Part shown: piece after piece, positions 1 to 64,000 of the stretch | How positions within the stretch are numbered: position 1 is the stretch's first letter | Layout: each line of letters starts with the position of its first letter | DNA from: Syntrophorhabdaceae bacterium | Lineage (GTDB): Bacteria > Desulfobacterota > Syntrophorhabdia > Syntrophorhabdales > Syntrophorhabdaceae | Direction: 5' to 3' | Assembly: GCA_963666485.2 (NCBI GenBank) | Contig: CAXXUO010000008.1 | Location: 1-64,000 of the forward strand | DNA length: 64,000 bases | Notes under the pieces: generated by a model | What the model was told of the DNA's origin: nothing | Seen by the model: the letters and a program-made list of their open reading frames with translations, nothing else | Databases searched by the model: none | Made by a program: the position numbers and the translations under genes

Positions 1-44
1 CGGCGGGACGTGGCGGGGGCGGCGGACGTGGCGGCAGACGATAA
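1..44 (+). CDS. 3' end of a Gly/Arg-rich protein (partial), possibly DUF3300 family
   Basis: Frame reads AGRGGGGGRGGRR then TAA at 42-44, followed by AGGAGG. DUF3300 genes with GGRR tails commonly precede DUF2950 genes; the family call is from context only. Confidence 0.45.
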   Translation, partial: AGRGGGGGRGGRR

Positions 45-55
45 GGAGGCCGAAT

Positions 56-1012
56 ATGAAAAAAGAACAGAGCTGAAAATAGAATATCGACCGGTATCCT
101 GCTCGCTGCCTGCCTTATCCTGGCGATCATGGTGACCGTGGCATTTCCGGCGCATTCGCGCTCAGGACAGACAAAGGACATTTTCGTCCCCGGAAGATGC
201 CGTAAATGCCCTGATCAAAGGGCTCAAAGACAACAATATGAAAGAGCTGAACGCCATCTTCGGACCGGAAGGGAAGAAGATCCTTTATTCCGGCGACCCG
301 GTGGCCGACAAAGCAGCGCGGGAAAAGTTCATTTTCCGCGTTCGAAAGAAAAAAAACGCACTGATACGGCAAGGCGATACGAAGGCTATCCTCCAGTTGG
401 GCAAGGACGATTATCCTTTCCCGGTCCCTATAGTGCAGAAGAAAAGGGAAATGGTCGTTCGATACGAAGGCGGGAAAAGATGAGATGCTCAACCGGGCGA
501 TCGGAAGAAATGAACTGAACACGATCGAGACCTGCCTCGCGTTCGTCGACGCAGAGCGCGAATACGCCTACGCAGACCACGGGAGCGGCGGTTTTCACGA
601 ATATGCCCGGAAATTCGTCAGCTCGCCGGGAAAGCACGACGGGCTTTACTGGGATGCAAAAGAAGGGGAACAGGAGAGTCCTCTCGGCGATCTTTTTGCC
701 CGGGCCGCGGCTGAAGGCTACAAGAGGAAAGGCGACAAACCCATCCCCTATCACGGATACTATTTCAGGATACTGACATCCCAGGGTAAGAATGCCGATG
801 ACGGAGCCTTCGATTACATCATCGATGGAAAAATGATAGGCGGTTTTGCCCTGGTGGCCTATCCTGCCAGGTACGGCAGCTCGGGGGTCATGACATTTAT
901 CGTTAATCATGAAGGGATCGTTTACCAGAAAGATCTCGGGCCAAAGACCCCGCAGATCGCGCAATCCATGAAACAATTCAACCCCGACCCGTCCTGGAAA
1001 AAAGCCCGGTAG
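56..1012 (+). pseudogene. DUF2950-family exported protein with several frameshifts (probably sequencing errors)
   Basis: AGGAGG RBS then ATG at 56. Segments in different frames join into one protein: signal peptide, QRTFSSPEDAVNAL, DYPFPVPIV, GKWSFDTKAGKDEMLNRAIGRNE, PYHGYYFRIL, GFALVAYPARYGSSGVMTFIVNHEGIVYQKDLG. Shifts fall near 60, 150-160, 332-356 and 440-445. Confidence 0.75.
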
Positions 1013-1044
1013 ACCCTGTTCACAACAAAAAAATAAATAACATT

Positions 1045-1073
1045 GCCCCCCGGAAACGGGGGGTTTTCTTTTT
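1045..1073 (+). terminator. Rho-independent terminator
   Basis: GCCCCCCG-GAAA-CGGGGGGT hairpin followed by TTTCTTTTT, downstream of the DUF2950 stop. Confidence 0.85.
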
Positions 1074-1086
1074 ATGTAATTCCTTC

Positions 1087-1133
1087 TTGACAAAAATCAG
1101 TGTTGAATTTTAAACTGTACCGTCTGGACTGTA
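1087..1133 (+). promoter_or_regulatory. sigma70 promoter and candidate TetR operator
   Basis: TTGACA (1087) -18 nt- TAAACT (1111). Imperfect palindrome TACCGTC-TG-GACTGTA (1118-1133) lies over the likely start site. Confidence 0.6.
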
Positions 1134-1158
1134 TACTTTCAAAAACGAGGTGGCTACC

Positions 1159-1734
1159 ATGAGCCCCAGGGCGAGTTCTTACAACATTATCATTGATGCG
1201 GCGGAGGCCGTCGTTATCGAGGCCGGCGCATCGCACATGACGCTCGATGCGGTCGCGGCAAAGGCGGGTGTCAGCAAAGGCGGCCTGCTCCATCATTTCC
1301 CGAACAAGGTGTCTCTTCTCGTCGCAATGGTGGAACGCCAGATAAAGATGCACCAGGATGCGCGTAAAAAGATCCTGAGGAGCATTCCGAAGGACCCGGG
1401 GCGCGAGTTGAAGAGCTTCGTTATTGCAGCGAAAAACAAGAACCCCATGCACAACACGCTCGGTGCGTCCATGTTGGCCGCCGTGTCCCACGATCCCCTT
1501 CTCAAGGAGCCGATCCGAAAGGTCGTGCGCGAGAATTACCGGAAATTCACCGCGTCGGACATGGGATTCGAAAAAGCGGCCATAATTGCGCTCGCCGTCG
1601 ATGGTATGCGGTTCCAGGAAATGCTCTTTATATCGCCTTTCGACGAAGATCAACGGTCGAGGGTATTCGAAGAATTGCTCCGTCTCGTCGACAAATTCGG
1701 GGAAACTAAAAACAAGAGGCATAAAGATGAATGA
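1159..1734 (+). CDS. TetR/AcrR family transcriptional regulator
   Basis: HTH motif TLDAVAAKAGVSKGGLLHHFPNK. ATG 1159 chosen because GAGGTG lies just upstream. First gene of the efflux operon. Confidence 0.92.
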   Translation: MSPRASSYNIIIDAAEAVVIEAGASHMTLDAVAAKAGVSKGGLLHHFPNKVSLLVAMVERQIKMHQDARKKILRSIPKDPGRELKSFVIAAKNKNPMHNTLGASMLAAVSHDPLLKEPIRKVVRENYRKFTASDMGFEKAAIIALAVDGMRFQEMLFISPFDEDQRSRVFEELLRLVDKFGETKNKRHKDE

Positions 1735-1789
1735 AATGCCCCGGTACCTTATCAGAACAATGATAATCACAACAGGAAAGAGGTGGCGT

Positions 1790-3097
1790 ATGCGGTATTC
1801 CGGTACAACGAAAATTGTCGCTGTCATGATCATGGTGCTGCTTGCCGTCATGACGTCCGGATGCAAAGGAAAGATGGCGCCTCCTCCTCCGCCCGAGGTC
1901 GCCGTCGTTACCCTTCAAACGGAAAGGGTGACCATAACCACGGAGTTGCCCGGCCGGGTGTCGCCGTACCTCATAGCCGAGGTCAGGCCCCAGGTCAACG
2001 GAATTGTCAAGAAACGTCTCTTTACGGAAGGTGCGGATGTCAAGGCAGGAGAGCTCCTGTACCAGATCGATCCCGCCCCGTACCAGGCCGCATTCGACAA
2101 CGCAAGCGCATCGCTCGCGCGTGCCGAGGCCAACCTTCCCCCCGCCCGCTCAAAGGCACAGCGGTATAAGGAACTTGTGGCGATAAAGGCCGTCAGTCAG
2201 CAGGAATTCGAAGACGTGTCCGCCCAGCATATGCAGGCAGAGGCCGACGTGAAATACTGGAAGGCGGCCGTCGAGACGGCGCGCATCAATCTCGAGTACA
2301 CCCGGATCAAGGCCCCCATCGCAGGGCGCATCGGTAAATCCGCCGTCACGGTTGGCGCTCTTGCCACGGCAAACCAGGCAACACCGTTCACCACCATCCA
2401 GAAACTTGACCCGGTATATGTCGACGCGACCCAGTCGAGCGCCAACCTGCTCCACCTCAAGCGGATCATAGCCGAGGGAAAACTGGTCCTGAAAGGGCCC
2501 GACAGCACAAAGGTGAAGCTCATGCTCGAGGACGGCACGCCGTATGACCAGGAAGGGATCTTGAAATTTTCCGATATAACGGTCGAACCGAGCACCGGAT
2601 CGTTCATTCTCCGCATGGTCTTCCCGAACCCGAAACATACCCTGCTTCCCGGCATGTATGCCCGGGCCGTGGTCCTCGAAGGGGTGGCCGAAAACTCGCT
2701 GCTTGTCCCCCAGCAGAGCGTTACCCGCGACCCCAAAGGCAATCCGTACGTTCTCATTGTCAACGCACAGAACAAGGTAGAGGTACGACCGGTCGTTGCG
2801 CCAAGGGCAATGGGAGATAAATGGTTCATCACTGAGGGGCTGAAAAGCGGCGATAAAGTGATAGTTGAAGGCATTCAGAAGGCGATGCCCGGCGCTACGG
2901 TAAATCCCGTGCCCTATAAACCGGCCCCTAAGAATGCAGCTCAGGCGCCGGGGAGTCCGCCCGCACCAGCCAAGGAAACGCCTGCGGCTGCGGATACGTC
3001 ACCGGCGAAAGCAGCGCCCGCCGCACCTGCCCAGCCTGCGGCCCCGGCGAAAGCCGGGAATCCGAAACCGGCTGGAGAGACCACAAAGGCGAAATGA
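1790..3097 (+). CDS. RND efflux periplasmic adaptor (AcrA/MexA-like lipoprotein) with an Ala/Pro/Lys-rich tail
   Basis: ELPGRV..AEVRPQVNGI, LYQIDPAPYQA and APIAGRIG motifs; lipobox TSGC. Start moved to ATG 1790, after GAGGTG. Confidence 0.93.
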   Translation: MRYSGTTKIVAVMIMVLLAVMTSGCKGKMAPPPPPEVAVVTLQTERVTITTELPGRVSPYLIAEVRPQVNGIVKKRLFTEGADVKAGELLYQIDPAPYQAAFDNASASLARAEANLPPARSKAQRYKELVAIKAVSQQEFEDVSAQHMQAEADVKYWKAAVETARINLEYTRIKAPIAGRIGKSAVTVGALATANQATPFTTIQKLDPVYVDATQSSANLLHLKRIIAEGKLVLKGPDSTKVKLMLEDGTPYDQEGILKFSDITVEPSTGSFILRMVFPNPKHTLLPGMYARAVVLEGVAENSLLVPQQSVTRDPKGNPYVLIVNAQNKVEVRPVVAPRAMGDKWFITEGLKSGDKVIVEGIQKAMPGATVNPVPYKPAPKNAAQAPGSPPAPAKETPAAADTSPAKAAPAAPAQPAAPAKAGNPKPAGETTKAK

Positions 3098-3110
3098 GCG
3101 GAGGCAATTA

Positions 3111-6100
3111 ATGTTATCGAAATTCTTCCTCGATCGGCCCGTCTTCGCATGGGTTATCGCGATCATAATAATGCTCCTCGGGGTCCTGGCGATCCACAAT
3201 CTTCCCATATCCCAGTATCCCCCGATAGCGCCGCCATCCATATACATCGCAAGCACATACCCGGGTGCCTCCGCTGAAACGGTCGAAAATAGCGTCACGC
3301 AGATCATCGAACAGAAATTGACCGGGCTCGAGAATATGATTTACCTGTCGTCTACCAGTGATTCGTCCGGCAGTTCGCGCATAACACTGACGTTTGCGCC
3401 GGGCACTGACCCCGACATCGCCTGGTCAAAGGTCCAGAACAAGCTTCAGCTTGCGATGGCCAGCCTGCCGCAGACCGTGCAGCAACAGGGAGTTACCGTC
3501 GGAAAGGCGACCCGGAACTGGCTCATGATCATCGGTCTTATCTCCGATGACAACAGCATGGACGGAAATGATCTGAGGGACTACGCCCAGTCGAACCTGG
3601 AGAAGGTCATCGCGCGCATCCCCGGTGTCGGCGAAGTGGAAAATTTCGGTTCCCAGTACGCTATGCGTATCTGGTTCGACCCAACCAAACTCGTTAATTA
3701 CAACCTGACCGTGACCAACGTGACCGACGCGCTCAAAACATACAATGTCGAGGTGTCGGCGGGGCAGTTCGGAGGCGCCCCGGCCATCCCGGGCCAGAGG
3801 CTCAACACATCGATCATCGTGCAAAGCATGTTGAAGACGCCGGAAGAATTCGGGGCAATACCTGTGCGTACAAACCCCGACGGTTCCGTCGTGCACATCA
3901 GGGACATCGGGCGGATCGAACTCGGCACGGATGCCTACGACATTGAAAGTTTCTTCAACGGGAAGCCGTCCGCCGCCATGGGAATACGCATGGCCTCCGG
4001 CGCGAATGCCCTCGATACGGCGGATGCGATCAAGGCAAAGCTCAACGACATGAGCCGCTTCTTCCCCAAGGGCCTCAAGGTCGTTTATCCCTATGATACG
4101 ACACCTTTTGTCAGGGTAGCGATCGGTGAGGTCGTGGAGACGCTGCTCGAAGCCATACTCCTCGTGTTCCTCATCATGTGGCTTTTCATGGGGAGCATCC
4201 GGGCGACCCTCATCCCAACCATCGCGGTGCCTATCGTTATCCTGGGGACATTTGCCGTCCTGCAATTCTTCGGTTTTTCGATAAATATGCTGACGATGTT
4301 TGCAATGGTCCTGTCGATAGGCTTGCTTGTCGATGACGCGATCGTCGTTGTGGAGAACGTCGAACGTATCATGAGTGAAGAAGGGCTTCCGCCGAAGGAA
4401 GCCACAGCCAAATCGATGGGCCAGATAACGAGCGCGCTTATCGGCATCGGCCTCGTGCTTTCCGCGGTCTTCGGGCCGATGGCATTCTTTGGCGGTTCGA
4501 CGGGCGTCATCTACAGGCAGTTCTCGGTCACGATCATCGCCTCGATGCTCCTGTCCGTTGTCGTCGCGCTCATCCTGACGCCTGTCCTGTGCGCCACCAT
4601 CCTGAAGCCGGTCCCGAAAGGCCACGAACCCGCGGAGAATGCCCTTCCTATCCTGCGCCCGTTCTTTAAGTGGTTCGACAAGAAGTTTTTCAGACTGCGC
4701 GACGTATACGTCGGCATTGTCGGAAAATCCTTTGGAAGGCGAAAATGGTATTTTGTCGGGTACATTGTCATTGCCGGCCTTGCCGCGCTCACCCTTCTCC
4801 ATATGCCGACATCCTATGTCCCTGACGAAGACCAGGGAATAATGCTTGCCCAGGTCATGTTGCCGACCGGTTCCACCATCGAGCAGACCAAGGAGGTCGT
4901 CACGAAGCTGCAGCAATATTTCCTGGAAAAAGAGAAGGATGCTGTCAGGTCGTGCATGACCATTTCCGGGTCGGGATTTTCGGGGCGGACCCAGACAAAC
5001 GGCATGGTATTCGTCCAATTAAAGGACTGGAAGCTCCGCGGCAAGTCAAGCCTCAAGGTGAAAGCGGTCGCCATGCGGGCAAGCATGGCGTTTTCGCAAT
5101 ACCGGGGCGCCCTGGTGTTCGCGTTCCCGCCGCCCGCCGTTATCGAGCTCGGCATGGCGACCGGGTTCGATTTCATGCTGCTTGATCGCGGGGGCCTGGG
5201 GCACCAGAAATTAATGGAGGCCCGCAACCAGCTCCTTTACATCGCGTCTCAGGACAAGCGTCTGACCAAGGTGCGGCCGAACGGGATGGAGGACATTCCG
5301 GAATACCGCGTCGATATCGACTGGGAAAAGGCCGGCGCCCTCGGGATACCGATCAATGCCATTCACGACTCGATCGTAACGGCGTTCGGCAGTTCGTACG
5401 TCAATAACTTTATCCAGGGCGGTCGCGTAAAACGTGTCTTCGCCCAGGCCGATGCTCCCCACCGGATGCTGCCCAAGGATATAGACAAGCTTTACGTGCG
5501 CAACAGCAAGGGCCAGATGGTGCCTTTCTCGGCGTTTGCCACGAGCCATTGGTCGACAGGGTCGCCCCGCCTCGAACGCTACAACGGCTTCCCGGCACTC
5601 AACCTGTGGGGCGAACCCGCCCGCGGCGTGAGTTCCGGCGATGCCATGAAGGCCATGGAAGAAGCTGTTGCAAAACTGCCCCCCGGGGTCGGTTACGAAT
5701 GGACCGGGTTATCCTACCAGGAAAAAATGTCAAGTTCGCAGGCGCCCCTTCTTTATGCTTTTTCCGTCATTGTCATCTTTCTCTGCGTGGCAGCCCTGTA
5801 TGAAAGCTGGCCTATACCGATCGCCAACCTTCTCATGCTCCCGCTCGGTATCTTTGGGGCGACGCTTGCGACCTGGTCCCGCGGCTTCTACAGTGCTTCG
5901 CTCGCCAAATGGTTTCCCGGGACTATCGTGCACAACTTTAACAACGACGTTTATTTCCAGATCGGGTTCTTGACCACGCTGGGCCTGACCACGAAGAACG
6001 CGATCCTGATCATCCAGTTCGCCCGCGAGAGGATGGCGAACGGCGAAGGATTGATGGATGCAACGCTCGGCGCCGTCAGGACAAGGCTGCGCCCCGTCAT

Positions 6101-6344
6101 CATGACATCCCTTGCGTTCTTCTTCGGCGTCCTGCCGCTCGCGCTGGCCGGAGGGGCCGGGGCCGGGGCCATGTCTGCCATCGGCACCGCCGTGGCCGGA
6201 GGTATGCTCTCCGCCACGTTCATCGACCTCTTCTACATTCCGCTCCTTTTTGTGGTCGTATCCGAGTTCTTTAAGCGAAAGGAACGTTCCCAGGCACCGC
6301 AACAGCCGGCCCCCGATCCCGTACCAGCCCCGGAGGTTGAGTGA
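3111..6344 (+). CDS. RND efflux permease, HAE1 family (AcrB/MexB-like)
   Basis: FFLDRPVFAWV start, GLLVDDAIVVVENVER, KNAILI and RLRPVIMTSLAF motifs. ATG 3111 follows GGAGG. Confidence 0.96.
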   Translation: MLSKFFLDRPVFAWVIAIIIMLLGVLAIHNLPISQYPPIAPPSIYIASTYPGASAETVENSVTQIIEQKLTGLENMIYLSSTSDSSGSSRITLTFAPGTDPDIAWSKVQNKLQLAMASLPQTVQQQGVTVGKATRNWLMIIGLISDDNSMDGNDLRDYAQSNLEKVIARIPGVGEVENFGSQYAMRIWFDPTKLVNYNLTVTNVTDALKTYNVEVSAGQFGGAPAIPGQRLNTSIIVQSMLKTPEEFGAIPVRTNPDGSVVHIRDIGRIELGTDAYDIESFFNGKPSAAMGIRMASGANALDTADAIKAKLNDMSRFFPKGLKVVYPYDTTPFVRVAIGEVVETLLEAILLVFLIMWLFMGSIRATLIPTIAVPIVILGTFAVLQFFGFSINMLTMFAMVLSIGLLVDDAIVVVENVERIMSEEGLPPKEATAKSMGQITSALIGIGLVLSAVFGPMAFFGGSTGVIYRQFSVTIIASMLLSVVVALILTPVLCATILKPVPKGHEPAENALPILRPFFKWFDKKFFRLRDVYVGIVGKSFGRRKWYFVGYIVIAGLAALTLLHMPTSYVPDEDQGIMLAQVMLPTGSTIEQTKEVVTKLQQYFLEKEKDAVRSCMTISGSGFSGRTQTNGMVFVQLKDWKLRGKSSLKVKAVAMRASMAFSQYRGALVFAFPPPAVIELGMATGFDFMLLDRGGLGHQKLMEARNQLLYIASQDKRLTKVRPNGMEDIPEYRVDIDWEKAGALGIPINAIHDSIVTAFGSSYVNNFIQGGRVKRVFAQADAPHRMLPKDIDKLYVRNSKGQMVPFSAFATSHWSTGSPRLERYNGFPALNLWGEPARGVSSGDAMKAMEEAVAKLPPGVGYEWTGLSYQEKMSSSQAPLLYAFSVIVIFLCVAALYESWPIPIANLLMLPLGIFGATLATWSRGFYSASLAKWFPGTIVHNFNNDVYFQIGFLTTLGLTTKNAILIIQFARERMANGEGLMDATLGAVRTRLRPVIMTSLAFFFGVLPLALAGGAGAGAMSAIGTAVAGGMLSATFIDLFYIPLLFVVVSEFFKRKERSQAPQQPAPDPVPAPEVE

Positions 6345-6345
6345 T

Positions 6346-7776
6346 ATGGCACGATACGCGATCATATTTGCCCTTATAGCAACAGTCCTTGCCGGGTGCA
6401 CGCTTATCCCCGAATATAAGCGCCCCGATGCGCCGGTGCCGGCAGCGTGGCCCACCGGCCCCGCGTATAAGGAAACGGGAAGCGACTTCAAGGACACACC
6501 TGCTGCCAATGTCAACTGGCGCGAATTTTACACGGATGAGAAGCTGCAGAAGGTCATTGAAATGGCCCTCAATAACAATCGCAACCTCAGGGTCGCAGCC
6601 CTCAATATCGACAAGATGAGGGCCGTGTACGGGATCTCTCGGCTCGTCGTGCTTCCGCTGCCGGATGCCAATGGGAGCCTGAATTATTACAGGAACCCCG
6701 CCGATATTGCCGACAGCAACGATGCCAGGAATATCCGCCTGTACAATGCGAACTTCGGCGTTACCTCATGGGAGATAGACTTTTTCGGCCGCATCCGCAG
6801 CCTGTCCGAGAGGGCGCTCCAACAATACTTTGCAACAGAGCATGCACGCAACGGCGTCCAGATCGCCCTGATCGCCGACGTGGCGAACGCCTACATGCTC
6901 CTTGCAGCCGAGCGTGACGCGCTGGAACTCGCCCGGTCGACCCTCAAGTCCCAGGAGGCATCCCGGGACATGATAAAACGCCGCTATGAGCTCGGCGCAT
7001 CGTCACAGATAGACTACGACCAGGTGACGACCAGGGTGGAAGCGGCACGGGTCGACGAGGCCCGGTTCACGAACCTCGTTGCCAACGATGAAAACACCTT
7101 GAATTTTCTTGTCGGTTCCCCCGTTCCCCCGGAGCTGCTCCCTGAAAACCTTGCCGCGATCAAGACCCCGAAAGACATCTATCCGGGCCTTTCCTCCGGC
7201 ATACTCCTCGGTAGGCCCGACATTCTGGAAGCGGAAAGCCTGCTGAAAGCGGCCAATGCGAACATAGGCGCCGCACGGGCTGCGTTCTTTCCCCGCGTCT
7301 ACCTCACGACAAATGTCGGGACCACGAGCGATGAATTGTCGGCACTGTTCAAAGCCGGCTCCCAGTCATGGAGCTTTGTGCCCCAGGTCACCGTCCCCAT
7401 ATTCAGCAACGTCATAAACTGGGCAAATTTGAAAGCGGCAAAGGCTGACCGCGAGATATTTATCGCACAATACGAGAAGGCGATACAAGCGGCGTTCAGG
7501 GAAGTTGCCGACGCGCTCGCCCGTCGCGGGACAATAATGGACCAGACGAGAGCTCAGCAGCTGCTCACCGATTCATCGCAAAAGATCCGCGATCTTTCCA
7601 TGGCACGCTACAAGAACGGGATCGACAGTTATCTCAACGTCCTCGACGCGGAGCGAAGTTACTACAGCGCCCAGCAGGGCCTCATCGCCATCCATTTTTC
7701 GCGCATGGCAAACCTGATCAATATGTACAAAGTGTTGGGTGGCGGGGGGATGCCGGAACCTGAGAAAAAACCGTAA
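6346..7776 (+). CDS. Efflux outer-membrane factor lipoprotein (OprM/NodT family)
   Basis: Lipobox LAGC, WEIDFFGRIR, RPDILEAE..LKAANANIGAARAAFFP, YKVLGGG. Confidence 0.94.
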   Translation: MARYAIIFALIATVLAGCTLIPEYKRPDAPVPAAWPTGPAYKETGSDFKDTPAANVNWREFYTDEKLQKVIEMALNNNRNLRVAALNIDKMRAVYGISRLVVLPLPDANGSLNYYRNPADIADSNDARNIRLYNANFGVTSWEIDFFGRIRSLSERALQQYFATEHARNGVQIALIADVANAYMLLAAERDALELARSTLKSQEASRDMIKRRYELGASSQIDYDQVTTRVEAARVDEARFTNLVANDENTLNFLVGSPVPPELLPENLAAIKTPKDIYPGLSSGILLGRPDILEAESLLKAANANIGAARAAFFPRVYLTTNVGTTSDELSALFKAGSQSWSFVPQVTVPIFSNVINWANLKAAKADREIFIAQYEKAIQAAFREVADALARRGTIMDQTRAQQLLTDSSQKIRDLSMARYKNGIDSYLNVLDAERSYYSAQQGLIAIHFSRMANLINMYKVLGGGGMPEPEKKP

Positions 7777-8039
7777 GGCGTAAGGCGTGAGAGCGTAAGG
7801 AGTTCCCCTTTCATCGTCATCCCCCAGAGGGGCCGTAGCGCAATTCCCCCCACTCCGTCATCCCGGCGAAAGCCGGGATCCAGTGTCTTTGCTTTTGCTT
7901 TTAGTCAATAATATTAATTATATGCGGTAGTAGACCTGTCTCAGATTAGACACGGTTTTGATCGACTATATAAAGAAGAAAAATCCTGGATTCCGGCCTC
8001 CGCCGGAATGACGGCATGGGAGAAAGGTCTTTCGCCTTA
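7772..8039. repeat. Heptamer-bounded intergenic cassette A containing a palindrome doublet
   Basis: CGTAAGG units at 7772-7800 include the OMF stop TAA. The opposite end TTCGCCTTA includes the stop of the convergent gene. Inner arms are GTCATCCCGGCGAAAGCCGGGATCCAG (7857-7883) and CTGGATTCCGGCCTCCGCCGGAATGAC (7986-8012). Confidence 0.8.
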
Positions 8040-8273
8040 TACCGTTATATTTATCCTTCCCCCCTCTTCTTCACTATCCTCACCGGCGGGCAATTCGCGG
8101 CCGTATAATTTCATCGGTTTTTCGCGTTTTTCGTCTGCCGGGGTCTCCCTGGGCTGACGCTTCTGATTTTTCTCATCCTGCCTTTTCGGGCCGACGAATT
8201 CCTTCGAGACCGACAGCTTTCTGTCGGTCGGCTGTACATTTCTGAGAAGGTTCACCGGAAAGGATTCGTCCAT
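8037..8273 (-). CDS. Small charged hypothetical protein, probably co-transcribed with cheW
   Basis: 78-aa ORF starting 15 nt after the cheW stop, with a GAGG RBS; ends GGRINITV. Confidence 0.6.
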   Translation of the reverse strand: MDESFPVNLLRNVQPTDRKLSVSKEFVGPKRQDEKNQKRQPRETPADEKREKPMKLYGRELPAGEDSEEEGGRINITV

Positions 8274-8288
8274 TGCCTCACATCGTCC

Positions 8289-8756
8289 CTAGTTCATATC
8301 TATATTTTCGATATCCTTCCGTTCCGGGGAGGAGAAGATCTTCTTGAGCTCGAGAAGGATAAGGAGTCGTTCATCGAGCTTGCCGACCCCTTCTATGTAT
8401 TCCGATTCAATTCCCGCTACCATGGACGGCGGCGGCTCGATCGTATTCTCGGGGATCCTTAAGACCTCGGATACGGAATCGACGATAAAACCGAGCACAA
8501 GGCCGTCCAGTTCCACAACGATGATGCGCGTCGACTTGTCGTACGGCTGGTCTCTGAAACCAAGGCGCTTTCTCAGGTCAACGATGGGGATGATCTTGCC
8601 CCTCAGATTGATAACGCCCTCTATGAATCCCGGTGCGTTGGGGATCTTTGTAATATTCATCATCTTGTTGATCTCCTGCACCTTCAGGATATCGACACCG
8701 AATTCTTCCGTACCAAGTTTAAAAGTGACAAGCTGCAGAATAGCGCCATCGTTCAT
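8289..8756 (-). CDS. cheW: Chemotaxis coupling protein CheW
   Basis: LQLVTFKLGTEEFGVDILKVQEI, IPNAPGFIEGVINLRGKIIPIVDLR, GFIVDSVSEV. Confidence 0.96.
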   Translation of the reverse strand: MNDGAILQLVTFKLGTEEFGVDILKVQEINKMMNITKIPNAPGFIEGVINLRGKIIPIVDLRKRLGFRDQPYDKSTRIIVVELDGLVLGFIVDSVSEVLRIPENTIEPPPSMVAGIESEYIEGVGKLDERLLILLELKKIFSSPERKDIENIDMN

Positions 8757-8777
8757 GGGTACCTCCTCTTTCCCATA

Positions 8778-8804
8778 TTGTCGGAAGAAACCCGGGATAC
8801 TTAA
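8778..8804 (-). promoter_or_regulatory. sigma28-type promoter for cheW
   Basis: Minus strand TTAA-N15-TCCGACAA, compared with the FliA consensus TAAA-N15-GCCGATAA. Confidence 0.55.
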
Positions 8805-8823
8805 ATCCCTGTGTTTATTTCCT

Positions 8824-8850
8824 TAATATTACCGGCGTTCCAGCCGATAA
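8824..8850 (+). promoter_or_regulatory. sigma28-type promoter for the EAL-HDOD gene
   Basis: TAAT-N15-GCCGATAA. Confidence 0.72.
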
Positions 8851-8904
8851 TTATAGCAGGGTGAAAACCCTTAGCTTCAATCATAATCAGCAGTCGGGCA
8901 GACA

Positions 8905-10140
8905 ATGAACGAGGACGATCCGCATAACCAGGCCCATATAGGAAGACAGCCCATCCTGAACAGGCTCAAGAAGATCTTCGGCTACGAGCTCCTTTTCCGC
9001 AGGGGTGACGTCAACGGGGCGGATGTAGCGGACAATATGCGGGCCACCGCCAGCGTCCTCGTCAACACCCTCAACAATATAGGCATATCACGCCTTATCG
9101 GGGACAAGGTCGGCTTTATCAATGTCGATGACGCAGTCCTCGAGAGCGGCATTATCGACCTTTTGCCGGCGGAAAGAACGATCCTGGAACTTCTTGAAAC
9201 GGTGGAACTGGACCAGCGGGTCTTTGACCTGTGCTGCAGGGTACACAAGAAAGGTTTCAAGTTCGCCCTCGACGACGTGATCGATCACGATGACCGGATC
9301 GAGAACATGCTCACGGTATCCTCGATCGTCAAGATAGACCTTATCGGCTGCGACAGGGAAAAGCTTCCGGAACTTGTCGGAAAATTCAAAAAACACAAGA
9401 TCAAATTGCTGGCTGAAAAGATCGAGAGTGAGGAAGAATTTGAACAGTGCCTGGGCCTTGGCTTCGATTATTTCCAGGGATATTTCTTTGCGAAGCCCTC
9501 TATCATCTCGGCTCGGAGCATTTCCCCGACACAAATGGTCCTCCTCGAACTTTCCCGCTTCCTGGCCCGGGAAGCCGAGTTCTACACTATAGAGGAACTC
9601 TTCCGCAAGAATCCCGAGCTCCACATCAAGCTCCTGCAATTCATGAATTCCGCCGCTTTTTATACGGCACACAAGATAAACTCCATCGGGCAGGCCATAT
9701 CGATGCTTGGATACCGGAACCTCCAGAAATGGGTTACCCTCCTCTTGTTCGCGGGTGAAGGTCATGATGCCAGGTCCACGCCGCTCTTTGAACGTGCGGC
9801 CATCCGGGGGCGCATCATGGAACTCATGGCAATGCGCATTACCCGTGACGTTAAAGCAGCCGACATGGCCTTCATCACCGGTGTCCTGTCCCTCATCGAT
9901 GTCCTTCTCAAGGTACCACTTGAGAGTATCGTCAAAGATTTCAACCTGTCGGACGAGATAGAGAATGCCCTCCTCAAACGCGTCGGCGTGCTAGGCAAAA
10001 TGGTAAGCGCCATCGAGAATATGGAGCAGGAGAATTACGACGAGGTAAAGAACCAGCTCGAAGGCGTCAACATTTCGCCATCAGAACTGTACGAGATGGA
10101 AAATAACGCGATAATTGAATATGAGACGGTGGACGGCTAA
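8905..10140 (+). CDS. EAL + HDOD domain c-di-GMP phosphodiesterase (YuxH/PdeH-like)
   Basis: RQPI..GYELLFR, FALDD, LAEKIE and FQGYFFAKP motifs, followed by an HDOD region (KLLQFMNSA, SIGQAISMLG, AFITGVLS). Confidence 0.9.
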   Translation: MNEDDPHNQAHIGRQPILNRLKKIFGYELLFRRGDVNGADVADNMRATASVLVNTLNNIGISRLIGDKVGFINVDDAVLESGIIDLLPAERTILELLETVELDQRVFDLCCRVHKKGFKFALDDVIDHDDRIENMLTVSSIVKIDLIGCDREKLPELVGKFKKHKIKLLAEKIESEEEFEQCLGLGFDYFQGYFFAKPSIISARSISPTQMVLLELSRFLAREAEFYTIEELFRKNPELHIKLLQFMNSAAFYTAHKINSIGQAISMLGYRNLQKWVTLLLFAGEGHDARSTPLFERAAIRGRIMELMAMRITRDVKAADMAFITGVLSLIDVLLKVPLESIVKDFNLSDEIENALLKRVGVLGKMVSAIENMEQENYDEVKNQLEGVNISPSELYEMENNAIIEYETVDG

Positions 10141-10511
10141 CGGCGTACGGCTGACGGAAAAAACATAACTTCTCCCGATCTTCAAGAAAAATGCACTGGT
10201 CTGGATAAGCTGTTGACAATTACAGACTCAGATAAATGAAGAGTCACGGTCTTCCGGTTAAGATTGTTTCAGTGCAAGACACTCGAACCGCAGAGGGATA
10301 TCAACTGCCACTCATTTATTGTCAAACGTTCCGGAAACATTTGAGGGACGTCCTTAAGAAAGTAAGGAACTCGTCAAACAACTAAACGGACCACCCTGTC
10401 GTTATTATCTCCCGGACCGGGTGATTTCAAGTTACTTACTTTCTTAAGGACGTCCCCTTTTCGCCTTTTGCCTTTCGCCGTTAGCCGTACGCCGTACGCC
10501 GTTTGCCGTTA
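10133..10511. repeat. Heptamer-bounded intergenic cassette B
   Basis: Left array ACGGCTA/ACGGCGT/ACGGCTG/ACGGAAA includes the EAL stop. Right array on the minus strand, TAA-CGGCAAA-CGGCGTA-CGGCGTA-CGGCTAA-CGGCGAA-AGGCAAA-AGGCGAA, starts at the cheA stop. Confidence 0.78.
10345..10456. mobile_element. 112-bp MITE/REP-like element with 27-bp inverted ends
   Basis: GGGACGTCCTTAAGAAAGTAAGGAACT (10345-10371) matches the reverse complement of 10430-10456 with one mismatch; the core is 58 nt and non-coding. Confidence 0.65.
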
Positions 10512-12326
10512 TTCATTCACCACCTGATGCATCTTCCTGTTCATGCTGTAGTCGAGGATTATCGACGGAATGTCGAGGATCAGTATGACCTTGCCGTCAC
10601 CGCGGATGGTTGCCCCGCTTATCCCCTTTATGTCTTTCAGGAATTCTCCGAGCGGCTTGATAACCACCTCTTCCTGGCCTATGACGGAGTGCACCTTGAT
10701 GCCGATCGTTTTCTCGCCGATGTTGCATATCACGAGGTAACCGCCATCGTCGCCGCCATTGAAGAAGAAGGCCTTTCTCAGGTCTACGACCGGGATGACC
10801 GTGTTCCTCAGGACAAGGACCTCATTCTTGTCCACCGTCTTGATGAGACCTTCCCGTATCTTCACGAGCTCGGTAACGGTGTTCAGCGGTATTGCAAAGA
10901 TCTCCTTTGATACCTTCACGATGAGGGCCCGCATAATAGCGAGGGTGAGGGGGAGCTTAATGGTAAGCTTTGTCCATTTACCTTCTTCGGAATCAATGTG
11001 GGCCTGCCCGTTCATCTTTTCGATATTGGTGCGTACCACATCCATCCCGACGCCCCGCCCGGAGACCTTACTGAGCTTCTGGGCAGTGCTCAGTCCCGGT
11101 ATGAACACGAGGTTCATCGCCTCTTTCGGGGAGAGCGTCGCCAGTTCGGCTTCCGACATGAGCCCTTTTTCCCTGACCTTGTCCTTCACTGCCTGTATGT
11201 TGATGCCCTTGCCGTCATCGAAGATCTCTATGATGACGTGGTTCCCTTCGTTATAGGCCCGGATGGACAGGGTACCCTTCGGACGCTTGCCGGCGGCTGC
11301 ACGGTTATCGGGGGTCTCGATGCCATGGTCCACGGAATTGCGAATGATATGAATGAGCGGGTCGTGAAGCGCTTCGATGAGGGAGCGGTCAAGCTCGGTC
11401 TCTTCGCCCTCCACCTTCAGTTCGATGTCCTTCTTGAACTCGGAACACAGGTCGCGGACCATCCTCGGTATCTTGTTGAACACCTTGCTGATCGGCACGA
11501 GCCGCGCACGCATGACGGACAGCTGGAGCTCATTCGTTATGACCTCTATGTAGTTCGTCACGTCCGTCAGGTTGTCAAAGACCGTCTCCGTCTCCTCGCC
11601 CTTTCTTGCCAGGCTGTTCACGAGAATGAGCCTGTTCTTGCCGAGAACAAGCTCGCCCACGAGGTTCATGAGGTCGTCGAGCTTCTTGACATCGATCCTG
11701 ATGCTCTGCTCTTCGGCCTTTTGCGCCTTCTGCTTGACGAGGACGCGGTTGAGCTGGCCCTCGGTGACCAGCTGCTCCTCAACCACTATTTCACCAAGCT
11801 TCTTGTCTTTTTCTACCTCCTGCTTCTTGAGCGCATCTTCGAGTTCCGGCCGGGTGATCATATTCTCTTCGATCATGATCTCGCCGATCTTTTTCGTTTC
11901 GGGGGGAGGTGCGGCAGCTTTTTTTGCCGGGTCGAGCAGGTCCGCCAGCTTCACGATGACCTCGGACGCTTCGCGAGCTTCGGCGCCGGTATCACGGATA
12001 TCGTCGATCATGGCTTTCATCAGGTCAAACGATTCGAGGAGAATGTCCGCCACCGCCTGGTCCGTTGCCATTTCTCCTTTCCGGATAACACCCAGGACGT
12101 CCTCCGCCTTGTGCGCGAGTTGCGACAGCGTGTTGAACCCGAGAAAGCTCGACGTTCCCTTGATCGTGTGAACGGCCCGGAAGATACTGTTCACGACCTC
12201 CTCGTCCTGGCTCTGCTCGATCACGACAATGTCCTGTATGACATTATCCATGAGCTCACCCGATTCCACTATGAACTCATCGATTATCTCCTTCATCTCA
12301 TCATGCTGCATAGCCTGATCATCCAT
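10509..12326 (-). CDS. cheA: Chemotaxis histidine kinase CheA (Hpt, MshEN-like tandem motif, dimerisation, HATPase, CheW)
   Basis: IFRAVHTIKG (Hpt), IRIDVKKLDDLMNLVGELV, HIIRNSVDHGIE, DDGKGI, SGRGVGMDVV, LPLTLAI, GATIRGDG. Confidence 0.96.
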   Translation of the reverse strand: MDDQAMQHDEMKEIIDEFIVESGELMDNVIQDIVVIEQSQDEEVVNSIFRAVHTIKGTSSFLGFNTLSQLAHKAEDVLGVIRKGEMATDQAVADILLESFDLMKAMIDDIRDTGAEAREASEVIVKLADLLDPAKKAAAPPPETKKIGEIMIEENMITRPELEDALKKQEVEKDKKLGEIVVEEQLVTEGQLNRVLVKQKAQKAEEQSIRIDVKKLDDLMNLVGELVLGKNRLILVNSLARKGEETETVFDNLTDVTNYIEVITNELQLSVMRARLVPISKVFNKIPRMVRDLCSEFKKDIELKVEGEETELDRSLIEALHDPLIHIIRNSVDHGIETPDNRAAAGKRPKGTLSIRAYNEGNHVIIEIFDDGKGINIQAVKDKVREKGLMSEAELATLSPKEAMNLVFIPGLSTAQKLSKVSGRGVGMDVVRTNIEKMNGQAHIDSEEGKWTKLTIKLPLTLAIMRALIVKVSKEIFAIPLNTVTELVKIREGLIKTVDKNEVLVLRNTVIPVVDLRKAFFFNGGDDGGYLVICNIGEKTIGIKVHSVIGQEEVVIKPLGEFLKDIKGISGATIRGDGKVILILDIPSIILDYSMNRKMHQVVNE

Positions 12327-12702
12327 GGATCTCCTCCCCGTCCTGTAAAAGGCTCTCTACCTTGTACAGCAAGAAATTTGGTTGTACCGGTTTATTCAGG
12401 AACATGTTGACGCCCGCATCGAATGCGTCCTTTTTCAGCTTATCGTCCTTTGTCGTGGTGAGCATTATGATGGGGGTATCCATGTAATAATAGTTGTCGC
12501 GAAGGTTCCTTACGAATTCGATGCCGTCCATGTTGGGCATGTTGAGATCGACAATGACGAGATCGACCTGGACGTGGCTCAGTTTTTCCATGGCATCGAT
12601 GCCATCCTCCGCCTCGGCAATGATGTAGTTCTTTTTCTTCAAAATATATGCCAGTAGTTTCCTGATGGTGGCCGAGTCGTCAACAACCAAAATTGTCTTC
12701 AT
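12319..12702 (-). CDS. cheY: CheY-like single-domain response regulator
   Basis: LVVDDS, VDLNMPNMDG, MLTT and KP motifs; lies between cheR and cheA. Confidence 0.85.
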   Translation of the reverse strand: MKTILVVDDSATIRKLLAYILKKKNYIIAEAEDGIDAMEKLSHVQVDLVIVDLNMPNMDGIEFVRNLRDNYYYMDTPIIMLTTTKDDKLKKDAFDAGVNMFLNKPVQPNFLLYKVESLLQDGEEIHG

Positions 12703-12705
12703 AGA

Positions 12706-13530
12706 TCACCCTTTCTGATAGGCAATAGTGCCGGGGAATACGAGCGGCTTGAATGCCCGCGATATGTTGTGAAGGGACTCGGCATGACCGATCGTCAGGT
12801 ACCCCTTTGGTTTTATGCATTCGTACATGTTATCGATGACCTTCTTCTTCATTTTTTCGTCAAAATAGATCAGGACGTTCCGGCAGAATATAAAATCCAT
12901 CTGCCGGTAGATCCGGTATGCACCATCGTCCATCAGGTTCATGAAGTCTATCTTGACCGTCTTCTTTACCGGCTCATTGAGCCGGAACATGTTGTTCTCT
13001 TCGGTAAAATATTTCCTCCTGAGAGCCGCGTCGGTATTGCGGACGCTGTACTGGCTGAAGACGGCCTTGCGCGCGGAATCGAGGACCTTCGAGCTTATGT
13101 CCGTGGCGAAGATGGTAAAGGGAATGTTGATCCTGCGCGCCTCCATGAGCTCCATCAGGATAATTGCAAGGGTGTATGGCTCCTCGCCTGTCGAGCATGC
13201 GGCGCTCCAGATCCTCAAGGGTGCGACCGGCCCCGACCCATTCATATACGATTTCTGCAGGATGACCTTGAACGCGTCGAGTTGCGGCGGGTTCCGGAAA
13301 AAACTTGTCTCATTGGTCGTAACCACGTCGAAGAGGTTCGCAAGTTCCGCCCGGGCCTTTTCGGCACCATATTTCAGGTGATAATAGTAGTCCTCGAAAG
13401 AGCTCAGGCCGAGCTCGTTCAGCCTGTTCGTCAGCCTGCTCTCGAGAAGGTACGTTTTCGTCTCGGTGAAGTAGATGCCGGTCTTCTCGTAGATGAAATC
13501 TCGCAGTACGGTAAATTCCTCTTTCGTCAT
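12706..13530 (-). CDS. cheR: Chemotaxis methyltransferase CheR
   Basis: TTNETSFFR, RIWSAACSTGEEPYT, ATDIS, DFIFCRNVLIYFD, GHAESL. Confidence 0.96.
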   Translation of the reverse strand: MTKEEFTVLRDFIYEKTGIYFTETKTYLLESRLTNRLNELGLSSFEDYYYHLKYGAEKARAELANLFDVVTTNETSFFRNPPQLDAFKVILQKSYMNGSGPVAPLRIWSAACSTGEEPYTLAIILMELMEARRINIPFTIFATDISSKVLDSARKAVFSQYSVRNTDAALRRKYFTEENNMFRLNEPVKKTVKIDFMNLMDDGAYRIYRQMDFIFCRNVLIYFDEKMKKKVIDNMYECIKPKGYLTIGHAESLHNISRAFKPLVFPGTIAYQKG

Positions 13531-13540
13531 AGCCGCTTTC

Positions 13541-15385
13541 CTATGCAGTTTGAATTCTGCTCAGCACCATTTCCGCCGTAGACCGAATGTCGTCATTGGG
13601 ACTCTCGACGAACGGCCGGATATAATCCACCGCGCGCACGTCATGAAGGTCCGCAAGCGCCCGTATGCATCCTATGGTTATCAGCCCGTTCACATCTTTC
13701 AGGCCGCCCGTGAAAATACCGAAGAGGTCGGGGTCCTCGAATGAACCGAGTGCCGACAGGGCGTAGTAGCGCGTCCACATGCCCTTCTCTTCGCTTACGA
13801 AGATCCTGACAAGCCTGTCCTTGAATTGTTTGAGCCGTCTGTCCTTGATGACCTTCAGGACCTCATGGGGTATCTCTGCGTCTTTGAGTATCTTTTCGAG
13901 AAGCGCAACATATTCCTCGTTCTCTGCAAACCTTCCCAGGACACCTATCGACGTCCTGCGGACGCTTTCATCCGGGTCCTGCAGGAGCCGCTTAATGAAC
14001 GGGAGATTTCTTTCTGCATCGATGAGGGCGGTCGCCGCAAGGTAGACCTTCTTGTCCTCGATCGAACCTTCATCGACAAACCCGGATATGACCTCGAGGG
14101 CTGCCGCCGGGTCAAGGCGGATATAGGTCCGCAATGCCTTGATCCGGACATCCTGGAAATCCTTCCTGAGTATCTTGAGGACGTCTTCCTTCAGGTCTTT
14201 CAGCCCGAGATTGCCGACAGCCTCGACGGCGAAGCCCCGTATATGACCGTCGGTATCCCCCAGGGCCTTTTTGATTATCGAGCACCCCGTACCCTCGACG
14301 ATCCCGGGAATGTTCATCACGATCTCCCGTTTCACCTCCACCGAAGACGTGAGGAAGCGGTCGATCAGTATATCTTCTGCGATCTTTATCCCTGTTGCGG
14401 CGCACGACTTGACCAGGGCAAGCATCCTGGCATCGTCAGAATCCATGAATTCGCCGGGGCGGCCTCCCCAGACATCGCTCAATGAGGAAAATATCTCGAG
14501 GACCGCCTCGTAATTCTCGTTGTCCGGTTCCATGCCGCCGAGGATGCCGAGGACCGCCTTGCAGGTCTCCTCTGACCGGAAATAACCGAGCATGCGCACC
14601 ATCTCGACCGGGGGCTCCTTCTTGTGCCTTATGTTCCCGAGCAGGTGGTCATACAGCTCATCCCCTATTTTTTGCTGGAGCTTGAGGAAGATATCTTCAT
14701 TCGCCTTTTCCAGCATGATAGCCAGGTATGCGCTTCGCCTCCCCTTTTCCCAGCCCTTCATGACGTCGAGGACGTCGTCGAGTACCGCATCGTCCGCGTA
14801 GTCGAGAAGCACCTCGCAGGCGGCGTTCGAAAGCTCCTCCTCGGCCTCCCGGAAGAATTTCATGATGCGGGGGACGGCCTTCGGGCTTTTGGTCCGCCCG
14901 AGGCTGATGATCGCGGAGAACGCGATCCATTCCTCATCATCGAGGGCAAGAAGCAGCGCATCCACCGCCTCGTCGTCATCGAAGTCACCGAGCGCCATGC
15001 AGGCGGCGTTGCGCACGTTCGGGTCATCGTCCTGCGCTTTCTTCGCAATGAACGGGATCGAGCGCGGATCGCTCAGGAACGCAAGCACCTCGCATCCATA
15101 CACCCGGATGTCCTCGTTCTCATCGTCGAGCATGCCGATGACACTGTCGATGTGGACGCTTCCTATCTTTTTGAGAACGTCAAGGACTGCCATCCGGACA
15201 GGGGTATTGCTCTCCTGCAGAAGAGGCACGATATTCTCGATAACCTCCCTGCCGGGGGATGCGACCATCGCGTCGATCGCTTTTTCCTTTTCGAAATTGT
15301 CCCCGTCCCTGAGCAGGATGATATATCTTTCCAGTTCCGCTCCTGAAAGGCCCTTCGTTTCGCTACCCTCTTTCCGTCCGCTCAT
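13541..15385 (-). CDS. HEAT-repeat protein in the chemotaxis operon
   Basis: Repeated DxxVRxxAxxxLG units. The start at ATG 15385 overlaps the cheB stop (ATGA). Confidence 0.85.
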   Translation of the reverse strand: MSGRKEGSETKGLSGAELERYIILLRDGDNFEKEKAIDAMVASPGREVIENIVPLLQESNTPVRMAVLDVLKKIGSVHIDSVIGMLDDENEDIRVYGCEVLAFLSDPRSIPFIAKKAQDDDPNVRNAACMALGDFDDDEAVDALLLALDDEEWIAFSAIISLGRTKSPKAVPRIMKFFREAEEELSNAACEVLLDYADDAVLDDVLDVMKGWEKGRRSAYLAIMLEKANEDIFLKLQQKIGDELYDHLLGNIRHKKEPPVEMVRMLGYFRSEETCKAVLGILGGMEPDNENYEAVLEIFSSLSDVWGGRPGEFMDSDDARMLALVKSCAATGIKIAEDILIDRFLTSSVEVKREIVMNIPGIVEGTGCSIIKKALGDTDGHIRGFAVEAVGNLGLKDLKEDVLKILRKDFQDVRIKALRTYIRLDPAAALEVISGFVDEGSIEDKKVYLAATALIDAERNLPFIKRLLQDPDESVRRTSIGVLGRFAENEEYVALLEKILKDAEIPHEVLKVIKDRRLKQFKDRLVRIFVSEEKGMWTRYYALSALGSFEDPDLFGIFTGGLKDVNGLITIGCIRALADLHDVRAVDYIRPFVESPNDDIRSTAEMVLSRIQTA

Positions 15386-16407
15386 AACATCCTCATTATT
15401 TCTTCCGATATCTTGTCCACGGGCAGGACGGCATCCGCCAGGTTGGCCGTGACCACCGCCCTCGGCATGCCGTACACCACGCATGTCTCCTCATCCTGGG
15501 CGATGATGTAACCGCCCCGCTCTTTCATCTGCTTCATTCCGGCAAGTCCATCGTTGCCCATCCCGGTCAGGATAACCCCGAACGACTGGCGATCGTAAGT
15601 TTCCGCCGTAGACCCCATGAGCAGGTCGACCGACGGCCTGTAAATATACTGCGCGCCATCGTTGAACTGGACCGAGACACTGTTACCCTTCCTCTTGAGC
15701 GACATGTGCCTATCCCCCGGCGCTATGTAGGCCACGCCGGATTTGAGCGTCTCACCCTCCTCCGCTTCCTTGACGCTGAGCTGTGACACCGCGTCGAGGC
15801 GCTGCGAAAAGGACTGCGTGAACACCTTCGGCATATGCTGCGCGATGACAACAGGGACCGGGAAGGCCTTCGGGAGCCGGGTAAGAATGTGCTGCAGCGC
15901 AGGAGGGCCACCCGTCGACGCTCCTATGGCGAGGATCTCATGATGGCCTTTCCTCTCCGGGTTCACTGCCATAGGCTTTTTGACGACATCCAGCTTGCGC
16001 AGCATGAACCTGATCTTGTTCCGGGCAACGTTTTTCACCTTCGCAATTATTTCGGTCTCCCTGCTCGCAAGTGTCCCGAAATTGGCAAAATCCTTCGTTA
16101 TGAAGTCGCAGGCCCCGAGCGACAGGGCCTCGATCGTTATCTCCGCCCCCTCCTTCGTGAGTGAGCTCATCATAACGACGGGTATGGGATCATTCTCCAT
16201 TATTTTTTTCAGGGCCTCGATCCCGTTCATGATCGGCATCTCGACGTCCATGGTTATCACATCGGGCTTGAGCAGCCCCGCTTTTTCGACAGCCTCTCTT
16301 CCATTGTCGGCCGTGCCCACGATCTCTATTGATGGATCCTTGGACAGGATCCTCGAGATCGAGCTGCGCATCACGCGTGAGTCGTCTACAATCAATACCC
16401 TGATCAT
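15382..16407 (-). CDS. cheB: Chemotaxis methylesterase CheB (REC + esterase)
   Basis: REC (DVITMDVEMP), GASTGGP, QHMP, RPSVD, ILTGMGNDG, QDEETCVVYGMP. Confidence 0.97.
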   Translation of the reverse strand: MIRVLIVDDSRVMRSSISRILSKDPSIEIVGTADNGREAVEKAGLLKPDVITMDVEMPIMNGIEALKKIMENDPIPVVMMSSLTKEGAEITIEALSLGACDFITKDFANFGTLASRETEIIAKVKNVARNKIRFMLRKLDVVKKPMAVNPERKGHHEILAIGASTGGPPALQHILTRLPKAFPVPVVIAQHMPKVFTQSFSQRLDAVSQLSVKEAEEGETLKSGVAYIAPGDRHMSLKRKGNSVSVQFNDGAQYIYRPSVDLLMGSTAETYDRQSFGVILTGMGNDGLAGMKQMKERGGYIIAQDEETCVVYGMPRAVVTANLADAVLPVDKISEEIMRML

Positions 16408-17285
16408 TCGTTCTCTTCCCCTGCTTTGATGAAAAGCGGCCCTGCGTTCCTCAGAAGCGCGTAGACCCCGTCAAAAAGGCTGAGTTCCTGGGACAGGGAC
16501 ACCTCGGCCCCCAGTTCCTCGACAAGCGGCACAAGATGCCTGTTGTTCCGCACAAAATCATCAAAATTTGTGAAACCGTCGCTTAAGTCCGCCTGCTTCG
16601 CGAAGCGGTTCCCCACGTCTATTATCTTTGCGTTCCACGTATTATCCACGGCATTCGCGGGACAGTGGTGGTGCATGACCGCGTCCGTGACCGATTGCGG
16701 TATGTTCCACAATGTGAGCAGGCACGCACCTATCATGCCGTGGTCGCACGACAGGACCTCTTCCTCTGCTTCCACCCGCGAACATTCCTTCTCTGCGGCG
16801 AGGCTGCCGATCATTTTCCATTCCTCGTGGAAGTACCGGTATATAATGATCGCACCGATATCATGCATCAGTCCCCCGATGTACACGGCATGTTTGTCTC
16901 CCATGCGGACGGTCTCGCTGACGACCTGAGAGGTGATGGCGCACATCATCGAATGGCGTATAAATGTATCCCTGTCGATCTCCCCCGCGCCGTTCATCAT
17001 CGAAAGGAACGGCATGTGCAGGATGATCTGGGACAGCGGCCTCAGGCCGATAATTGCGATCGCGTGCTCGATCGACGTGATCTTGCGGAAGCTCCGCGTC
17101 CCGAAATACGCCGTGTTGGCGACACGGAGCACCTCGGACGCCATCGACGGGTCCATGGCCTTTGCCAGTTCCCCCGCAGAGCTCATCGGATCATCGATCA
17201 CGCTGATCACAGAGGCCATAACGGTCGGGAACGTCGGCAGAACGTCGATCTTTCTGAGCACTTTTAGAATTTCGTCGCGTTCCAT
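16404..17285 (-). CDS. HDOD domain protein
   Basis: LPTFP, DPSMASEVLRVAN, ITSIEHAIAIIG, GGLMHDIG, DHGMIGACLLTLWNIP, HHHCP. Start set at ATG 17285, downstream of the sigma28 promoter. Confidence 0.88.
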   Translation of the reverse strand: MERDEILKVLRKIDVLPTFPTVMASVISVIDDPMSSAGELAKAMDPSMASEVLRVANTAYFGTRSFRKITSIEHAIAIIGLRPLSQIILHMPFLSMMNGAGEIDRDTFIRHSMMCAITSQVVSETVRMGDKHAVYIGGLMHDIGAIIIYRYFHEEWKMIGSLAAEKECSRVEAEEEVLSCDHGMIGACLLTLWNIPQSVTDAVMHHHCPANAVDNTWNAKIIDVGNRFAKQADLSDGFTNFDDFVRNNRHLVPLVEELGAEVSLSQELSLFDGVYALLRNAGPLFIKAGEENE

Positions 17286-17299
17286 AGCTATCACAGACA

Positions 17300-17326
17300 T
17301 TATCGGCTGCCCGCAGCGAAAGCTTA
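17300..17326 (-). promoter_or_regulatory. sigma28 promoter for the HDOD-che operon, overlapping the fliA stop
   Basis: Minus strand TAAG-N15-GCCGATAA; the TAA of the -35 element is the fliA stop codon. Confidence 0.78.
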
Positions 17327-18064
17327 ATTGTTGAGATATCTTCTCATCGTTGCCCTGAGGTTCAAGATCGCCTGGGAATGGATCTGGCACACCCGGGCCT
17401 CGGTGATGCTGAGGACGCGCGCTATTTCTTTCATGTTGAGGTCTTCGTGGTAATAAAGACTCAGGACATAACGCTGTCGTTCTGGCAGCTTATCGAATTC
17501 TTTCGCCATTATGCCTTCCAATTCCAGCAGTTCCGCGCATTTCTCCGGATCATCGGTCTCTTCCGTGACATAGCGCATGATCCGGTCGCGGTCCTCTCCT
17601 AAGAGTTCGTGCAGGTCTTCGATGCTGAGGACGGAGAGGTTCCCGTAATTCTTGAGCATCTTGTAGTAGTCGTCAATGGTCATCCCGAGGGCCTCGGCCA
17701 CCTCTTCCTCCTTGGGCAGCCTGCCGAGCTTGTTCTCGAGCTTGCGGATGATCTCGTTGATCTTCTTCGATTTCGACCGGGCGCTGCGCGGGAACCAGTC
17801 CCGGGACCTCAGCTCATCTATCATCGCCCCGCGTATGCGCAGATAGGCAAAGGTATTGAGCTTTGCGCCTTTCGACGAATCGAACTTCTCCATGGCTTCG
17901 AGCAGGCCGACAATGCCCGCGGATATGAGGTCCTCAATTATCTCGTCGTCCTCATATTTCCGGGATACCTTGTAGGCAAGATGTTTGATGATCGGCACAA
18001 ATTCGTCGATCACCCGTTCGCGGTCGTCCTTATATGCTCCTGCATATGCTTTTTTCCATGTCAT
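17324..18064 (-). CDS. fliA: Flagellar sigma factor FliA (sigma28)
   Basis: EDLISAGIVGLL, RIRGAMIDELRSRDWFPRS, LYYHEDLNMKEIA..TEARVCQIH; follows flhG. Confidence 0.95.
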   Translation of the reverse strand: MTWKKAYAGAYKDDRERVIDEFVPIIKHLAYKVSRKYEDDEIIEDLISAGIVGLLEAMEKFDSSKGAKLNTFAYLRIRGAMIDELRSRDWFPRSARSKSKKINEIIRKLENKLGRLPKEEEVAEALGMTIDDYYKMLKNYGNLSVLSIEDLHELLGEDRDRIMRYVTEETDDPEKCAELLELEGIMAKEFDKLPERQRYVLSLYYHEDLNMKEIARVLSITEARVCQIHSQAILNLRATMRRYLNN

Positions 18065-18807
18065 TCTGACACCAGCCTGTCACAAATTTTTGAAAGTGCC
18101 CGCGTCGCCTCGCAGTTCGGAAAGTGCTCGGCCCACAATCTCTGCCTGCGCGTCGCGGCGTTGACGTTCTGATCGAGAGGTATAAAGCCGAAATAATCGA
18201 GGTACACGTCGAGGAACCTGTCGGTCACCCCGACCAGTTTCCTGTAAAGTTCCAGGGCTTCGCTCTCTTCCTTCACCATATTGACGACAATGTTGAAATC
18301 CTTTCTGCCTGTTCTCGTGCTCAGGACCTTGATCATTGCATACGAATCCGTGATGCTTGCCGGGTCCGGCGTGACGACGATAAAGATCTGTTCGCTCAAG
18401 GAATTGAAGTAAACAACGTTGGACGATATTCCCGCCGAGGTGTCGACGATCAGGTAATCATGCTCAGGCAGGCAAGCAAGCGAACTCAAGAGGACCGCCC
18501 TTTCATTCTGGTTCAATTCCGAGCATTCGCTCACCCCGGATGTCGCAGGGATTATCCGGATCCCGCACGGCCCGTTCAGGATGATCTCGTCCATCTGGCG
18601 CGACCCGTCCATAACATCCTTGATGTTGAATTTCGACACCATCCCGAACATGATATCGATATTCCCCAGCGAAAGGTCCGCATCGAGAATGAAGGTCGAT
18701 CTGCTCCGGTTCCCGAGCAGGTATGCCATGTTGGATGCGATGGATGATTTCCCGACACCACCCTTGCCGCTCGTTATCGTTATCGTCCTGCGCCCGTTCC
18801 TTACCAT
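18061..18807 (-). CDS. flhG: MinD-like flagellar number regulator FlhG/FleN
   Basis: TSGKGGVGKS, DADLSLGN, IVDTSAG, TPDPASITDSYAMIK; ATG 18807. Confidence 0.92.
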   Translation of the reverse strand: MVRNGRRTITITSGKGGVGKSSIASNMAYLLGNRSRSTFILDADLSLGNIDIMFGMVSKFNIKDVMDGSRQMDEIILNGPCGIRIIPATSGVSECSELNQNERAVLLSSLACLPEHDYLIVDTSAGISSNVVYFNSLSEQIFIVVTPDPASITDSYAMIKVLSTRTGRKDFNIVVNMVKEESEALELYRKLVGVTDRFLDVYLDYFGFIPLDQNVNAATRRQRLWAEHFPNCEATRALSKICDRLVSE

Positions 18808-19847
18808 GTCTTTCCCTCGATCAGGATCGTACCGAAGGTGTCCGGCCCCGGGACCACGATGTCCTTCGCTTCCGTTCCGCCCGTTAAGGCCGCAATAGGC
18901 CGGTTGAGCCTTAAGATCGTGTTGCACACGGTGCCGAACCTGTCGTATTCGTCAAGCTTCGTAAAGACGAGTCCCTCTATCGAGACATAATTCATTATGC
19001 CAAGATAGTGGTCAATTGCTTCATCCCTGGCACCGGCAGGGATGACCACCAGTTTCTTCATCCCGGGAAGGTACTGGACGGCGTCCCGCTGATGGGTGAT
19101 ATGCCCCGTAATGTCAACGATCCTGGCCCCCTGTTCGTCCTGGGCACCGTTTCTCAGGTCCGCGGCATTCGAGATGAATTGAACGGGGATCGAGGTCTTT
19201 CCTGAAAAATTGATATATTCACTGTACGTACCCCTTTTAACCGGATCAAAAGCAATGATCACAGGGTCCAGGCCCTCTTCTTTCATGGCTGCTGCCAGTT
19301 TCTTTGCTGTCTCCGTCTTGCCGGACCCCGTTGGCCCGATGAGGGCGATCGACGCGCCTGCAGACATAACTTTACAGAGGCTTATTCGTTTCCCGAGCCG
19401 GGACTTGAGCATGAAGGCCGATTTCAAACTATTCTCCGAAAGGCTCCCCATTTCCGCAAAGACTTCCGAGACAAGGGACAGGGCAACGTACCGGTCGAGC
19501 CCGGACCGGACCATCCGGTCGTACAATACCTTGAGCGCCGTCGGGTAGGCCTTCAGCCTGTCGGTGAGCATGTCGGTTTCAATGGACACCAGCCGGTCGG
19601 AAAGGTACTTTGCCGCATCACTCCAGATGGCCTCGGTCTTTTTCCTGATATCACCGAGATTGTTCTCCATAGCGGTGAACGGGTCGTCGTCAAGGGCGAT
19701 CGATATCTCGCAGCCGCAGCCCTCCGTCCCGTTGCCGTTCGCGGTATTGTGCTTGACGTCAACGATGATCGTATCCGGGCCGAACTGTTCCTTCAGGATT
19801 TCCATTCCCTTACGGACGTCTTCGAAAGTATAGGTTTTAACTCTCAT
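18801..19847 (-). CDS. flhF: SRP-family GTPase FlhF (divergent)
   Basis: MRVKTY N-terminus, GPTGSGKT, FTKLDE; lies between flhA and flhG. Confidence 0.85.
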   Translation of the reverse strand: MRVKTYTFEDVRKGMEILKEQFGPDTIIVDVKHNTANGNGTEGCGCEISIALDDDPFTAMENNLGDIRKKTEAIWSDAAKYLSDRLVSIETDMLTDRLKAYPTALKVLYDRMVRSGLDRYVALSLVSEVFAEMGSLSENSLKSAFMLKSRLGKRISLCKVMSAGASIALIGPTGSGKTETAKKLAAAMKEEGLDPVIIAFDPVKRGTYSEYINFSGKTSIPVQFISNAADLRNGAQDEQGARIVDITGHITHQRDAVQYLPGMKKLVVIPAGARDEAIDHYLGIMNYVSIEGLVFTKLDEYDRFGTVCNTILRLNRPIAALTGGTEAKDIVVPGPDTFGTILIEGKTW

Positions 19848-21894
19848 TTATACGTATGACCCCCACTGATTGTATTCTGATCTGCGGCGGAATCTCGTTG
19901 TGCGATATCACCGTGATGCCCTGGATATAACGGTCAAGGAACCTTCTCAGCCTGCCCCGCAGCAAGGGATGGACGAGAAGGACAGGCTGGTAGTTCTGGA
20001 GCATCGCCTTTTTTGCTTCAGTGCCGATCTTCTCGATGAGCTTCTGGCTGAACGACAGGTCGAGGGCAAGGACCGACCCCTGGTCCGTGTTCTGGATAGC
20101 ATTGATAAGCCTCTCTTCAAGGGTCTTTTCAAGGATGTGGATGTTGAGGATGCCGTCGACCAGGTAAGGCTTCAATATGCTTCGCGCCATGCGCTGGCGG
20201 ACATATTCCGTGATCGTATCGGGGTCCCTCGTCGATGACGATGCATCCGCCACCGCCTCGAGGATCGTTATCAGGTCGCGGATGGACACCTGCTCCCGTA
20301 AGAGGTTCTGCAGGACCTTCTGGACTATGCCGACGTTCACCTGGTTCTGGGATATCTCCTCGATCACCTTCTGGTGTGTCGGCGCGACGTTATCGATCAG
20401 TTTCTGGGTCTCCTGCCGGGTAAGCAGTTCGTGGGCATTGTTGCGGACAAGTTCTGTCAGGTGCGTCGCGATGACCGTCGCGTGGTCAACAACCGTAAAA
20501 CCTTCCGCCAGGTACGCCTCGCGGTCCCTCTCCGCTATCCAGTATGCGTCGAGGTTGAACACCGGCTCCTTCGTAGGTATGCCGTCCGTGGGCCTTTCCT
20601 TGCCTTCGGGGCCCATGGCGAGGAGGCTCCCCGAGATAAGGCTGCCGCGGCCCATCTCGATCCCTTTCAAAAGGACGATATATTCAGACGCCCCGAGCTG
20701 CAGGTTGTCCCTGAGCTTCATGGGCGGCACGACGATGCCGAGCTCGATCGCGATCTGTTTGCGGATTGCCCGTATCTTTTCGAGGAGCTCGCCGTTCTGC
20801 TCGGCATCCACGATGGGTATGAGACCGTAGCCGATCTCGACCTCGAGTATCTCGAGCGGTTGGATGAAATCTGCCTTCTCCTTTGCCTCCAGGGAGACAT
20901 CCGGAACGGCGGGGAGCTCTTCCTGCGGCACCTTTTTCATCACGTGGCCCACGCCGTAGGTTATGGACGAGAGGATGAGAAAGGGGACGAGCGGGATGCC
21001 CGGCACCATGCCGATCGACAGGATGACGAAGGAGGCGAGGACAAGCGCCTTCGGCTGCGTGAAGAGCTGGGAGACGACGTCGCTCCCGAGGTTCGACTCG
21101 CTCGCCGCGCGGGTCACGATGATGCCTGCCGCCGTTGACGTCAGGAGCGCCGGGATCTGGGCGACAAGGCCTTCGCCTATCGTCAGTATCGTGTAAACGG
21201 ACAGGGCGTCATTTATGTCCATCCCCTTCTGGACGATGCCGATCACCAACCCGCCGATGATGTTGACAAAAATGATGATGATGCCGGCGATCGCGTCGCC
21301 GCGGACGAACTTGCTTGAACCATCCATCGCGCCATAGAAATCGGCTTCCATCTCGACGCGTTCCCTGCGCCTGCGCGCCGTCATGTCGTCGATAAGGCCG
21401 GCATTGAGATCGGCATCGATGCTCATCTGCTTGCCCGGCATGGCGTCGAGGGTAAAACGCGCGGCAACCTCGGCCACGCGGCCCGCACCTTTCGTTATGA
21501 CGACGAAGTTGATGATCATGAGGATGAGGAAGACAACGGCGCCGACAACATAATTGCCGCCAACGATGAACGTCCCGAAACCCTTGATGATCTGTCCCGC
21601 CGCACTCGCCCCCTCATCGCCGTGGACCAGGATAAGGCGCGTCGATGCGATGTTGAGCGACAACCTGAACAGGGTCACAATGAGGAGGATGGAGGGAAAG
21701 ACCGAGAAATCGAGCGGCTTCTTTATGTACATTGCTATGAAAAGGATGAGCAGCGAAATAGAGATGCTCATCGACAGGAAGATGTCGATGAAAAAGCTGT
21801 TGAGCGGGACGATCATGATCATGATGACAAAAACGACACTGACCGCTATCAGCATGTCGCTTTTGTTTTTGAGACTGGCCGCCATTACGCTCAT
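19837..21894 (-). CDS. flhA: Flagellar export protein FlhA
   Basis: FSVFPSILL, RVAEVAARFTLDAMPGKQMSIDADL, FYGAMDGSSKFVRGDAIAG. Confidence 0.98.
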   Translation of the reverse strand: MSVMAASLKNKSDMLIAVSVVFVIMIMIVPLNSFFIDIFLSMSISISLLILFIAMYIKKPLDFSVFPSILLIVTLFRLSLNIASTRLILVHGDEGASAAGQIIKGFGTFIVGGNYVVGAVVFLILMIINFVVITKGAGRVAEVAARFTLDAMPGKQMSIDADLNAGLIDDMTARRRRERVEMEADFYGAMDGSSKFVRGDAIAGIIIIFVNIIGGLVIGIVQKGMDINDALSVYTILTIGEGLVAQIPALLTSTAAGIIVTRAASESNLGSDVVSQLFTQPKALVLASFVILSIGMVPGIPLVPFLILSSITYGVGHVMKKVPQEELPAVPDVSLEAKEKADFIQPLEILEVEIGYGLIPIVDAEQNGELLEKIRAIRKQIAIELGIVVPPMKLRDNLQLGASEYIVLLKGIEMGRGSLISGSLLAMGPEGKERPTDGIPTKEPVFNLDAYWIAERDREAYLAEGFTVVDHATVIATHLTELVRNNAHELLTRQETQKLIDNVAPTHQKVIEEISQNQVNVGIVQKVLQNLLREQVSIRDLITILEAVADASSSTRDPDTITEYVRQRMARSILKPYLVDGILNIHILEKTLEERLINAIQNTDQGSVLALDLSFSQKLIEKIGTEAKKAMLQNYQPVLLVHPLLRGRLRRFLDRYIQGITVISHNEIPPQIRIQSVGVIRINES

Positions 21895-22958
21895 GACAGC
21901 AGTCCTTTCCCTTTACGCCTGAAGATGCTCGCCAGGAGCTCGGCAACGATCAGGTAAAAATTCTCGGGGATGTAATCGCCTACTTTTACCGCGTGATAAA
22001 GTCCCTGGGCGAGCGGTTTGTTCTCGACGAGCGGTACCCGGTGTTTCGCGGCGAGCTCTTTTATCCTGAGCGCCATGAAACCGGCCCCTTTTGCAACGAC
22101 CCGGGGGGCGGGCATTTCATACGCCGTATATTTCAGTGCGATGGCGAAATGCGTCGGGTTCGTCACGATCACGTCCGCCGTCTTGACATCGTCCATCATC
22201 CTGCGGCGCGACATTTCGCGCTGAAGGCTCCTGATGCGCGACTTGACGAGAGGGTTGCCTTCCCGTTCCTTGTACTCTTCCTTGACCTCCTGCATGGTCA
22301 TCATCATCGACTTCCTGAAATCCCATTTCTGGTACGCAAAATCGAGGGCCGCAATGAAGAGGAAGACAAGCCCTACCTTCACGGTCAGCCGGAATGCGGT
22401 CTCGCCGAGGAAGTTGACGATCGTGCCCGGGTCCTGTCCCGTCAGGCCGAATATAATGGGCATCTGGCTTATGATCAGGCTTTTTGCGACGTAGCACAGG
22501 CACACGATCTTTATGCCCGACTTGACGAGCTCGACCATAGATTTTCGCGACACGAGGTTCTTTATCCCCTCAACGGGATTCAGCTTGTTGAAGTCGAATT
22601 TCAGGGCCTCGGTGCTGAACATGAAGCCTGACTGGAGGATGCTCCCGGCAAGGCCGAGGACCATGATGACGCCGAAAACGGGCCCGACGATATACCACCA
22701 GCGCATGATGCTGAACGACATGATCTCGCTCATATTGCCCGGGCCGACCTCCAGGTTCGCGTTGCGCGCGAAGGTCGCATAGAACTTGAACATTTCCTGG
22801 AAGCCTTTCGACATCATGAAATAGAGGAAGATCGTGGAAAAGAGGATGATGATGGCGGTGTTGGCCTCGCGGGATATCGCGATCTTGCCTTTTTTGCGCG
22901 CATCCTCCAACCTTTTATCGGTTGGCTGCTCCGTCTTTTCCTGAAAATTCTCTGACAT
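21891..22958 (-). CDS. flhB: Flagellar export switch protein FlhB
   Basis: EKTEQPT, EVKEEYKEREGNP and an intact NPTH autocleavage motif. Confidence 0.97.
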   Translation of the reverse strand: MSENFQEKTEQPTDKRLEDARKKGKIAISREANTAIIILFSTIFLYFMMSKGFQEMFKFYATFARNANLEVGPGNMSEIMSFSIMRWWYIVGPVFGVIMVLGLAGSILQSGFMFSTEALKFDFNKLNPVEGIKNLVSRKSMVELVKSGIKIVCLCYVAKSLIISQMPIIFGLTGQDPGTIVNFLGETAFRLTVKVGLVFLFIAALDFAYQKWDFRKSMMMTMQEVKEEYKEREGNPLVKSRIRSLQREMSRRRMMDDVKTADVIVTNPTHFAIALKYTAYEMPAPRVVAKGAGFMALRIKELAAKHRVPLVENKPLAQGLYHAVKVGDYIPENFYLIVAELLASIFRRKGKGLLS

Positions 22959-22961
22959 GTC

Positions 22962-23735
22962 CTATCCCATCATCCGGATCACCCGGACGAAATCTGTTTC
23001 AAGGCCCTTGAACAATGACGCCATGGCCGGCACGATATACCCGAGCGACATGCCGAGCATGAGCACGGTGATCAGTATCTTCGCGGGAAGGGCGTCGACG
23101 AACACGTTCGCCTGCGGTATCATGCGCGACATGATGCCGAATGAAAGTTCCACGAGAAATAAGGTCACGATGATCGGGGCCCCTATCCTGAATGCGGCCC
23201 CGAAGAGGCCCGCCGTTGCCTTGATGAGGAACCCCGCGAGCGGTGCATTGAGGGACGCCGTTCCCACAGGAAGGGTATTGAGGCTGTATGCGATGCCCTG
23301 TATGAGCATGTGGTGCGCATCGATGACGAAGAATATCAGGATCGCGATAAGGTTCTTTATCTGCTCGATCATGGAGACCTGGTGCTGGCTCGTCGGGTCC
23401 ATGAGCCGGGCGAAGGACATGCCCGACTGGAGAGAGATGATCTCACCCGACATGCTCGCGGCATTGAACGCAAGCCGCACGACAAATCCGATCGTGGCCC
23501 CGATAAAGACCTCCTTGAAGCACAGCATGAGCAGCATGAAGGGATCCTGCTGCGGCGTAAAGTTCACCTTGACGAGATCGAAAAGGAGGTACGCTATCAG
23601 CAGGGAAAGGCCGCCTTTGAATATTGCCGATACCATGCGCGCCGAGAAGATGGGCACCATGAAAATAACCGCGGCCACGCGGAAGAAGACCAGGAGGAAT
23701 TTTTCGATCTCGAATGTTAGCGTCAGGTTCGCCAT
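22962..23735 (-). CDS. fliR: Flagellar export protein FliR
   Basis: Hydrophobic; LQSGMSFARLMDP, SRMIPQANVF; position in cluster. Confidence 0.94.
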   Translation of the reverse strand: MANLTLTFEIEKFLLVFFRVAAVIFMVPIFSARMVSAIFKGGLSLLIAYLLFDLVKVNFTPQQDPFMLLMLCFKEVFIGATIGFVVRLAFNAASMSGEIISLQSGMSFARLMDPTSQHQVSMIEQIKNLIAILIFFVIDAHHMLIQGIAYSLNTLPVGTASLNAPLAGFLIKATAGLFGAAFRIGAPIIVTLFLVELSFGIMSRMIPQANVFVDALPAKILITVLMLGMSLGYIVPAMASLFKGLETDFVRVIRMMG

Positions 23736-24004
23736 TATTTCACGTAAAGTGGGATATTGCTTATAATGTTCGTCGTGAAAGAGACCGCGAAATTCATCAT
23801 CCAGGGGAACAGGACAATGAGGCAGATCGAAATGACGAGGATCTTCGGGACAAAGACCAGGGTCATTTCATGGATCTGTGTCGCCGCCTGGAAGATGCTT
23901 ATCAAAAGCCCGACAACGATCGATGCGATCAAAAGCGGCGACATGAGGATAAGCGTCGACTTGAGAAAGTCTCTGAAGATCTGGATAACAAGGTCCTGGC
24001 TCAT
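23735..24004 (-). CDS. fliQ: Flagellar export protein FliQ
   Basis: VGLLISIFQAATQIHEMTLVFVPK. Confidence 0.96.
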   Translation of the reverse strand: MSQDLVIQIFRDFLKSTLILMSPLLIASIVVGLLISIFQAATQIHEMTLVFVPKILVISICLIVLFPWMMNFAVSFTTNIISNIPLYVK

Positions 24005-24016
24005 AATTATCTCCCT

Positions 24017-24763
24017 TTAAAAACCTTTTATGATGGAGCCCACAAGGAGGTTCCACCCGTCCACAAGGACGAACAGCATGACCTTAAACGGCAGGGATAT
24101 GAAGATAGGAGGAAGCATCATCATCCCCGCGGAAAGCAGAACGCTCGCGACAACCATGTCTATCATGAGGAACGGTATGTACAGGAGAAAACCGATCTGG
24201 AACGCCCGTTTCAGTTCGCTGATGGCAAATGCCGGGACTATGACCTTAAGGGGCAGGTCCTTCGGCGAATCGGGCCTTTTCATTTTCGCAATGTTCATGA
24301 AAAGAGCGAGGTCTTTTTCCTTGGTATACTTGAGCATGAACACGCCGAGCTCATGCGTCGATTTGTCCATGAACTCCTCGAACTGTATCTTGTTGGCAAG
24401 ATAGGGTTTAAGGGCGGTCTCGTTCACTTTTTCGTACGTCGGCGCCATGATAAAGAGCGTAAGAAAGAGTGAAAGGCCTATCAGGACCTGGTTCGGCGGG
24501 AGCTGCTGAATGCCCATCGCCTGGCGCAGGAATGACAGCACGATGATGATCCGGGTAAACGAGCTCATAAGGAGCAATATTGCGGGGGCGAATGCGAGGA
24601 CCGTCAGGACGATCACGATATTGATGAGGTTCCTGCCCCCATCAGCGCCCACAAGTGAATTAAGGATATTCGTATTGGCCGGTGCCTTTTCGGCCTTTGC
24701 AGCCGCAACGGCCGGGAGTGCCATCAGGGTCATTATGAGGGCCAGGATAACGAGCCGTTTCAT
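24017..24763 (-). CDS. fliP: Flagellar export protein FliP
   Basis: SFTRIIIVLSFLRQA, PPNQVL, PAFAISELKRAFQIGF, GMMMLPP, FVLVDGW. Confidence 0.97.
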   Translation of the reverse strand: MKRLVILALIMTLMALPAVAAAKAEKAPANTNILNSLVGADGGRNLINIVIVLTVLAFAPAILLLMSSFTRIIIVLSFLRQAMGIQQLPPNQVLIGLSLFLTLFIMAPTYEKVNETALKPYLANKIQFEEFMDKSTHELGVFMLKYTKEKDLALFMNIAKMKRPDSPKDLPLKVIVPAFAISELKRAFQIGFLLYIPFLMIDMVVASVLLSAGMMMLPPIFISLPFKVMLFVLVDGWNLLVGSIIKGF

Positions 24764-25035
24764 GCGTTATCTCCCCCCTTCTTCCACCGGGCAAGCAGCG
24801 ACATCTCTTTCTCCCCGGCGCCGATAACGAGGACGTGGTCCTTAACTTCGACGACCGATATGAATTTCTTGTATCCCAGGTATATCGTGTCCACTTTTTT
24901 CAGGCCGTAGCCGGATGCGTTCTTTGCCCCGAACCTGAAATTCATCTTCGTGGCATACCGGCTTAAGAGATAGATCCCCGCGATCATCCCGGCCATGATA
25001 AAAATGACTTTGATTATGCCAAGGTACATATCCAT
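24760..25035 (-). CDS. fliO: Flagellar protein FliO
   Basis: One TM helix then LGYKKFISVVEV..LVIG; lies between fliN and fliP. Confidence 0.8.
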   Translation of the reverse strand: MDMYLGIIKVIFIMAGMIAGIYLLSRYATKMNFRFGAKNASGYGLKKVDTIYLGYKKFISVVEVKDHVLVIGAGEKEMSLLARWKKGGDNA

Positions 25036-25346
25036 CAGCCAAGCTCCTGGACCCTTTCCTTCGGGGTGAGTATCTCCATTATCCTCACGCCGAGCCGCTC
25101 GTTGACGAGGACTATCTCTCCCTTCCCGAGAAGCTTGTCGTTCACGTAAATGTCGACCGATTCACCGGCTATCTTGTTGAGTTCGATTATCGAGCCTTTC
25201 GACAGGGCAAGCAACTCGCCGATGGTAAGCTTCGTCCGGCCGATCTCGACGCTGATCTCCACGGAGATATCGAGAAGGCTGTCGAGGTTCATCTCGAATT
25301 TTTTTACCGTCCCGTTCTGGCCCTGAACTTCATTCATCTCTTCCAT
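25035..25346 (-). CDS. fliN: Flagellar motor switch protein FliN
   Basis: LLDISVEISVEIGR, GSIIELNKIAGE, GEIVLVNERLGVRI. Confidence 0.95.
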   Translation of the reverse strand: MEEMNEVQGQNGTVKKFEMNLDSLLDISVEISVEIGRTKLTIGELLALSKGSIIELNKIAGESVDIYVNDKLLGKGEIVLVNERLGVRIMEILTPKERVQELG

Positions 25347-25361
25347 TCTTCCTCCCGAAAA

Positions 25362-26348
25362 CTATTGGACAACGGCATCGACCTTCACTGCCTTGCTGCC
25401 CTTGAAAACGCCCATCTTGCCGTGAAATTTCGTTTTCTTGTGGATCTCGATATCGATGGCGTCATTGACGTAGCGGTCGACCATGATGACGTTCCCGGTC
25501 CCCAGGGCTGCAAACTCGTGAAGGGGCATTCTTTTGCGGCCGAGGATCGCCCTGACCTCCACGGGTACCTCCATGATGCGTTCGCGCATCCTGCCATACC
25601 ATTTTTCCCGCATGTCCATGTCTTCCCGGGAAGGCGTCGATATCAGGTATCCCTTTATGCTCTCGAGAACGCCGTAGGGCATACAGATCTTCATCCAGCT
25701 CGTTATATCCCCGACCTCTATCGAGAACTCGTTGAGGCTGACCGTCTCCTCTTTCGCCACCATCGTTATGTAATTCGGGTTGATCTCGGAGCGGGAGTAC
25801 TTGCAGTTAATTGCGTAGACAGGCTCCCACGCCTTTTCCATCTCGCCGGAGACGAGGTCGATGAGCTTCTTGATCACGTTGAACTCGATCTTCGTGAACT
25901 CCCTGCCCTCGATCCTCGCCGGTGAGATCGTCGCGCTGCCGAAAACGGTCTCGAGCACGGAGAAGATCAGCTTCGCATCAAATATCACGATGAAGAAACC
26001 GTTCAGGTTCTCCGTCACGACGATGTTCATGTTCGTCGGAAGGGGAAGCGTCTTGATGAACTCATTGTATTCGACATACTGCACAGGGGCGGCCCCGACC
26101 TCTATCTCGCGCTCCATGAAAAGCGACATGGCTGAACGGAACGATTTCGAGAACCGCTCGTATATGAACTCGAGGGCGGGAAGTCTTTCCTTCTTCCCCT
26201 TGGTAAAACGCATGAAATCGAAATCCGTGACCTGTCTCTCTTCAATGACCGGTGCTTCCTCGGTAAAGGCCGTCTCTGTGAGTATCTCGCCTTCCGATAT
26301 GCCGCCCAGAAGCGCATCAATTTCAGCCTGGGAAAGGACCTGGTCCAT
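25362..26348 (-). CDS. fliM: Flagellar motor switch protein FliM
   Basis: N-terminal LSQAEIDALL CheY-binding motif, REFTKIE, C-terminal SpoA domain. Confidence 0.95.
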   Translation of the reverse strand: MDQVLSQAEIDALLGGISEGEILTETAFTEEAPVIEERQVTDFDFMRFTKGKKERLPALEFIYERFSKSFRSAMSLFMEREIEVGAAPVQYVEYNEFIKTLPLPTNMNIVVTENLNGFFIVIFDAKLIFSVLETVFGSATISPARIEGREFTKIEFNVIKKLIDLVSGEMEKAWEPVYAINCKYSRSEINPNYITMVAKEETVSLNEFSIEVGDITSWMKICMPYGVLESIKGYLISTPSREDMDMREKWYGRMRERIMEVPVEVRAILGRKRMPLHEFAALGTGNVIMVDRYVNDAIDIEIHKKTKFHGKMGVFKGSKAVKVDAVVQ

Positions 26349-26355
26349 CAATACC

Positions 26356-26934
26356 TCACTGGATGATAATGTCGGTGATGTACACCGCTTTCAATTCTTC
26401 TTCGTTCTTGAAGATCGCTTTCAAATTGGCATGTACTTCCTTTTTCAAATTCTCACGCTGGTTGACGTCCATGAGCACTTCCGGGGTCTTGGAGCCGAAG
26501 ATAAATAGTATCCGGTCGCGGATGACCGGTATCATCTTCTTCGTCTCCTCCATTGCCTTGACATCTTTCACTTCCACTCCCAGGGAAACCTTCGCGTACT
26601 TGGACTGGTTTCCCGTGAGGTTGAAGACAAAAGGATCGAGCTGCAGAATAGGCCCGACCGCCTCTTTCTTCGCGACGGCGGCAACTGCAACCCCCGGTTT
26701 CTTGCCAAGGAGATTGGAGATATATTTCTTGCCGAACATGAAGTAGGCACCGGCACCGGCACCCACTATCATCACGAACACTATGACCAGTATCAGTTTC
26801 GCCTTGCTCTTTTTTGCGCCGGGCTTCTTTACCGGCTTTTCCTTTTTTGGCGCGGCCTCGGCCGGTGCGTCCTTCTTCGGGCCTGCCTTGGGGCCCTCAT
26901 CGAACATGTTCTTCTCGCGTTTTTCTTCGGCCAT
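26356..26934 (-). CDS. fliL: Flagellar basal-body protein FliL
   Basis: Single TM, LDPFVFNL, PVIRDRI, VYITDIIIQ C-terminus. Confidence 0.92.
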   Translation of the reverse strand: MAEEKREKNMFDEGPKAGPKKDAPAEAAPKKEKPVKKPGAKKSKAKLILVIVFVMIVGAGAGAYFMFGKKYISNLLGKKPGVAVAAVAKKEAVGPILQLDPFVFNLTGNQSKYAKVSLGVEVKDVKAMEETKKMIPVIRDRILFIFGSKTPEVLMDVNQRENLKKEVHANLKAIFKNEEELKAVYITDIIIQ

Positions 26935-26959
26935 AAGGATTCTCCTTGCCGAAGGTTAA

Positions 26960-26975
26960 AGCAATTAATATGCCA
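26960..26975 (-). promoter_or_regulatory. sigma54 -24/-12 promoter for the fliL operon
   Basis: Minus strand TGGCAT-ATTAA-TTGCT. Confidence 0.82.
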
Positions 26976-27040
26976 GAAAGAGATATCATTGGAATTACAG
27001 GACAAACGCGAGTCTAAAAGGATTTGACGGGGTGGGGCGC

Positions 27041-27054
27041 GTCAGCAAAATGAC
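27041..27054. promoter_or_regulatory. Candidate FleQ-type enhancer site
   Basis: GTCAGCAAAATGAC (GTCA-N6-TGAC), about 70 nt upstream of the -24 element. Confidence 0.45.
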
Positions 27055-27390
27055 GGTAAGGCAGGTGATAGGCGATAGGCAAGGGGCGAGGGGTTAAAAA
27101 TCGATCAGTAACAAAAAAGAAGATTAAGTGGAATAATAAAAAACAATACCTTGGATTCCGGCTTTCGCGGGAATGACCGATGGAGAATTGGATTCCTGTG
27201 CCCGGAGGGTACCGGTCCCTGCATGACAATCAGCTATATACAGATTTAGTTGCAAAAAATCCGACCAAACCGAAAGTGACTGTCATAAATGATCGGAGCA
27301 AACACAGGGGGGCCGGATCACGGCCCCCCTGATTATCGTTCATTCTTTCCTATGGCCTATTGCCCATTACCCATTACCTCTTACCTCTTA
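27054..27390. repeat. Heptamer-bounded intergenic cassette C with two single palindrome arms
   Basis: Left purine-rich 7-mers at 27054-27093. Right CCTATGG-CCTATTG-CCCATTA-CCCATTA-CCTCTTA-CCTCTTA (27349-27390) spans the flgE stop. Arms are TGGATTCCGGCTTTCGCGGGAATGAC (27152-27177) and a decayed copy at about 27188-27227. Confidence 0.7.
27305..27331 (-). terminator. Strong hairpin after flgE, likely terminator
   Basis: Perfect 11-bp stem CAGGGGGGCCG-GATCA-CGGCCCCCCTG; TGTTT follows on the minus strand. Confidence 0.65.
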
Positions 27391-28994
27391 ATATTGATCA
27401 ACTCCTCCAATATCTGGTCCGTCGTCGTGATGACGCGGGCGTTTGCGGAGTATCCTCTCTGCGCTATGATCATCTTGACGAACTCGGTCGCGAGATCCAC
27501 GTTCGACTGCTCGAGCGAGTTGGCGCTGATCTTACCGAGGCCGCCTTCGCCCGGGGCATTCGTATATGCGACGCCCGATTCTATTGTTTCGGAATACAGG
27601 TTGCTGCCCTCTTTTTTCAAGCCGTTCGGGTTGTTGAAATTGGCGAGCGTGACCTGGTAGAGGTTCAGGATCTGGCCGTTCGAGTAATGGCCCGAAATGA
27701 TGCCCTCCGCGCTTACCGTTGTGCTCTCGAGAACGCCGGGAGGATAACCGTCCTGGGTCTGGAAGTTCGTGGTCGAAGCGATGGGGTACTGGGTGGTCGT
27801 TCCGCCGCCCGACCCTGATCCGAACACGATGTCGATCGACTGGCCGGGGTTTGCGCCCTGCGAGAAGTCGAAGCTGACCGGATTGGCATCCCCCCCTACC
27901 GTCAGTGCGCCGTTGTTGTTGAAGGTCATCGTCCCCCACCCGGCGAGGTCGTTGTTCCCCGTTGCGGAATCCGCTGCGTCAAGGTGTGCCATCCATTCCC
28001 AGACGCTGGTCTGAGTCGCGGGGATCTCGTAAGCCTTACGAAAATAACAGGTCACGACATGGGGCTGGCCGAGGGAGTCATACGCGGTCACCGACGACGA
28101 ATAATTGGATGTCGTGGTCGGGTTCCGTGTGGCGCTCATATAATCGGTAGAGAACCCCTGGAATTGGATGGTCCTGGAATTACCGCCCGTCATTGCCGTA
28201 TCTGTCGTGATATCAAGCCCTGATCCTGCAAAATTCGTATAGCTCGTGCCCGGCGCCACGGTGCCGCTATAGCTGACGGTACCGCCGGTAGCTACCCCCG
28301 TGGGATCGGTCAGGGCGCATGTCACGGTCAGCGTGGCCGGTACGGCCGGCGGTCCCGCCACTGCGGCGGCGTACGAAAGGGTATATGCACCTGTCCTCGG
28401 ATACTTGCCCTCGCTCAAGGTGACGGATGTCACGGTGCCGTTGGCCACGCCGCTCAAGGTTCCCAGCGTCCCGGCAACAGGGGAATCCGATTGCAGGTTC
28501 ACGGACATGCCGATGAACTGGGTTGCCCGCGGTTCACTGGGGGCCTGAGAGATGATGATATCCGTATCGACGCCGGTCGGGGCATTCGTGGTCCGGTCTA
28601 TTTCTCTTCCCTGGAGGATGTCGCCAGCGGGGTTCGTCATGAAACCGTCCGCATCGAACCTGAACTGGCCGGCCCGCGTATAATAATTGGTCTCCGATTC
28701 AGCGGACCTCACGATAAAGAACCCCTTGCCGCCAATGGCAAGGTCCGTCGACTCGCTCGTGCTTTCGAAGCTGCCCTGGGAAAACGACGTGTCAACCGAG
28801 CTGAGCGCCGTGCCCCTGCCGACCTGGCTCGACCCGGAGGTCCCGTTGATCGACTGGTACAGGACATCCTCGAAGGTTGCCCGGCTCCCCTTGAAGCCAA
28901 CGGTGTTCACGTTCGCAATATTGTTGCCGACAACATTGATCGATGAACTGTTTGCGATAAGACCGCTGATGCCTGAAAAGAATGAACTTAACAT
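27381..28994 (-). CDS. flgE: Flagellar hook protein FlgE (long form)
   Basis: VVGNNIANVNTVGFK, TDLAIGGKGFF, YTRAGQF, LEQSNVDLATEFVKMIIAQRGY. Confidence 0.96.
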   Translation of the reverse strand: MLSSFFSGISGLIANSSSINVVGNNIANVNTVGFKGSRATFEDVLYQSINGTSGSSQVGRGTALSSVDTSFSQGSFESTSESTDLAIGGKGFFIVRSAESETNYYTRAGQFRFDADGFMTNPAGDILQGREIDRTTNAPTGVDTDIIISQAPSEPRATQFIGMSVNLQSDSPVAGTLGTLSGVANGTVTSVTLSEGKYPRTGAYTLSYAAAVAGPPAVPATLTVTCALTDPTGVATGGTVSYSGTVAPGTSYTNFAGSGLDITTDTAMTGGNSRTIQFQGFSTDYMSATRNPTTTSNYSSSVTAYDSLGQPHVVTCYFRKAYEIPATQTSVWEWMAHLDAADSATGNNDLAGWGTMTFNNNGALTVGGDANPVSFDFSQGANPGQSIDIVFGSGSGGGTTTQYPIASTTNFQTQDGYPPGVLESTTVSAEGIISGHYSNGQILNLYQVTLANFNNPNGLKKEGSNLYSETIESGVAYTNAPGEGGLGKISANSLEQSNVDLATEFVKMIIAQRGYSANARVITTTDQILEELINIKR

Positions 28995-29008
28995 TGTATG
29001 CCTCCTCG

Positions 29009-29629
29009 TTAATTCTTGATCACTTTAATCGCGCTTGCCGCGTATTCCTCGCCATTTCCGGTCACAAGAGAGACGCCGCTTGTTCCGCTCTTGATCCCCG
29101 TGACTGTCCGGTATGCCGCAGCCGTGCTGCCGACGACGTTGCCGTTGTTGTATGCGACAGCTGCCACCTGCACGGTATTTGAACCTTCGTTCGTATATGT
29201 CAGTGAGTCGCCCTTATACCGGGTGACCCTCTGGGTGCTGCCGTCACCGAGATTCTTGACCGTGAAAACGACCCTGTCATAGTCCGCGGCCGGTGTGACG
29301 GTGAACTGGTCTCCCTGGGAGAGCGTGTTCCCGGCAACCCCGACCTTCTTTCCGATCATGTCCAGCATGTTGCCCGTCTCTGTCTTCGTCGTGAGCTCGC
29401 TGAGAGAGTCATTGATGTTCTGGAGCCTCTCGACCGACGTCAGGGCTGCCAGCTGGTTCATGAACTCGTTCGTTTTCATCGGGTCAAGCGGGTCCTGATA
29501 CTTGAGCTGGGTAACCAGGAGGTTCATGAAGGCATCCATGTTGAGAAGCTGGGTAGCACCCGTTGCGCCCGTTGCGCCCGTTGTCTTTCCCGTTGTGTCG
29601 ACTGTCGTTGTTACGCCTGTGACTGACAT
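29009..29629 (-). CDS. flgD: Flagellar hook capping protein FlgD
   Basis: FMNLLVTQLKYQDPLDPM..EFMNQLA. Confidence 0.93.
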   Translation of the reverse strand: MSVTGVTTTVDTTGKTTGATGATGATQLLNMDAFMNLLVTQLKYQDPLDPMKTNEFMNQLAALTSVERLQNINDSLSELTTKTETGNMLDMIGKKVGVAGNTLSQGDQFTVTPAADYDRVVFTVKNLGDGSTQRVTRYKGDSLTYTNEGSNTVQVAAVAYNNGNVVGSTAAAYRTVTGIKSGTSGVSLVTGNGEEYAASAIKVIKN

Positions 29630-29642
29630 AGTCCCTCCCTAT

Positions 29643-31082
29643 TTAAGCCAGTGCCTCAAAAAAATTACCAAAATCTTCCGCCTGTTCCGCAGCGTCCTCG
29701 CCGCGTTCCCGGTGCCTGCCCTGCTCATGCCGCCTTTGTGCATCCTGGTCAATATCAACGTGGATGGTCGTCATGATGTGCTTGTCTTCCAGGTTCCTCA
29801 CGAGGTCATTTTTCTGTGACTGGATAAAGTTCATCGTATTGTTATTGGCCGTTTTAACTTCCACGGTAACGCTCGTACCCTCGTTACGCATGCCGACGAG
29901 GATCGTCTCGGAATCATCGATCTTCAGCCTGACCGTCATGTCCATTCCCAGGTTCTTGCCTGCGTACTGCTCCGTGATCTTTTCTATCTTGTCGATCATC
30001 ATCGCACCGAAATCGTTTTTCGCTGCAGCATGTATCGCGGGTTTGTGCTGTTCGCTGCCCTGGTGCGAATTTCCATTCAGGCTGAGATTGTTCTCGTTCG
30101 CAGGCTTCTCGCCGGTGTCATTTTTTACGTCAGGGTCCTCTTTCTCGGTTACCCGGATAATGATCCTGTCAACGTCGACTTTTTCTTTCACGGGAGTATC
30201 CGGACGGTCGGGCGCATTCTCGGCCTTTTTTTCGTCCAGCATCACTACCGCGGGGGAAGGAGGTCTCTTCTGCACGTCCTGCATCGATACGTCGACGATC
30301 TTTGCCTCTTTGGCCGACCGGGTGACCTCAACCAGGAATGCCGGGGTCCCGGCCGGCTTTTCCTGTACTTCGCCCTGTCCCGCCGCAAAAACACCAGCGT
30401 CGTGCGCCGGCCCATTGGCCGGGTTGACCGGCTTAAGCTCGCTATTCCCCCGTATCTCGAGCGGCTCCGGAGGCCGAATCTCCAGCTGCGGGGACTTGGG
30501 TTCCCCTGCATCCTGCCCGGCCGTTTCAGTATCCTTACGGGCCATCGCGTTGAGCGCTGTTAAAAACACGGCAAGGGAACCGACAAATGAATTGGCCGCG
30601 GCATTGTCGAGGCCTTTTTGGCCCGCATCCCCTGCCGGGTCAGCCCGGCCGGCATCGTTGCCCGTCTCGACCGGGGCCTTGCCCGTAAGTTCCACCTCAT
30701 CACCACCCGACAGAACATCCAGGATGTTGTGGAGAAACTCCGTAACGGTCGAAAGGTCCTGCTGTGGCGGTTGAGGTGCGATCGGCCCTGCGATCATCTC
30801 CGTGAGTGCCGAGACAAGGATCGAAATTGCCGGATTGTCATGGGGGACCCCCTCGGCGACGTTGCCTTGTCCCTTTCCCCCGGCCTGGCCTGCATCCGCA
30901 GACGTATCTTTCGCCAATTCCGGCAACGCCATGCCAAGGATGCCGTTCATCATTTTCTGAGAGAAAAGGGCCAGGAACAGGTCCTGTCCTTCCTGAGGGG
31001 CATTCGAGCCGCCCTGCGGCACCACTTGATTCCCTGTTCCGAAGAAATTTGCCATCAGGCAATTCAATATGAGATTTTCCAT
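29643..31082 (-). CDS. fliK: Probable hook-length control protein FliK (divergent)
   Basis: Low-complexity N-terminus with a compact C-terminal alpha/beta domain; sits between fliJ and flgD. Confidence 0.7.
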   Translation of the reverse strand: MENLILNCLMANFFGTGNQVVPQGGSNAPQEGQDLFLALFSQKMMNGILGMALPELAKDTSADAGQAGGKGQGNVAEGVPHDNPAISILVSALTEMIAGPIAPQPPQQDLSTVTEFLHNILDVLSGGDEVELTGKAPVETGNDAGRADPAGDAGQKGLDNAAANSFVGSLAVFLTALNAMARKDTETAGQDAGEPKSPQLEIRPPEPLEIRGNSELKPVNPANGPAHDAGVFAAGQGEVQEKPAGTPAFLVEVTRSAKEAKIVDVSMQDVQKRPPSPAVVMLDEKKAENAPDRPDTPVKEKVDVDRIIIRVTEKEDPDVKNDTGEKPANENNLSLNGNSHQGSEQHKPAIHAAAKNDFGAMMIDKIEKITEQYAGKNLGMDMTVRLKIDDSETILVGMRNEGTSVTVEVKTANNNTMNFIQSQKNDLVRNLEDKHIMTTIHVDIDQDAQRRHEQGRHRERGEDAAEQAEDFGNFFEALA

Positions 31083-31094
31083 GGCATTTCCTAA

Positions 31095-31210
31095 AACAAA
31101 ATCCGTGCCAGATCATGAAACATAATGATATCAACTATTTATGTAAAAGAAGGTCAGCCCGGCGCAGGGAAATTATGGAAAAAACTTCCACCGGGGGGAA
31201 AATTTTTCCC
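31095..31210 (-). promoter_or_regulatory. sigma54 promoter, IHF site and paired upstream palindromes for fliK-flgD-flgE
   Basis: TGGCAC-GGATT-TTGTT (31110-31095); TATCAACTATTTA matching WATCAANNNNTTR (31129-31141); TGGAA-N5-TTCCA (31176-31190) and GGGAA-N5-TTCCC (31196-31210). Confidence 0.7.
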
Positions 31211-31323
31211 GGTTGGAGACCCGGGCGGCACGTTGAGACGCATCTTTTTTACCCGGGTGACGCAGGTGAAGATCATTGGGCGGCGGGGATGTTTCCTGAG
31301 AATAAATGAAAGTGATACGGGTT

Positions 31324-31752
31324 TCAGATCTTCGTGTGGCCGAGCCTGAGGGCGAGCGCGTCGAGCATCTTTTGTTCACGCCTCAGTTCGCCCTTCCGGA
31401 ATGCGGTCATTACCTTGTCCCGCAATTTGCAGAGCATCTTCAGTTCCCTGGTGTATTCATATAATTCCTGGTACAGGACATCGATATTCTCCTGCAGGGA
31501 GTTCTTATCACAGATGTATGCCGAGCGTGACGTATCGAGATAATCCAGGTAGTCAGTGAGAACGGCGAAATCATTCCCGGACAGCGCCGTCGAGTATAGT
31601 TTCGCATGATTCTGGGAGATCACCCCTTCGATAGATTCGATCTCGCGGCAGATCGACGCCATTTTGATATTCGCTTCCTCGATCTCCCGTTCTTTGTCTT
31701 TCTTAATATTTTCCTTGATCTCGATGATCTTGTTGATGCGTTTCCTATCCAT
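31324..31752 (-). CDS. fliJ: Flagellar export protein FliJ
   Basis: 142-aa coiled-coil protein after fliI, with C-terminal REQKMLD. Confidence 0.8.
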   Translation of the reverse strand: MDRKRINKIIEIKENIKKDKEREIEEANIKMASICREIESIEGVISQNHAKLYSTALSGNDFAVLTDYLDYLDTSRSAYICDKNSLQENIDVLYQELYEYTRELKMLCKLRDKVMTAFRKGELRREQKMLDALALRLGHTKI

Positions 31753-31789
31753 GACAAATCACCGGGTGATGGACAATACAACACTCGCC

Positions 31790-31891
31790 GTCATCCCGGG
31801 CTTGACCCGGGATCCAGTCAACCGGTTTATCCAAAGATAGAAAGAAAAGACGCTGGATTCCGGCACCCGGAGGGTACCCGGCCGGAATGAC
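31790..31891. repeat. Palindrome doublet between fliI and fliJ (no heptamer flanks)
   Basis: GTCATCCCGGGCTTGACCCGGGATCCAG ... AAAGACGCTGGATTCCGGCACCCGGAGGGTACCCGGCCGGAATGAC. Confidence 0.82.
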
Positions 31892-31904
31892 GTGGAAGGG
31901 TAGG

Positions 31905-33230
31905 TTACACATAGAACAGTATCTTCATGCTATTCTGCGTCTCTTCCAGCCGCACGCGCTCGTCCACGCCCTGCTGCAGGAATGTCCTGACCTTGTCGAT
32001 CATTGCGATGGCGTTGTCCACCTTCTGGTTGTTTCCCGGTGTATAGGCGCCTATGTTGATGAGGTCCTCGGCCCGCTCGAACTCCGCGAGTATCTCGACG
32101 ATACGGCCCGCGTATTCGCTCTGCTCTTTCGGGGTTATGTCCTTCATGAGCCTCGAGACACTGCGCAGGACATCAATAGGGGGATAATGGTTGGCGTCGG
32201 AGAGTTTCCGGGAGAGTACCACGTGTCCGTCCAGAATGGAGCGCGCGGCATCGGCAATCGGGTCATCGAGGTCATCGCCTTCGACCAGGACCGTGTAGAT
32301 CGCGGTCATCGACCCTTCACTGTAGCCATTCCCCGCCCTTTCGAGCACCTTTGCAAGGAGCGAAAAAACGCTCGGCGTGTATCCCTTGGATGTCGGGGGT
32401 TCACCGATGGCAAGCCCTATCTCGCGCTGGGCCATGCTGAATCGGGTGAGCGAGTCCATGAGGAGCAGTACATTTTTCCCGCGGTCCCGGAAATACTCGG
32501 CAAGCGCGATCGTCAGGAAGGCGCCCCGCACACGGATAAGCGGCGGCTGGTCCGACGTCGCGACAACGACAACGGAATTCTTGATGCCGTCGCCGAGGTC
32601 ACGCTCAATAAATTCACGCACCTCGCGGCCGCGTTCGCCTATAAGGCCGATGACGTTGACATTGGCCTCCGTATGACGGGCGATCATGCCGAGCAGGACG
32701 CTTTTCCCCACGCCGGAACCGGCAAAGATACCTATCCTCTGTCCCTTGCCGCATGTAAGCAGGCCATTGATGCTCCTGACCCCCAGGTCGAGCGGTTCTG
32801 TAATGCGTTTCTTGCGCATGGGATTGACCGTTTCACGGTAGATCGGTACGGATTCCGTGCAGTTGAGAGGCCCCTTGCCGTCCATCGGGTTGCCGAGCCC
32901 GTCTATGACCCGGCCGAGCAGGCCCTCGCCCGCGAGGGTATCGGCGTTGCGCTTCTTCGACAGGATCCGCGAGCCGATCCCGACGCCCCGTATATCGCCG
33001 AGCGGCATGAGAAGCGTCTTGCCGTCCCGGAACCCGACCACTTCCGCGTCAATGGGGACGTTGCTGTCTACCGGATAAATGAGTGCTGAATCACCCACGG
33101 ACGAGATGGGGCCTTTGCCTTCTATGACAAGGCCCACCACCTGGTTCACCTTCCCGTACACGCGGTACGGGTACATGTTCGCGAGCATGTCGCGGGTGAG
33201 CGTCAAAGTCTGGTCAGTCTGCGCGTCCAT
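31905..33230 (-). CDS. fliI: Flagellar export ATPase FliI
   Basis: GIFAGSGVGKS, GERGREVREF, MDSLTRF, GEPPTSKGY, LDGHVVLSR. Confidence 0.97.
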   Translation of the reverse strand: MDAQTDQTLTLTRDMLANMYPYRVYGKVNQVVGLVIEGKGPISSVGDSALIYPVDSNVPIDAEVVGFRDGKTLLMPLGDIRGVGIGSRILSKKRNADTLAGEGLLGRVIDGLGNPMDGKGPLNCTESVPIYRETVNPMRKKRITEPLDLGVRSINGLLTCGKGQRIGIFAGSGVGKSVLLGMIARHTEANVNVIGLIGERGREVREFIERDLGDGIKNSVVVVATSDQPPLIRVRGAFLTIALAEYFRDRGKNVLLLMDSLTRFSMAQREIGLAIGEPPTSKGYTPSVFSLLAKVLERAGNGYSEGSMTAIYTVLVEGDDLDDPIADAARSILDGHVVLSRKLSDANHYPPIDVLRSVSRLMKDITPKEQSEYAGRIVEILAEFERAEDLINIGAYTPGNNQKVDNAIAMIDKVRTFLQQGVDERVRLEETQNSMKILFYV

Positions 33231-33855
33231 TCAAGAATTCCCTTTTCAGTTCCTCTATCTGGACGGAAACGCGCCCGTCGATGTCACCGAAATTCGTCTC
33301 GATGACAAACCCCGGCTCATGCAGGTTGTCATCCCTGATGATCTTGAAATCCTGCAGCTCGTCCACACCAATGAGGTCTGCATCCTCTTTGCGCAGCCGG
33401 ATGGTCGTGCCGCTCCTTCCCTCGCACAGGGAAAGGGCCTTCCTGACCATTCTCAGCGTGCCCTCGCGGTCGTCCCTGCATTCCTTGAGGACGATCGCCT
33501 CGGCAAATAAGAGGGCCAGTTCCGTGGAAAGGTTCTCGGCCCTTTTTATAAGCTCTTCCTTGAACACGGACAGTTCCGCAAGGAATGTCCCCAGCCTCTT
33601 GACGAGCGGTTCCACCCTCTGCATGCCCATCTTGTGCCCGGCTTTTTCACCCTCGGCATATGCCTCTTCAAATACGCGCCGCGCCTCTTCTTCAAGATTT
33701 ATTGCGGCGGCTTTCGGGGGTGCGTGAGATCCATGGTCTTCGAATCCGGACTGCCCGTCCTCGAACAGCCTGATGAAATCTGAGGATGTTTTCTCCTGGT
33801 TATCATCGTCTGCTAGGTCGGTCAGGTTGAAAGTTTCCATGGCGTACGTTCTCAC
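33214..33855 (-). CDS. fliH: Flagellar assembly protein FliH
   Basis: AYAEGEKAG (AxxxG) repeat, GFVIETNFGDIDG; lies between fliG and fliI. Confidence 0.88.
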   Translation of the reverse strand: MRTYAMETFNLTDLADDDNQEKTSSDFIRLFEDGQSGFEDHGSHAPPKAAAINLEEEARRVFEEAYAEGEKAGHKMGMQRVEPLVKRLGTFLAELSVFKEELIKRAENLSTELALLFAEAIVLKECRDDREGTLRMVRKALSLCEGRSGTTIRLRKEDADLIGVDELQDFKIIRDDNLHEPGFVIETNFGDIDGRVSVQIEELKREFLNGRAD

Positions 33856-34853
33856 ACAAACTCTTCATTGCCCCGCGAAAGGACGATCTTGCCTTCGCTT
33901 TCGAGCTTTTTCGCGATCATCGCGATCTTTACCTGGGCCTTCTCGACATCGGATAAGCGTACGGGGCCCATTGCCTCGAGATCTTCCTTCAGCATTGCTG
34001 CGGCCCTCTCCGACATGTTGGAGAATATCTTCTCTTTCATGCTGTCTGAGGCACCCTTCAGTGCCACGCCGACATCCTCGGACGAGATCTCCTTCAAGAG
34101 TGTCTGGATGCTCCTGTCGTCGAGGCTGCCAAGGTCTTCGAAGGTGAACATGAGCTGCCGGATGCGTTCGGCCAGTTCGGGGTTCGTTTCTTCGAGCTTG
34201 CCGAGCAGTTCGGACTCCAGCGTCCTGTCCATCTGGTTTAAGATCGATGCGACCACCTCGACGCCGCCCAACTGTTTTCCCTGGGCACCGCCAATTGTGC
34301 TTTCAAGCTGTTCACGTATAACACTTTCGACCTCGGCAAGTATGTTGAGATCGACCTTCTCAAGGTTGGCCATCCTCACGACAACGTCGGTCTGGACCCT
34401 GTCCGGAAGACAGCTTATCGCTTCCCCCGCTTTTTTTGTCCCGAGGATGGACAGGACGAGGGCCATGGTCTGGGGATGCTCTTCCCTGATCACATTTGCA
34501 AGGACACGCGGATCGCAGCGCTTTAAGAATTCGCCGGGTACACCCTTCTTGGTATCGAGCTGGCCAAGGAGGAGATCGGCCTTCTCTTCGTCGAAGCTCT
34601 GCTTCACAAGCTGGCGGAATTTGTTCTCTCCGCCAACGACGTTCTTGCTCTTCTTCGAAACCCTCGTCATGAACTCTTCCTGGACCTTGTGGACAACATG
34701 GTCCGGAATGAGCTTCAGGTTCGATATCTCTTTGCCGATGGCCTCGATGTCCTGCTCATCGAGCCCTTTCATGACCTCCTTCGTTATCTCGTCGTCCATG
34801 GTCAAAAGGAGAATGGCGGCCTTTCTGACTCCGGAGAGGTCTTCAGTGTTCAT
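33852..34853 (-). CDS. fliG: Flagellar motor switch protein FliG
   Basis: KAAILLL, EHPQTMALVL, GGVEVVASILN, MFTFEDL, NMSERAA, GPVRLSDVE. Confidence 0.97.
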   Translation of the reverse strand: MNTEDLSGVRKAAILLLTMDDEITKEVMKGLDEQDIEAIGKEISNLKLIPDHVVHKVQEEFMTRVSKKSKNVVGGENKFRQLVKQSFDEEKADLLLGQLDTKKGVPGEFLKRCDPRVLANVIREEHPQTMALVLSILGTKKAGEAISCLPDRVQTDVVVRMANLEKVDLNILAEVESVIREQLESTIGGAQGKQLGGVEVVASILNQMDRTLESELLGKLEETNPELAERIRQLMFTFEDLGSLDDRSIQTLLKEISSEDVGVALKGASDSMKEKIFSNMSERAAAMLKEDLEAMGPVRLSDVEKAQVKIAMIAKKLESEGKIVLSRGNEEFV

Positions 34854-34856
34854 CTA

Positions 34857-36476
34857 TCAGGTCCCTTCCTTTACCCAGTCTTTGATGACCGAACCCACGA
34901 CCTGTTTGTCGCGCATGATATCGTTGAGCGCCGCCTGCTGCCTGTTCTCTATCGCGGGAGCTGCATCCTGCCCCGCACCGACGCCTTTCATATAGACATC
35001 CTTGACCTGGTACAGGGACGCCTGGTCGGCCCGTGACTTGAGAAATCCCATGAGGGGTTTGACGACGAAGAAGAATATCGCGGCGAGCATCAGGGCATAG
35101 AAGCCGTACTTGCCGAAAGAAAAGATCATTTCCTTGCGGTCCGCCGCATCGAGGAGCCCTTTTTCATCGGCAAGGTTCTCCGTCTCGAACGGGACATTGA
35201 GGACCTCGATCTTGTCGCCGCGCTCTTCGTCTATACCGACCGCCCTGGCGACAATGCCCTTGATATCGTTCATTTCTTTCTGTGATCTCGGCGAGTATTT
35301 CAACTCCTCCCCGTTCTGGCCTTTCACTTTTTCATATTTGCCGTCGAGCACGATCGCGACGGACATTTTCTTGATATCCCCGTACGGTTCGACGATCTTC
35401 TTGACCGTCTTGCTGACCTCGTATGTTACCTGCGATTCCTCACGTTCCGATTCGCTGCCTTTGAAGGAGGACGTGGCCGTCTCGGCTCCCCCTTGAGGTG
35501 TCTGTTTACCGACCGCGTTCGGGACATTCGACGCGACGCCGGGTACGCCGGATGCAGCTCCCGATGACCTGTTCAGGTTCTTTTCCCTGCTCTTGCGCTC
35601 GTTTGTCGGGACCCTCTTGTTCGGATCGTACTCCTCTTCCACCTTTTCAACCTTGCGAAGGTTGAGCTCGACATTGGCCCGGATTATCGACTTGTTGGCC
35701 GGGAGGAAGCGGTTGAGCATTGACTGGACCGAATCCTCGATGGTCCTTTCGACGTTCTTCTGAAGTTCGTACTGCTGGCCCGACATCGCCATGTCGGTAC
35801 CGGCGCTGCCGGCCTTGTACAGGACCTTGCCGAAGGAATCGACCACCGTGATATTGTCCGGTTTGAGCCCTTCTATGCTGCCTGACACGAGGTGGACCAA
35901 TCCCGATACCTGCTCTTTCGACAGGGATTTGCCGGACCTCAATTTCAGGAAGACGGATGCCGTGACCTCTTTTTCCCGGTCGGTGAAGAGCGTCTTTTCC
36001 GGGATCGCGATATGGACCCGGGAAGCCCTGACCTCGGGCATCTGGTTTATCGTGCGCGAAAGCTCACCTTGTATGGCGCGTTTGTAATTGATGTTCTGCA
36101 TGAACTCGGTCATGCCGTAATTTGTCTTGTCGAACAGCTCGAACCCGATCCCGCCGCCGCCAGGAAGAGCGTTCTGGCCGGCGAGCTGAAGCCTCACGTC
36201 GTGCACCTTGTCCTTGGGAACGGATACAGAGGTGCCGCCGAGCGCGAGCTTGTAGGGGACCTTCATCTCCTTGAGCTTCGCGACGATCACCGAGGCATCT
36301 TCCGTCGAGAGGCCGGCAAAGAGCGTCTGGTACGACTCTTTCTGAAGGATCGAAAGGCCGAGGATAGAACCGCCCACGACGGCTATGAAAAGAAAGACGT
36401 ACATGTACAGTTTACTTTTCGGGGCTGTCCTCAGGAAATTTTTGCCGTTGTTGAGAAGTTCGTCTATCGGAGGCAT
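34857..36476 (-). CDS. fliF: Flagellar MS-ring protein FliF
   Basis: GFELFDK, RAIQGELSRTI, RVHIAIP, TASVFL, GVPGVASN; two TM helices. Confidence 0.96.
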   Translation of the reverse strand: MPPIDELLNNGKNFLRTAPKSKLYMYVFLFIAVVGGSILGLSILQKESYQTLFAGLSTEDASVIVAKLKEMKVPYKLALGGTSVSVPKDKVHDVRLQLAGQNALPGGGGIGFELFDKTNYGMTEFMQNINYKRAIQGELSRTINQMPEVRASRVHIAIPEKTLFTDREKEVTASVFLKLRSGKSLSKEQVSGLVHLVSGSIEGLKPDNITVVDSFGKVLYKAGSAGTDMAMSGQQYELQKNVERTIEDSVQSMLNRFLPANKSIIRANVELNLRKVEKVEEEYDPNKRVPTNERKSREKNLNRSSGAASGVPGVASNVPNAVGKQTPQGGAETATSSFKGSESEREESQVTYEVSKTVKKIVEPYGDIKKMSVAIVLDGKYEKVKGQNGEELKYSPRSQKEMNDIKGIVARAVGIDEERGDKIEVLNVPFETENLADEKGLLDAADRKEMIFSFGKYGFYALMLAAIFFFVVKPLMGFLKSRADQASLYQVKDVYMKGVGAGQDAAPAIENRQQAALNDIMRDKQVVGSVIKDWVKEGT

Positions 36477-36479
36477 ACG

Positions 36480-36767
36480 TTATACCTGCATTCTCATGAT
36501 CTCGTCATACGCGCTCAAGATCTTGTTGCGTATCTGCATCATCATCTGAAACGAGAGATCGGCTTTTTCGACGGCGATCATCGTGCTCTGAACGTCCGTG
36601 TTCTCCATTTTGACCAGTTTTTCCATTTCCGTACCGGCATCTTTTTCAAGCTCGACAACCTTCTTGATGGAGTCTTTCAGGACGTCCCCGAAAGATGTCT
36701 TTGCCTTTTCATTCGCCGGCTTCTGGACCTCGCCAAAATTGGGGAGAGAGAAACTTTCAACCTTCAT
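36480..36767 (-). CDS. fliE: Flagellar basal-body protein FliE
   Basis: MIAVEKADLSF..IRNKILSAYDEIMRMQV. Confidence 0.96.
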   Translation of the reverse strand: MKVESFSLPNFGEVQKPANEKAKTSFGDVLKDSIKKVVELEKDAGTEMEKLVKMENTDVQSTMIAVEKADLSFQMMMQIRNKILSAYDEIMRMQV

Positions 36768-36778
36768 GGCACGCCTCC

Positions 36779-37210
36779 CTATTTAATGAGCTCGAGTGTC
36801 TTGATGAACATGTCCTTGGTCGTGGTCAGCACGTTGACATTGGCTTCATACGCGCGCGCCGCGGCCGTCATGTCCGTCATCTCTTCCATCATGTTCACGT
36901 TCGACAACGTAACATACCCTTTTTCGTCAGCATCGGGATGGCCGGGGTTATACACCTGCTGGAAAGGCTTGTCGCTCTCCCGGACACCGTCGACGTGAAC
37001 GCCGTCCACCTGCCGCGCGAGCGCCTGCCGGAACCCTGAATCCTCGGAGACATCGACGGTCTTGAAGAGGACCTCTTTCTTCCTGTAGGGCCCGCCCTCG
37101 TCGGTCTTCGTTGTCTGGACATTCGCGAGGTTCGATGCGATCGTGTCCATCCTGGTCCTCTGCGCCTTCATTCCCGATGCACTGATTTTGAAGATATCGA
37201 ATACACCCAT
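36779..37210 (-). CDS. flgC: Flagellar rod protein FlgC
   Basis: SASGMKAQRTRMDTIASNLAN, GGPYRKK, YNPGHPDAD, RAYEAN. Confidence 0.97.
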   Translation of the reverse strand: MGVFDIFKISASGMKAQRTRMDTIASNLANVQTTKTDEGGPYRKKEVLFKTVDVSEDSGFRQALARQVDGVHVDGVRESDKPFQQVYNPGHPDADEKGYVTLSNVNMMEEMTDMTAAARAYEANVNVLTTTKDMFIKTLELIK

Positions 37211-37213
37211 ACG

Positions 37214-37570
37214 TTACCTCTTCCCTTCGCCGATCACGTACTTCATCATGGAGAAACGTTTTGACGCCATCTGGACGAGTGCCTGGTACATGAGCTGGTT
37301 CTCTGTCAGCCTGACGGTTTCCGTCTCCAGCTCGACCGTGTTCCCATCGAGTTTGACAAACCCTTCGGACTCGTTTTCCGTTACCTTGTAATCCCTGTTG
37401 TCCTGGGATACCGGGCCGGTCGACGTCGCGCGTTTGTCGAGTTCAGTCCTGAAATCAATGCTTTTCGCCTTGTATCCGGGGGTCTGGGAATTCGCGATGT
37501 TCCCCGAGACGAGCTTATGGTAAAAGGCGCGTACGGAAAGGGCTTTTCCTATAAGGTCAACAAGCTGCAT
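37214..37570 (-). CDS. flgB: Flagellar rod protein FlgB
   Basis: NIANSQTPGYKA, DGNTVELE, ENQLMY. Confidence 0.95.
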   Translation of the reverse strand: MQLVDLIGKALSVRAFYHKLVSGNIANSQTPGYKAKSIDFRTELDKRATSTGPVSQDNRDYKVTENESEGFVKLDGNTVELETETVRLTENQLMYQALVQMASKRFSMMKYVIGEGKR

Positions 37571-37571
37571 A

Positions 37572-38873
37572 TCAATACTCCCTTACCGGGACCTCGATCC
37601 CCATGGCCCGGTATTCGTTGATCTTGTTCCTCAAGGTCCTCACCGTTATGCCGAGGATGCCGGCGGCCTTCGAACGGTTGCCCCGCACTGACCGCAGGGC
37701 GTCGAGAATAAGCTTCGTTTCCATCTCGCGGACCGATCCGACGCCGTCCTGCGCCTGGGCGGGGCGCCCTTCGTCAAGGTGGCTCATCGTTATGACTGAA
37801 CCGCCCGACATTATGCAGGCCCGCGCTATCACGTTCTCCAGCTCGCGAACATTCCCCTTCCAGTGCCGGTTCGCAAGATGGGCCATAGCCTCGTCGCTGA
37901 CCCCGATGTCCATACCGCGCGAATGTTTTTTCAGAAGGTGGTCAACGAGCGGGGGGATATCGTCGCGTCGCTCGCGCAGGGCCGGGATCGTTATCGGGAA
38001 CACGCTCAGGCGATAGTACAGGTCTTCCCTGAAATTGCCGTCTGCAACGGTCTTCACGATGTCCCTGTTCGTGGTCGCTATGACGCGCACGTCGATCTTG
38101 CGCGCGCCGCGTGCGCCAAGCACCTCGAGTTCCTGTTCCTGGAGCACGCGAAGCAGCTTCGCCTGGAGCCTCAGGTCCATTTCCGTTATCTCGTCGAGAA
38201 GGATCGTGCCTTTGTCGGCGAGCTCAAACTTTCCCGGTTTGCGAGCGGCTGCGCCTGTAAAGGCCCCCTTTTCGTACCCGAAGAGCTCGCTCTCGAGGAG
38301 GTTCTCCGGCAGGGCAGCGCAATTGACCGCGACGAACGGCATGTGTGCGCGGCTGGAACTCTCGTGGATGAATTTCGATATCACCTCTTTGCCGACACCG
38401 CTCTCACCCAGCACCAGGACCGTCGCATCCGATGCGGCAACCCTCTCGGCCCTTACGAGGACCTCTTTCATTTCCCGGGATGCGAAAATGATCTTCCCGT
38501 TGTTGACGCCGAGGGCACGCCTGACCACGGTATAGAGGGTGTCCGTATTGAAGGGTTTCTGGATATAGTCGTACGCCCCTTCCTTCATGACCTTCACCGC
38601 GTCCTGAACGGTCCCGTATCCCGTCATGAGGATCACCGGCAGCAGGGGGGAGGTCTCCTTTATGGCCTTGAGCAGGTCGATGCCGCCGATGTGCGGCATC
38701 TTGACATCGGTGATGACGAGGTCGTAGGGCTTGCGGTCGATCTCGTTCATGGCCATCTTCCCGTCCTCGGCGAGCGCCACCTGGTAACCCGCCCGGACCA
38801 GGGACTCTTTCAGCGCGATCCGCATATGGTTGTCGTCGTCGACAACGAGAACATTGGTTTTCATAGGGCTCAC
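37572..38873 (-). CDS. sigma54-dependent response regulator (FleR/FlrC-like)
   Basis: REC domain, [23 protein letters not shown], Fis-type HTH; immediately upstream of flgB. Confidence 0.92.
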   Translation of the reverse strand: MSPMKTNVLVVDDDNHMRIALKESLVRAGYQVALAEDGKMAMNEIDRKPYDLVITDVKMPHIGGIDLLKAIKETSPLLPVILMTGYGTVQDAVKVMKEGAYDYIQKPFNTDTLYTVVRRALGVNNGKIIFASREMKEVLVRAERVAASDATVLVLGESGVGKEVISKFIHESSSRAHMPFVAVNCAALPENLLESELFGYEKGAFTGAAARKPGKFELADKGTILLDEITEMDLRLQAKLLRVLQEQELEVLGARGARKIDVRVIATTNRDIVKTVADGNFREDLYYRLSVFPITIPALRERRDDIPPLVDHLLKKHSRGMDIGVSDEAMAHLANRHWKGNVRELENVIARACIMSGGSVITMSHLDEGRPAQAQDGVGSVREMETKLILDALRSVRGNRSKAAGILGITVRTLRNKINEYRAMGIEVPVREY

Positions 38874-39961
38874 GGTGACTCCTTTGGAATATAGATAAGG
38901 AAGGAAGAACCGGATCCTTCTTCAGATTCGACTTCTATCGACCCGCCATGGGCCTTCACGATATTGTAGACAATGAAAAGTCCGAGGCCCATGCCCTTAT
39001 CTTTCGTTGTAAAAAAAGGATTGAAGATGCTCCGCTTGATCTCCTCGGTCATGCCCGGCCCGTTGTCGCTGACCACAATGACACCGTACTTTCCATTCTC
39101 GCGTACGTCAACCTTTATCCTTCCGTTCGGGCCGACGGCATCCATCGCGTTACTTATAAGGTTCATGACAACGAGCTTCATCATATCGGGATCAAAGAAA
39201 GCCCGGCCCGCAGATACCGGTGTAAATTGCAGGTCGATCTTCCTGGCCTCCGTCGAGATGCTCATGAACTCGAGGGTATCGCTGACAACAGTCTTGAGTT
39301 CGCCATCCCCCGACGCCAGCTCTTTCGGCCGCGTGTAGGAGAGGATGTTGTTGATTATCCTGTCTATCGTCTTGACGCCGAAGAGGACATATTCGACATA
39401 TTTGCGGTCTCGTGCCCGCATCTTGCCGGCCATGAGCATCGACAAAAAGAGTTCCATGCTCCCGAGCGGGTTCTTGATCTCATGTGATATCCTGGCAGCC
39501 ATTTCACCCATGGCGCGGAGCCTCTCATCACGCTCCATGTGTTCCTTCATTCTCTCGATCTCGGTGACATCCTCGATCGCCACGACGTAATTGCCCTCGA
39601 AACCGTTGCCCAGGGCCTCGGTCTTCCACCGGTAACGCCCCATCCCGCTTCGTATCTCGCCTGTTTTCCCGGCAGAGCTCGTTACATTGCCCATGATCCT
39701 TTCCGGGATCAATTCCTCCGCGTTCCTGTTGGCAAAGACAACCGACATCCCGTCAAGAACAACAACACCGACGGGAAGCGAATTGAGGATCGTGTAGAGA
39801 TACTCACTTGCCCTTTCGAGGGCCGCATTCTTCTGTTCGAGTTCTTTCTTCAGGTTCCGGATCTGCCCTTCCAGCATGCCGTAGTGGCTGATAATGGAAT
39901 CGGACGCCTTGGCGAATTCGGTAAAAGCATTTTCAAGGAGTTTGACTTCGGGTCTTGGCAT
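38870..39961 (-). CDS. Cytoplasmic sensor histidine kinase (FleS/FlrB-like)
   Basis: N-terminal coiled coil, PAS-like segment, HEIKNPL, NLISNA, DNGPG, FFTTK, GLGL; no TM helix. Confidence 0.92.
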   Translation of the reverse strand: MPRPEVKLLENAFTEFAKASDSIISHYGMLEGQIRNLKKELEQKNAALERASEYLYTILNSLPVGVVVLDGMSVVFANRNAEELIPERIMGNVTSSAGKTGEIRSGMGRYRWKTEALGNGFEGNYVVAIEDVTEIERMKEHMERDERLRAMGEMAARISHEIKNPLGSMELFLSMLMAGKMRARDRKYVEYVLFGVKTIDRIINNILSYTRPKELASGDGELKTVVSDTLEFMSISTEARKIDLQFTPVSAGRAFFDPDMMKLVVMNLISNAMDAVGPNGRIKVDVRENGKYGVIVVSDNGPGMTEEIKRSIFNPFFTTKDKGMGLGLFIVYNIVKAHGGSIEVESEEGSGSSFLIYIPKESP

Positions 39962-39973
39962 GCCGGGATAAGT

Positions 39974-39989
39974 TGCAAGAAAAGTGCCA
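39974..39989 (-). promoter_or_regulatory. sigma54 -24/-12 promoter for the fleS-fleR-flgB operon
   Basis: Minus strand TGGCAC-TTTTC-TTGCA, a consensus match. Confidence 0.88.
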
Positions 39990-39993
39990 TGAA

Positions 39994-40371
39994 AAGGCGT
40001 AAGGCGTAAGGCGTAAGGCGTAAGGCGTTACAGAACTTCGTAAAAACAATTAGTTATATAAATAATTCTCAAATGGAGCTTACGCGAAATCCCCCCGTCG
40101 TCATCCCGGCGCTTGTCGCCGGGATCCAGCGTCTTTGCTTTTTGTTTCCTTCAAGGGTGAGACCATATCCGCCAGACAAATCCGCCACTTCTATCTCGAA
40201 ATTACGGGCAGATTTAGCCAGTTACAGAATAAAGACGCTGGATTCCGGCAAGCCGGAATGACGGTATTTTCTCTGTCAGGTGTGTTTGGAAATATCCAGT
40301 CCGAGCAGCGTGTTCTTTAGAATTTTTGACAGGTCGAGAAACGCCTTACGCCTTACGCCTTACGCCTTACG
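39994..40371. repeat. Heptamer-bounded intergenic cassette D with a palindrome doublet
   Basis: (AAGGCGT)x5 at 39994-40028 and (ACGCCTT)x4 at 40341-40368 are exact reverse-complement units. Inner doublet 40100-40262 is GTCATCCCGGCGCTTGTCGCCGGGATCCAGCGTCTTT ... AAAGACGCTGGATTCCGGCAAGCCGGAATGAC. Confidence 0.9.
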
Positions 40372-40380
40372 GTCTTTGTG

Positions 40381-41844
40381 TCAGGAATTTGACGATCCGT
40401 CCAGGCCGAGGCGCTTCATTTTTTCTATGAGGGTTGTGCGGTTGATGTTGAGGGCCTGGGCAGCCTTGCTTTTTACACCCTGCGTTTCGCTTAAGGCCTT
40501 CATGATGAGGGTTTTTTCGAACTCGGAGACGAGCGTGTCATATCCTCTATCGATATCGATGTCAGTTCCCGGCACTGCCGCCTCTTCCTTCTCACGGCCG
40601 TAGAATTTTTCGGGCAGGTCTTCGATGTCGATAGGGCCGCTTCTTTTCAGGACGACCATCCGCTCGACGATATTCTGGAGTTCCCGGACATTCCCGGGGA
40701 AGTCATAGCTAATGAGGGCCTTCATCGCCTCTTCGGAGAAACCCTCTATGGCGGCGTTATTGATCCTGTTCGATTGCTCGAGGAAGAAATTGACAAGGAT
40801 GGGGATGTCCTGGCGCCTCTCCCGTAAGGGCGGGATGTCTATGGGAACGACATTGAGCCGGTAGTAGAGGTCTTCCCGGAATTTCCCCTCTTCAACCAGG
40901 TCCTCGAGTTTGCGGTTTGTCGCCGCGATGATCCGGACATCTACCTTTATCGTCTTCGCCCCGCCGATACGCTCGAATGACTTTTCCTGAAGGACCCTCA
41001 ACAGCTTGACCTGCAGGTTGAAGCTCATATCGCCGATCTCGTCGAGGAAAATAGATCCGCCGGCCGCAAGTTCGAACCTTCCGATCCGTGATGCCACGGC
41101 CCCGGTGAATGCGCCTTTCTCGTAGCCGAAGAGCTCGCTTTCAAGAAGGGTCTCGGGAATGGCCCCGCAATTGACGACGACCAGAGGATTGTCACGCTTC
41201 GACGAATTATAATGGATGGCCCGGGCGACAAGTTCCTTGCCCACACCGCTTTCACCGGTAATGAGCACGGTAGCGTTGGTGTCCGAGACCCGCTCGATCA
41301 TCTCGAACACCTTCTGCATCGGGAAGCTGACGCCGATGATGTTCTCGAACTTGTATTTGTCCTTCAATGCCGATCTCAGGATGGTGTTCTCGCGTACCAT
41401 CTTGTTCTCGGAATAACGCCTGAGGAGGTTCGCCTTGAGCGTGAGCCCTTTCGGGATATTGTCGCTTTTCAGCAGGTTGTAATAATAGATAGCCGAGTCG
41501 ATGGTGGTGAGCACTTCCTCGAATTTAAAGGGTTTCAGGACATAATCGAATGCCCCGCAGCGCATGGCGGTTATCGCGCTTTCCATGCTGCCGTACCCGG
41601 TCATGACGATGCCGAGGGTATCGATATATTCCTTCTGGATGAAATTGATGAGCTGCAGCCCGTCGACCTTCGGCATCATGAGATCGGTGATGAGCACGTG
41701 ATACCCGTTGTTCTTCAGCGCGGAAAGGGCCTTGCGGCTGTCGCTGAACGGGTCGACCTCGTAGCCGTTTGAGGTCAGGAACTCTGTAAGCATGTTGAGG
41801 ATGTTCTCTTCATCCTCAACAATTATTATCCTGCCTTTTTCCAT
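40381..41844 (-). CDS. sigma54-dependent REC-AAA-HTH activator, candidate flagellar master regulator (FleQ/FgrM-like)
   Basis: REC (LITDLMMP), [40 protein letters not shown]; heads the flagellar cluster. Confidence 0.88.
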
Positions 41845-41848
41845 ATAC

Positions 41849-42082
41849 CTACTTCGTGGTTCGCTTGTCCAGGATTATTGACTGGTTCTGGAGCATGTTC
41901 CATGCCCTGTCCCGGTCACGGTCCTCTTCGGCCCGTCTTTGATCGCGGCTCTCTTCGGAGCCGACCGACCAGGTGGTACCGTCCTTGTCCTTGGTTATCT
42001 TAAGGTCGTCGGCACCCAGACACGCCGAAACGATGATAAGCGAAACTAGTAAGAAAGTAGATAAACAAATAAGTCTCTTCAT
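41849..42082 (-). CDS. Small exported hypothetical protein
   Basis: 77 aa with a signal-peptide-like N-terminus (MKRLICLSTFLLVSLIIVSACLG); ends 4 nt before the activator ATG. Confidence 0.65.
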   Translation of the reverse strand: MKRLICLSTFLLVSLIIVSACLGADDLKITKDKDGTTWSVGSEESRDQRRAEEDRDRDRAWNMLQNQSIILDKRTTK

Positions 42083-42202
42083 GCTGGCATCCCCTTTTTG
42101 TCATAGTCTCGAAGAGCTACTACATATATATAGCCAATTTCGGGTGATAAAGTAAGTAAAAAATTCCGGGGGAATCCACGCAGATATACGGGAAAGAACG
42201 GG

Positions 42203-42231
42203 TTGCTTTTTTCGGTAAAACTTTCTATAGT
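42203..42231 (+). promoter_or_regulatory. sigma70 promoter for ferredoxin-pyrRBC
   Basis: TTGCTT-N17-TATAGT. Confidence 0.6.
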
Positions 42232-42242
42232 AGTAAAAGGAA

Positions 42243-42422
42243 GTGCGCCCCTATATCTCACGATCAGTATGCACGCAATGCGGGGAATGCATAGCGATAT
42301 GCCCCTACGAGGTGTTTGCGGAAGATCGAGGCATCGTGATCGTCGCCGTCCCTGAGGACTGCATTGAATGCGGGGCTTGCATCGAGCAGTGTAAAGCGAC
42401 CGCCATTTATTTTGACGATTAA
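42243..42422 (+). CDS. 2[4Fe-4S] ferredoxin (59 aa, absent from the ORF track)
   Basis: GTG start; translates as MRPYISRSVCTQCGECIAICPYEVFAEDRGIVIVAVPEDCIECGACIEQCKATAIYFDD, with two CxxCxxCxxxC motifs. Its TAA directly abuts the pyrR ATG. Confidence 0.9.
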   Translation: MRPYISRSVCTQCGECIAICPYEVFAEDRGIVIVAVPEDCIECGACIEQCKATAIYFDD

Positions 42423-42953
42423 ATGAAAAAAAAGGTCATTCTCGACAAGAAAGCTGTAGACCGCACGATAACGCGGATCACCCATGAAATACTCGAGAAG
42501 AACGGGGGCTCGGCCGCTTTGAGCCTTATCGGGATCAGGACGCGCGGCGTCTACGTTGCGAACCGGATCCAGGAGAAGATAAAAAGTGTCGAAGGGGTGA
42601 AATTGCCCTTAGGCGTTCTCGATATAACGCTTTACCGCGACGATATCGCGAAGCTTAAATCACCCGAGGTCAAAAAGACCGAGATTCCCTTCGATGTCAA
42701 TAATATGACCGTTGTCCTCGTCGACGATGTCCTCCACACGGGGCGCACCATAAGAGCTGCGATCGACGCGATCATGGACCTCGGGCGGCCGAAGAAGATA
42801 CAGCTCGCGGTGCTGGTTGATCGCGGCGAGCGTGAATTGCCGATACACCCGGACTATGCGGGCATCGTCTGCCCGGTCAGCGAGAACCATGAAGTTCTCG
42901 TCAGAATGAGCGAAATAGACGGCAAAGAAGAAGTGGTGATCGAAAAGACCTGA
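42423..42953 (+). CDS. pyrR: PyrR (pyrimidine regulator / uracil phosphoribosyltransferase)
   Basis: [49 protein letters not shown]. Confidence 0.95.
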
Positions 42954-43876
42954 TGAGCTGGAAAAGAAAAGATCTCCTCGATATCCGTGACCTCTCGAAA
43001 GAGGAGATACTTTTTATTCTCGATTCAGCGGAATCATTTAAGGACATTTCGAAAAGAGAGATCAAGAAGGTCCCTACCTTACGGGGCAAGACGGTCATAA
43101 CCCTGTTCTACGAACCGAGCACCCGCACCCGCACGTCATTCGAGATCGCGGCGAAACGGTTAAGCGCCGATACCATTAATATATCCTCAAGCACAAGCAG
43201 TTCGACGAAGGGCGAGACTCTCAAGGACACGGCGAGGAACCTCGAATCCATGAGGCCCGATGCGATCGTGATCCGTCACAGCATGCCCGGAGCGCCGCAC
43301 ATGCTGGCCGCCATCCTGGATTCGTCGATCATCAACGGCGGCGACGGATCACACGAACATCCCACCCAAGCCCTCCTTGACCTTTTCACAATACGCGAGA
43401 AGAAAGGAAGGATAGAGGGGCTCAAGATCGCCATAGTCGGGGATATAGCACACAGCAGGGTCGCCCGTTCCAATATATTTTCCCTCAAAAACTTCGGCAA
43501 CGAGATCATCTGCTGCGGGCCCCCGACCATGATGCCACCCTACATCGAAACGCTCGGTGTGCGGGTCGAGTACGACCTGAAAAAGGCGGTCAGGAAGGCG
43601 GACGTCATTATGATGCTCAGGATACAGAAAGAGCGCGGGGGCACAAAATACATTCCCTCGACGAAGGAATATTCGGCATTGTACGGCCTGACAGGAAAAT
43701 ACGTGGACATGGCCGCAGACGACGTCATCGTGATGCACCCTGGCCCCATGAACAGGGGTATCGAGATAATGGACGATGTCGCCGACGGGCCTTCATCCGT
43801 CATTCTGGACCAGGTCGAGAACGGCGTCGCCGTCAGGATGGCCATCCTTTACCTCCTGATAGGGGGTGAAGCGTGA
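42953..43876 (+). CDS. pyrB: Aspartate carbamoyltransferase catalytic subunit
   Basis: [50 protein letters not shown]. Confidence 0.97.
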
Positions 43877-45153
43877 AGACGTTGATACGGGGCGGACGCG
43901 TTATAGACCCTAAAACAAACCGGGACGGCGTCTTTGATATCCTGGTCGAGAATGCAATCATCCGTGAGATCTCGGATAATATTAAAAGAACGGACAGCAA
44001 GGTTCCGGTCATCGACGCGTCGGGGCTTACCGTCGCCCCCGGCCTCATCGATGTGCACTGCCATCTGCGCGAACCCGGTTTCGAATACAAGGAAACGATC
44101 CAAACGGGGACCGGCGCCGCAGCCCGGGGCGGGTTCACGACCATCGTCTGCATGGCCAATACAAACCCCGTAAATGACAGCCGCAGCGTAACGGAATTCA
44201 TAATCGACAAGGCGCGGGCAGAGGGCACATGCAAGGTCCTGCCCTGCGGGGCCATAACCCGGGGCCTCAAAGGGGAAGAGCTTGCGGAGATCGGGGAGAT
44301 GTTCGCCGCCGGGATTACCGCGATATCTGATGACGGCAGGTCCGTGCGCAACGCGGGGCTTTTCCGCAAGGCCCTCGAATATGCAAAGATCTTCGGGCTG
44401 CCGGTCATCTCCCATTGCGAGGATGAAACCCTGTCCGGAGGGTGTGTGCATGAAGGGACAGCATCCCTCTTGAACGGCCTCGAGGGGATACCGGCTATAG
44501 CTGAAGAGATAATGGTGGAGCGCGATATCACGATCGCCAGGTACGTCGACGCCCCGGTCCACATCACCCATATATCGACACGCGGCAGCGTCGGGATCAT
44601 CGAATCCGGGCGCAAAATGTTCCGCAAGGTCACGTGCGACACCTGCCCCCACTATTTTTCCCTGACAGACGAGGCGACCCTGACCTTTGACACGAACACC
44701 AAGGTCAACCCCCCGCTGAGGTCACGCAAGGACGTGGAAGCCATCCGGGAGGGCCTTCGCAAGGGCGTCATCGATATTATCGCAACAGACCACGCCCCGC
44801 ACGAATTCACGTCGAAGGATGTCGAATACGACCTCGCCACGTTCGGCATTTCGGGGTTCGAGACCGCCTTCGCGCTGTCGCTCAGCCTTGTTCGCGAAGG
44901 AGTGCTCGACATGACCGGACTGCTTGCAAAGATGACCGTCAACCCGGCAAAACTCCTCGGGATCAAGGCCGGGACACTATCCGAAGGTGCGCCCGCCGAT
45001 ATTATCATCTTCGACCCTGACAGGGAATGGACCGTAGACCGGAATTCTTTCGCATCCAAGGGAAAGAATACCCCTTTTCACGGGACCACGCTGAAGGGAA
45101 AGAACCTGTTCACCATGGTCGATGGCAAGATAGTTTTCAATGAATTAATGTAA
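43873..45153 (+). CDS. pyrC: Dihydroorotase
   Basis: [35 protein letters not shown]. Confidence 0.96.
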
Positions 45154-45179
45154 AACTTCGTATTATTTTCCTCCCAGTT

Positions 45180-45206
45180 TAATATTTTTCAACGAGAAAC
45201 CGATAA
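45180..45206 (+). promoter_or_regulatory. sigma28-type promoter for motAB
   Basis: TAAT-N15-ACCGATAA. Confidence 0.7.
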
Positions 45207-45286
45207 CTGTACTAACGGGTGTAGCATCATGACGGACCTGTGGTGATGGTCTATCGAGAGAGGTTTGAAGTGACCTGGAATAAACA

Positions 45287-46141
45287 ATGTTTGTCCTTAT
45301 AGGCGCGATCATAGTCATCGTTGCGGTCTTCGGAGGATTCGTCCTGGAAGGTGGTCCGATGAAGGTCATCGTCCAGCCCGTCGAATTCCTCATTATCGGC
45401 GGCGCGGCTCTCGGCGCCATGATCATTTCGGCCCCCAAAAAACTTCTCATGAAAATTGTGGCAAAAATACTGGGATCGCTCAAAGGGGGAAGTGTAAACC
45501 GCCAGCTCTACCTGGACCTTTTGAAGCTCATGTACGAAATATTCCAGGTAACCAGGAAGGATGGCCTTATCGCCCTCGAATCACATATTGAACACCCCGA
45601 CAAGAGCAAGATATTTACGAAGTACCCCAACATCACCAAACACCACCACATTATTTCGTTCATGACAGACACGTTCCGGCTAATAGTCCTGGGAGGGATA
45701 GCACCCCACGACATCGAGAGCCTCATGGACCTCGACATCGAGACCCATCACCAGGAAGGCATCCAGCCCGGGATGATCCTGCAGAAGATAGGCGACTCGA
45801 TGCCCGGCCTCGGGATCGTCGCCGCCGTCCTCGGCATCGTCATCACCATGCAGGCCATCAACGGCCCGCCGGAAGAGATCGGCCACAAGGTAGCCGTGGC
45901 GCTCGTCGGCACCTTCCTCGGCATCTTCCTGTCATACGGGTTCATCCAGCCGCTCGCGACCAACCTCGATCTTGCAGCCGAGGAAGAATCGAAGGTGTAC
46001 GAGGCCATCAAATCGGGTGTCATATCCCTCGCCAAGGGATTCAACCCGATCGTATCCGTCGAATTCGCGCGGAGGTCGATCCCGAATGATTACCGGCCCA
46101 CCTTTCAGGAGATGGAGACCTTCGTCAAGGGGGCCAAGTAA
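45287..46141 (+). CDS. motA: Flagellar stator protein MotA
   Basis: EFLIIGGAALG, RKDGLIALE, PGLGIVAAVLG, ALVGTFLGIFLSYG, VEFARR. Confidence 0.96.
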   Translation: MFVLIGAIIVIVAVFGGFVLEGGPMKVIVQPVEFLIIGGAALGAMIISAPKKLLMKIVAKILGSLKGGSVNRQLYLDLLKLMYEIFQVTRKDGLIALESHIEHPDKSKIFTKYPNITKHHHIISFMTDTFRLIVLGGIAPHDIESLMDLDIETHHQEGIQPGMILQKIGDSMPGLGIVAAVLGIVITMQAINGPPEEIGHKVAVALVGTFLGIFLSYGFIQPLATNLDLAAEEESKVYEAIKSGVISLAKGFNPIVSVEFARRSIPNDYRPTFQEMETFVKGAK

Positions 46142-46143
46142 CG

Positions 46144-46992
46144 ATGGATGACCACCAGACCCCGATACGGGTCGTCGTCAAAAAGAAAAAAGGCCATGGC
46201 GGCCATCACGGCGGCGCCTGGAAAGTAGCGTACGCCGATTTCGTCACCGCCATGATGGCGCTCTTCATAGTCCTGTGGATAGTCGGCCAGAGCTCCTCTG
46301 TGAAACAGGCGATCTCCGCATATTTCAAGGACCCCGGCGTTTTCGAAAGCGGCCGGGGCGGGAACATACTTCACGGTTCGCATGGCTCCGCCCCTGTCCC
46401 GACATCGAATATTTCTGCCGAGATCGAAAAACTGAAAGCTGAGGCAAAAAAACTGGAAGAGGCCATCAAATCAAATTCCGATCTCGCAAAATTCAAGGAT
46501 AAGATAGAGATAACCGTAAGCAAAGAAGGTTTGCGGATCGAGTTGCTCGAGAATGCGGCGGGCCTCTTTTTCGATGTCGGCAGTTCGAAACCGAAACCCG
46601 ATACGGTCAAGCTGTTGCAGCTCGTCGGCAAAGAGGTCGGACAGCTCGACAACAAGGTCATGATCGAGGGGTATACCGATGCGCGGCCGTACGTCAGTCC
46701 CGATTATACGAACTGGGAATTGAGTTCCGACCGTGCAAACATGGCCCGCCGGATCCTCGAGCAGAACGGCATGAGAAAAGACCAGGTATTGCAGGTCAGG
46801 GGGTTTGCCGACCGCAACCTGAAACACCCCGATAAACCCCTCGATGTCGGCAACCGGCGCGTAAGCATACTGGTTGCGACGGACATTAAAGAAAATGTTT
46901 CTGTTGCGCCCGAAACGCCTGCTGCCGCGCCGCAAAAAGAATCCATCAAGCCAGAGGCCCCCCAGGTTACTCCCCCTGAGGCGAAGCCATAA
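46144..46992 (+). CDS. motB: Flagellar stator protein MotB
   Basis: HHGGAWKVAYADFVTAMMALF; OmpA-like domain EGYTD, NWELSSDRA, NRRV. Confidence 0.96.
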   Translation: MDDHQTPIRVVVKKKKGHGGHHGGAWKVAYADFVTAMMALFIVLWIVGQSSSVKQAISAYFKDPGVFESGRGGNILHGSHGSAPVPTSNISAEIEKLKAEAKKLEEAIKSNSDLAKFKDKIEITVSKEGLRIELLENAAGLFFDVGSSKPKPDTVKLLQLVGKEVGQLDNKVMIEGYTDARPYVSPDYTNWELSSDRANMARRILEQNGMRKDQVLQVRGFADRNLKHPDKPLDVGNRRVSILVATDIKENVSVAPETPAAAPQKESIKPEAPQVTPPEAKP

Positions 46993-48194
46993 TGGACGGA
47001 CCAACACCCGCGATCCGGATCCTTATTGTCGATAATGACGCAAATGTCCGGGGTGTCTTCGTACGGTTCTTCAGCCGTTATCCGGGGTTCGAGGTCTTTG
47101 AGGCCTCGACGGGACAGGAAGCGGCGCTTCGTTCCCGGGACGTCGAACCTGACCTTATTCTAAGCGATCACCAGCCGCCCCAGGTCGACGGCCTGGAACT
47201 GTGCCGGCGCATAAGGAGCACGCCGGAGACGCATTCCTCCATCTTTCTTTTCCTCACCTATCAGAAGGATGATCAGTTCAAGGCCGAGGCGTTCCAGCGC
47301 GGCGCCGATGACTGCATTGAAAAGACAACACCACCCATTATCCTGACCCATAAGATACAGGCCTTTATCAGGATCAAACAGCTCCAGAACGAGCTCCTTG
47401 CCGAAAAGCAGATCATAGCGGAAACAAACAAGAAGCTCGAACGCAACTTCAAGGAATTGACACAGATCCTTCTCAAGATCATCGATGTCCGTGTCCCCGG
47501 CGCTGCCGACAGGGCGCGCGCAGCCAAAGGGTCAGCCCGTTATATCTGCAAGAAAATGGGTATCGAAGAGGAAGAAACTGATAAGATACTGTTCGGGGCA
47601 CAACTCCACGAGATAGGTAAGATAGGCCTGCCCGATGCGATTGCCGACAAGGCCAAGAACAATATGGTCATGGGCGACCGCAGTATTTATAATAAGCACC
47701 CCGTCATAGGGTCTCTCATCATATCGACCATCTCCGGCTACAAGATCTCATCCGATGCGATATATTACCAGTACGAGAACTTCGATGGCTCGGGCACCCC
47801 CGATGGCCTGATCGGCAACGAGATACCGAGGGGCGCACGGGTAATTCGAGGCATCGTGCTTCAGAGCGACCTGTGCCGCGCGGGGTCCGGCCGGGATGAT
47901 ATCCTGCATGAGATACGCCAGTCGGCGAACCGTATCCTCGACCCCATGGTCGCATCATCCCTCGTCGAATACATCGTCGAAAATGACCGTGAATTCGCCC
48001 GGAACAAGTGTAAGATATCCCTGGAAGAACTCAAGCCCGGCATGGTGATAGCGGAAGACATCTACGCGTCGAGCGGCGTTAAGCTCCTCCCCAAGAACGT
48101 CAGGATACAGGACCGGATGATAGAGGTCCTCAACGAACGCAATGAAACAGACCCGATCATCGGCGGCGTGTATGTGGTCATTGGAGCGAAATGA
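46992..48194 (+). CDS. REC + degenerate HD-GYP domain protein
   Basis: REC domain (DLILSD, DGLELC), coiled coil, then LHEIGKIG and YQYENFDGSGTPDGL, and a C-terminal LKPGMVIAEDIY domain. TAATG overlap with motB. Confidence 0.82.
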   Translation: MDGPTPAIRILIVDNDANVRGVFVRFFSRYPGFEVFEASTGQEAALRSRDVEPDLILSDHQPPQVDGLELCRRIRSTPETHSSIFLFLTYQKDDQFKAEAFQRGADDCIEKTTPPIILTHKIQAFIRIKQLQNELLAEKQIIAETNKKLERNFKELTQILLKIIDVRVPGAADRARAAKGSARYICKKMGIEEEETDKILFGAQLHEIGKIGLPDAIADKAKNNMVMGDRSIYNKHPVIGSLIISTISGYKISSDAIYYQYENFDGSGTPDGLIGNEIPRGARVIRGIVLQSDLCRAGSGRDDILHEIRQSANRILDPMVASSLVEYIVENDREFARNKCKISLEELKPGMVIAEDIYASSGVKLLPKNVRIQDRMIEVLNERNETDPIIGGVYVVIGAK

Positions 48195-48206
48195 AAAAAG
48201 ACGTTG

Positions 48207-48420
48207 GTTCAACCGTTCAACAGTTCAACCGTTCGACGTGAGTACGGCCGGGGCCTTGGCGGGAATCCACCTATTCAAGTCGTCATTCCGGCTTGCCGGA
48301 ATCCAGCGTCTTTGCTTTGTTAAGTGCCAGGCTTATTATAGGGACAAAAAGACACTGGATTTCGCCGCAAAAGCCGGCGGAATGACGACGCACGCCTTTA
48401 GCGTTGAACGGTTTAACGGT
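48207..48420. repeat. Octamer-bounded intergenic cassette E with a palindrome doublet
   Basis: GTTCAACC/GTTCAACA/GTTCAACC/GTTCGACG (48207-48238) faces CGTTGAAC/GGTTTAAC/GGT (48402-48420). Doublet at 48282-48386. Confidence 0.8.
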
Positions 48421-48421
48421 A

Positions 48422-49348
48422 TTACTTACGTAGCCCGAAATACTGTCTTGCCGTTTCCACGTCTTTCTTGATCTGCGCCATCAGTTCCGCCATGTCCTTG
48501 AATTTTTGCTCGGCGCGGATGCGCTCGTGGAAGGAGATGACGATGTCGCGGTCGTAGAGGTCGCCGCCGAAATCGAGGATGTGTGTTTCGACGAGGAGCT
48601 TCTTGCCGTCAAACGTGGGGTTGTAACCGATATTTGTGACGGAGGGCCACTTCCTGCCGTCAAACTCGACCTCCGTTATATAGACGCCGTTGCCCGGTAT
48701 GAGCTCGAATACCGTCTCGAAGTTTATCGTCGGGAATCCCATGCTCTTTCCCCGGTTGACACCGTGTATGACCACGCCTTCGATCATATGCGGGCGGCCG
48801 AGCAGTTCGTTGGCCTTTTTGACGTCGCCTTCCATGATGAGCTTGCGGATACGGTTGCTTCCTATCTTTTCCTCATCGAGCGTGATCGCGCCCACGACGT
48901 CAAAATAAAATCCTTTTTTCCGTGAATATTCCATAAGCATCCTGACATCGCCTGCCCCGCCTTTCCCGAACCGGAAATCGTACCCGACAATGACCCCGGC
49001 CACGCCGATCTTGCCGATAAGGATATCTTCGATAAAGCTCTCGGGAGGGATCGACCTCAGGTTGTCGTCGAAGGGTATCTCGAACATGACCTCGATCCCG
49101 GTCTCTGCGACAAGTCTCTCCTTTATGTGCGGAGGCGTTATCAGGCGGATATAGGAATCCGGTTCCAGGATGCTGTGGGGGTGCGGATAGAAACTCATGA
49201 GCATCGGGGTGCCGGATATCTCGCGTGATTTATCGATGACCTTCTTTATGATCCTCCGGTGACCGATGTGTACGCCGTCATAATTGCCTATCGTGAGGAC
49301 GGGATTCCGGAATCGTTCACCGGTATCGAATGTCTGAAAAATTTTCAT
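48422..49348 (-). CDS. ribF: Bifunctional riboflavin kinase / FAD synthetase
   Basis: IGNYDGVHIGH, VGYDFRFG, GFPTIN, NIGYNPTF, ETHILDF. ATG 49348 with a GAGGTG RBS. Confidence 0.96.
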   Translation of the reverse strand: MKIFQTFDTGERFRNPVLTIGNYDGVHIGHRRIIKKVIDKSREISGTPMLMSFYPHPHSILEPDSYIRLITPPHIKERLVAETGIEVMFEIPFDDNLRSIPPESFIEDILIGKIGVAGVIVGYDFRFGKGGAGDVRMLMEYSRKKGFYFDVVGAITLDEEKIGSNRIRKLIMEGDVKKANELLGRPHMIEGVVIHGVNRGKSMGFPTINFETVFELIPGNGVYITEVEFDGRKWPSVTNIGYNPTFDGKKLLVETHILDFGGDLYDRDIVISFHERIRAEQKFKDMAELMAQIKKDVETARQYFGLRK

Positions 49349-49357
49349 CGTCACCTC

Positions 49358-49386
49358 TTGACTTATCTTGCACATACATATAACTT
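49358..49386 (+). promoter_or_regulatory. sigma70 promoter for tRNA-Leu
   Basis: TTGACT-N17-TAACTT, ending 8 nt before the tRNA. Confidence 0.65.
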
Positions 49387-49394
49387 TATAGGGT

Positions 49395-49479
49395 GCCGAA
49401 GTGGCGGAATTGGCAGACGCGCTAGATTCAGGGTCTAGTAGGCAATTTGCCTGTGTGGGTTCAAGTCCCGTCTTCGGCA
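49395..49479 (+). tRNA. tRNA-Leu (anticodon CAG), CCA not encoded
   Basis: Acceptor stem GCCGAAG/CTTCGGC plus discriminator A; D arm GGCGGAATTGGCAGACGC; anticodon arm CTAGA-TTCAGGG-TCTAG; long variable arm; T loop TTCAAGT with two G-U pairs in the T stem. Confidence 0.95.
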
Positions 49480-49588
49480 TTATTTTTTTGTCAAAAATCC
49501 TCAAGAGCTCCCCGCCCGAAACCCTTGAAACGCTTCATTGTATATTATCTAAAATGAATTTTGTATAAAAATTACGGCCTGAGAAAAT

Positions 49589-49792
49589 CGTAAGGCGTAA
49601 GGCGTTGAAAACCCGCTATTTCAATACAAAGAAACATTCTTCCGTGAAATAATAGAAAGACGCTGGATTCCGGCGCAAAAGCCGCCGGAATGACGGCAGA
49701 CTTTAAAGACAGAAACTAGGTCTAATAACGTTTCTTCCCGGGCCGAGAGAATTTCTTTTCCGTTAGCCGTTAGCCGTTAGCCGTTAGCCGTT
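49589..49792. repeat. Heptamer-bounded intergenic cassette F with a single palindrome arm
   Basis: CGTAAGG x2 plus CGTTGAA (49589-49609); (CCGTTAG)x4 plus CCGTT (49760-49792) next to the sppA stop; arm AAAGACGCTGGATTCCGGCGCAAAAGCCGCCGGAATGAC (49656-49694). Confidence 0.8.
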
Positions 49793-49796
49793 CTTC

Positions 49797-50651
49797 TTAC
49801 GGTTTGTACTCGTACTTGAACGGCGCTGCCTGCTCCCGTGCGAACATGTCCTGCAGGGCGGAGGAGAGAAGCCATTTCAGGGGGGCAAAAGGCCTCTTGC
49901 CGTATACGAGGGTGGGTTTTCCCTTGATGCCGAGCGTCGCCTTCATGGCATCGACTGCATCGTAGAATGTTCCTATGTTGTCGATAAGGCCGGCATCCTT
50001 CGCCTGAAGCCCCGTGTATATCCTGCCGTCCGCCAGCTCCCTGACCTTTTCGATCTTCATTTTCCTTCCGGAGGCGACATCCTTGATAAACTGCCCATGA
50101 ATGCTGTCGATGATATCCTGCAGGTATTTCCGCTCGGCATCGGTCATCCTGCGGAAGGGGTTCCCGACGTCTTTCATCGATCCCGCCTTGATCGTGTTCG
50201 CCTGGACGCCTATCTTCTTCATCAGGTCCTCGACCACGGTCTGCTGCATGATGACGCCGATGGACCCCGTTATCGTCGAGGGGTTGGCGTAGAGCCTCTC
50301 ACCGACCGCCGCTATATAGTACCCTCCCGAGGCGCATACCGATCCCATCGAGACGTAGACCTTCTTTCTTTCTCTCAGCTTTTTGAGTTCGGTGGCTGCC
50401 TCCTGGGTCGGCCCGACGGCGCCGCCTGGTGAATTGATGCGGACGATAACACCCTTAACACTGTCATCTTCCTTGAGCCGGACGATATCGGCCATGACAT
50501 CCTTCATGTCCGTTATCGTCCCCTCGACCTCTACGACCCCGATCTTCGAGCCGCTGTCCCCGAATATGCCTGATAACATAATGGCAAAGAAAATGACCGC
50601 TATCACGATACAAACGACGAGCAGGATCTTCCTGCCGATATTACCTGCCAT
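49797..50651 (-). CDS. sppA: Signal peptide peptidase SppA (36K type)
   Basis: N-terminal TM, RINSPGG, SMGSVCASGGYYIA, TGSIGVI, ADGRIYTG. Confidence 0.95.
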   Translation of the reverse strand: MAGNIGRKILLVVCIVIAVIFFAIMLSGIFGDSGSKIGVVEVEGTITDMKDVMADIVRLKEDDSVKGVIVRINSPGGAVGPTQEAATELKKLRERKKVYVSMGSVCASGGYYIAAVGERLYANPSTITGSIGVIMQQTVVEDLMKKIGVQANTIKAGSMKDVGNPFRRMTDAERKYLQDIIDSIHGQFIKDVASGRKMKIEKVRELADGRIYTGLQAKDAGLIDNIGTFYDAVDAMKATLGIKGKPTLVYGKRPFAPLKWLLSSALQDMFAREQAAPFKYEYKP

Positions 50652-50675
50652 TATACATCCCTCCCTATCGCGTCA

Positions 50676-51383
50676 TCAATTGTCCATGAACTGTGCCGAT
50701 TCCCTTTTCTTCATGATGATCTTGCCAAACGGGCGCCGCTGGGAAAGCGTGGCCACGCGTATCTTTGCGAGCTCCAGCATACCCAGGATCGTTGCAACCC
50801 TTTCATTGCGGTCCTCTTCGACAATAACGTCCCACTCGAAAAAACCTTCCATTCTCAGGACGTCCTTGAGGGCCCCTATCTTCTCTTCCAGTGTGGGCCT
50901 CACTTCCCTTACGACAAAGTACGGCTCCTCCTTGACGCGCATCAGCTCAAAGTACAGCGTACAGAGGCTCATGAGGTCAAAATCGGCCTCTTTTTCCAAT
51001 CCGCCCCTTCCTATAGAATAGACATCGCGCTCGAGCATGGGAAGTCCGTTGATCGCGACGGCCATATTTCTCACGCGTTCATACTCGATGATGCGCTCGA
51101 CAAGTTCTTCACGCGGGTCCTCTTCTTCGCCGGTTCCGTCCCTCGGGAGAAGCATCTTCGACTTGATAAAGAGAAGGAGCGAGGCCATTTCGATGAAATC
51201 TTCGGCTATCTTCAGGTTCATTTCCCGGGCTATTTCGACATACTGGAGAAAGCGCTCCGTGATCATGGCGATCGGGATGTCCCAGATGCTCAGCTTGTTG
51301 CGCTTGATAAGCGTGATGAGGACAGCCATAGGCCCTTCGAAACATTCGAGCTGCACCTCAAGCGTCGGGACGAGAAGGCTCAT
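50676..51383 (-). CDS. scpA: Segregation and condensation protein A (kleisin)
   Basis: FEGPMAVLITLI, DFIEMASLLLFIKSKMLLP, DPREELVERIIEY, LGMLEL. Confidence 0.88.
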   Translation of the reverse strand: MSLLVPTLEVQLECFEGPMAVLITLIKRNKLSIWDIPIAMITERFLQYVEIAREMNLKIAEDFIEMASLLLFIKSKMLLPRDGTGEEEDPREELVERIIEYERVRNMAVAINGLPMLERDVYSIGRGGLEKEADFDLMSLCTLYFELMRVKEEPYFVVREVRPTLEEKIGALKDVLRMEGFFEWDVIVEEDRNERVATILGMLELAKIRVATLSQRRPFGKIIMKKRESAQFMDN

Positions 51384-54019
51384 GGCATTATCCCCTTTTG
51401 AAAAAGGTAACTCTCAATGAATTGCACCTCATCCTCCCTCGTCTTGAGGTCAAGGTCTATCTTGGCATCCTTGAGATGGTCAAGAATATCCTTGAACACG
51501 GGCCCCTCCCGGATCCCCATCTTCTTGAGATCATTGCCTGTAGTGACGGGCTTGAACGAATCGTGATGCGTTATATAGTTCGAGATGGCCTTTTTCACCT
51601 CTTCCGAACGGGTCTTGGCCATGATAAAAAGCATCGCCTCACGCGAGAGCGAATCGAGCATCCGGTATACTTCGCTCTTTTTTATCCCGTTTATCCCCTG
51701 GCTGAAGCGTGCCATGATCTTCCGGAGATTCTCCGCGTTTTCCACGGCACGATGCCTGAAACGCTCCGTTATCTCCATTCTCGACGCAAACTCGGCGACG
51801 TCGGTGACGGGCATATTATCGATAAGCGCAAGGATAAAGAACTGCACCTTGTCGACGGGCTTGCCCTGGTAGAGGAATTCATGCCACTGGTAGACTGCGT
51901 GCATCTGGATAAAAAGCCTTTCCTTTTCCTTGTTGAACACGAGGTTCGGCGATATGAACCGCAGGAGGTCGAGCTCCGCAAGTCGTGCAAAGACGGCCTC
52001 GGGCGCGTCCTCCTTCAGGATAAGCGTCAGTTCCGACCAGATGCGTTTCCCCCGTATCTTGGTAAGAAAGCTGAGTTTTACCGCGTTCTTGATCAGGCTC
52101 ATTGTCTGCTTGCCTATCTTGAACCCGAAACGCTTCTCGAACCGTATGGCCCGGAAAACACGCGTCGGGTCCTCCACGAAGCTCAAGGAATGCAGGACCC
52201 GGATCGTTCTCTCCTTGATGTCGCGCTGGGCGCTGAAGAAATCGACCAGTTCCCCGAATGCGTTCTTGTTGAGCGCGATCGCGAGTGTGTTGATCGTGAA
52301 ATCACGACGGTGAAGGTCGAGTTTCAACGACCCGTGCTCGACCGTGGGCAGAGCGGCCGGGGCCCGGTAATATTCCAGGCGCGCCGTTGCGATATCTATC
52401 TTGAATCCGTCCGGGAACATAAGTTTTGCCGTGGAGAACTCCTTGTGCGACCGCATCCTGACATTGAAGCGCTTCACCATCTCCTCGGCAAACATGATCC
52501 CGTCGCCTTCGATGACGACGTCTATGTCGTTATTGTCATTGCGCAGGATAAGGTCGCGGACGAACCCGCCGACGAGATAGGCATGAAAACCCATATCATC
52601 GGCCAGGGTCCCCATATCGACCAGTTTCTCCATCGTCGCGTCATCGAGACGCTCCTCCATGAGCCTGCGTACATTTTTCCGCTGGACATACTTTTCGTGA
52701 AATTCGAGTTTCTCCAGGACGGTCTTCGCTATCTCATCCTCGAGGACGCGCAGGAGATCGGTACGCGTTATGGCCCCTTTCAACTCGCCGTCATCGACCA
52801 CGGGAAGGAACCGCTGGTTGCTCCCGATGATCTTCTCCTTGACCACCTCTATCGAGTCGTCGGGATGGACCGCCTGAAACTCGGTAAACATGTAGTCGTC
52901 GACCGGCTGATTCTCCAGCTTGTGGAACAGGGCCTTTCCGGCAACCTGGCGCGTGATGACCCCCACGACCCGGCCTTTCGAGAGCACCGGCAGGGCATTT
53001 ATGCTGTACTTCGTCAGAACGTTCAATGCTTCCCGTATGGGGCTCAATGATTCCACTGATTTGACGGGAAAGAACATGATGTCCCTCGCCCGCCAGAGGG
53101 GTTTCACGCTGTTGCGCAGGATCTCGATAAGTCGTTCCTTGGTCTCGGGAAGCGTTAAGTCCTTGACTGTCGTCGATGCGGCAACCTTGTGCCCGCCCCC
53201 GCCGAGGAGCGACATGACATACCCCGAGTCGACCTCCGGTATACGGCTGCGCCCGATGATATGAACGCGGTCTTCCATGCGGAAAAGCGCAAAGACGGCA
53301 TTGATGTTCTCCATATCCCGGTACTTGTGCACGATGACCGCGAGGTCTCCCACGTACTGTTCCGTGCTCCCCTCGGTGATGACGATATCGATCCCGTTGA
53401 TGTTGTATACGGTCGCATTCTTGATGATGTCGTTGAGGAGGAAGACCTGCTCCGGGGTGAGCTCGCGCACGAGCATATCGGAGACCAGGTTGATATTGGC
53501 GCCCTGCGACAGGAGCCAGGAGGCCGCCTCGAAGTCCTCCGTCGTGGTCGACGAGAAACGGAAGCTTCCCGTCTCCTCGTATATGCCGAGCATCATGATC
53601 GTTGCTTCCTCGGGCGTGATCGGTATGCCGCGTTCCCGGATAATGCCGATCAGGATCGTTACCGAGGCCCCGACACTGCGTACGATCTGGAACTCAGCCT
53701 TGACATCGCACTCGGAGTCCGGGTGGTGGTCGTACACGTGTATGACGGCCTTGCCATCCTCGGCCACCCTTGCGAGCTCCCCGATCCGTGACTTGTCGCG
53801 GGTGTCGACAAGGATCAGTGTGTCGATCGCGTCGTAGTCCGCCTTCTTGAGCTTGGTAATATCGTACAGGTACAGCGTTGAATGGATAAGAAAATCACGA
53901 AGGGTCTTTTCCTGGGACCCGGGGAAAACAAGCGCAGCGTCCGGGTAGAGCTTCTTTGCGGCAACCATTGAGGAGAGGGAATCGAAATCGGCATTGACGT
54001 GAGATGTAATGACCTTCAT
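51380..54019 (-). CDS. DHH-DHHA1-CBS-class II tRNA nucleotidyltransferase (A-adding or CCA-adding type)
   Basis: SHVNADFDS, YDHHP, GGGGH; CBS pair; LVGGFVRD, DIDVV, DLHRRDFTIN, EDPTR..RAIRF. Confidence 0.9.
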   Translation of the reverse strand: MKVITSHVNADFDSLSSMVAAKKLYPDAALVFPGSQEKTLRDFLIHSTLYLYDITKLKKADYDAIDTLILVDTRDKSRIGELARVAEDGKAVIHVYDHHPDSECDVKAEFQIVRSVGASVTILIGIIRERGIPITPEEATIMMLGIYEETGSFRFSSTTTEDFEAASWLLSQGANINLVSDMLVRELTPEQVFLLNDIIKNATVYNINGIDIVITEGSTEQYVGDLAVIVHKYRDMENINAVFALFRMEDRVHIIGRSRIPEVDSGYVMSLLGGGGHKVAASTTVKDLTLPETKERLIEILRNSVKPLWRARDIMFFPVKSVESLSPIREALNVLTKYSINALPVLSKGRVVGVITRQVAGKALFHKLENQPVDDYMFTEFQAVHPDDSIEVVKEKIIGSNQRFLPVVDDGELKGAITRTDLLRVLEDEIAKTVLEKLEFHEKYVQRKNVRRLMEERLDDATMEKLVDMGTLADDMGFHAYLVGGFVRDLILRNDNNDIDVVIEGDGIMFAEEMVKRFNVRMRSHKEFSTAKLMFPDGFKIDIATARLEYYRAPAALPTVEHGSLKLDLHRRDFTINTLAIALNKNAFGELVDFFSAQRDIKERTIRVLHSLSFVEDPTRVFRAIRFEKRFGFKIGKQTMSLIKNAVKLSFLTKIRGKRIWSELTLILKEDAPEAVFARLAELDLLRFISPNLVFNKEKERLFIQMHAVYQWHEFLYQGKPVDKVQFFILALIDNMPVTDVAEFASRMEITERFRHRAVENAENLRKIMARFSQGINGIKKSEVYRMLDSLSREAMLFIMAKTRSEEVKKAISNYITHHDSFKPVTTGNDLKKMGIREGPVFKDILDHLKDAKIDLDLKTREDEVQFIESYLFQKGIMP

Positions 54020-54882
54020 CAACCCCTCGGATGATGCTTTTTGTGAATTTCTTTTAAACGCTTGCTGTCTACGTGCGTGTAGATCTGGGTTGTCGATATG
54101 TCCTCGTGGCCGAGAAGGACCTGGACCGACCTCAAGTCTGCGCCGCCCTCAAGAAGATGGGTCGCGAAGGTATGCCGTATCGTGTGGGGCGAGACGTGGC
54201 CTTTTTTGAGCTGCAGCCCGTACTTCCGGATGATCTTCCAGATCGCCTGGCGGGTGATCATTGCTCCCTTTCGGTTCGGGAACAGGTAGCGGCCCGGTGG
54301 CTTCTCCGATGCGAGGTATGCCTTTATCGCATCACGTGAATACGATCCCAGGGGAACCACGCGCTCCTTCGAACGTTTTCCCATCGCGATCACGAAACCG
54401 CCGTCAAGGTTGACATCGCTTTTCTTGAGCCCGATCACCTCGGACACCCGAAGGCCCGTGGCGTACATGAGTTCGATGATGGTGCGGTCCCGGACCGCCA
54501 TCTTCTCGCCTTCCGGCAGGCGGATAAGCTCGCCCATCTCGTCTTCGGTCAAAACGCGGGGGATCGGCGGCCTGAATTTCGGTGTATCGACGTCTTCGAG
54601 CGGGCTTGCGGATATCTTTCCGTCAAGAAGGAGATAATTGAACAATCCCCGAAGGGCCGATATGTTCCGTACGATACTCCGGGTCGATTTCCCCTTTTCC
54701 CGCAGGTACGCTATGAATCCCTCCACGTGCCGCCGTTCAGGCTCAGTGCAGGCGACTTCTTCGCAATATTTTATGAATGCCAGGATGTCGCGATTATACG
54801 CTTCGATGGTGTGGGCGGACGCACCCCGCTCAGACACGAGATGGCGGACAAAGCTGTCGAGAAAATGATAGAGACGTTCCAC
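54019..54882 (-). CDS. xerD: Site-specific tyrosine recombinase XerD
   Basis: ERGASAHTIEAYNRD, YATGLRVSE, GKRSKERVVP, SPHTIRHTFATHLL, LLGHEDISTTQIYTH, HHPRG; GTG 54882. Confidence 0.92.
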   Translation of the reverse strand: MERLYHFLDSFVRHLVSERGASAHTIEAYNRDILAFIKYCEEVACTEPERRHVEGFIAYLREKGKSTRSIVRNISALRGLFNYLLLDGKISASPLEDVDTPKFRPPIPRVLTEDEMGELIRLPEGEKMAVRDRTIIELMYATGLRVSEVIGLKKSDVNLDGGFVIAMGKRSKERVVPLGSYSRDAIKAYLASEKPPGRYLFPNRKGAMITRQAIWKIIRKYGLQLKKGHVSPHTIRHTFATHLLEGGADLRSVQVLLGHEDISTTQIYTHVDSKRLKEIHKKHHPRG

Positions 54883-54898
54883 CTGAGTTCCATCCCCC

Positions 54899-55339
54899 CT
54901 ATATCCCCGTTGAACCGAAGCCTCCCTCACCGCGGGTCGTGTCCGCCAGGTCCGGTACATGCCGGAAATCGACCCGGGCAAGCCTCTTGAAAACCATCTG
55001 GGCGATGCGGTCGCCCTTATTGATCGTAAACGCTTCGCTGCCGAGGTTGATGAGTATCACCTTGACCTCGCCCCTGTAATCGGAATCGATCGTCCCCGGC
55101 GTGTTGAGGACCGTCACCCCGTGCTTTACCGCTATGCCGCTGCGGGGCCTGACCTCCGCCTCGTACCCTTCCGGTATCCCGATAAAAAGGCCGGTCGGGA
55201 CAAGCGCCCTCTGAAGGGGTTGAAGGACGAGGGGTTCATCGACGAGTGCGCACAGGTCGACGCCCGACGCATGGTCCGTTGCATACACGGGTATCTTCGC
55301 CCCGTCACGGGTTTTGATAGAAACGTCTATTCTTTCCAT
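54899..55339 (-). CDS. dut: dUTP diphosphatase
   Basis: SGVDL, RPRSG, NTPGTIDSDYRGE, RIAQ, RGEGGFGSTG. Confidence 0.97.
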   Translation of the reverse strand: MERIDVSIKTRDGAKIPVYATDHASGVDLCALVDEPLVLQPLQRALVPTGLFIGIPEGYEAEVRPRSGIAVKHGVTVLNTPGTIDSDYRGEVKVILINLGSEAFTINKGDRIAQMVFKRLARVDFRHVPDLADTTRGEGGFGSTGI

Positions 55340-56586
55340 ATGGTTTCGATCTTCGTCCGGTCGACATTGCCGAGTATCGTCAGCGAGATCTCGTTCGGGT
55401 CATTGAATATCTCCCGCGCAATGGTTGCCACGTCCGATCTCTTGATGCTGTCGATCTCGTGCAGCGTCTCCTTGAGGGGGATATAGCTTCCGAAATATAT
55501 CTCGTTCTTCGCGAGCCGGCCCATCCGTGTTTCCGATCCCTCGAGCGCGATGAAGAGGTTCCCTTTTATGTGTTCCTTGGAGAAGGAAAGCTCGGCATCC
55601 GTGATACCGTCATTGCGCACGCGAACGATCTCTTCCCTGATGAGGCCGAGCACCTCGTTCAGGGATTCCTGCGACGTCGACGTCGAGATCCCGAATGTGC
55701 CGCAATCGTGGTAGCAATTCACGTACGAATATATGTTGTACACAAGGCCGCGCTTCTCCCTGATCTCCTGGAAGAGGTGCGAGCTCATGGAGCCCCCCAT
55801 GACCGCGTTGAGCACATACAGTATGTACCTGCGCCGGTCCACCTGGCTGACACCATCCGTGCCTATGCACATGTAGATATGCTCGAGGTCTTTTTCGTAG
55901 ATGTCGATACCGATCGTCGGCTCCGGGGCAAGGAGTTTCCTCCTGTGCGAGCTGCCGTTCGAGATCCCTGAAAAATAGCGGGTTATATTCTCGACACACG
56001 CCTCGTGATTGACCCTGCCGCTGATGGTGATGATGGTGTTCTCCGCCCCATAGTGCTCTTTGAAATAATCCCGTATCGCGCCCGTCTCGAGCGACCCGAC
56101 GGTCTTGTCCGTGCCGAGTATCGGCATCCCGAGCGCGTGCCCCTTGTAGTACGAGGCGTTGAACATATCGTAGATATATTCCTCGGGGCTGTCCTCCACC
56201 ATTTTTATTTCCTGGTTTATGACGTAGCGCTCTTTCTCGATGTCGTCCTCGCTGAAGAGCGACTTGAGATGCATGTCCGACATGATGTCGAGTGCGATGT
56301 CGAGATCTTTGCGGAGGACGCGCACGTAAAGACAGGTGTACTCCCTGCCCGTAAAGGCGTTGATAGAACCGCCTATGGCATCGATCTCGCGCGCGATGTC
56401 ATAGGCTGTACGCCCCTGCGTACCTTTGAAAAGCATGTGTTCGATAAAATGGCAGATACCGTTGTTTGCGGGGCCTTCGTACCGGCTGCCCGCCTTCCAC
56501 CAGATGCCGATGGACACGGTGGAATAATACGATATGGATTCTGTGACGACTGTTATACCATTATCGAGGACAGTCTTCTTATACAT
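55327..56586 (-). CDS. M16 family zinc peptidase
   Basis: HFIEHMLFKGT (HxxEH), NAFTGRE, GGSMSSHLFQEIREKRGLVY; usual position after pnp. Confidence 0.94.
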   Translation of the reverse strand: MYKKTVLDNGITVVTESISYYSTVSIGIWWKAGSRYEGPANNGICHFIEHMLFKGTQGRTAYDIAREIDAIGGSINAFTGREYTCLYVRVLRKDLDIALDIMSDMHLKSLFSEDDIEKERYVINQEIKMVEDSPEEYIYDMFNASYYKGHALGMPILGTDKTVGSLETGAIRDYFKEHYGAENTIITISGRVNHEACVENITRYFSGISNGSSHRRKLLAPEPTIGIDIYEKDLEHIYMCIGTDGVSQVDRRRYILYVLNAVMGGSMSSHLFQEIREKRGLVYNIYSYVNCYHDCGTFGISTSTSQESLNEVLGLIREEIVRVRNDGITDAELSFSKEHIKGNLFIALEGSETRMGRLAKNEIYFGSYIPLKETLHEIDSIKRSDVATIAREIFNDPNEISLTILGNVDRTKIETIWKE

Positions 56587-56590
56587 CTAA

Positions 56591-58669
56591 TTATCGCTGG
56601 CCTTCCCTGAGGACAGCCTTGCGTGACAGTTTGACCCTGCCGTTATCTTCGACACCGATAACCTTGACCCTGATGTCATCGCCTTCCTTTACAACATCGG
56701 AAGCCTTTTTCACGAACTTGTCGTCAAGCTGGCTTACATGGCAGAAACCGTCGAGGTTCGGGCCGAGCTCGATGATCGCGCCCGCGTCGAGAACACGCCG
56801 CACCTTGCCGTCGTAGATAGCCCCGACCTCGACCTCTTTTATGATGGATTTGACTATCTCGATAGCAGCGTTTGCGGATTCCTCGTCAACTGAAACGATG
56901 TTGACCATCCCGGAATCATCGATATCGATCTTCACGCCCGTTCTCTCGATAATGCTCCTGATGACCTTTCCGCCCGGGCCGATGACTTCCCGGATCTTGT
57001 CGGGTTTTATCATCATCGTGTATATCCTCGGGGCGTAGGGCGAAAGGGTTTCGCGGGGCTTTTCGATCGTAGACGTCATGATATCGAGGATATGCCCGAC
57101 ACCCTGCTGGCCCTGGACGACAGCCTTCGACATCGTATCTTTCGAGATGCCCTTGATCTTGATATCCATCTGGATGGCCGTTATGCCTTCGCGGGTGCCG
57201 GCTATCTTGAAATCCATATCGCCGAGGTGGTCCTCATCGCCTAAGATATCGCTCAGGATGATCTCCCGGTCGCCTTCTTTCACGAGCCCCATGGCTATAC
57301 CGGCAACCGGCTCTTTGATCGGGACCCCGGCATCCATGAGGGAGAGACAGCCGCCGCATACCGTCGCCATCGAAGATGAGCCATTGGACTCGAGGATCTC
57401 GGACACGATCCGTATCGTGTAGGGGAACGCCTCTCTTTCGGGAAGGATGGGGGTCAATGCGCGTTCTGCCAGGTTGCCATGTCCTATCTCGCGCCGTGTC
57501 GGCCCGCGCAGCATCGATGCTTCACCCACCGAGAAGGGTGTAAAATTATAATGGAGGAGGAAGGTCTTATACGTTTCCCCTTCGTGGAGCGACTCTATCT
57601 TCTGCTCGTCATCGGATGTCCCGAAGGTGGTTATGGCCAGCGACTGTGTTTCGCCCCGTGTAAAAACGGCGGAACCGTGCGTGCGGGGAAGCACCCCGAC
57701 AAGGCATGAAATGGGCCGTATCTGATCGCTCGCCCGGCCGTCAATTCGTTTTCCTGTAGACAAAAGCTGCTCACGCATGAGGTTGCTCGTCACGTCCTCA
57801 TATGCCTTGGCAATGGACGGCGCCTCTTCTTCAGGATATTTCTCGAGCAATTCCTTTAATATCCGGTCTTGCTTTGCGTACCGTTCGAGCTTGGCTTTTA
57901 CTGCGAAGCTGTCGGTCAGGTCTTTTTCAACATGACCTCTGACCTCTTTCTTCTTTTCTTCGAGGTCTTCCTGGACCGGCACCTGCCGCTTGCCTTTTCC
58001 AATTTTTGCGCACAACTGCTCCTGCATCTCGATAAGCGGCATCATTGCCTGATGGCCGAACTCGATCGCCTCTATGAGGTCCATGCCTTTGACGAAGTGT
58101 GCTTCGCCTTCAACCATGATGATCGCGTCACGTGTTCCGGTGACGACGATGTCGATATCGCTGTCGGCCATTTGGGGAAAGGTCGGGTTTGCCACCAGCA
58201 CCCCGTTTATTCTGCCCACCTTGACGCCGGCGAACGGCCCTTCAAAAGGAATATCGGACACGGATACCGCGCACGATGCCCCGACAAGGCTCAGGATGCC
58301 CGGATCGTTGTCCTCGTCCGCTGAAAGTACAGTTGCAATAACCTGGGTCTCAAACCGCCAGCCCTTGGGAAACAGGGGGCGCAATGGTCTATCGATCAAA
58401 CGCGATGTCAGAATCTCCCGTGTCGTCGGCCGTCCTTCCCGTTTAAAAAAACCTCCCGGGAATTTGCCCGCGGCATATGACATTTCCTGGTAGTTGACCG
58501 TCAAAGGCAAAAAATCCTTGTCCTTCGGGTTCTTTTCGGAAACAACCGTGACAAGCACCACGGTGTCGCCATAACGGGCAATGACACTCCCGTCGGCCTG
58601 TTTGGCGAGGCCCCCTGTCGTTAAACTTAACGGACGACCCGCGAATTCGATAGATATCTTCTCTTCCAT
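56591..58669 (-). CDS. pnp: Polyribonucleotide nucleotidyltransferase (PNPase)
   Basis: FFKREGRP, SRLIDRPLRPLF, FTRGETQ, RREIGHG, SNGSSSMA, DMDFK, KH and S1 domains. Confidence 0.98.
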   Translation of the reverse strand: MEEKISIEFAGRPLSLTTGGLAKQADGSVIARYGDTVVLVTVVSEKNPKDKDFLPLTVNYQEMSYAAGKFPGGFFKREGRPTTREILTSRLIDRPLRPLFPKGWRFETQVIATVLSADEDNDPGILSLVGASCAVSVSDIPFEGPFAGVKVGRINGVLVANPTFPQMADSDIDIVVTGTRDAIIMVEGEAHFVKGMDLIEAIEFGHQAMMPLIEMQEQLCAKIGKGKRQVPVQEDLEEKKKEVRGHVEKDLTDSFAVKAKLERYAKQDRILKELLEKYPEEEAPSIAKAYEDVTSNLMREQLLSTGKRIDGRASDQIRPISCLVGVLPRTHGSAVFTRGETQSLAITTFGTSDDEQKIESLHEGETYKTFLLHYNFTPFSVGEASMLRGPTRREIGHGNLAERALTPILPEREAFPYTIRIVSEILESNGSSSMATVCGGCLSLMDAGVPIKEPVAGIAMGLVKEGDREIILSDILGDEDHLGDMDFKIAGTREGITAIQMDIKIKGISKDTMSKAVVQGQQGVGHILDIMTSTIEKPRETLSPYAPRIYTMMIKPDKIREVIGPGGKVIRSIIERTGVKIDIDDSGMVNIVSVDEESANAAIEIVKSIIKEVEVGAIYDGKVRRVLDAGAIIELGPNLDGFCHVSQLDDKFVKKASDVVKEGDDIRVKVIGVEDNGRVKLSRKAVLREGQR

Positions 58670-58687
58670 ATTCTTCCTATTAATCCT

Positions 58688-58957
58688 TTATTTTCTGAGA
58701 CCGAGCTTTTCTACCACTTTCTTGTACCTGTCGACGTTCTTGTCCTTCAGGTAATTGAGCAGTCTTCTCCTGCTTCCCACGAGGACGAGAAGGCCGCGCC
58801 GCGAGTTGTGGTCTTTCGAAAATCTTTTGAAATGTTCGGTCAGGGATTTGATCCTTTCCGTGAGAAGTGCGATCTGCACTTCCGGGGAACCGGTGTCACT
58901 CTCGTGGGTTTTGAAATCCTCGATGATTGACTTTTTCCGCTGGGTGTCGAGTGGCAT
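58688..58957 (-). CDS. rpsO: 30S ribosomal protein S15
   Basis: [28 protein letters not shown]. Confidence 0.98.
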
Positions 58958-58973
58958 GATGTATATTCCTCCT

Positions 58974-59873
58974 TTAATGATTGATCAATCTTTTTATCTT
59001 AATTGTCTTTGAAGCAAGGTCAGCGACACCCACACCAATAAGCATGCCCTGCTTATTGAAAAGGCGCGCATCTTCCCCGTGCTTCCAGTCCTTGGAATTT
59101 CCTGCGATTGGTACGGGCATCCCGTGTTTCAGAAACTTCTCGAGTGCTGTATCCACCACCATCCCCCGCACAGAACCCAGGATGTTTTCCAATGGTAATA
59201 GATAGTTTAACAGGTCTTGCTCCATTTTGAAATAATCAATATCAGTTCCCATGTTTTCCGTAAAATCACCGTGCTTGGTCCGCTTGAGGGTATAGAGGGT
59301 CGCCCCGCAGCCAAGCTTCTCTCCCAGGTCGCTTGCAAGGGCCCGTATATACGTTCCCTTCGAGCATGTGACCTCAACGTCCAGGTACGGATGCGTGTAG
59401 TCGAGAAGGGTAATGTCGAAGATCTCCACCTCTTTTACCGGCGACTCGACGGGCACGCCGCTGCGCGCCCACTTGTAGAGAGGTTTCCTGTTGACCTTTT
59501 TCGATGAATACGCCGGTATTTTTTGCGTTATCCTGCCGAGGTACGATGCAAGGGAGTCTTCGATCACCTGCCGGTCAAAAGGGTCCGTCGGGGTCTCCGT
59601 CACGACCTTCCCCTCGATGTCCTGTGTTTCGGTGGTCACGCCGAGAAGGAATTTTGCCCGGTACTGCTTCTCGACGTTCTCGAGGTACGGGATGAGCTTG
59701 ACGCCTTCGTCGAGGGCAACCGGCAATATTCCGGTCGCGTTCCGGTCAAGGGTCCCGATGTACCCTATTTTCTTGAACTTATGGATCCTCTTCAGGCGTC
59801 TGATGACGTCATAGGACGACATCCCGGTTTTTTTATCTATTATCAAAAATCCATTCATGGTGCTGATATCCAT
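58974..59873 (-). CDS. truB: tRNA pseudouridine(55) synthase
   Basis: [37 protein letters not shown]. Confidence 0.93.
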
Positions 59874-59893
59874 TTCCTCCGATTCCCCGTGAT

Positions 59894-60838
59894 CTATTGC
59901 CCAACGGGCAACGCATCGAGCAGTTTCCTGCGGGCCTCTTCAAGGGTCCCCTCGATCCGGCACCCTGCTGCATTGCGGTGCCCGCCGCCGCCAAACCTGT
60001 TGCAGACCGCGGCGACGTCCACGATGCCTTTTCCCCGCATGCTGATCTTATACTGGTCCTTCTTGAGTTCGCGCATGAGCACCGCCACCTCGATCCCGCG
60101 GATCTCCTTGATAATTTCAACGAAACCATCCACAAACTCGCTGCTGGTCCCGGTCTTTTCGAACATATCGCCCGTCACATGGACCATCGCCACGGTCCCG
60201 TTGTAGGTCGCAAGGGTGCACAGGACCTCTCCTAAGAGGAGGAACCGCTCCTTGGGATGGTTCTCGTACACCATCATCGCGATCCGGGACGGGTTCGTCC
60301 CTGCCTTCACCATCGCCTCGCATGTCCTGTACGCGCTCAACGACGTGTTTTCGTACCTGAGGGAACCCGTGTCCGTGAACACGGCTGTATATATGTTGTC
60401 CGCGATGTTCTGATCGACTTCCACCCCGAGGTACTTGAGCAGGCGGTATATGATCTCGCCGGTCGACGAGGCCGTGTTGTCCACGTAATTCACTGTACCG
60501 AACTGATCGTTCGTATCATGGTGGTCGATATTGACGAGCGGGGCCTTGAGGGCGATAGCGTCGTGCGCCTTGCCGATCCGGAAAAGGCTTCCGCAGTCGA
60601 GGACGAAGATCGCATCGAACGCGCCGTGCGGCACCGTATGCGTGATCCGGGGAGCGGGAAGGAACTCGTACCGGTACGGCACCTGGTCGTTGAAATAAAC
60701 GGTCGCTTTTTTTCCGAGCGCCTTCAGCGCAAAAGCGAAGGCAAAGGCCGAGCCGATCGCATCCCCGTCGGGATCGATATGGGTGGTCACGAGAAAATCC
60801 TGACCTTCCATGATCAGTTGTTTAATCTTTCTTTTCAT
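59894..60838 (-). CDS. DHH/DHHA1 phosphoesterase (NrnA-like nanoRNase/pAp phosphatase)
   Basis: THIDPDGDAIGS, LDCG, NIDHH, TDTGS, GGGGHRNAAG. Confidence 0.92.
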   Translation of the reverse strand: MKRKIKQLIMEGQDFLVTTHIDPDGDAIGSAFAFAFALKALGKKATVYFNDQVPYRYEFLPAPRITHTVPHGAFDAIFVLDCGSLFRIGKAHDAIALKAPLVNIDHHDTNDQFGTVNYVDNTASSTGEIIYRLLKYLGVEVDQNIADNIYTAVFTDTGSLRYENTSLSAYRTCEAMVKAGTNPSRIAMMVYENHPKERFLLLGEVLCTLATYNGTVAMVHVTGDMFEKTGTSSEFVDGFVEIIKEIRGIEVAVLMRELKKDQYKISMRGKGIVDVAAVCNRFGGGGHRNAAGCRIEGTLEEARRKLLDALPVGQ

Positions 60839-61172
60839 CGGCATCTTTCTTAAAGATCTCTTCTATCCTTTGCACCCTCTCCATCGTGTCATCGAGGAGA
60901 AAAGTCAGCTCCGGTATGTACCTCAGCGTGACCCTCTTGCCGAGCAGGAACTTTATATAACCCTTCGAGCGCCCGAGCGCCTCGAGGGTGTCCTTCTGCG
61001 CTTCATCATCCCCGTATATCGAGACGTACACCTTGCCCGTTTTCAGGTCCTCGCTCATCTTCACTTCGACAACCGTTACAAAGCCAAGCCCGGGGTCCTG
61101 CAGTTCGCGCTGTATAATAAGCGATATCTCTTCCCTGAGCAGGTCCTGGACGCGCAGGCGGCGATATTTCAT
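60822..61172 (-). CDS. rbfA: Ribosome-binding factor A
   Basis: DPGLGFVTVVEVKMSEDL, LRYIPELTF; in the infB operon. Confidence 0.95.
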   Translation of the reverse strand: MKYRRLRVQDLLREEISLIIQRELQDPGLGFVTVVEVKMSEDLKTGKVYVSIYGDDEAQKDTLEALGRSKGYIKFLLGKRVTLRYIPELTFLLDDTMERVQRIEEIFKKDADEKKD

Positions 61173-61468
61173 ATCTCGTCCCCGATAACGATGATCTCGC
61201 TCGACGTATCGATGATCTCACCGAGGTAGAGCGATTCCATATATTCATGCACGTTCTCGATAACCTTGCTCACGTGGTCCTGCCTGACGCCTGCCACCGC
61301 GAAGCCGATCCGGGCGCGCTGCCACAGGTTTGACTGATCGACCTCGATCATGGAAATATTAAACTTCGCCCGGGTCTTTTCAATGACTTTCCTCAGCATC
61401 TGCCGTTTGTCTTTGAGAGAATGATTCTCAGGAAAGAAAATATCGACGCGGGATATGCCAACAACCAT
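61169..61468 (-). CDS. DUF503 (YlxP-like) protein
   Basis: HSLKDKR..KFNIS..EVD..LWQRA; typical position between infB and rbfA. Confidence 0.88.
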   Translation of the reverse strand: MVVGISRVDIFFPENHSLKDKRQMLRKVIEKTRAKFNISMIEVDQSNLWQRARIGFAVAGVRQDHVSKVIENVHEYMESLYLGEIIDTSSEIIVIGDEI

Positions 61469-61488
61469 AAAGGCCGACCATCATGTGT

Positions 61489-61566
61489 CCGTAAGGCGTA
61501 AAGCGTAAGGCGCAAGGCGTATGATGCTTTCCAAACTCCCTACGCCTGACGCCTGACGCCTTACGG
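61489..61566. repeat. Empty heptamer cassette G (arrays only)
   Basis: CGTAAGG-CGTAAAG-CGTAAGG-CGCAAGG-CGTA, a 19-nt spacer, then TACG-CCTGACG-CCTGACG-CCTTACG. Confidence 0.8.
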
Positions 61567-61574
61567 TCTTTTTA

Positions 61575-64000
61575 TTATTCAAGGGTCTGCTTCTCCTTCT
61601 CCTCGATGAAGAACTCGAAGACGTCCCCTTCCTGTATATCGTTATAATCTTCAAAAGAAATGCCGCACTCATATCCTGACTGCACTTCCTTGACATCGTC
61701 CTTGAATCGCTTGAGAGCGGCGATCTTCCCGACATGGAGCATCTGACCCCCGCGCATGACCCTGACCAGTGAATTGCGTGTCGCTTTTCCTTCGGTCACA
61801 TACGAACCGGCGATCATGCCGATACGGGAGACCGAGTAGGTCTTTCTTACCTCGGCCTTGCCTATCGTCGTTTCCACTATCTTCGGTGCCAGCATTCCTT
61901 CCATGGCTTTTTTCACTTCATCTATCATCTCGTAGATGATCGAATAGTGCCTGATATCGACCTTTTCCTGTTCGGCGAGGGCCTGCGCCTTCGCGACCGG
62001 GCGTACGTTGAAACCGATGATGATCGACCCCGAGGCCATTGCCAGGTTCACGTCGGTTTCCGTAATTGCCCCGACGCCGCTGTGCGTGATCTGGACCTCG
62101 ACCGCATTGGTCGAAAGCTTCTTCAGGGACCCGGCTATGGCGTCGATCGTGCCGCGGACATCGCCCTTCACGATGACATTAAGGAATACCTTCTCGGTTT
62201 CCCCGATCTTCGAATAGAGGTCCTCGAGGGTCGTACGGGCGCTCTTCAAGGCCTCCCGCTCACGGAGACGCTCCTGCCTGAACTTGGAGAGCTCCTTGGC
62301 ATAGCGCTCTTCTGTCGTGACGATAAAGCGGTCGCCGCCGTGGGGAACATCCTGGAATCCGACCACAAGAACAGGGGTTGCCGGCGGTGCCGTCTGGATC
62401 CTCTGCCCCTTGTCGTCGATCATTGCGCGAACACGCCCGAATGTCATGCCGGAGATGAACGGGTCCTGTATCTTCAGCGTGCCTTCCTGAATGATCACCG
62501 TACCGATAGGGCCGTGTCCTTTGTCCAGTTCGCTTTCGATCACGGTGCCGCGCGCGAGCTTATCCGGGTTCGCGGTGAGCTCCAGCATTTCGGACTGCAG
62601 GACGATGAGTTCGAGGAGTTCCTTGATGCCTTCTTTCTTCTTGGCCGAGATCTTGGCAAAAAGCGTCGTGCCTCCCCATTCCTCGGGAATGAGATTCTGC
62701 TCGGCCAGTTCTTTCATCACCTTATCTATATTCGCGTTCTGTTTATCGATCTTATTGACCGCGACAATTATGGGGACTTCGGCGCTGCGGGCATGGTTGA
62801 TCGCCTCGATCGTCTGCGGCATCACACCATCGTCAGCGGCAACGACGAGGATGACAATATCCGTGACGAGCGCACCGCGGGCACGCATGGCGGTAAACGC
62901 TTCGTGGCCCGGGGTATCGACAAACACGATCTGCTTGCCGTCAAGGTTGACCTTGTATGCGCCTATGTGCTGCGTAATGCCGCCTGCCTCACGCTCGGCC
63001 ACATTGGTGTCGCGTATCGTGTCGAGAAGGAGGGTCTTGCCGTGGTCGACGTGCCCCATGATAGTGACGACGGGCGGCCTCGGTTTCAGGTTCTCCTGGC
63101 TTTCTTTTTCCTCTTCTTCCCGTGCGAGGAATTCTTCTTCTATGGATACGATCTTCTCTACCTCGTACCCGAACTCGGTGGCCGCGAGGTATGCGGTATC
63201 GTAGTCTATCGATTTATTGACCGTTGCCATGACCCCGAGGGGCAGGAGCTTTATGATGATGTCCTGCGCCTTGACGTTCATTCTGCGGGCGAGTTCGCCG
63301 ACCGTTATCTCGTCGCTAACTTTGACGACGCGGCGTGCCGCCTTCTGTTCCGGCTTCTTTTCTTCTTCAATCCTTCTCTCGGCACCGCGGTCTCCCCTGC
63401 GGTCTTTTCTGAACGAACCGGTCTTTGGACGCTGACGCCTGAACGAATACAGGTCTTCTTCCTTTATGACGACCTTTCGTTTCAGGGCACCTTTTTTCTT
63501 GTCCTTGGACTCCTCTGCCTCCTGCTCTTCTATCTTCTTGAGGAGTTTTTCCGTCTTCTTTTTCTGACGCTCGGGCCCCTCGCCTTCCTCCCCTTCGACG
63601 GCCTTGAAATCTTTTTCGAGGTCCTGCTTGTACGCCTCTTCAAGGACCTTGGTTATCTCTTTTTCCTTTTCTTCGGCAATATGCTCGATATCGCCTTTCG
63701 GGGCGGTGTCTTCGGGAGCGGCTGCGACCTCATGCCCGGCTTCGGGCCCGGCCTCGGCAGCTTCCCGCGGACGCTCTTCTATATGGACATGGAGGTCCTC
63801 GGGCATTTTCCTCGGGACTTCATGCACGGTTTCTTCTTCAGACGCAGGTGCCCTGGCGGCCCTTTTGCGTGTGGGAGCCTTGATCGAAACAGGTTCAGCG
63901 TTCTTATCTTCTCCCGTTTCTCTCGCTTCTTCTTTCGGTTCTTCCTTTGGCCTTTGCGGTGCCTGAACGCGTCGCCTGATGATCGTCGATGCGACCCGGG
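61575..64000 (-). CDS. infB: Translation initiation factor IF-2 (5' end outside the window)
   Basis: MGHVDHGKT, GGITQHIGAY, DTPGHEAF, NKID. The frame stays open to the window edge (RVASTIIRRR). Confidence 0.98.
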   Translation of the reverse strand, partial: RVASTIIRRRVQAPQRPKEEPKEEARETGEDKNAEPVSIKAPTRKRAARAPASEEETVHEVPRKMPEDLHVHIEERPREAAEAGPEAGHEVAAAPEDTAPKGDIEHIAEEKEKEITKVLEEAYKQDLEKDFKAVEGEEGEGPERQKKKTEKLLKKIEEQEAEESKDKKKGALKRKVVIKEEDLYSFRRQRPKTGSFRKDRRGDRGAERRIEEEKKPEQKAARRVVKVSDEITVGELARRMNVKAQDIIIKLLPLGVMATVNKSIDYDTAYLAATEFGYEVEKIVSIEEEFLAREEEEKESQENLKPRPPVVTIMGHVDHGKTLLLDTIRDTNVAEREAGGITQHIGAYKVNLDGKQIVFVDTPGHEAFTAMRARGALVTDIVILVVAADDGVMPQTIEAINHARSAEVPIIVAVNKIDKQNANIDKVMKELAEQNLIPEEWGGTTLFAKISAKKKEGIKELLELIVLQSEMLELTANPDKLARGTVIESELDKGHGPIGTVIIQEGTLKIQDPFISGMTFGRVRAMIDDKGQRIQTAPPATPVLVVGFQDVPHGGDRFIVTTEERYAKELSKFRQERLREREALKSARTTLEDLYSKIGETEKVFLNVIVKGDVRGTIDAIAGSLKKLSTNAVEVQITHSGVGAITETDVNLAMASGSIIIGFNVRPVAKAQALAEQEKVDIRHYSIIYEMIDEVKKAMEGMLAPKIVETTIGKAEVRKTYSVSRIGMIAGSYVTEGKATRNSLVRVMRGGQMLHVGKIAALKRFKDDVKEVQSGYECGISFEDYNDIQEGDVFEFFIEEKEKQTLE

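Follow-up and report, generated by a model that had tools for sequence, protein, structure and literature searches.

Seven Cassettes in the Window

In seven intergenic spacers of the window, that is, the whole stretch of 64,000 nucleotides analysed here, two arrays of short tandem units (hereafter arms) lie on opposite strands and enclose other DNA, the cargo (Table 1). The preliminary description had reported opposed arms in all seven, and arms are indeed found at every one of these places, but four of the 14 are degenerate and recognizable by eye only; Tandem Repeats Finder (TRF) at a score of 30 finds 10 of the 14, and a stricter genome scan nine. The stop codon of the flanking gene lies inside the arm at five ends (outer-membrane factor, 8037 ORF, EAL gene, cheA, and flgE), as first described. 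Five further arm ends, and not four, lie 1–12 nt from a stop (fleQ-like, HD-GYP, ribF, sppA, and infB genes), and the four ends of the seven cassettes that are not at stops face promoters or start codons. The left and right units are unlike each other in the cassette at 49589/49760. The outer end CCTTACGGTCTTT, regarded as common to two cassettes, is present at 40365 and 61559, but it has just four copies in the genome and is therefore not a general terminus. The 112-bp inverted-repeat element noted as cargo forms part of the longer repeated element in Table 1, which has 11 near-full copies in the genome.

Table 1. Arms, cargo features, and adjoining promoters of the seven cassettes.
Feature	Position	Strand	Remarks
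Left arm, CGTAAGG type, 4 units	7772–7800	+	holds stop (7774–7776) of outer-membrane efflux factor gene
Ssn-related (SRM/CGTC-type) hairpin in cargo	7856–7883	+	SRM pattern as in PMC11893778; inverted partner ending near 8012
Right arm, degenerate, about one unit	8027–8039	-	by eye, missed by TRF; holds stop of 8037–8273 ORF
Left arm, ACGGCTA type, degenerate	10133–10157	+	by eye; holds stop (10138–10140) of EAL-domain gene
Separate repeated element, about 270–300 bp	10192–10460	+	27-nt inverted repeats 10345–10371 and 10430–10456
Right arm, ACGGCTA/AAGGCGA type	10456–10511	-	holds cheA stop (10509–10511)
Sigma-54-type promoter of fliL (GG-N10-GC)	26961–26975	-	outside arm; conserved in relatives
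Left arm, TRGGCNA type, degenerate	27055–27093	+	by eye; adjoins conserved GTCA-N6-TGAC motif at 27041–27054
Terminator-like hairpin of flgE	27307–27329	-	similar hairpin between other-family arms in G003 and same-family arms in G002
Right arm, TRGGYNA/TAAGAGG type	27349–27390	-	holds flgE stop (27381–27383)
Sigma-54-type promoter of histidine kinase gene	39973–39989	-	left border of cassette, conserved in all relatives seen
Left arm, AAGGCGT x5	39994–40028	+	TRF
Inverted pair of Ssn-related hairpins in cargo	40099–40262	not assigned	
Right arm, AAGGCGT x4.4	40341–40371	-	9 nt from stop of fleQ-like sigma-54 activator gene
Left arm, 8-mer GTTCAACC x3.5	48207–48234	+	12 nt past stop of HD-GYP response regulator gene
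Right arm, 8-mer type, two units	48402–48420	-	degenerate, by eye; adjoins ribF stop
Left arm, CGTAAGG x2.4	49589–49605	+	adjoins conserved promoter-like sequence upstream of ribF
Right arm, ACGGCTA x4.7	49760–49802	-	outer CCGTAAG remnant holds sppA stop
Left arm of infB-ylxP cassette, CGTAAGG x4.6	61489–61521	+	TRF
Right arm of infB-ylxP cassette	61542–61577	-	A-rich leader and new infB stop supplied by insertion

Heptamer Arrays Across the Genome

The genome that holds the window (G000) contains 595 arrays of period 7, far above chance, compared with 9–58 at each of the periods 4–6 and 8–12. The excess is mostly intergenic, with nine of 574 arms inside called genes, and 357 of the 1695 longer spacers are armed. 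Arms are found in 116 of 257 convergent spacers vs 38 of 397 divergent ones. Neighboring arrays less than 300 bp apart, when oriented, face inward in 167 cases and outward in none. Without orientation seeds, array neighbors 30–100 bp apart are inverted in 81 and direct in 12 of 110 cases, and those more than 5 kb apart in 16 and 13 of 176. For 216 of the 574 arms, no inward partner was detected within 600 bp.

A typical arm consists of an A-tract, four units, and a second A-tract: exactly four GTTC cores are present in 117 of 177 and 90 of 128 arms, an A-tract flanks the units on either side, and the variable positions are free; some arrays are enlarged to 20–50 units. The commonest units (GTTCAAG, GTTCCAC, and ACGGCTA) have no GGG run, some GGG being present only in the TRGG family, and hundreds of loci draw on the same small set of units. 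Of 171 pairs, 149 have arms of one unit family at both ends, against 43 expected and at most 60 in 2000 shuffles, and a left arm is barely closer to its own right arm than to same-family right arms in general (mean percentile 0.59, n = 127). Neither a shared target duplication nor a shared terminal motif is found among the arms and cassettes compared, and no functional theme is common to the genes neighboring the arms.

Of the 368 arms on the stop side, 291 are no more than 12 nt away from a stop (91 expected), and 51 of the 73 convergent cassettes reach the stop at both ends. Thus, inward pairing and stop proximity, the two properties suggested for a genome-wide check, are both enriched. A further 195 arms are turned toward a start codon or promoter, and conserved sigma-54 and other promoter sequences directly adjoin some arms; for promoter-facing arms, identity is 66% just outside vs 51% just inside the arm (n = 21). 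In addition, the infB insertion landed within the last codons and brought its own new stop. Because arms also adjoin promoters, the target is probably something other than the stop codon, and the specific targeting of stops that had been proposed is not borne out.

The initial view of the cargo as a carried module is not supported. No non-self match in the genome is found for 110 of 153 cargos, and the best matches of the other 43 are other repeats, which disfavors an origin from pieces of host genes; 11 cargos have some match inside a called gene. Few cargos are duplicated in the genome, no internal sequence is conserved across cassettes, and only 3 of 17 orthologous pairs share homologous cargo. 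Ssn-related tagged hairpins lie in 42 of 357 armed vs 33 of 1338 unarmed spacers, and hairpins tagged with GTAG/CGTC or GGGGWSAS occur as cargo only, not as arms. What the arms enclose is for the most part unrelated DNA rich in A and T, repeat families that came in later, or retained host terminators.

Empty, Filled, and Swapped Sites in Relatives

The infB-ylxP spacer is empty in 20 of 30 genomes (8 of 17 loci of the genus and 12 of 12 loci of other families) and armed, with changing units, in one clade of six. Five of the 17 genus loci carry window-like arms at the same point and form one clade (SH-aLRT 100), in which the units differ by small steps between loci. There is a possible 3- to 4-nt TGA(T) overlap at the insertion, target duplication being ambiguous in L114/L115. 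In a contig of run X5, 93 nt of this spacer are replaced by 102. The contigs of X1 and X3, which may be the source sample, break at the repeats, and raw reads of X6 hardly cover the window.

The loci L114 and L115 are 97–98% identical, and four of their five large differences in 21 kb are cassettes; unit type changes wholesale between strains as close as these. When G000 is compared with 1.28 Mb of another genome, G011, 68 of 825 junctions carry arms in both genomes, where 22 would be expected among 357 long spacers. The family differs at 36 of these 68 junctions and is kept at 32, above the 13 expected, so that many sites are old; sites of the GTTCAA type number 24 in G000 vs 2 in G011. Unrelated arm families substitute for each other at fixed, sharp borders. 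Furthermore, a gene-less cassette has been duplicated whole between unrelated flanks (C1:905764 and C1:943756; 91.5% identity over 71 nt). The orthologous junctions, proposed as a second check, thus include empty, filled, and family-swapped alleles, and together with the replacement of arms and contents between close strains and the duplicated cassette, they uphold the earlier idea of a non-autonomous insertion or exchange system.

Four-Helix-Bundle Genes and Arm Type

G000 has two genes for four-helix-bundle proteins (TIGR02436/PF05635), at C4:146912–147229 and C2:636159–636482, both outside the window and above the curated cut-off, and both are flanked by arms of two of its largest families; a search with PF05635 at E ≤ 1 and with our own profile over six frames detected no further genes or fragments in this genome, and none was found in short cargo. 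The association of heptamer arrays with such genes, which had been suggested for other anaerobes, therefore holds for both genes, while that with GxxExxY genes does not, as the single GxxExxY gene is flanked by inverted repeats with a period of 9–10 nt as judged by eye. Since there are only two genes for at least five arm families in G000, an account that ties the arms to these genes has to assume that past genes were lost.

Among 33 loci matching four-helix-bundle proteins (41 examined), a script finds arrays on both sides in 18, on one side in seven, and on neither in eight. Several of these eight have degenerate arms by eye, and no arms were seen at L043 and L054. A direct protein scan of metagenomes gave 11 loci. 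All 19 genomes of the genus have a TIGR02436 match, and the genes are patchily distributed; by three unit-specific pattern counts, to which other units are invisible, the families counted are nearly confined to the genus. In the protein tree across the genus, where support is mostly modest and kin share arm labels, ACGGCTA/AAGGCTA arms fall in a three-row group, GGGTYAT arms in a five-row group, and GTT/CTT-type arms in a nine-row group with one armless row. Paralogues within one genome carry different arms, and the genomes richest in ACGGCTA arrays (G000 and G007) are the two with an ACGGCTA gene-arm pair. Judged from these sequences, arm type follows protein clade across the genus. In G017, a four-helix-bundle gene carries AAGGCTA-like arms although the genome contains no match to the ACGGCTA/AAGGCTA pattern, and the commonest unit of G011, GTTCTAC, is unlike the remnant at its one four-helix-bundle gene.

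A protein atlas search returned solely the TIGR02436/PF05635 family. The fold matches 2GSC (TM 0.93) and 2RLD, both five-chain structures, and Avd (4DWL; TM 0.81). It is all-helical without an HUH fold and matches no known nuclease or recombinase. Two acidic residues, E44 and E67 in the numbering of the aligned stretch, are invariant. A motif upstream of the genes, common to them, is present only in the gene-bearing cassette, and no catalytic partner enzyme was found for the cassettes. Writing of the arms by a reverse transcriptase (telomerase- or DGR-like) is weakened as an explanation, divergent enzymes aside, by zero RVT_1 (PF00078) matches in the 99%-complete genome.

Origin of the Paired Arrays

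REPINs are gene-less repeat pairs that spread over intergenic DNA, and the cassettes are best read as a selfish element that is REPIN-like and overwrites older sites, for which we infer both binding and catalysis. We give somewhat better than even chances to an account in which the paired arrays are the ends of such an element, whose complete form carries a four-helix-bundle gene between the same arms and whose gene-less copies overwrite earlier ones. It builds on the inward layout and arm anatomy, the matching arms around four-helix-bundle genes, the empty, filled, and swapped alleles, and the duplicated gene-less cassette; the surplus of arm families over genes, the mismatches in G017 and G011, the armless loci L043 and L054, the unpaired arms, and the sites that keep their family weigh against it. 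Like its relatives of solved structure, the protein would assemble into a ring of five subunits, with one unit read per subunit, and the ring would thereby bring the two arms together; the five-subunit assembly is suggested by the five-chain structures 2GSC and 2RLD and by the title of Lin et al. (2006), as cited in PMC10053308. Host repair or recombination activity, or some other nuclease, would cut and rejoin the DNA, and each new protein variant may launch a wave of its own arm type. Proximity to stops could then be a by-product, repeated replacement trimming dispensable DNA to the edge of a selected stop or promoter, and other small repeats would be able to settle safely in the cassette interior.

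The arms might instead be kept by selection as long RNA duplexes, acting as two-way terminators or RNase III-type stems. Strong folding (z of -7.4 and -9.9), the preference for convergent spacers, the 87 of 135 pairs with a T-rich run after the right arm, and the presence of family members in 23S rRNA intervening sequences (PMC10053308) all speak for this. However, mismatches on the presumed transcribed strand (38 G-U vs 58 A-C) run opposite to the prediction, post-stem U-runs show no excess on the sense strand (34 vs 29 of 91), a left arm is only slightly nearer to its own right arm, and sites are empty or entirely replaced in close relatives. Thus, this alternative, already raised in the preliminary description, found no support in two tests (RNA pairing and terminator bias), and we regard it as unlikely, although a secondary effect of the arms on RNA is likely. 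It is similarly improbable that the arrays are host-kept sites for a chromosome-organizing or global regulatory protein, as put forward for Geobacter metallireducens (PMC2700814): the fixed four-unit anatomy with free positions does resemble a protein site, and different species have sites in common far more often than by chance, next to promoters, but the wholesale swaps between strains 97–98% identical, the tracking of arm type with patchy four-helix-bundle genes, and the lack of a shared function among neighboring genes are against it.

Two other readings appear very unlikely. An origin by polymerase slippage, in which one arm is copied onto the other when the template is switched across hairpins, needs no element-encoded protein and has been discussed for heptamers (PMC4692102). 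It would suit the arrays of 20–50 units and the small steps at infB-ylxP, but most arms have exactly four mixed units, paired arms are not mirror copies, with only a weak signal of such copying, the same few units at hundreds of loci match the flanks of four-helix-bundle genes, and unrelated families replace one another at fixed borders. No more probable is the strict earlier version, in which the arms are fixed and an enzyme that recognizes stop codons swaps the cargo modules between them; the closeness of stop-side arms to stops and the variation of contents between strains agree with it, whereas the arms that face starts and promoters, the replacement of arms together with contents, and the scarcity of homologous cargo, which consists in part of independent repeat families, do not.

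Relation to Known Repeats

STRR repeats of cyanobacteria form abundant, patchy intergenic heptamer arrays of 2–6 units. The TAACTGA repeats of Beggiatoaceae are similar in these respects, but they are direct and upstream of start codons, with a proposed translational role and a single inverted case (MacGregor, 2015, PMC4679880). Closer are the GGGAATC heptamers of Xanthomonas and GGGGA(C/T)T heptamers of Nostoc, mostly of four units and with 70 and 75 convergent inverted pairs, which as here are intergenic, near stops, and rare between divergent genes, and which occupy the same sites in different species while varying in sequence (Rehm et al., 2015, PMC4692102). The array excess, about four units per arm, and inverted pairs of this Xanthomonas/Geobacter type are all present here. 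However, those repeats are read as G-quadruplex formers without a known role, while the main units here lack the GGG tracts that this applies to, and the available part of that account names neither a linked protein nor family swapping (PMC4692102). The paired sites of G. metallireducens have three to five tandem units of 7–9 nt and resemble the present ones in opposite-strand pairing, variable distance, and several families per genome; further parallels are the insertion sequences beside them and the different sequence at the proBA spacer of a sister species (Aklujkar et al., 2009, PMC2700814). They were proposed as sites for a global regulator or IHF/HU, with no link to four-helix-bundle proteins or mobility made in the part available (PMC2700814).

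Like REP/RAYT and TIRtron/TIRYT, the complete cassette has a small gene between its own inverted repeats and many gene-less pairs, but those systems have palindromic hairpins and HUH tyrosine transposases, and here the arms are tandem arrays, without tagged hairpin repeats, around a gene for an all-helical bundle (Di Nocera et al., 2013, PMC3733652). Ssn nucleases with NTS/SRM share the repeat-gene-repeat order, protein-specific repeat variants, and intergenic spread; Ssn is a separate family, a GIY-YIG nuclease on one hairpin, and what was first described here as “palindrome” cargo consists of its SRM hairpins (Chenal et al., 2025, PMC11893778). As in MITEs or non-autonomous insertion sequences, there are inverted ends and empty and filled alleles, but not a conserved internal sequence. 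The armed genes belong to the family of the 23S rRNA intervening-sequence proteins and share the fold of these and of their relative Avd (PMC10053308). Unlike the former, they do not lie in rRNA genes, and unlike Avd in its diversity-generating retroelements, they come without a PF00078 match in the genome.

The literature searched, which covers few subscription journals and leaves aside bioRxiv supplements, contained no published link between paired arrays and a four-helix-bundle protein; paired arrays themselves are already published for Xanthomonas and Geobacter. Abundant 7-base repeats have been described in several bacterial groups with no agreed origin or role (PMC4692102, PMC2700814, PMC4679880), and the PF05635/TIGR02436 family is described as functionally uncharacterized (PMC10053308). 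Named protein-repeat pairs, variants with different units, and empty, filled, and swapped orthologous sites make both the origin of the repeats and the function of PF05635 testable. As a more tentative possibility, which we would not call probable, the ring could be the active component of a previously undescribed class of mobile element; it would read four-unit arrays, pair arms, and drive intergenic replacement, possibly via E44/E67 or a host enzyme, with variants rewriting hundreds of sites; this would explain many bacterial heptamers and tie them to the ancestry of Avd. If the selfish-element account is true, it would give the long-unexplained 7-base repeats of bacteria a testable origin, and roughly one in five of the genome's longer spacers would be under rewriting that changes protein C-termini, terminators, and promoter surroundings.

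Paired arrays in the window and in the genome

The cassette system is real. All seven intergenic spacers of the window that were preliminarily described as holding short-unit tandem arrays at their ends (here called arms, with cargo between them) do carry them; TRF detects 10 of the 14 arms, the remaining four being degenerate, and the arm at 8027-8039 amounts to about one unit. Five arms hold a stop codon, as first described, and five further ends (four by the earlier count) lie 1-12 nt from a stop, while the remaining four of the 14 face promoters or starts. Genes beside the cassettes are all ordinary by NCBIfam, namely those for an RND efflux outer-membrane factor, an EAL protein, a histidine kinase, a sigma-54 activator and an HD-GYP-type regulator, together with cheA, fliL, flgE, ribF, sppA and infB. 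A 99-aa ORF 3′ of infB has no NCBIfam match, and we take it to be ylxP from the gene order.

A single detector, run for periods 4-12 over the whole 3.77-Mb genome (G000, of which the window is C8:1-64000), gave 595 arrays of period 7 and 9-58 of each other period. The inverted pairing claimed for the window extends to the genome: compared without orientation seeds, neighbouring arrays separated by 30-100 bp include 81 reverse-complement and 12 direct cases among 110, and those separated by more than 5 kb include 16 and 13 among 176. After merging into 574 arms oriented by family, with seeds drawn partly from the inverted neighbour pairs themselves, neighbours less than 300 bp apart face inward in 167 pairs, outward in none and the same way in 21. 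Both ends belong to the same family in 149/171 pairs (43 expected). Closeness to stops is likewise seen across the genome, where 291 of 368 stop-facing arms overlap a stop or lie within 12 nt of one, 91 being expected from uniform placement within the same spacers; arm-gene distances carry some error, as genes were called with our own hexamer model, which missed both four-helix-bundle genes. Nine of the 574 arms lie inside genes, and armed spacers make up 116/257 convergent, 203/1041 tandem and 38/397 divergent ones. Exactly four cores per arm are found in 117/177 and 90/128 arms of the two GTTC families, in which A-tracts stand on both sides and variable positions are free. Expansions to 28-50 units (table) may reflect either genuine slippage or errors of assembly.

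Cargo has a median of 70 nt and 44% G+C, with an A-rich left and a T-rich right side. It differs between cassettes, as proposed: orthologous cargo is clearly similar in just 3 of 17 pairs, and 110 of 153 cargoes have no second copy in the genome. The palindromes in the window follow the SRM pattern of Ssn nucleases as given in PMC11893778; SRM-type hairpins occur in 42/357 armed and 33/1338 unarmed spacers. What had been taken for a 112-bp inverted-repeat element is indeed repeated but is only part of a longer repeat, and each of the 11 near-full copies of the latter has a heptamer arm within 600 bp. A left arm plus ~55 nt is common to four loci, and one gene-less cassette, cargo included, occurs in duplicate at loci that are otherwise unrelated.

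Cassettes and associated features in the window and on other contigs (C numbers) of its genome, G000
Location	Feature	Remarks
Window 7772-8039, 10133-10511, 27054-27390, 39994-40371, 48207-48420, 49589-49792, 61489-61566	Seven cassettes	
Window 1790-7776	Ordinary RND multidrug efflux operon	Permease and outer-membrane factor (NCBIfam)
Window 10192-10460 and ten other sites, e.g. C1:1098244-1098577	Non-coding repeat, ~270-300 bp	Copies 90-98% identical; terminal 27-nt inverted-repeat pair; right end tandemly duplicated in some
Window 31789-31891	Ssn-related hairpin pair without heptamer arms	Same junction in relative G011 is a GTTCTAC-armed cassette
Window 49394-49480	tRNA-Leu(CAG)	Opposite strand to surrounding sppA-ribF genes; kept in five relatives
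C2:470309, C2:532195, C1:407391	Arms of 28-50 units	Some with two units alternating
C9:14326-14684, C9:187030-187223	Arm and part of cargo tandemly duplicated	Start inside upstream gene end
C1:1409219-1409566	GxxExxY gene	Within nested inverted repeats

Turnover at orthologous junctions

Empty and filled alleles, which the preliminary description had anticipated, both occur among the 30 loci read at infB-ylxP (the related genome G013 gave no locus). The spacer is empty (3-9 nt) at 8 genus and 12 other-family loci, and six loci including the window carry an armed cassette at an identical point within the last infB codons; the former infB end can still be recognised downstream, and upstream there is a new stop. 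Because these six loci form one clade, the cassette probably stems from a single insertion. Its units read CGTAAGG, AGTAAAC, CGTAAAT, CGTAAAA or CGTCAGT, and the two arms change together. In sequencing run X5, from a relative ~90-97% identical in genes, a contig spans the junction with 102 nt in place of 93. At four genus loci (L007, L013, L015 and L016) the junction instead holds a 130-nt insert that is unrelated to the cassette and has inverted ends, and the genomes concerned are not one clade on the infB tree.

Swaps are seen elsewhere. Downstream of the sppA stop, arms or remnants with differing units were found by eye in most genus genomes. The spacer between the sigma-54 activator and kinase genes has AAGGCGT arms in the window and GTTCTAC arms in G003 and G011, with fixed borders common to all three, a stop and what we take, from the sigma-54 consensus, to be a sigma-54 promoter. 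Between fliL and flgE a terminator-like hairpin is retained between arms of different families, and a second hairpin case of this kind exists elsewhere. Insertion-sequence ends of the GGGTACATAGGTAAC type adjoin or sit in armed spacers near the EAL/cheA junction (G003 C3 and G002 C4).

Over 21 kb, four of the five large differences between two metagenome loci 97-98% identical (L114 and L115) are cassettes: an unrelated-family swap, a related 9-mer swap, a shortened copy and a clean empty/filled pair. No change reaches further than ~30 nt from the arms, and this speaks against recombination over long tracts with distant donors. Long aligned pieces from run X5 stop at the edges of all three cassettes compared. 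Among 825 junctions aligned between G000 and G011, covering 1.28 Mb of the latter's ~2.6 Mb, 29 are armed in G000 alone, 14 in G011 alone and 68 in both (22 expected over 357 long spacers), the 68 being a lower bound because degenerate arms escape the patterns and some families are pooled by them. Arm family differs at 36 of the 68 and is the same at 32 (13 expected). Gene 3′ ends beside armed sites are unalignable slightly more often, at 27% of 83 compared with 17% of 215 (p=0.02). Identity at promoter-facing arms is 0.66 outside versus 0.51 inside (n=21).

Four-helix-bundle genes between arms

G000 has two TIGR02436/PF05635 genes, one with ACGGCTA arms on both sides and the other with GTTCAAG arms, both among its largest arm families. 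Matches exist in all 18 other genus genomes searched and in 5 of the 12 genomes of other families, though some are weak. At the 33 of 41 examined loci that match the two G000 proteins, a script finds arrays on both sides in 18, on one side in 7 and on none in 8; inspection by eye adds degenerate arms at L035, L049, L057 and L063 and finds none at L043 and L054. Arm type tracks protein group in two trees, built from 22 and from 29 proteins, in which support is modest and related proteins share arm labels by kinship, and paralogues with different arms share a genome in G000, G001, G007, G012 and G016. The structure model (pLDDT 97) matches 2GSC and 2RLD, of five chains each, and more weakly Avd; a search of G000 for a reverse transcriptase found none. 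Heptamer arrays had also been mentioned at GxxExxY genes of other anaerobes; in G000, by eye, the inverted repeats flanking this gene instead have a period of 9-10 nt. A AAAAGTAATAT motif upstream of it is common to several four-helix-bundle genes.

Nature of the cassettes

Intervening sequences of rRNA are removed by RNase III, and the cassettes might be long RNA duplexes acting on transcripts. Some such effect is likely and looks secondary: the cassettes fold strongly, which is inevitable for any inverted pair, but mismatches in the presumed transcripts are A-C in 58 cases against G-U in 38 (73 tandem pairs), U-runs have no sense-strand bias, and the two arms of a cassette are not mirror copies.

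STRR and REPINs are among the closest known repeats. The architecture works like the REP/RAYT, TIRtron and NTS-ssnA-NTS systems, yet the cassettes do not show the features that define those systems. Four-unit arrays that lie in pairs close to stops have been published for Xanthomonas and Nostoc (PMC4692102) and for Geobacter (PMC2700814), and direct arrays for Beggiatoaceae (PMC4679880). Our literature search, which covered abstracts and main-text passages, found no paper joining heptamer repeats to TIGR02436/PF05635; the supplementary neighbour-gene lists of PMC2700814 and PMC4692102 could bear on this.

The arm layout, the gene association, the site turnover and one duplication are observed, and with moderate confidence we take the paired arms to be a selfish protein-plus-repeat element. 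Weak points of this reading are that no enzyme was found, that there are arm families with no resident gene and that no clear target duplication is seen. In such an element, a five-subunit four-helix-bundle ring would bind the four-unit arms and pair both, the chemistry being supplied by a host or accessory activity. Successive waves of new protein variants would overwrite older sites, and selection on stops and promoters would set the limits of each replacement.
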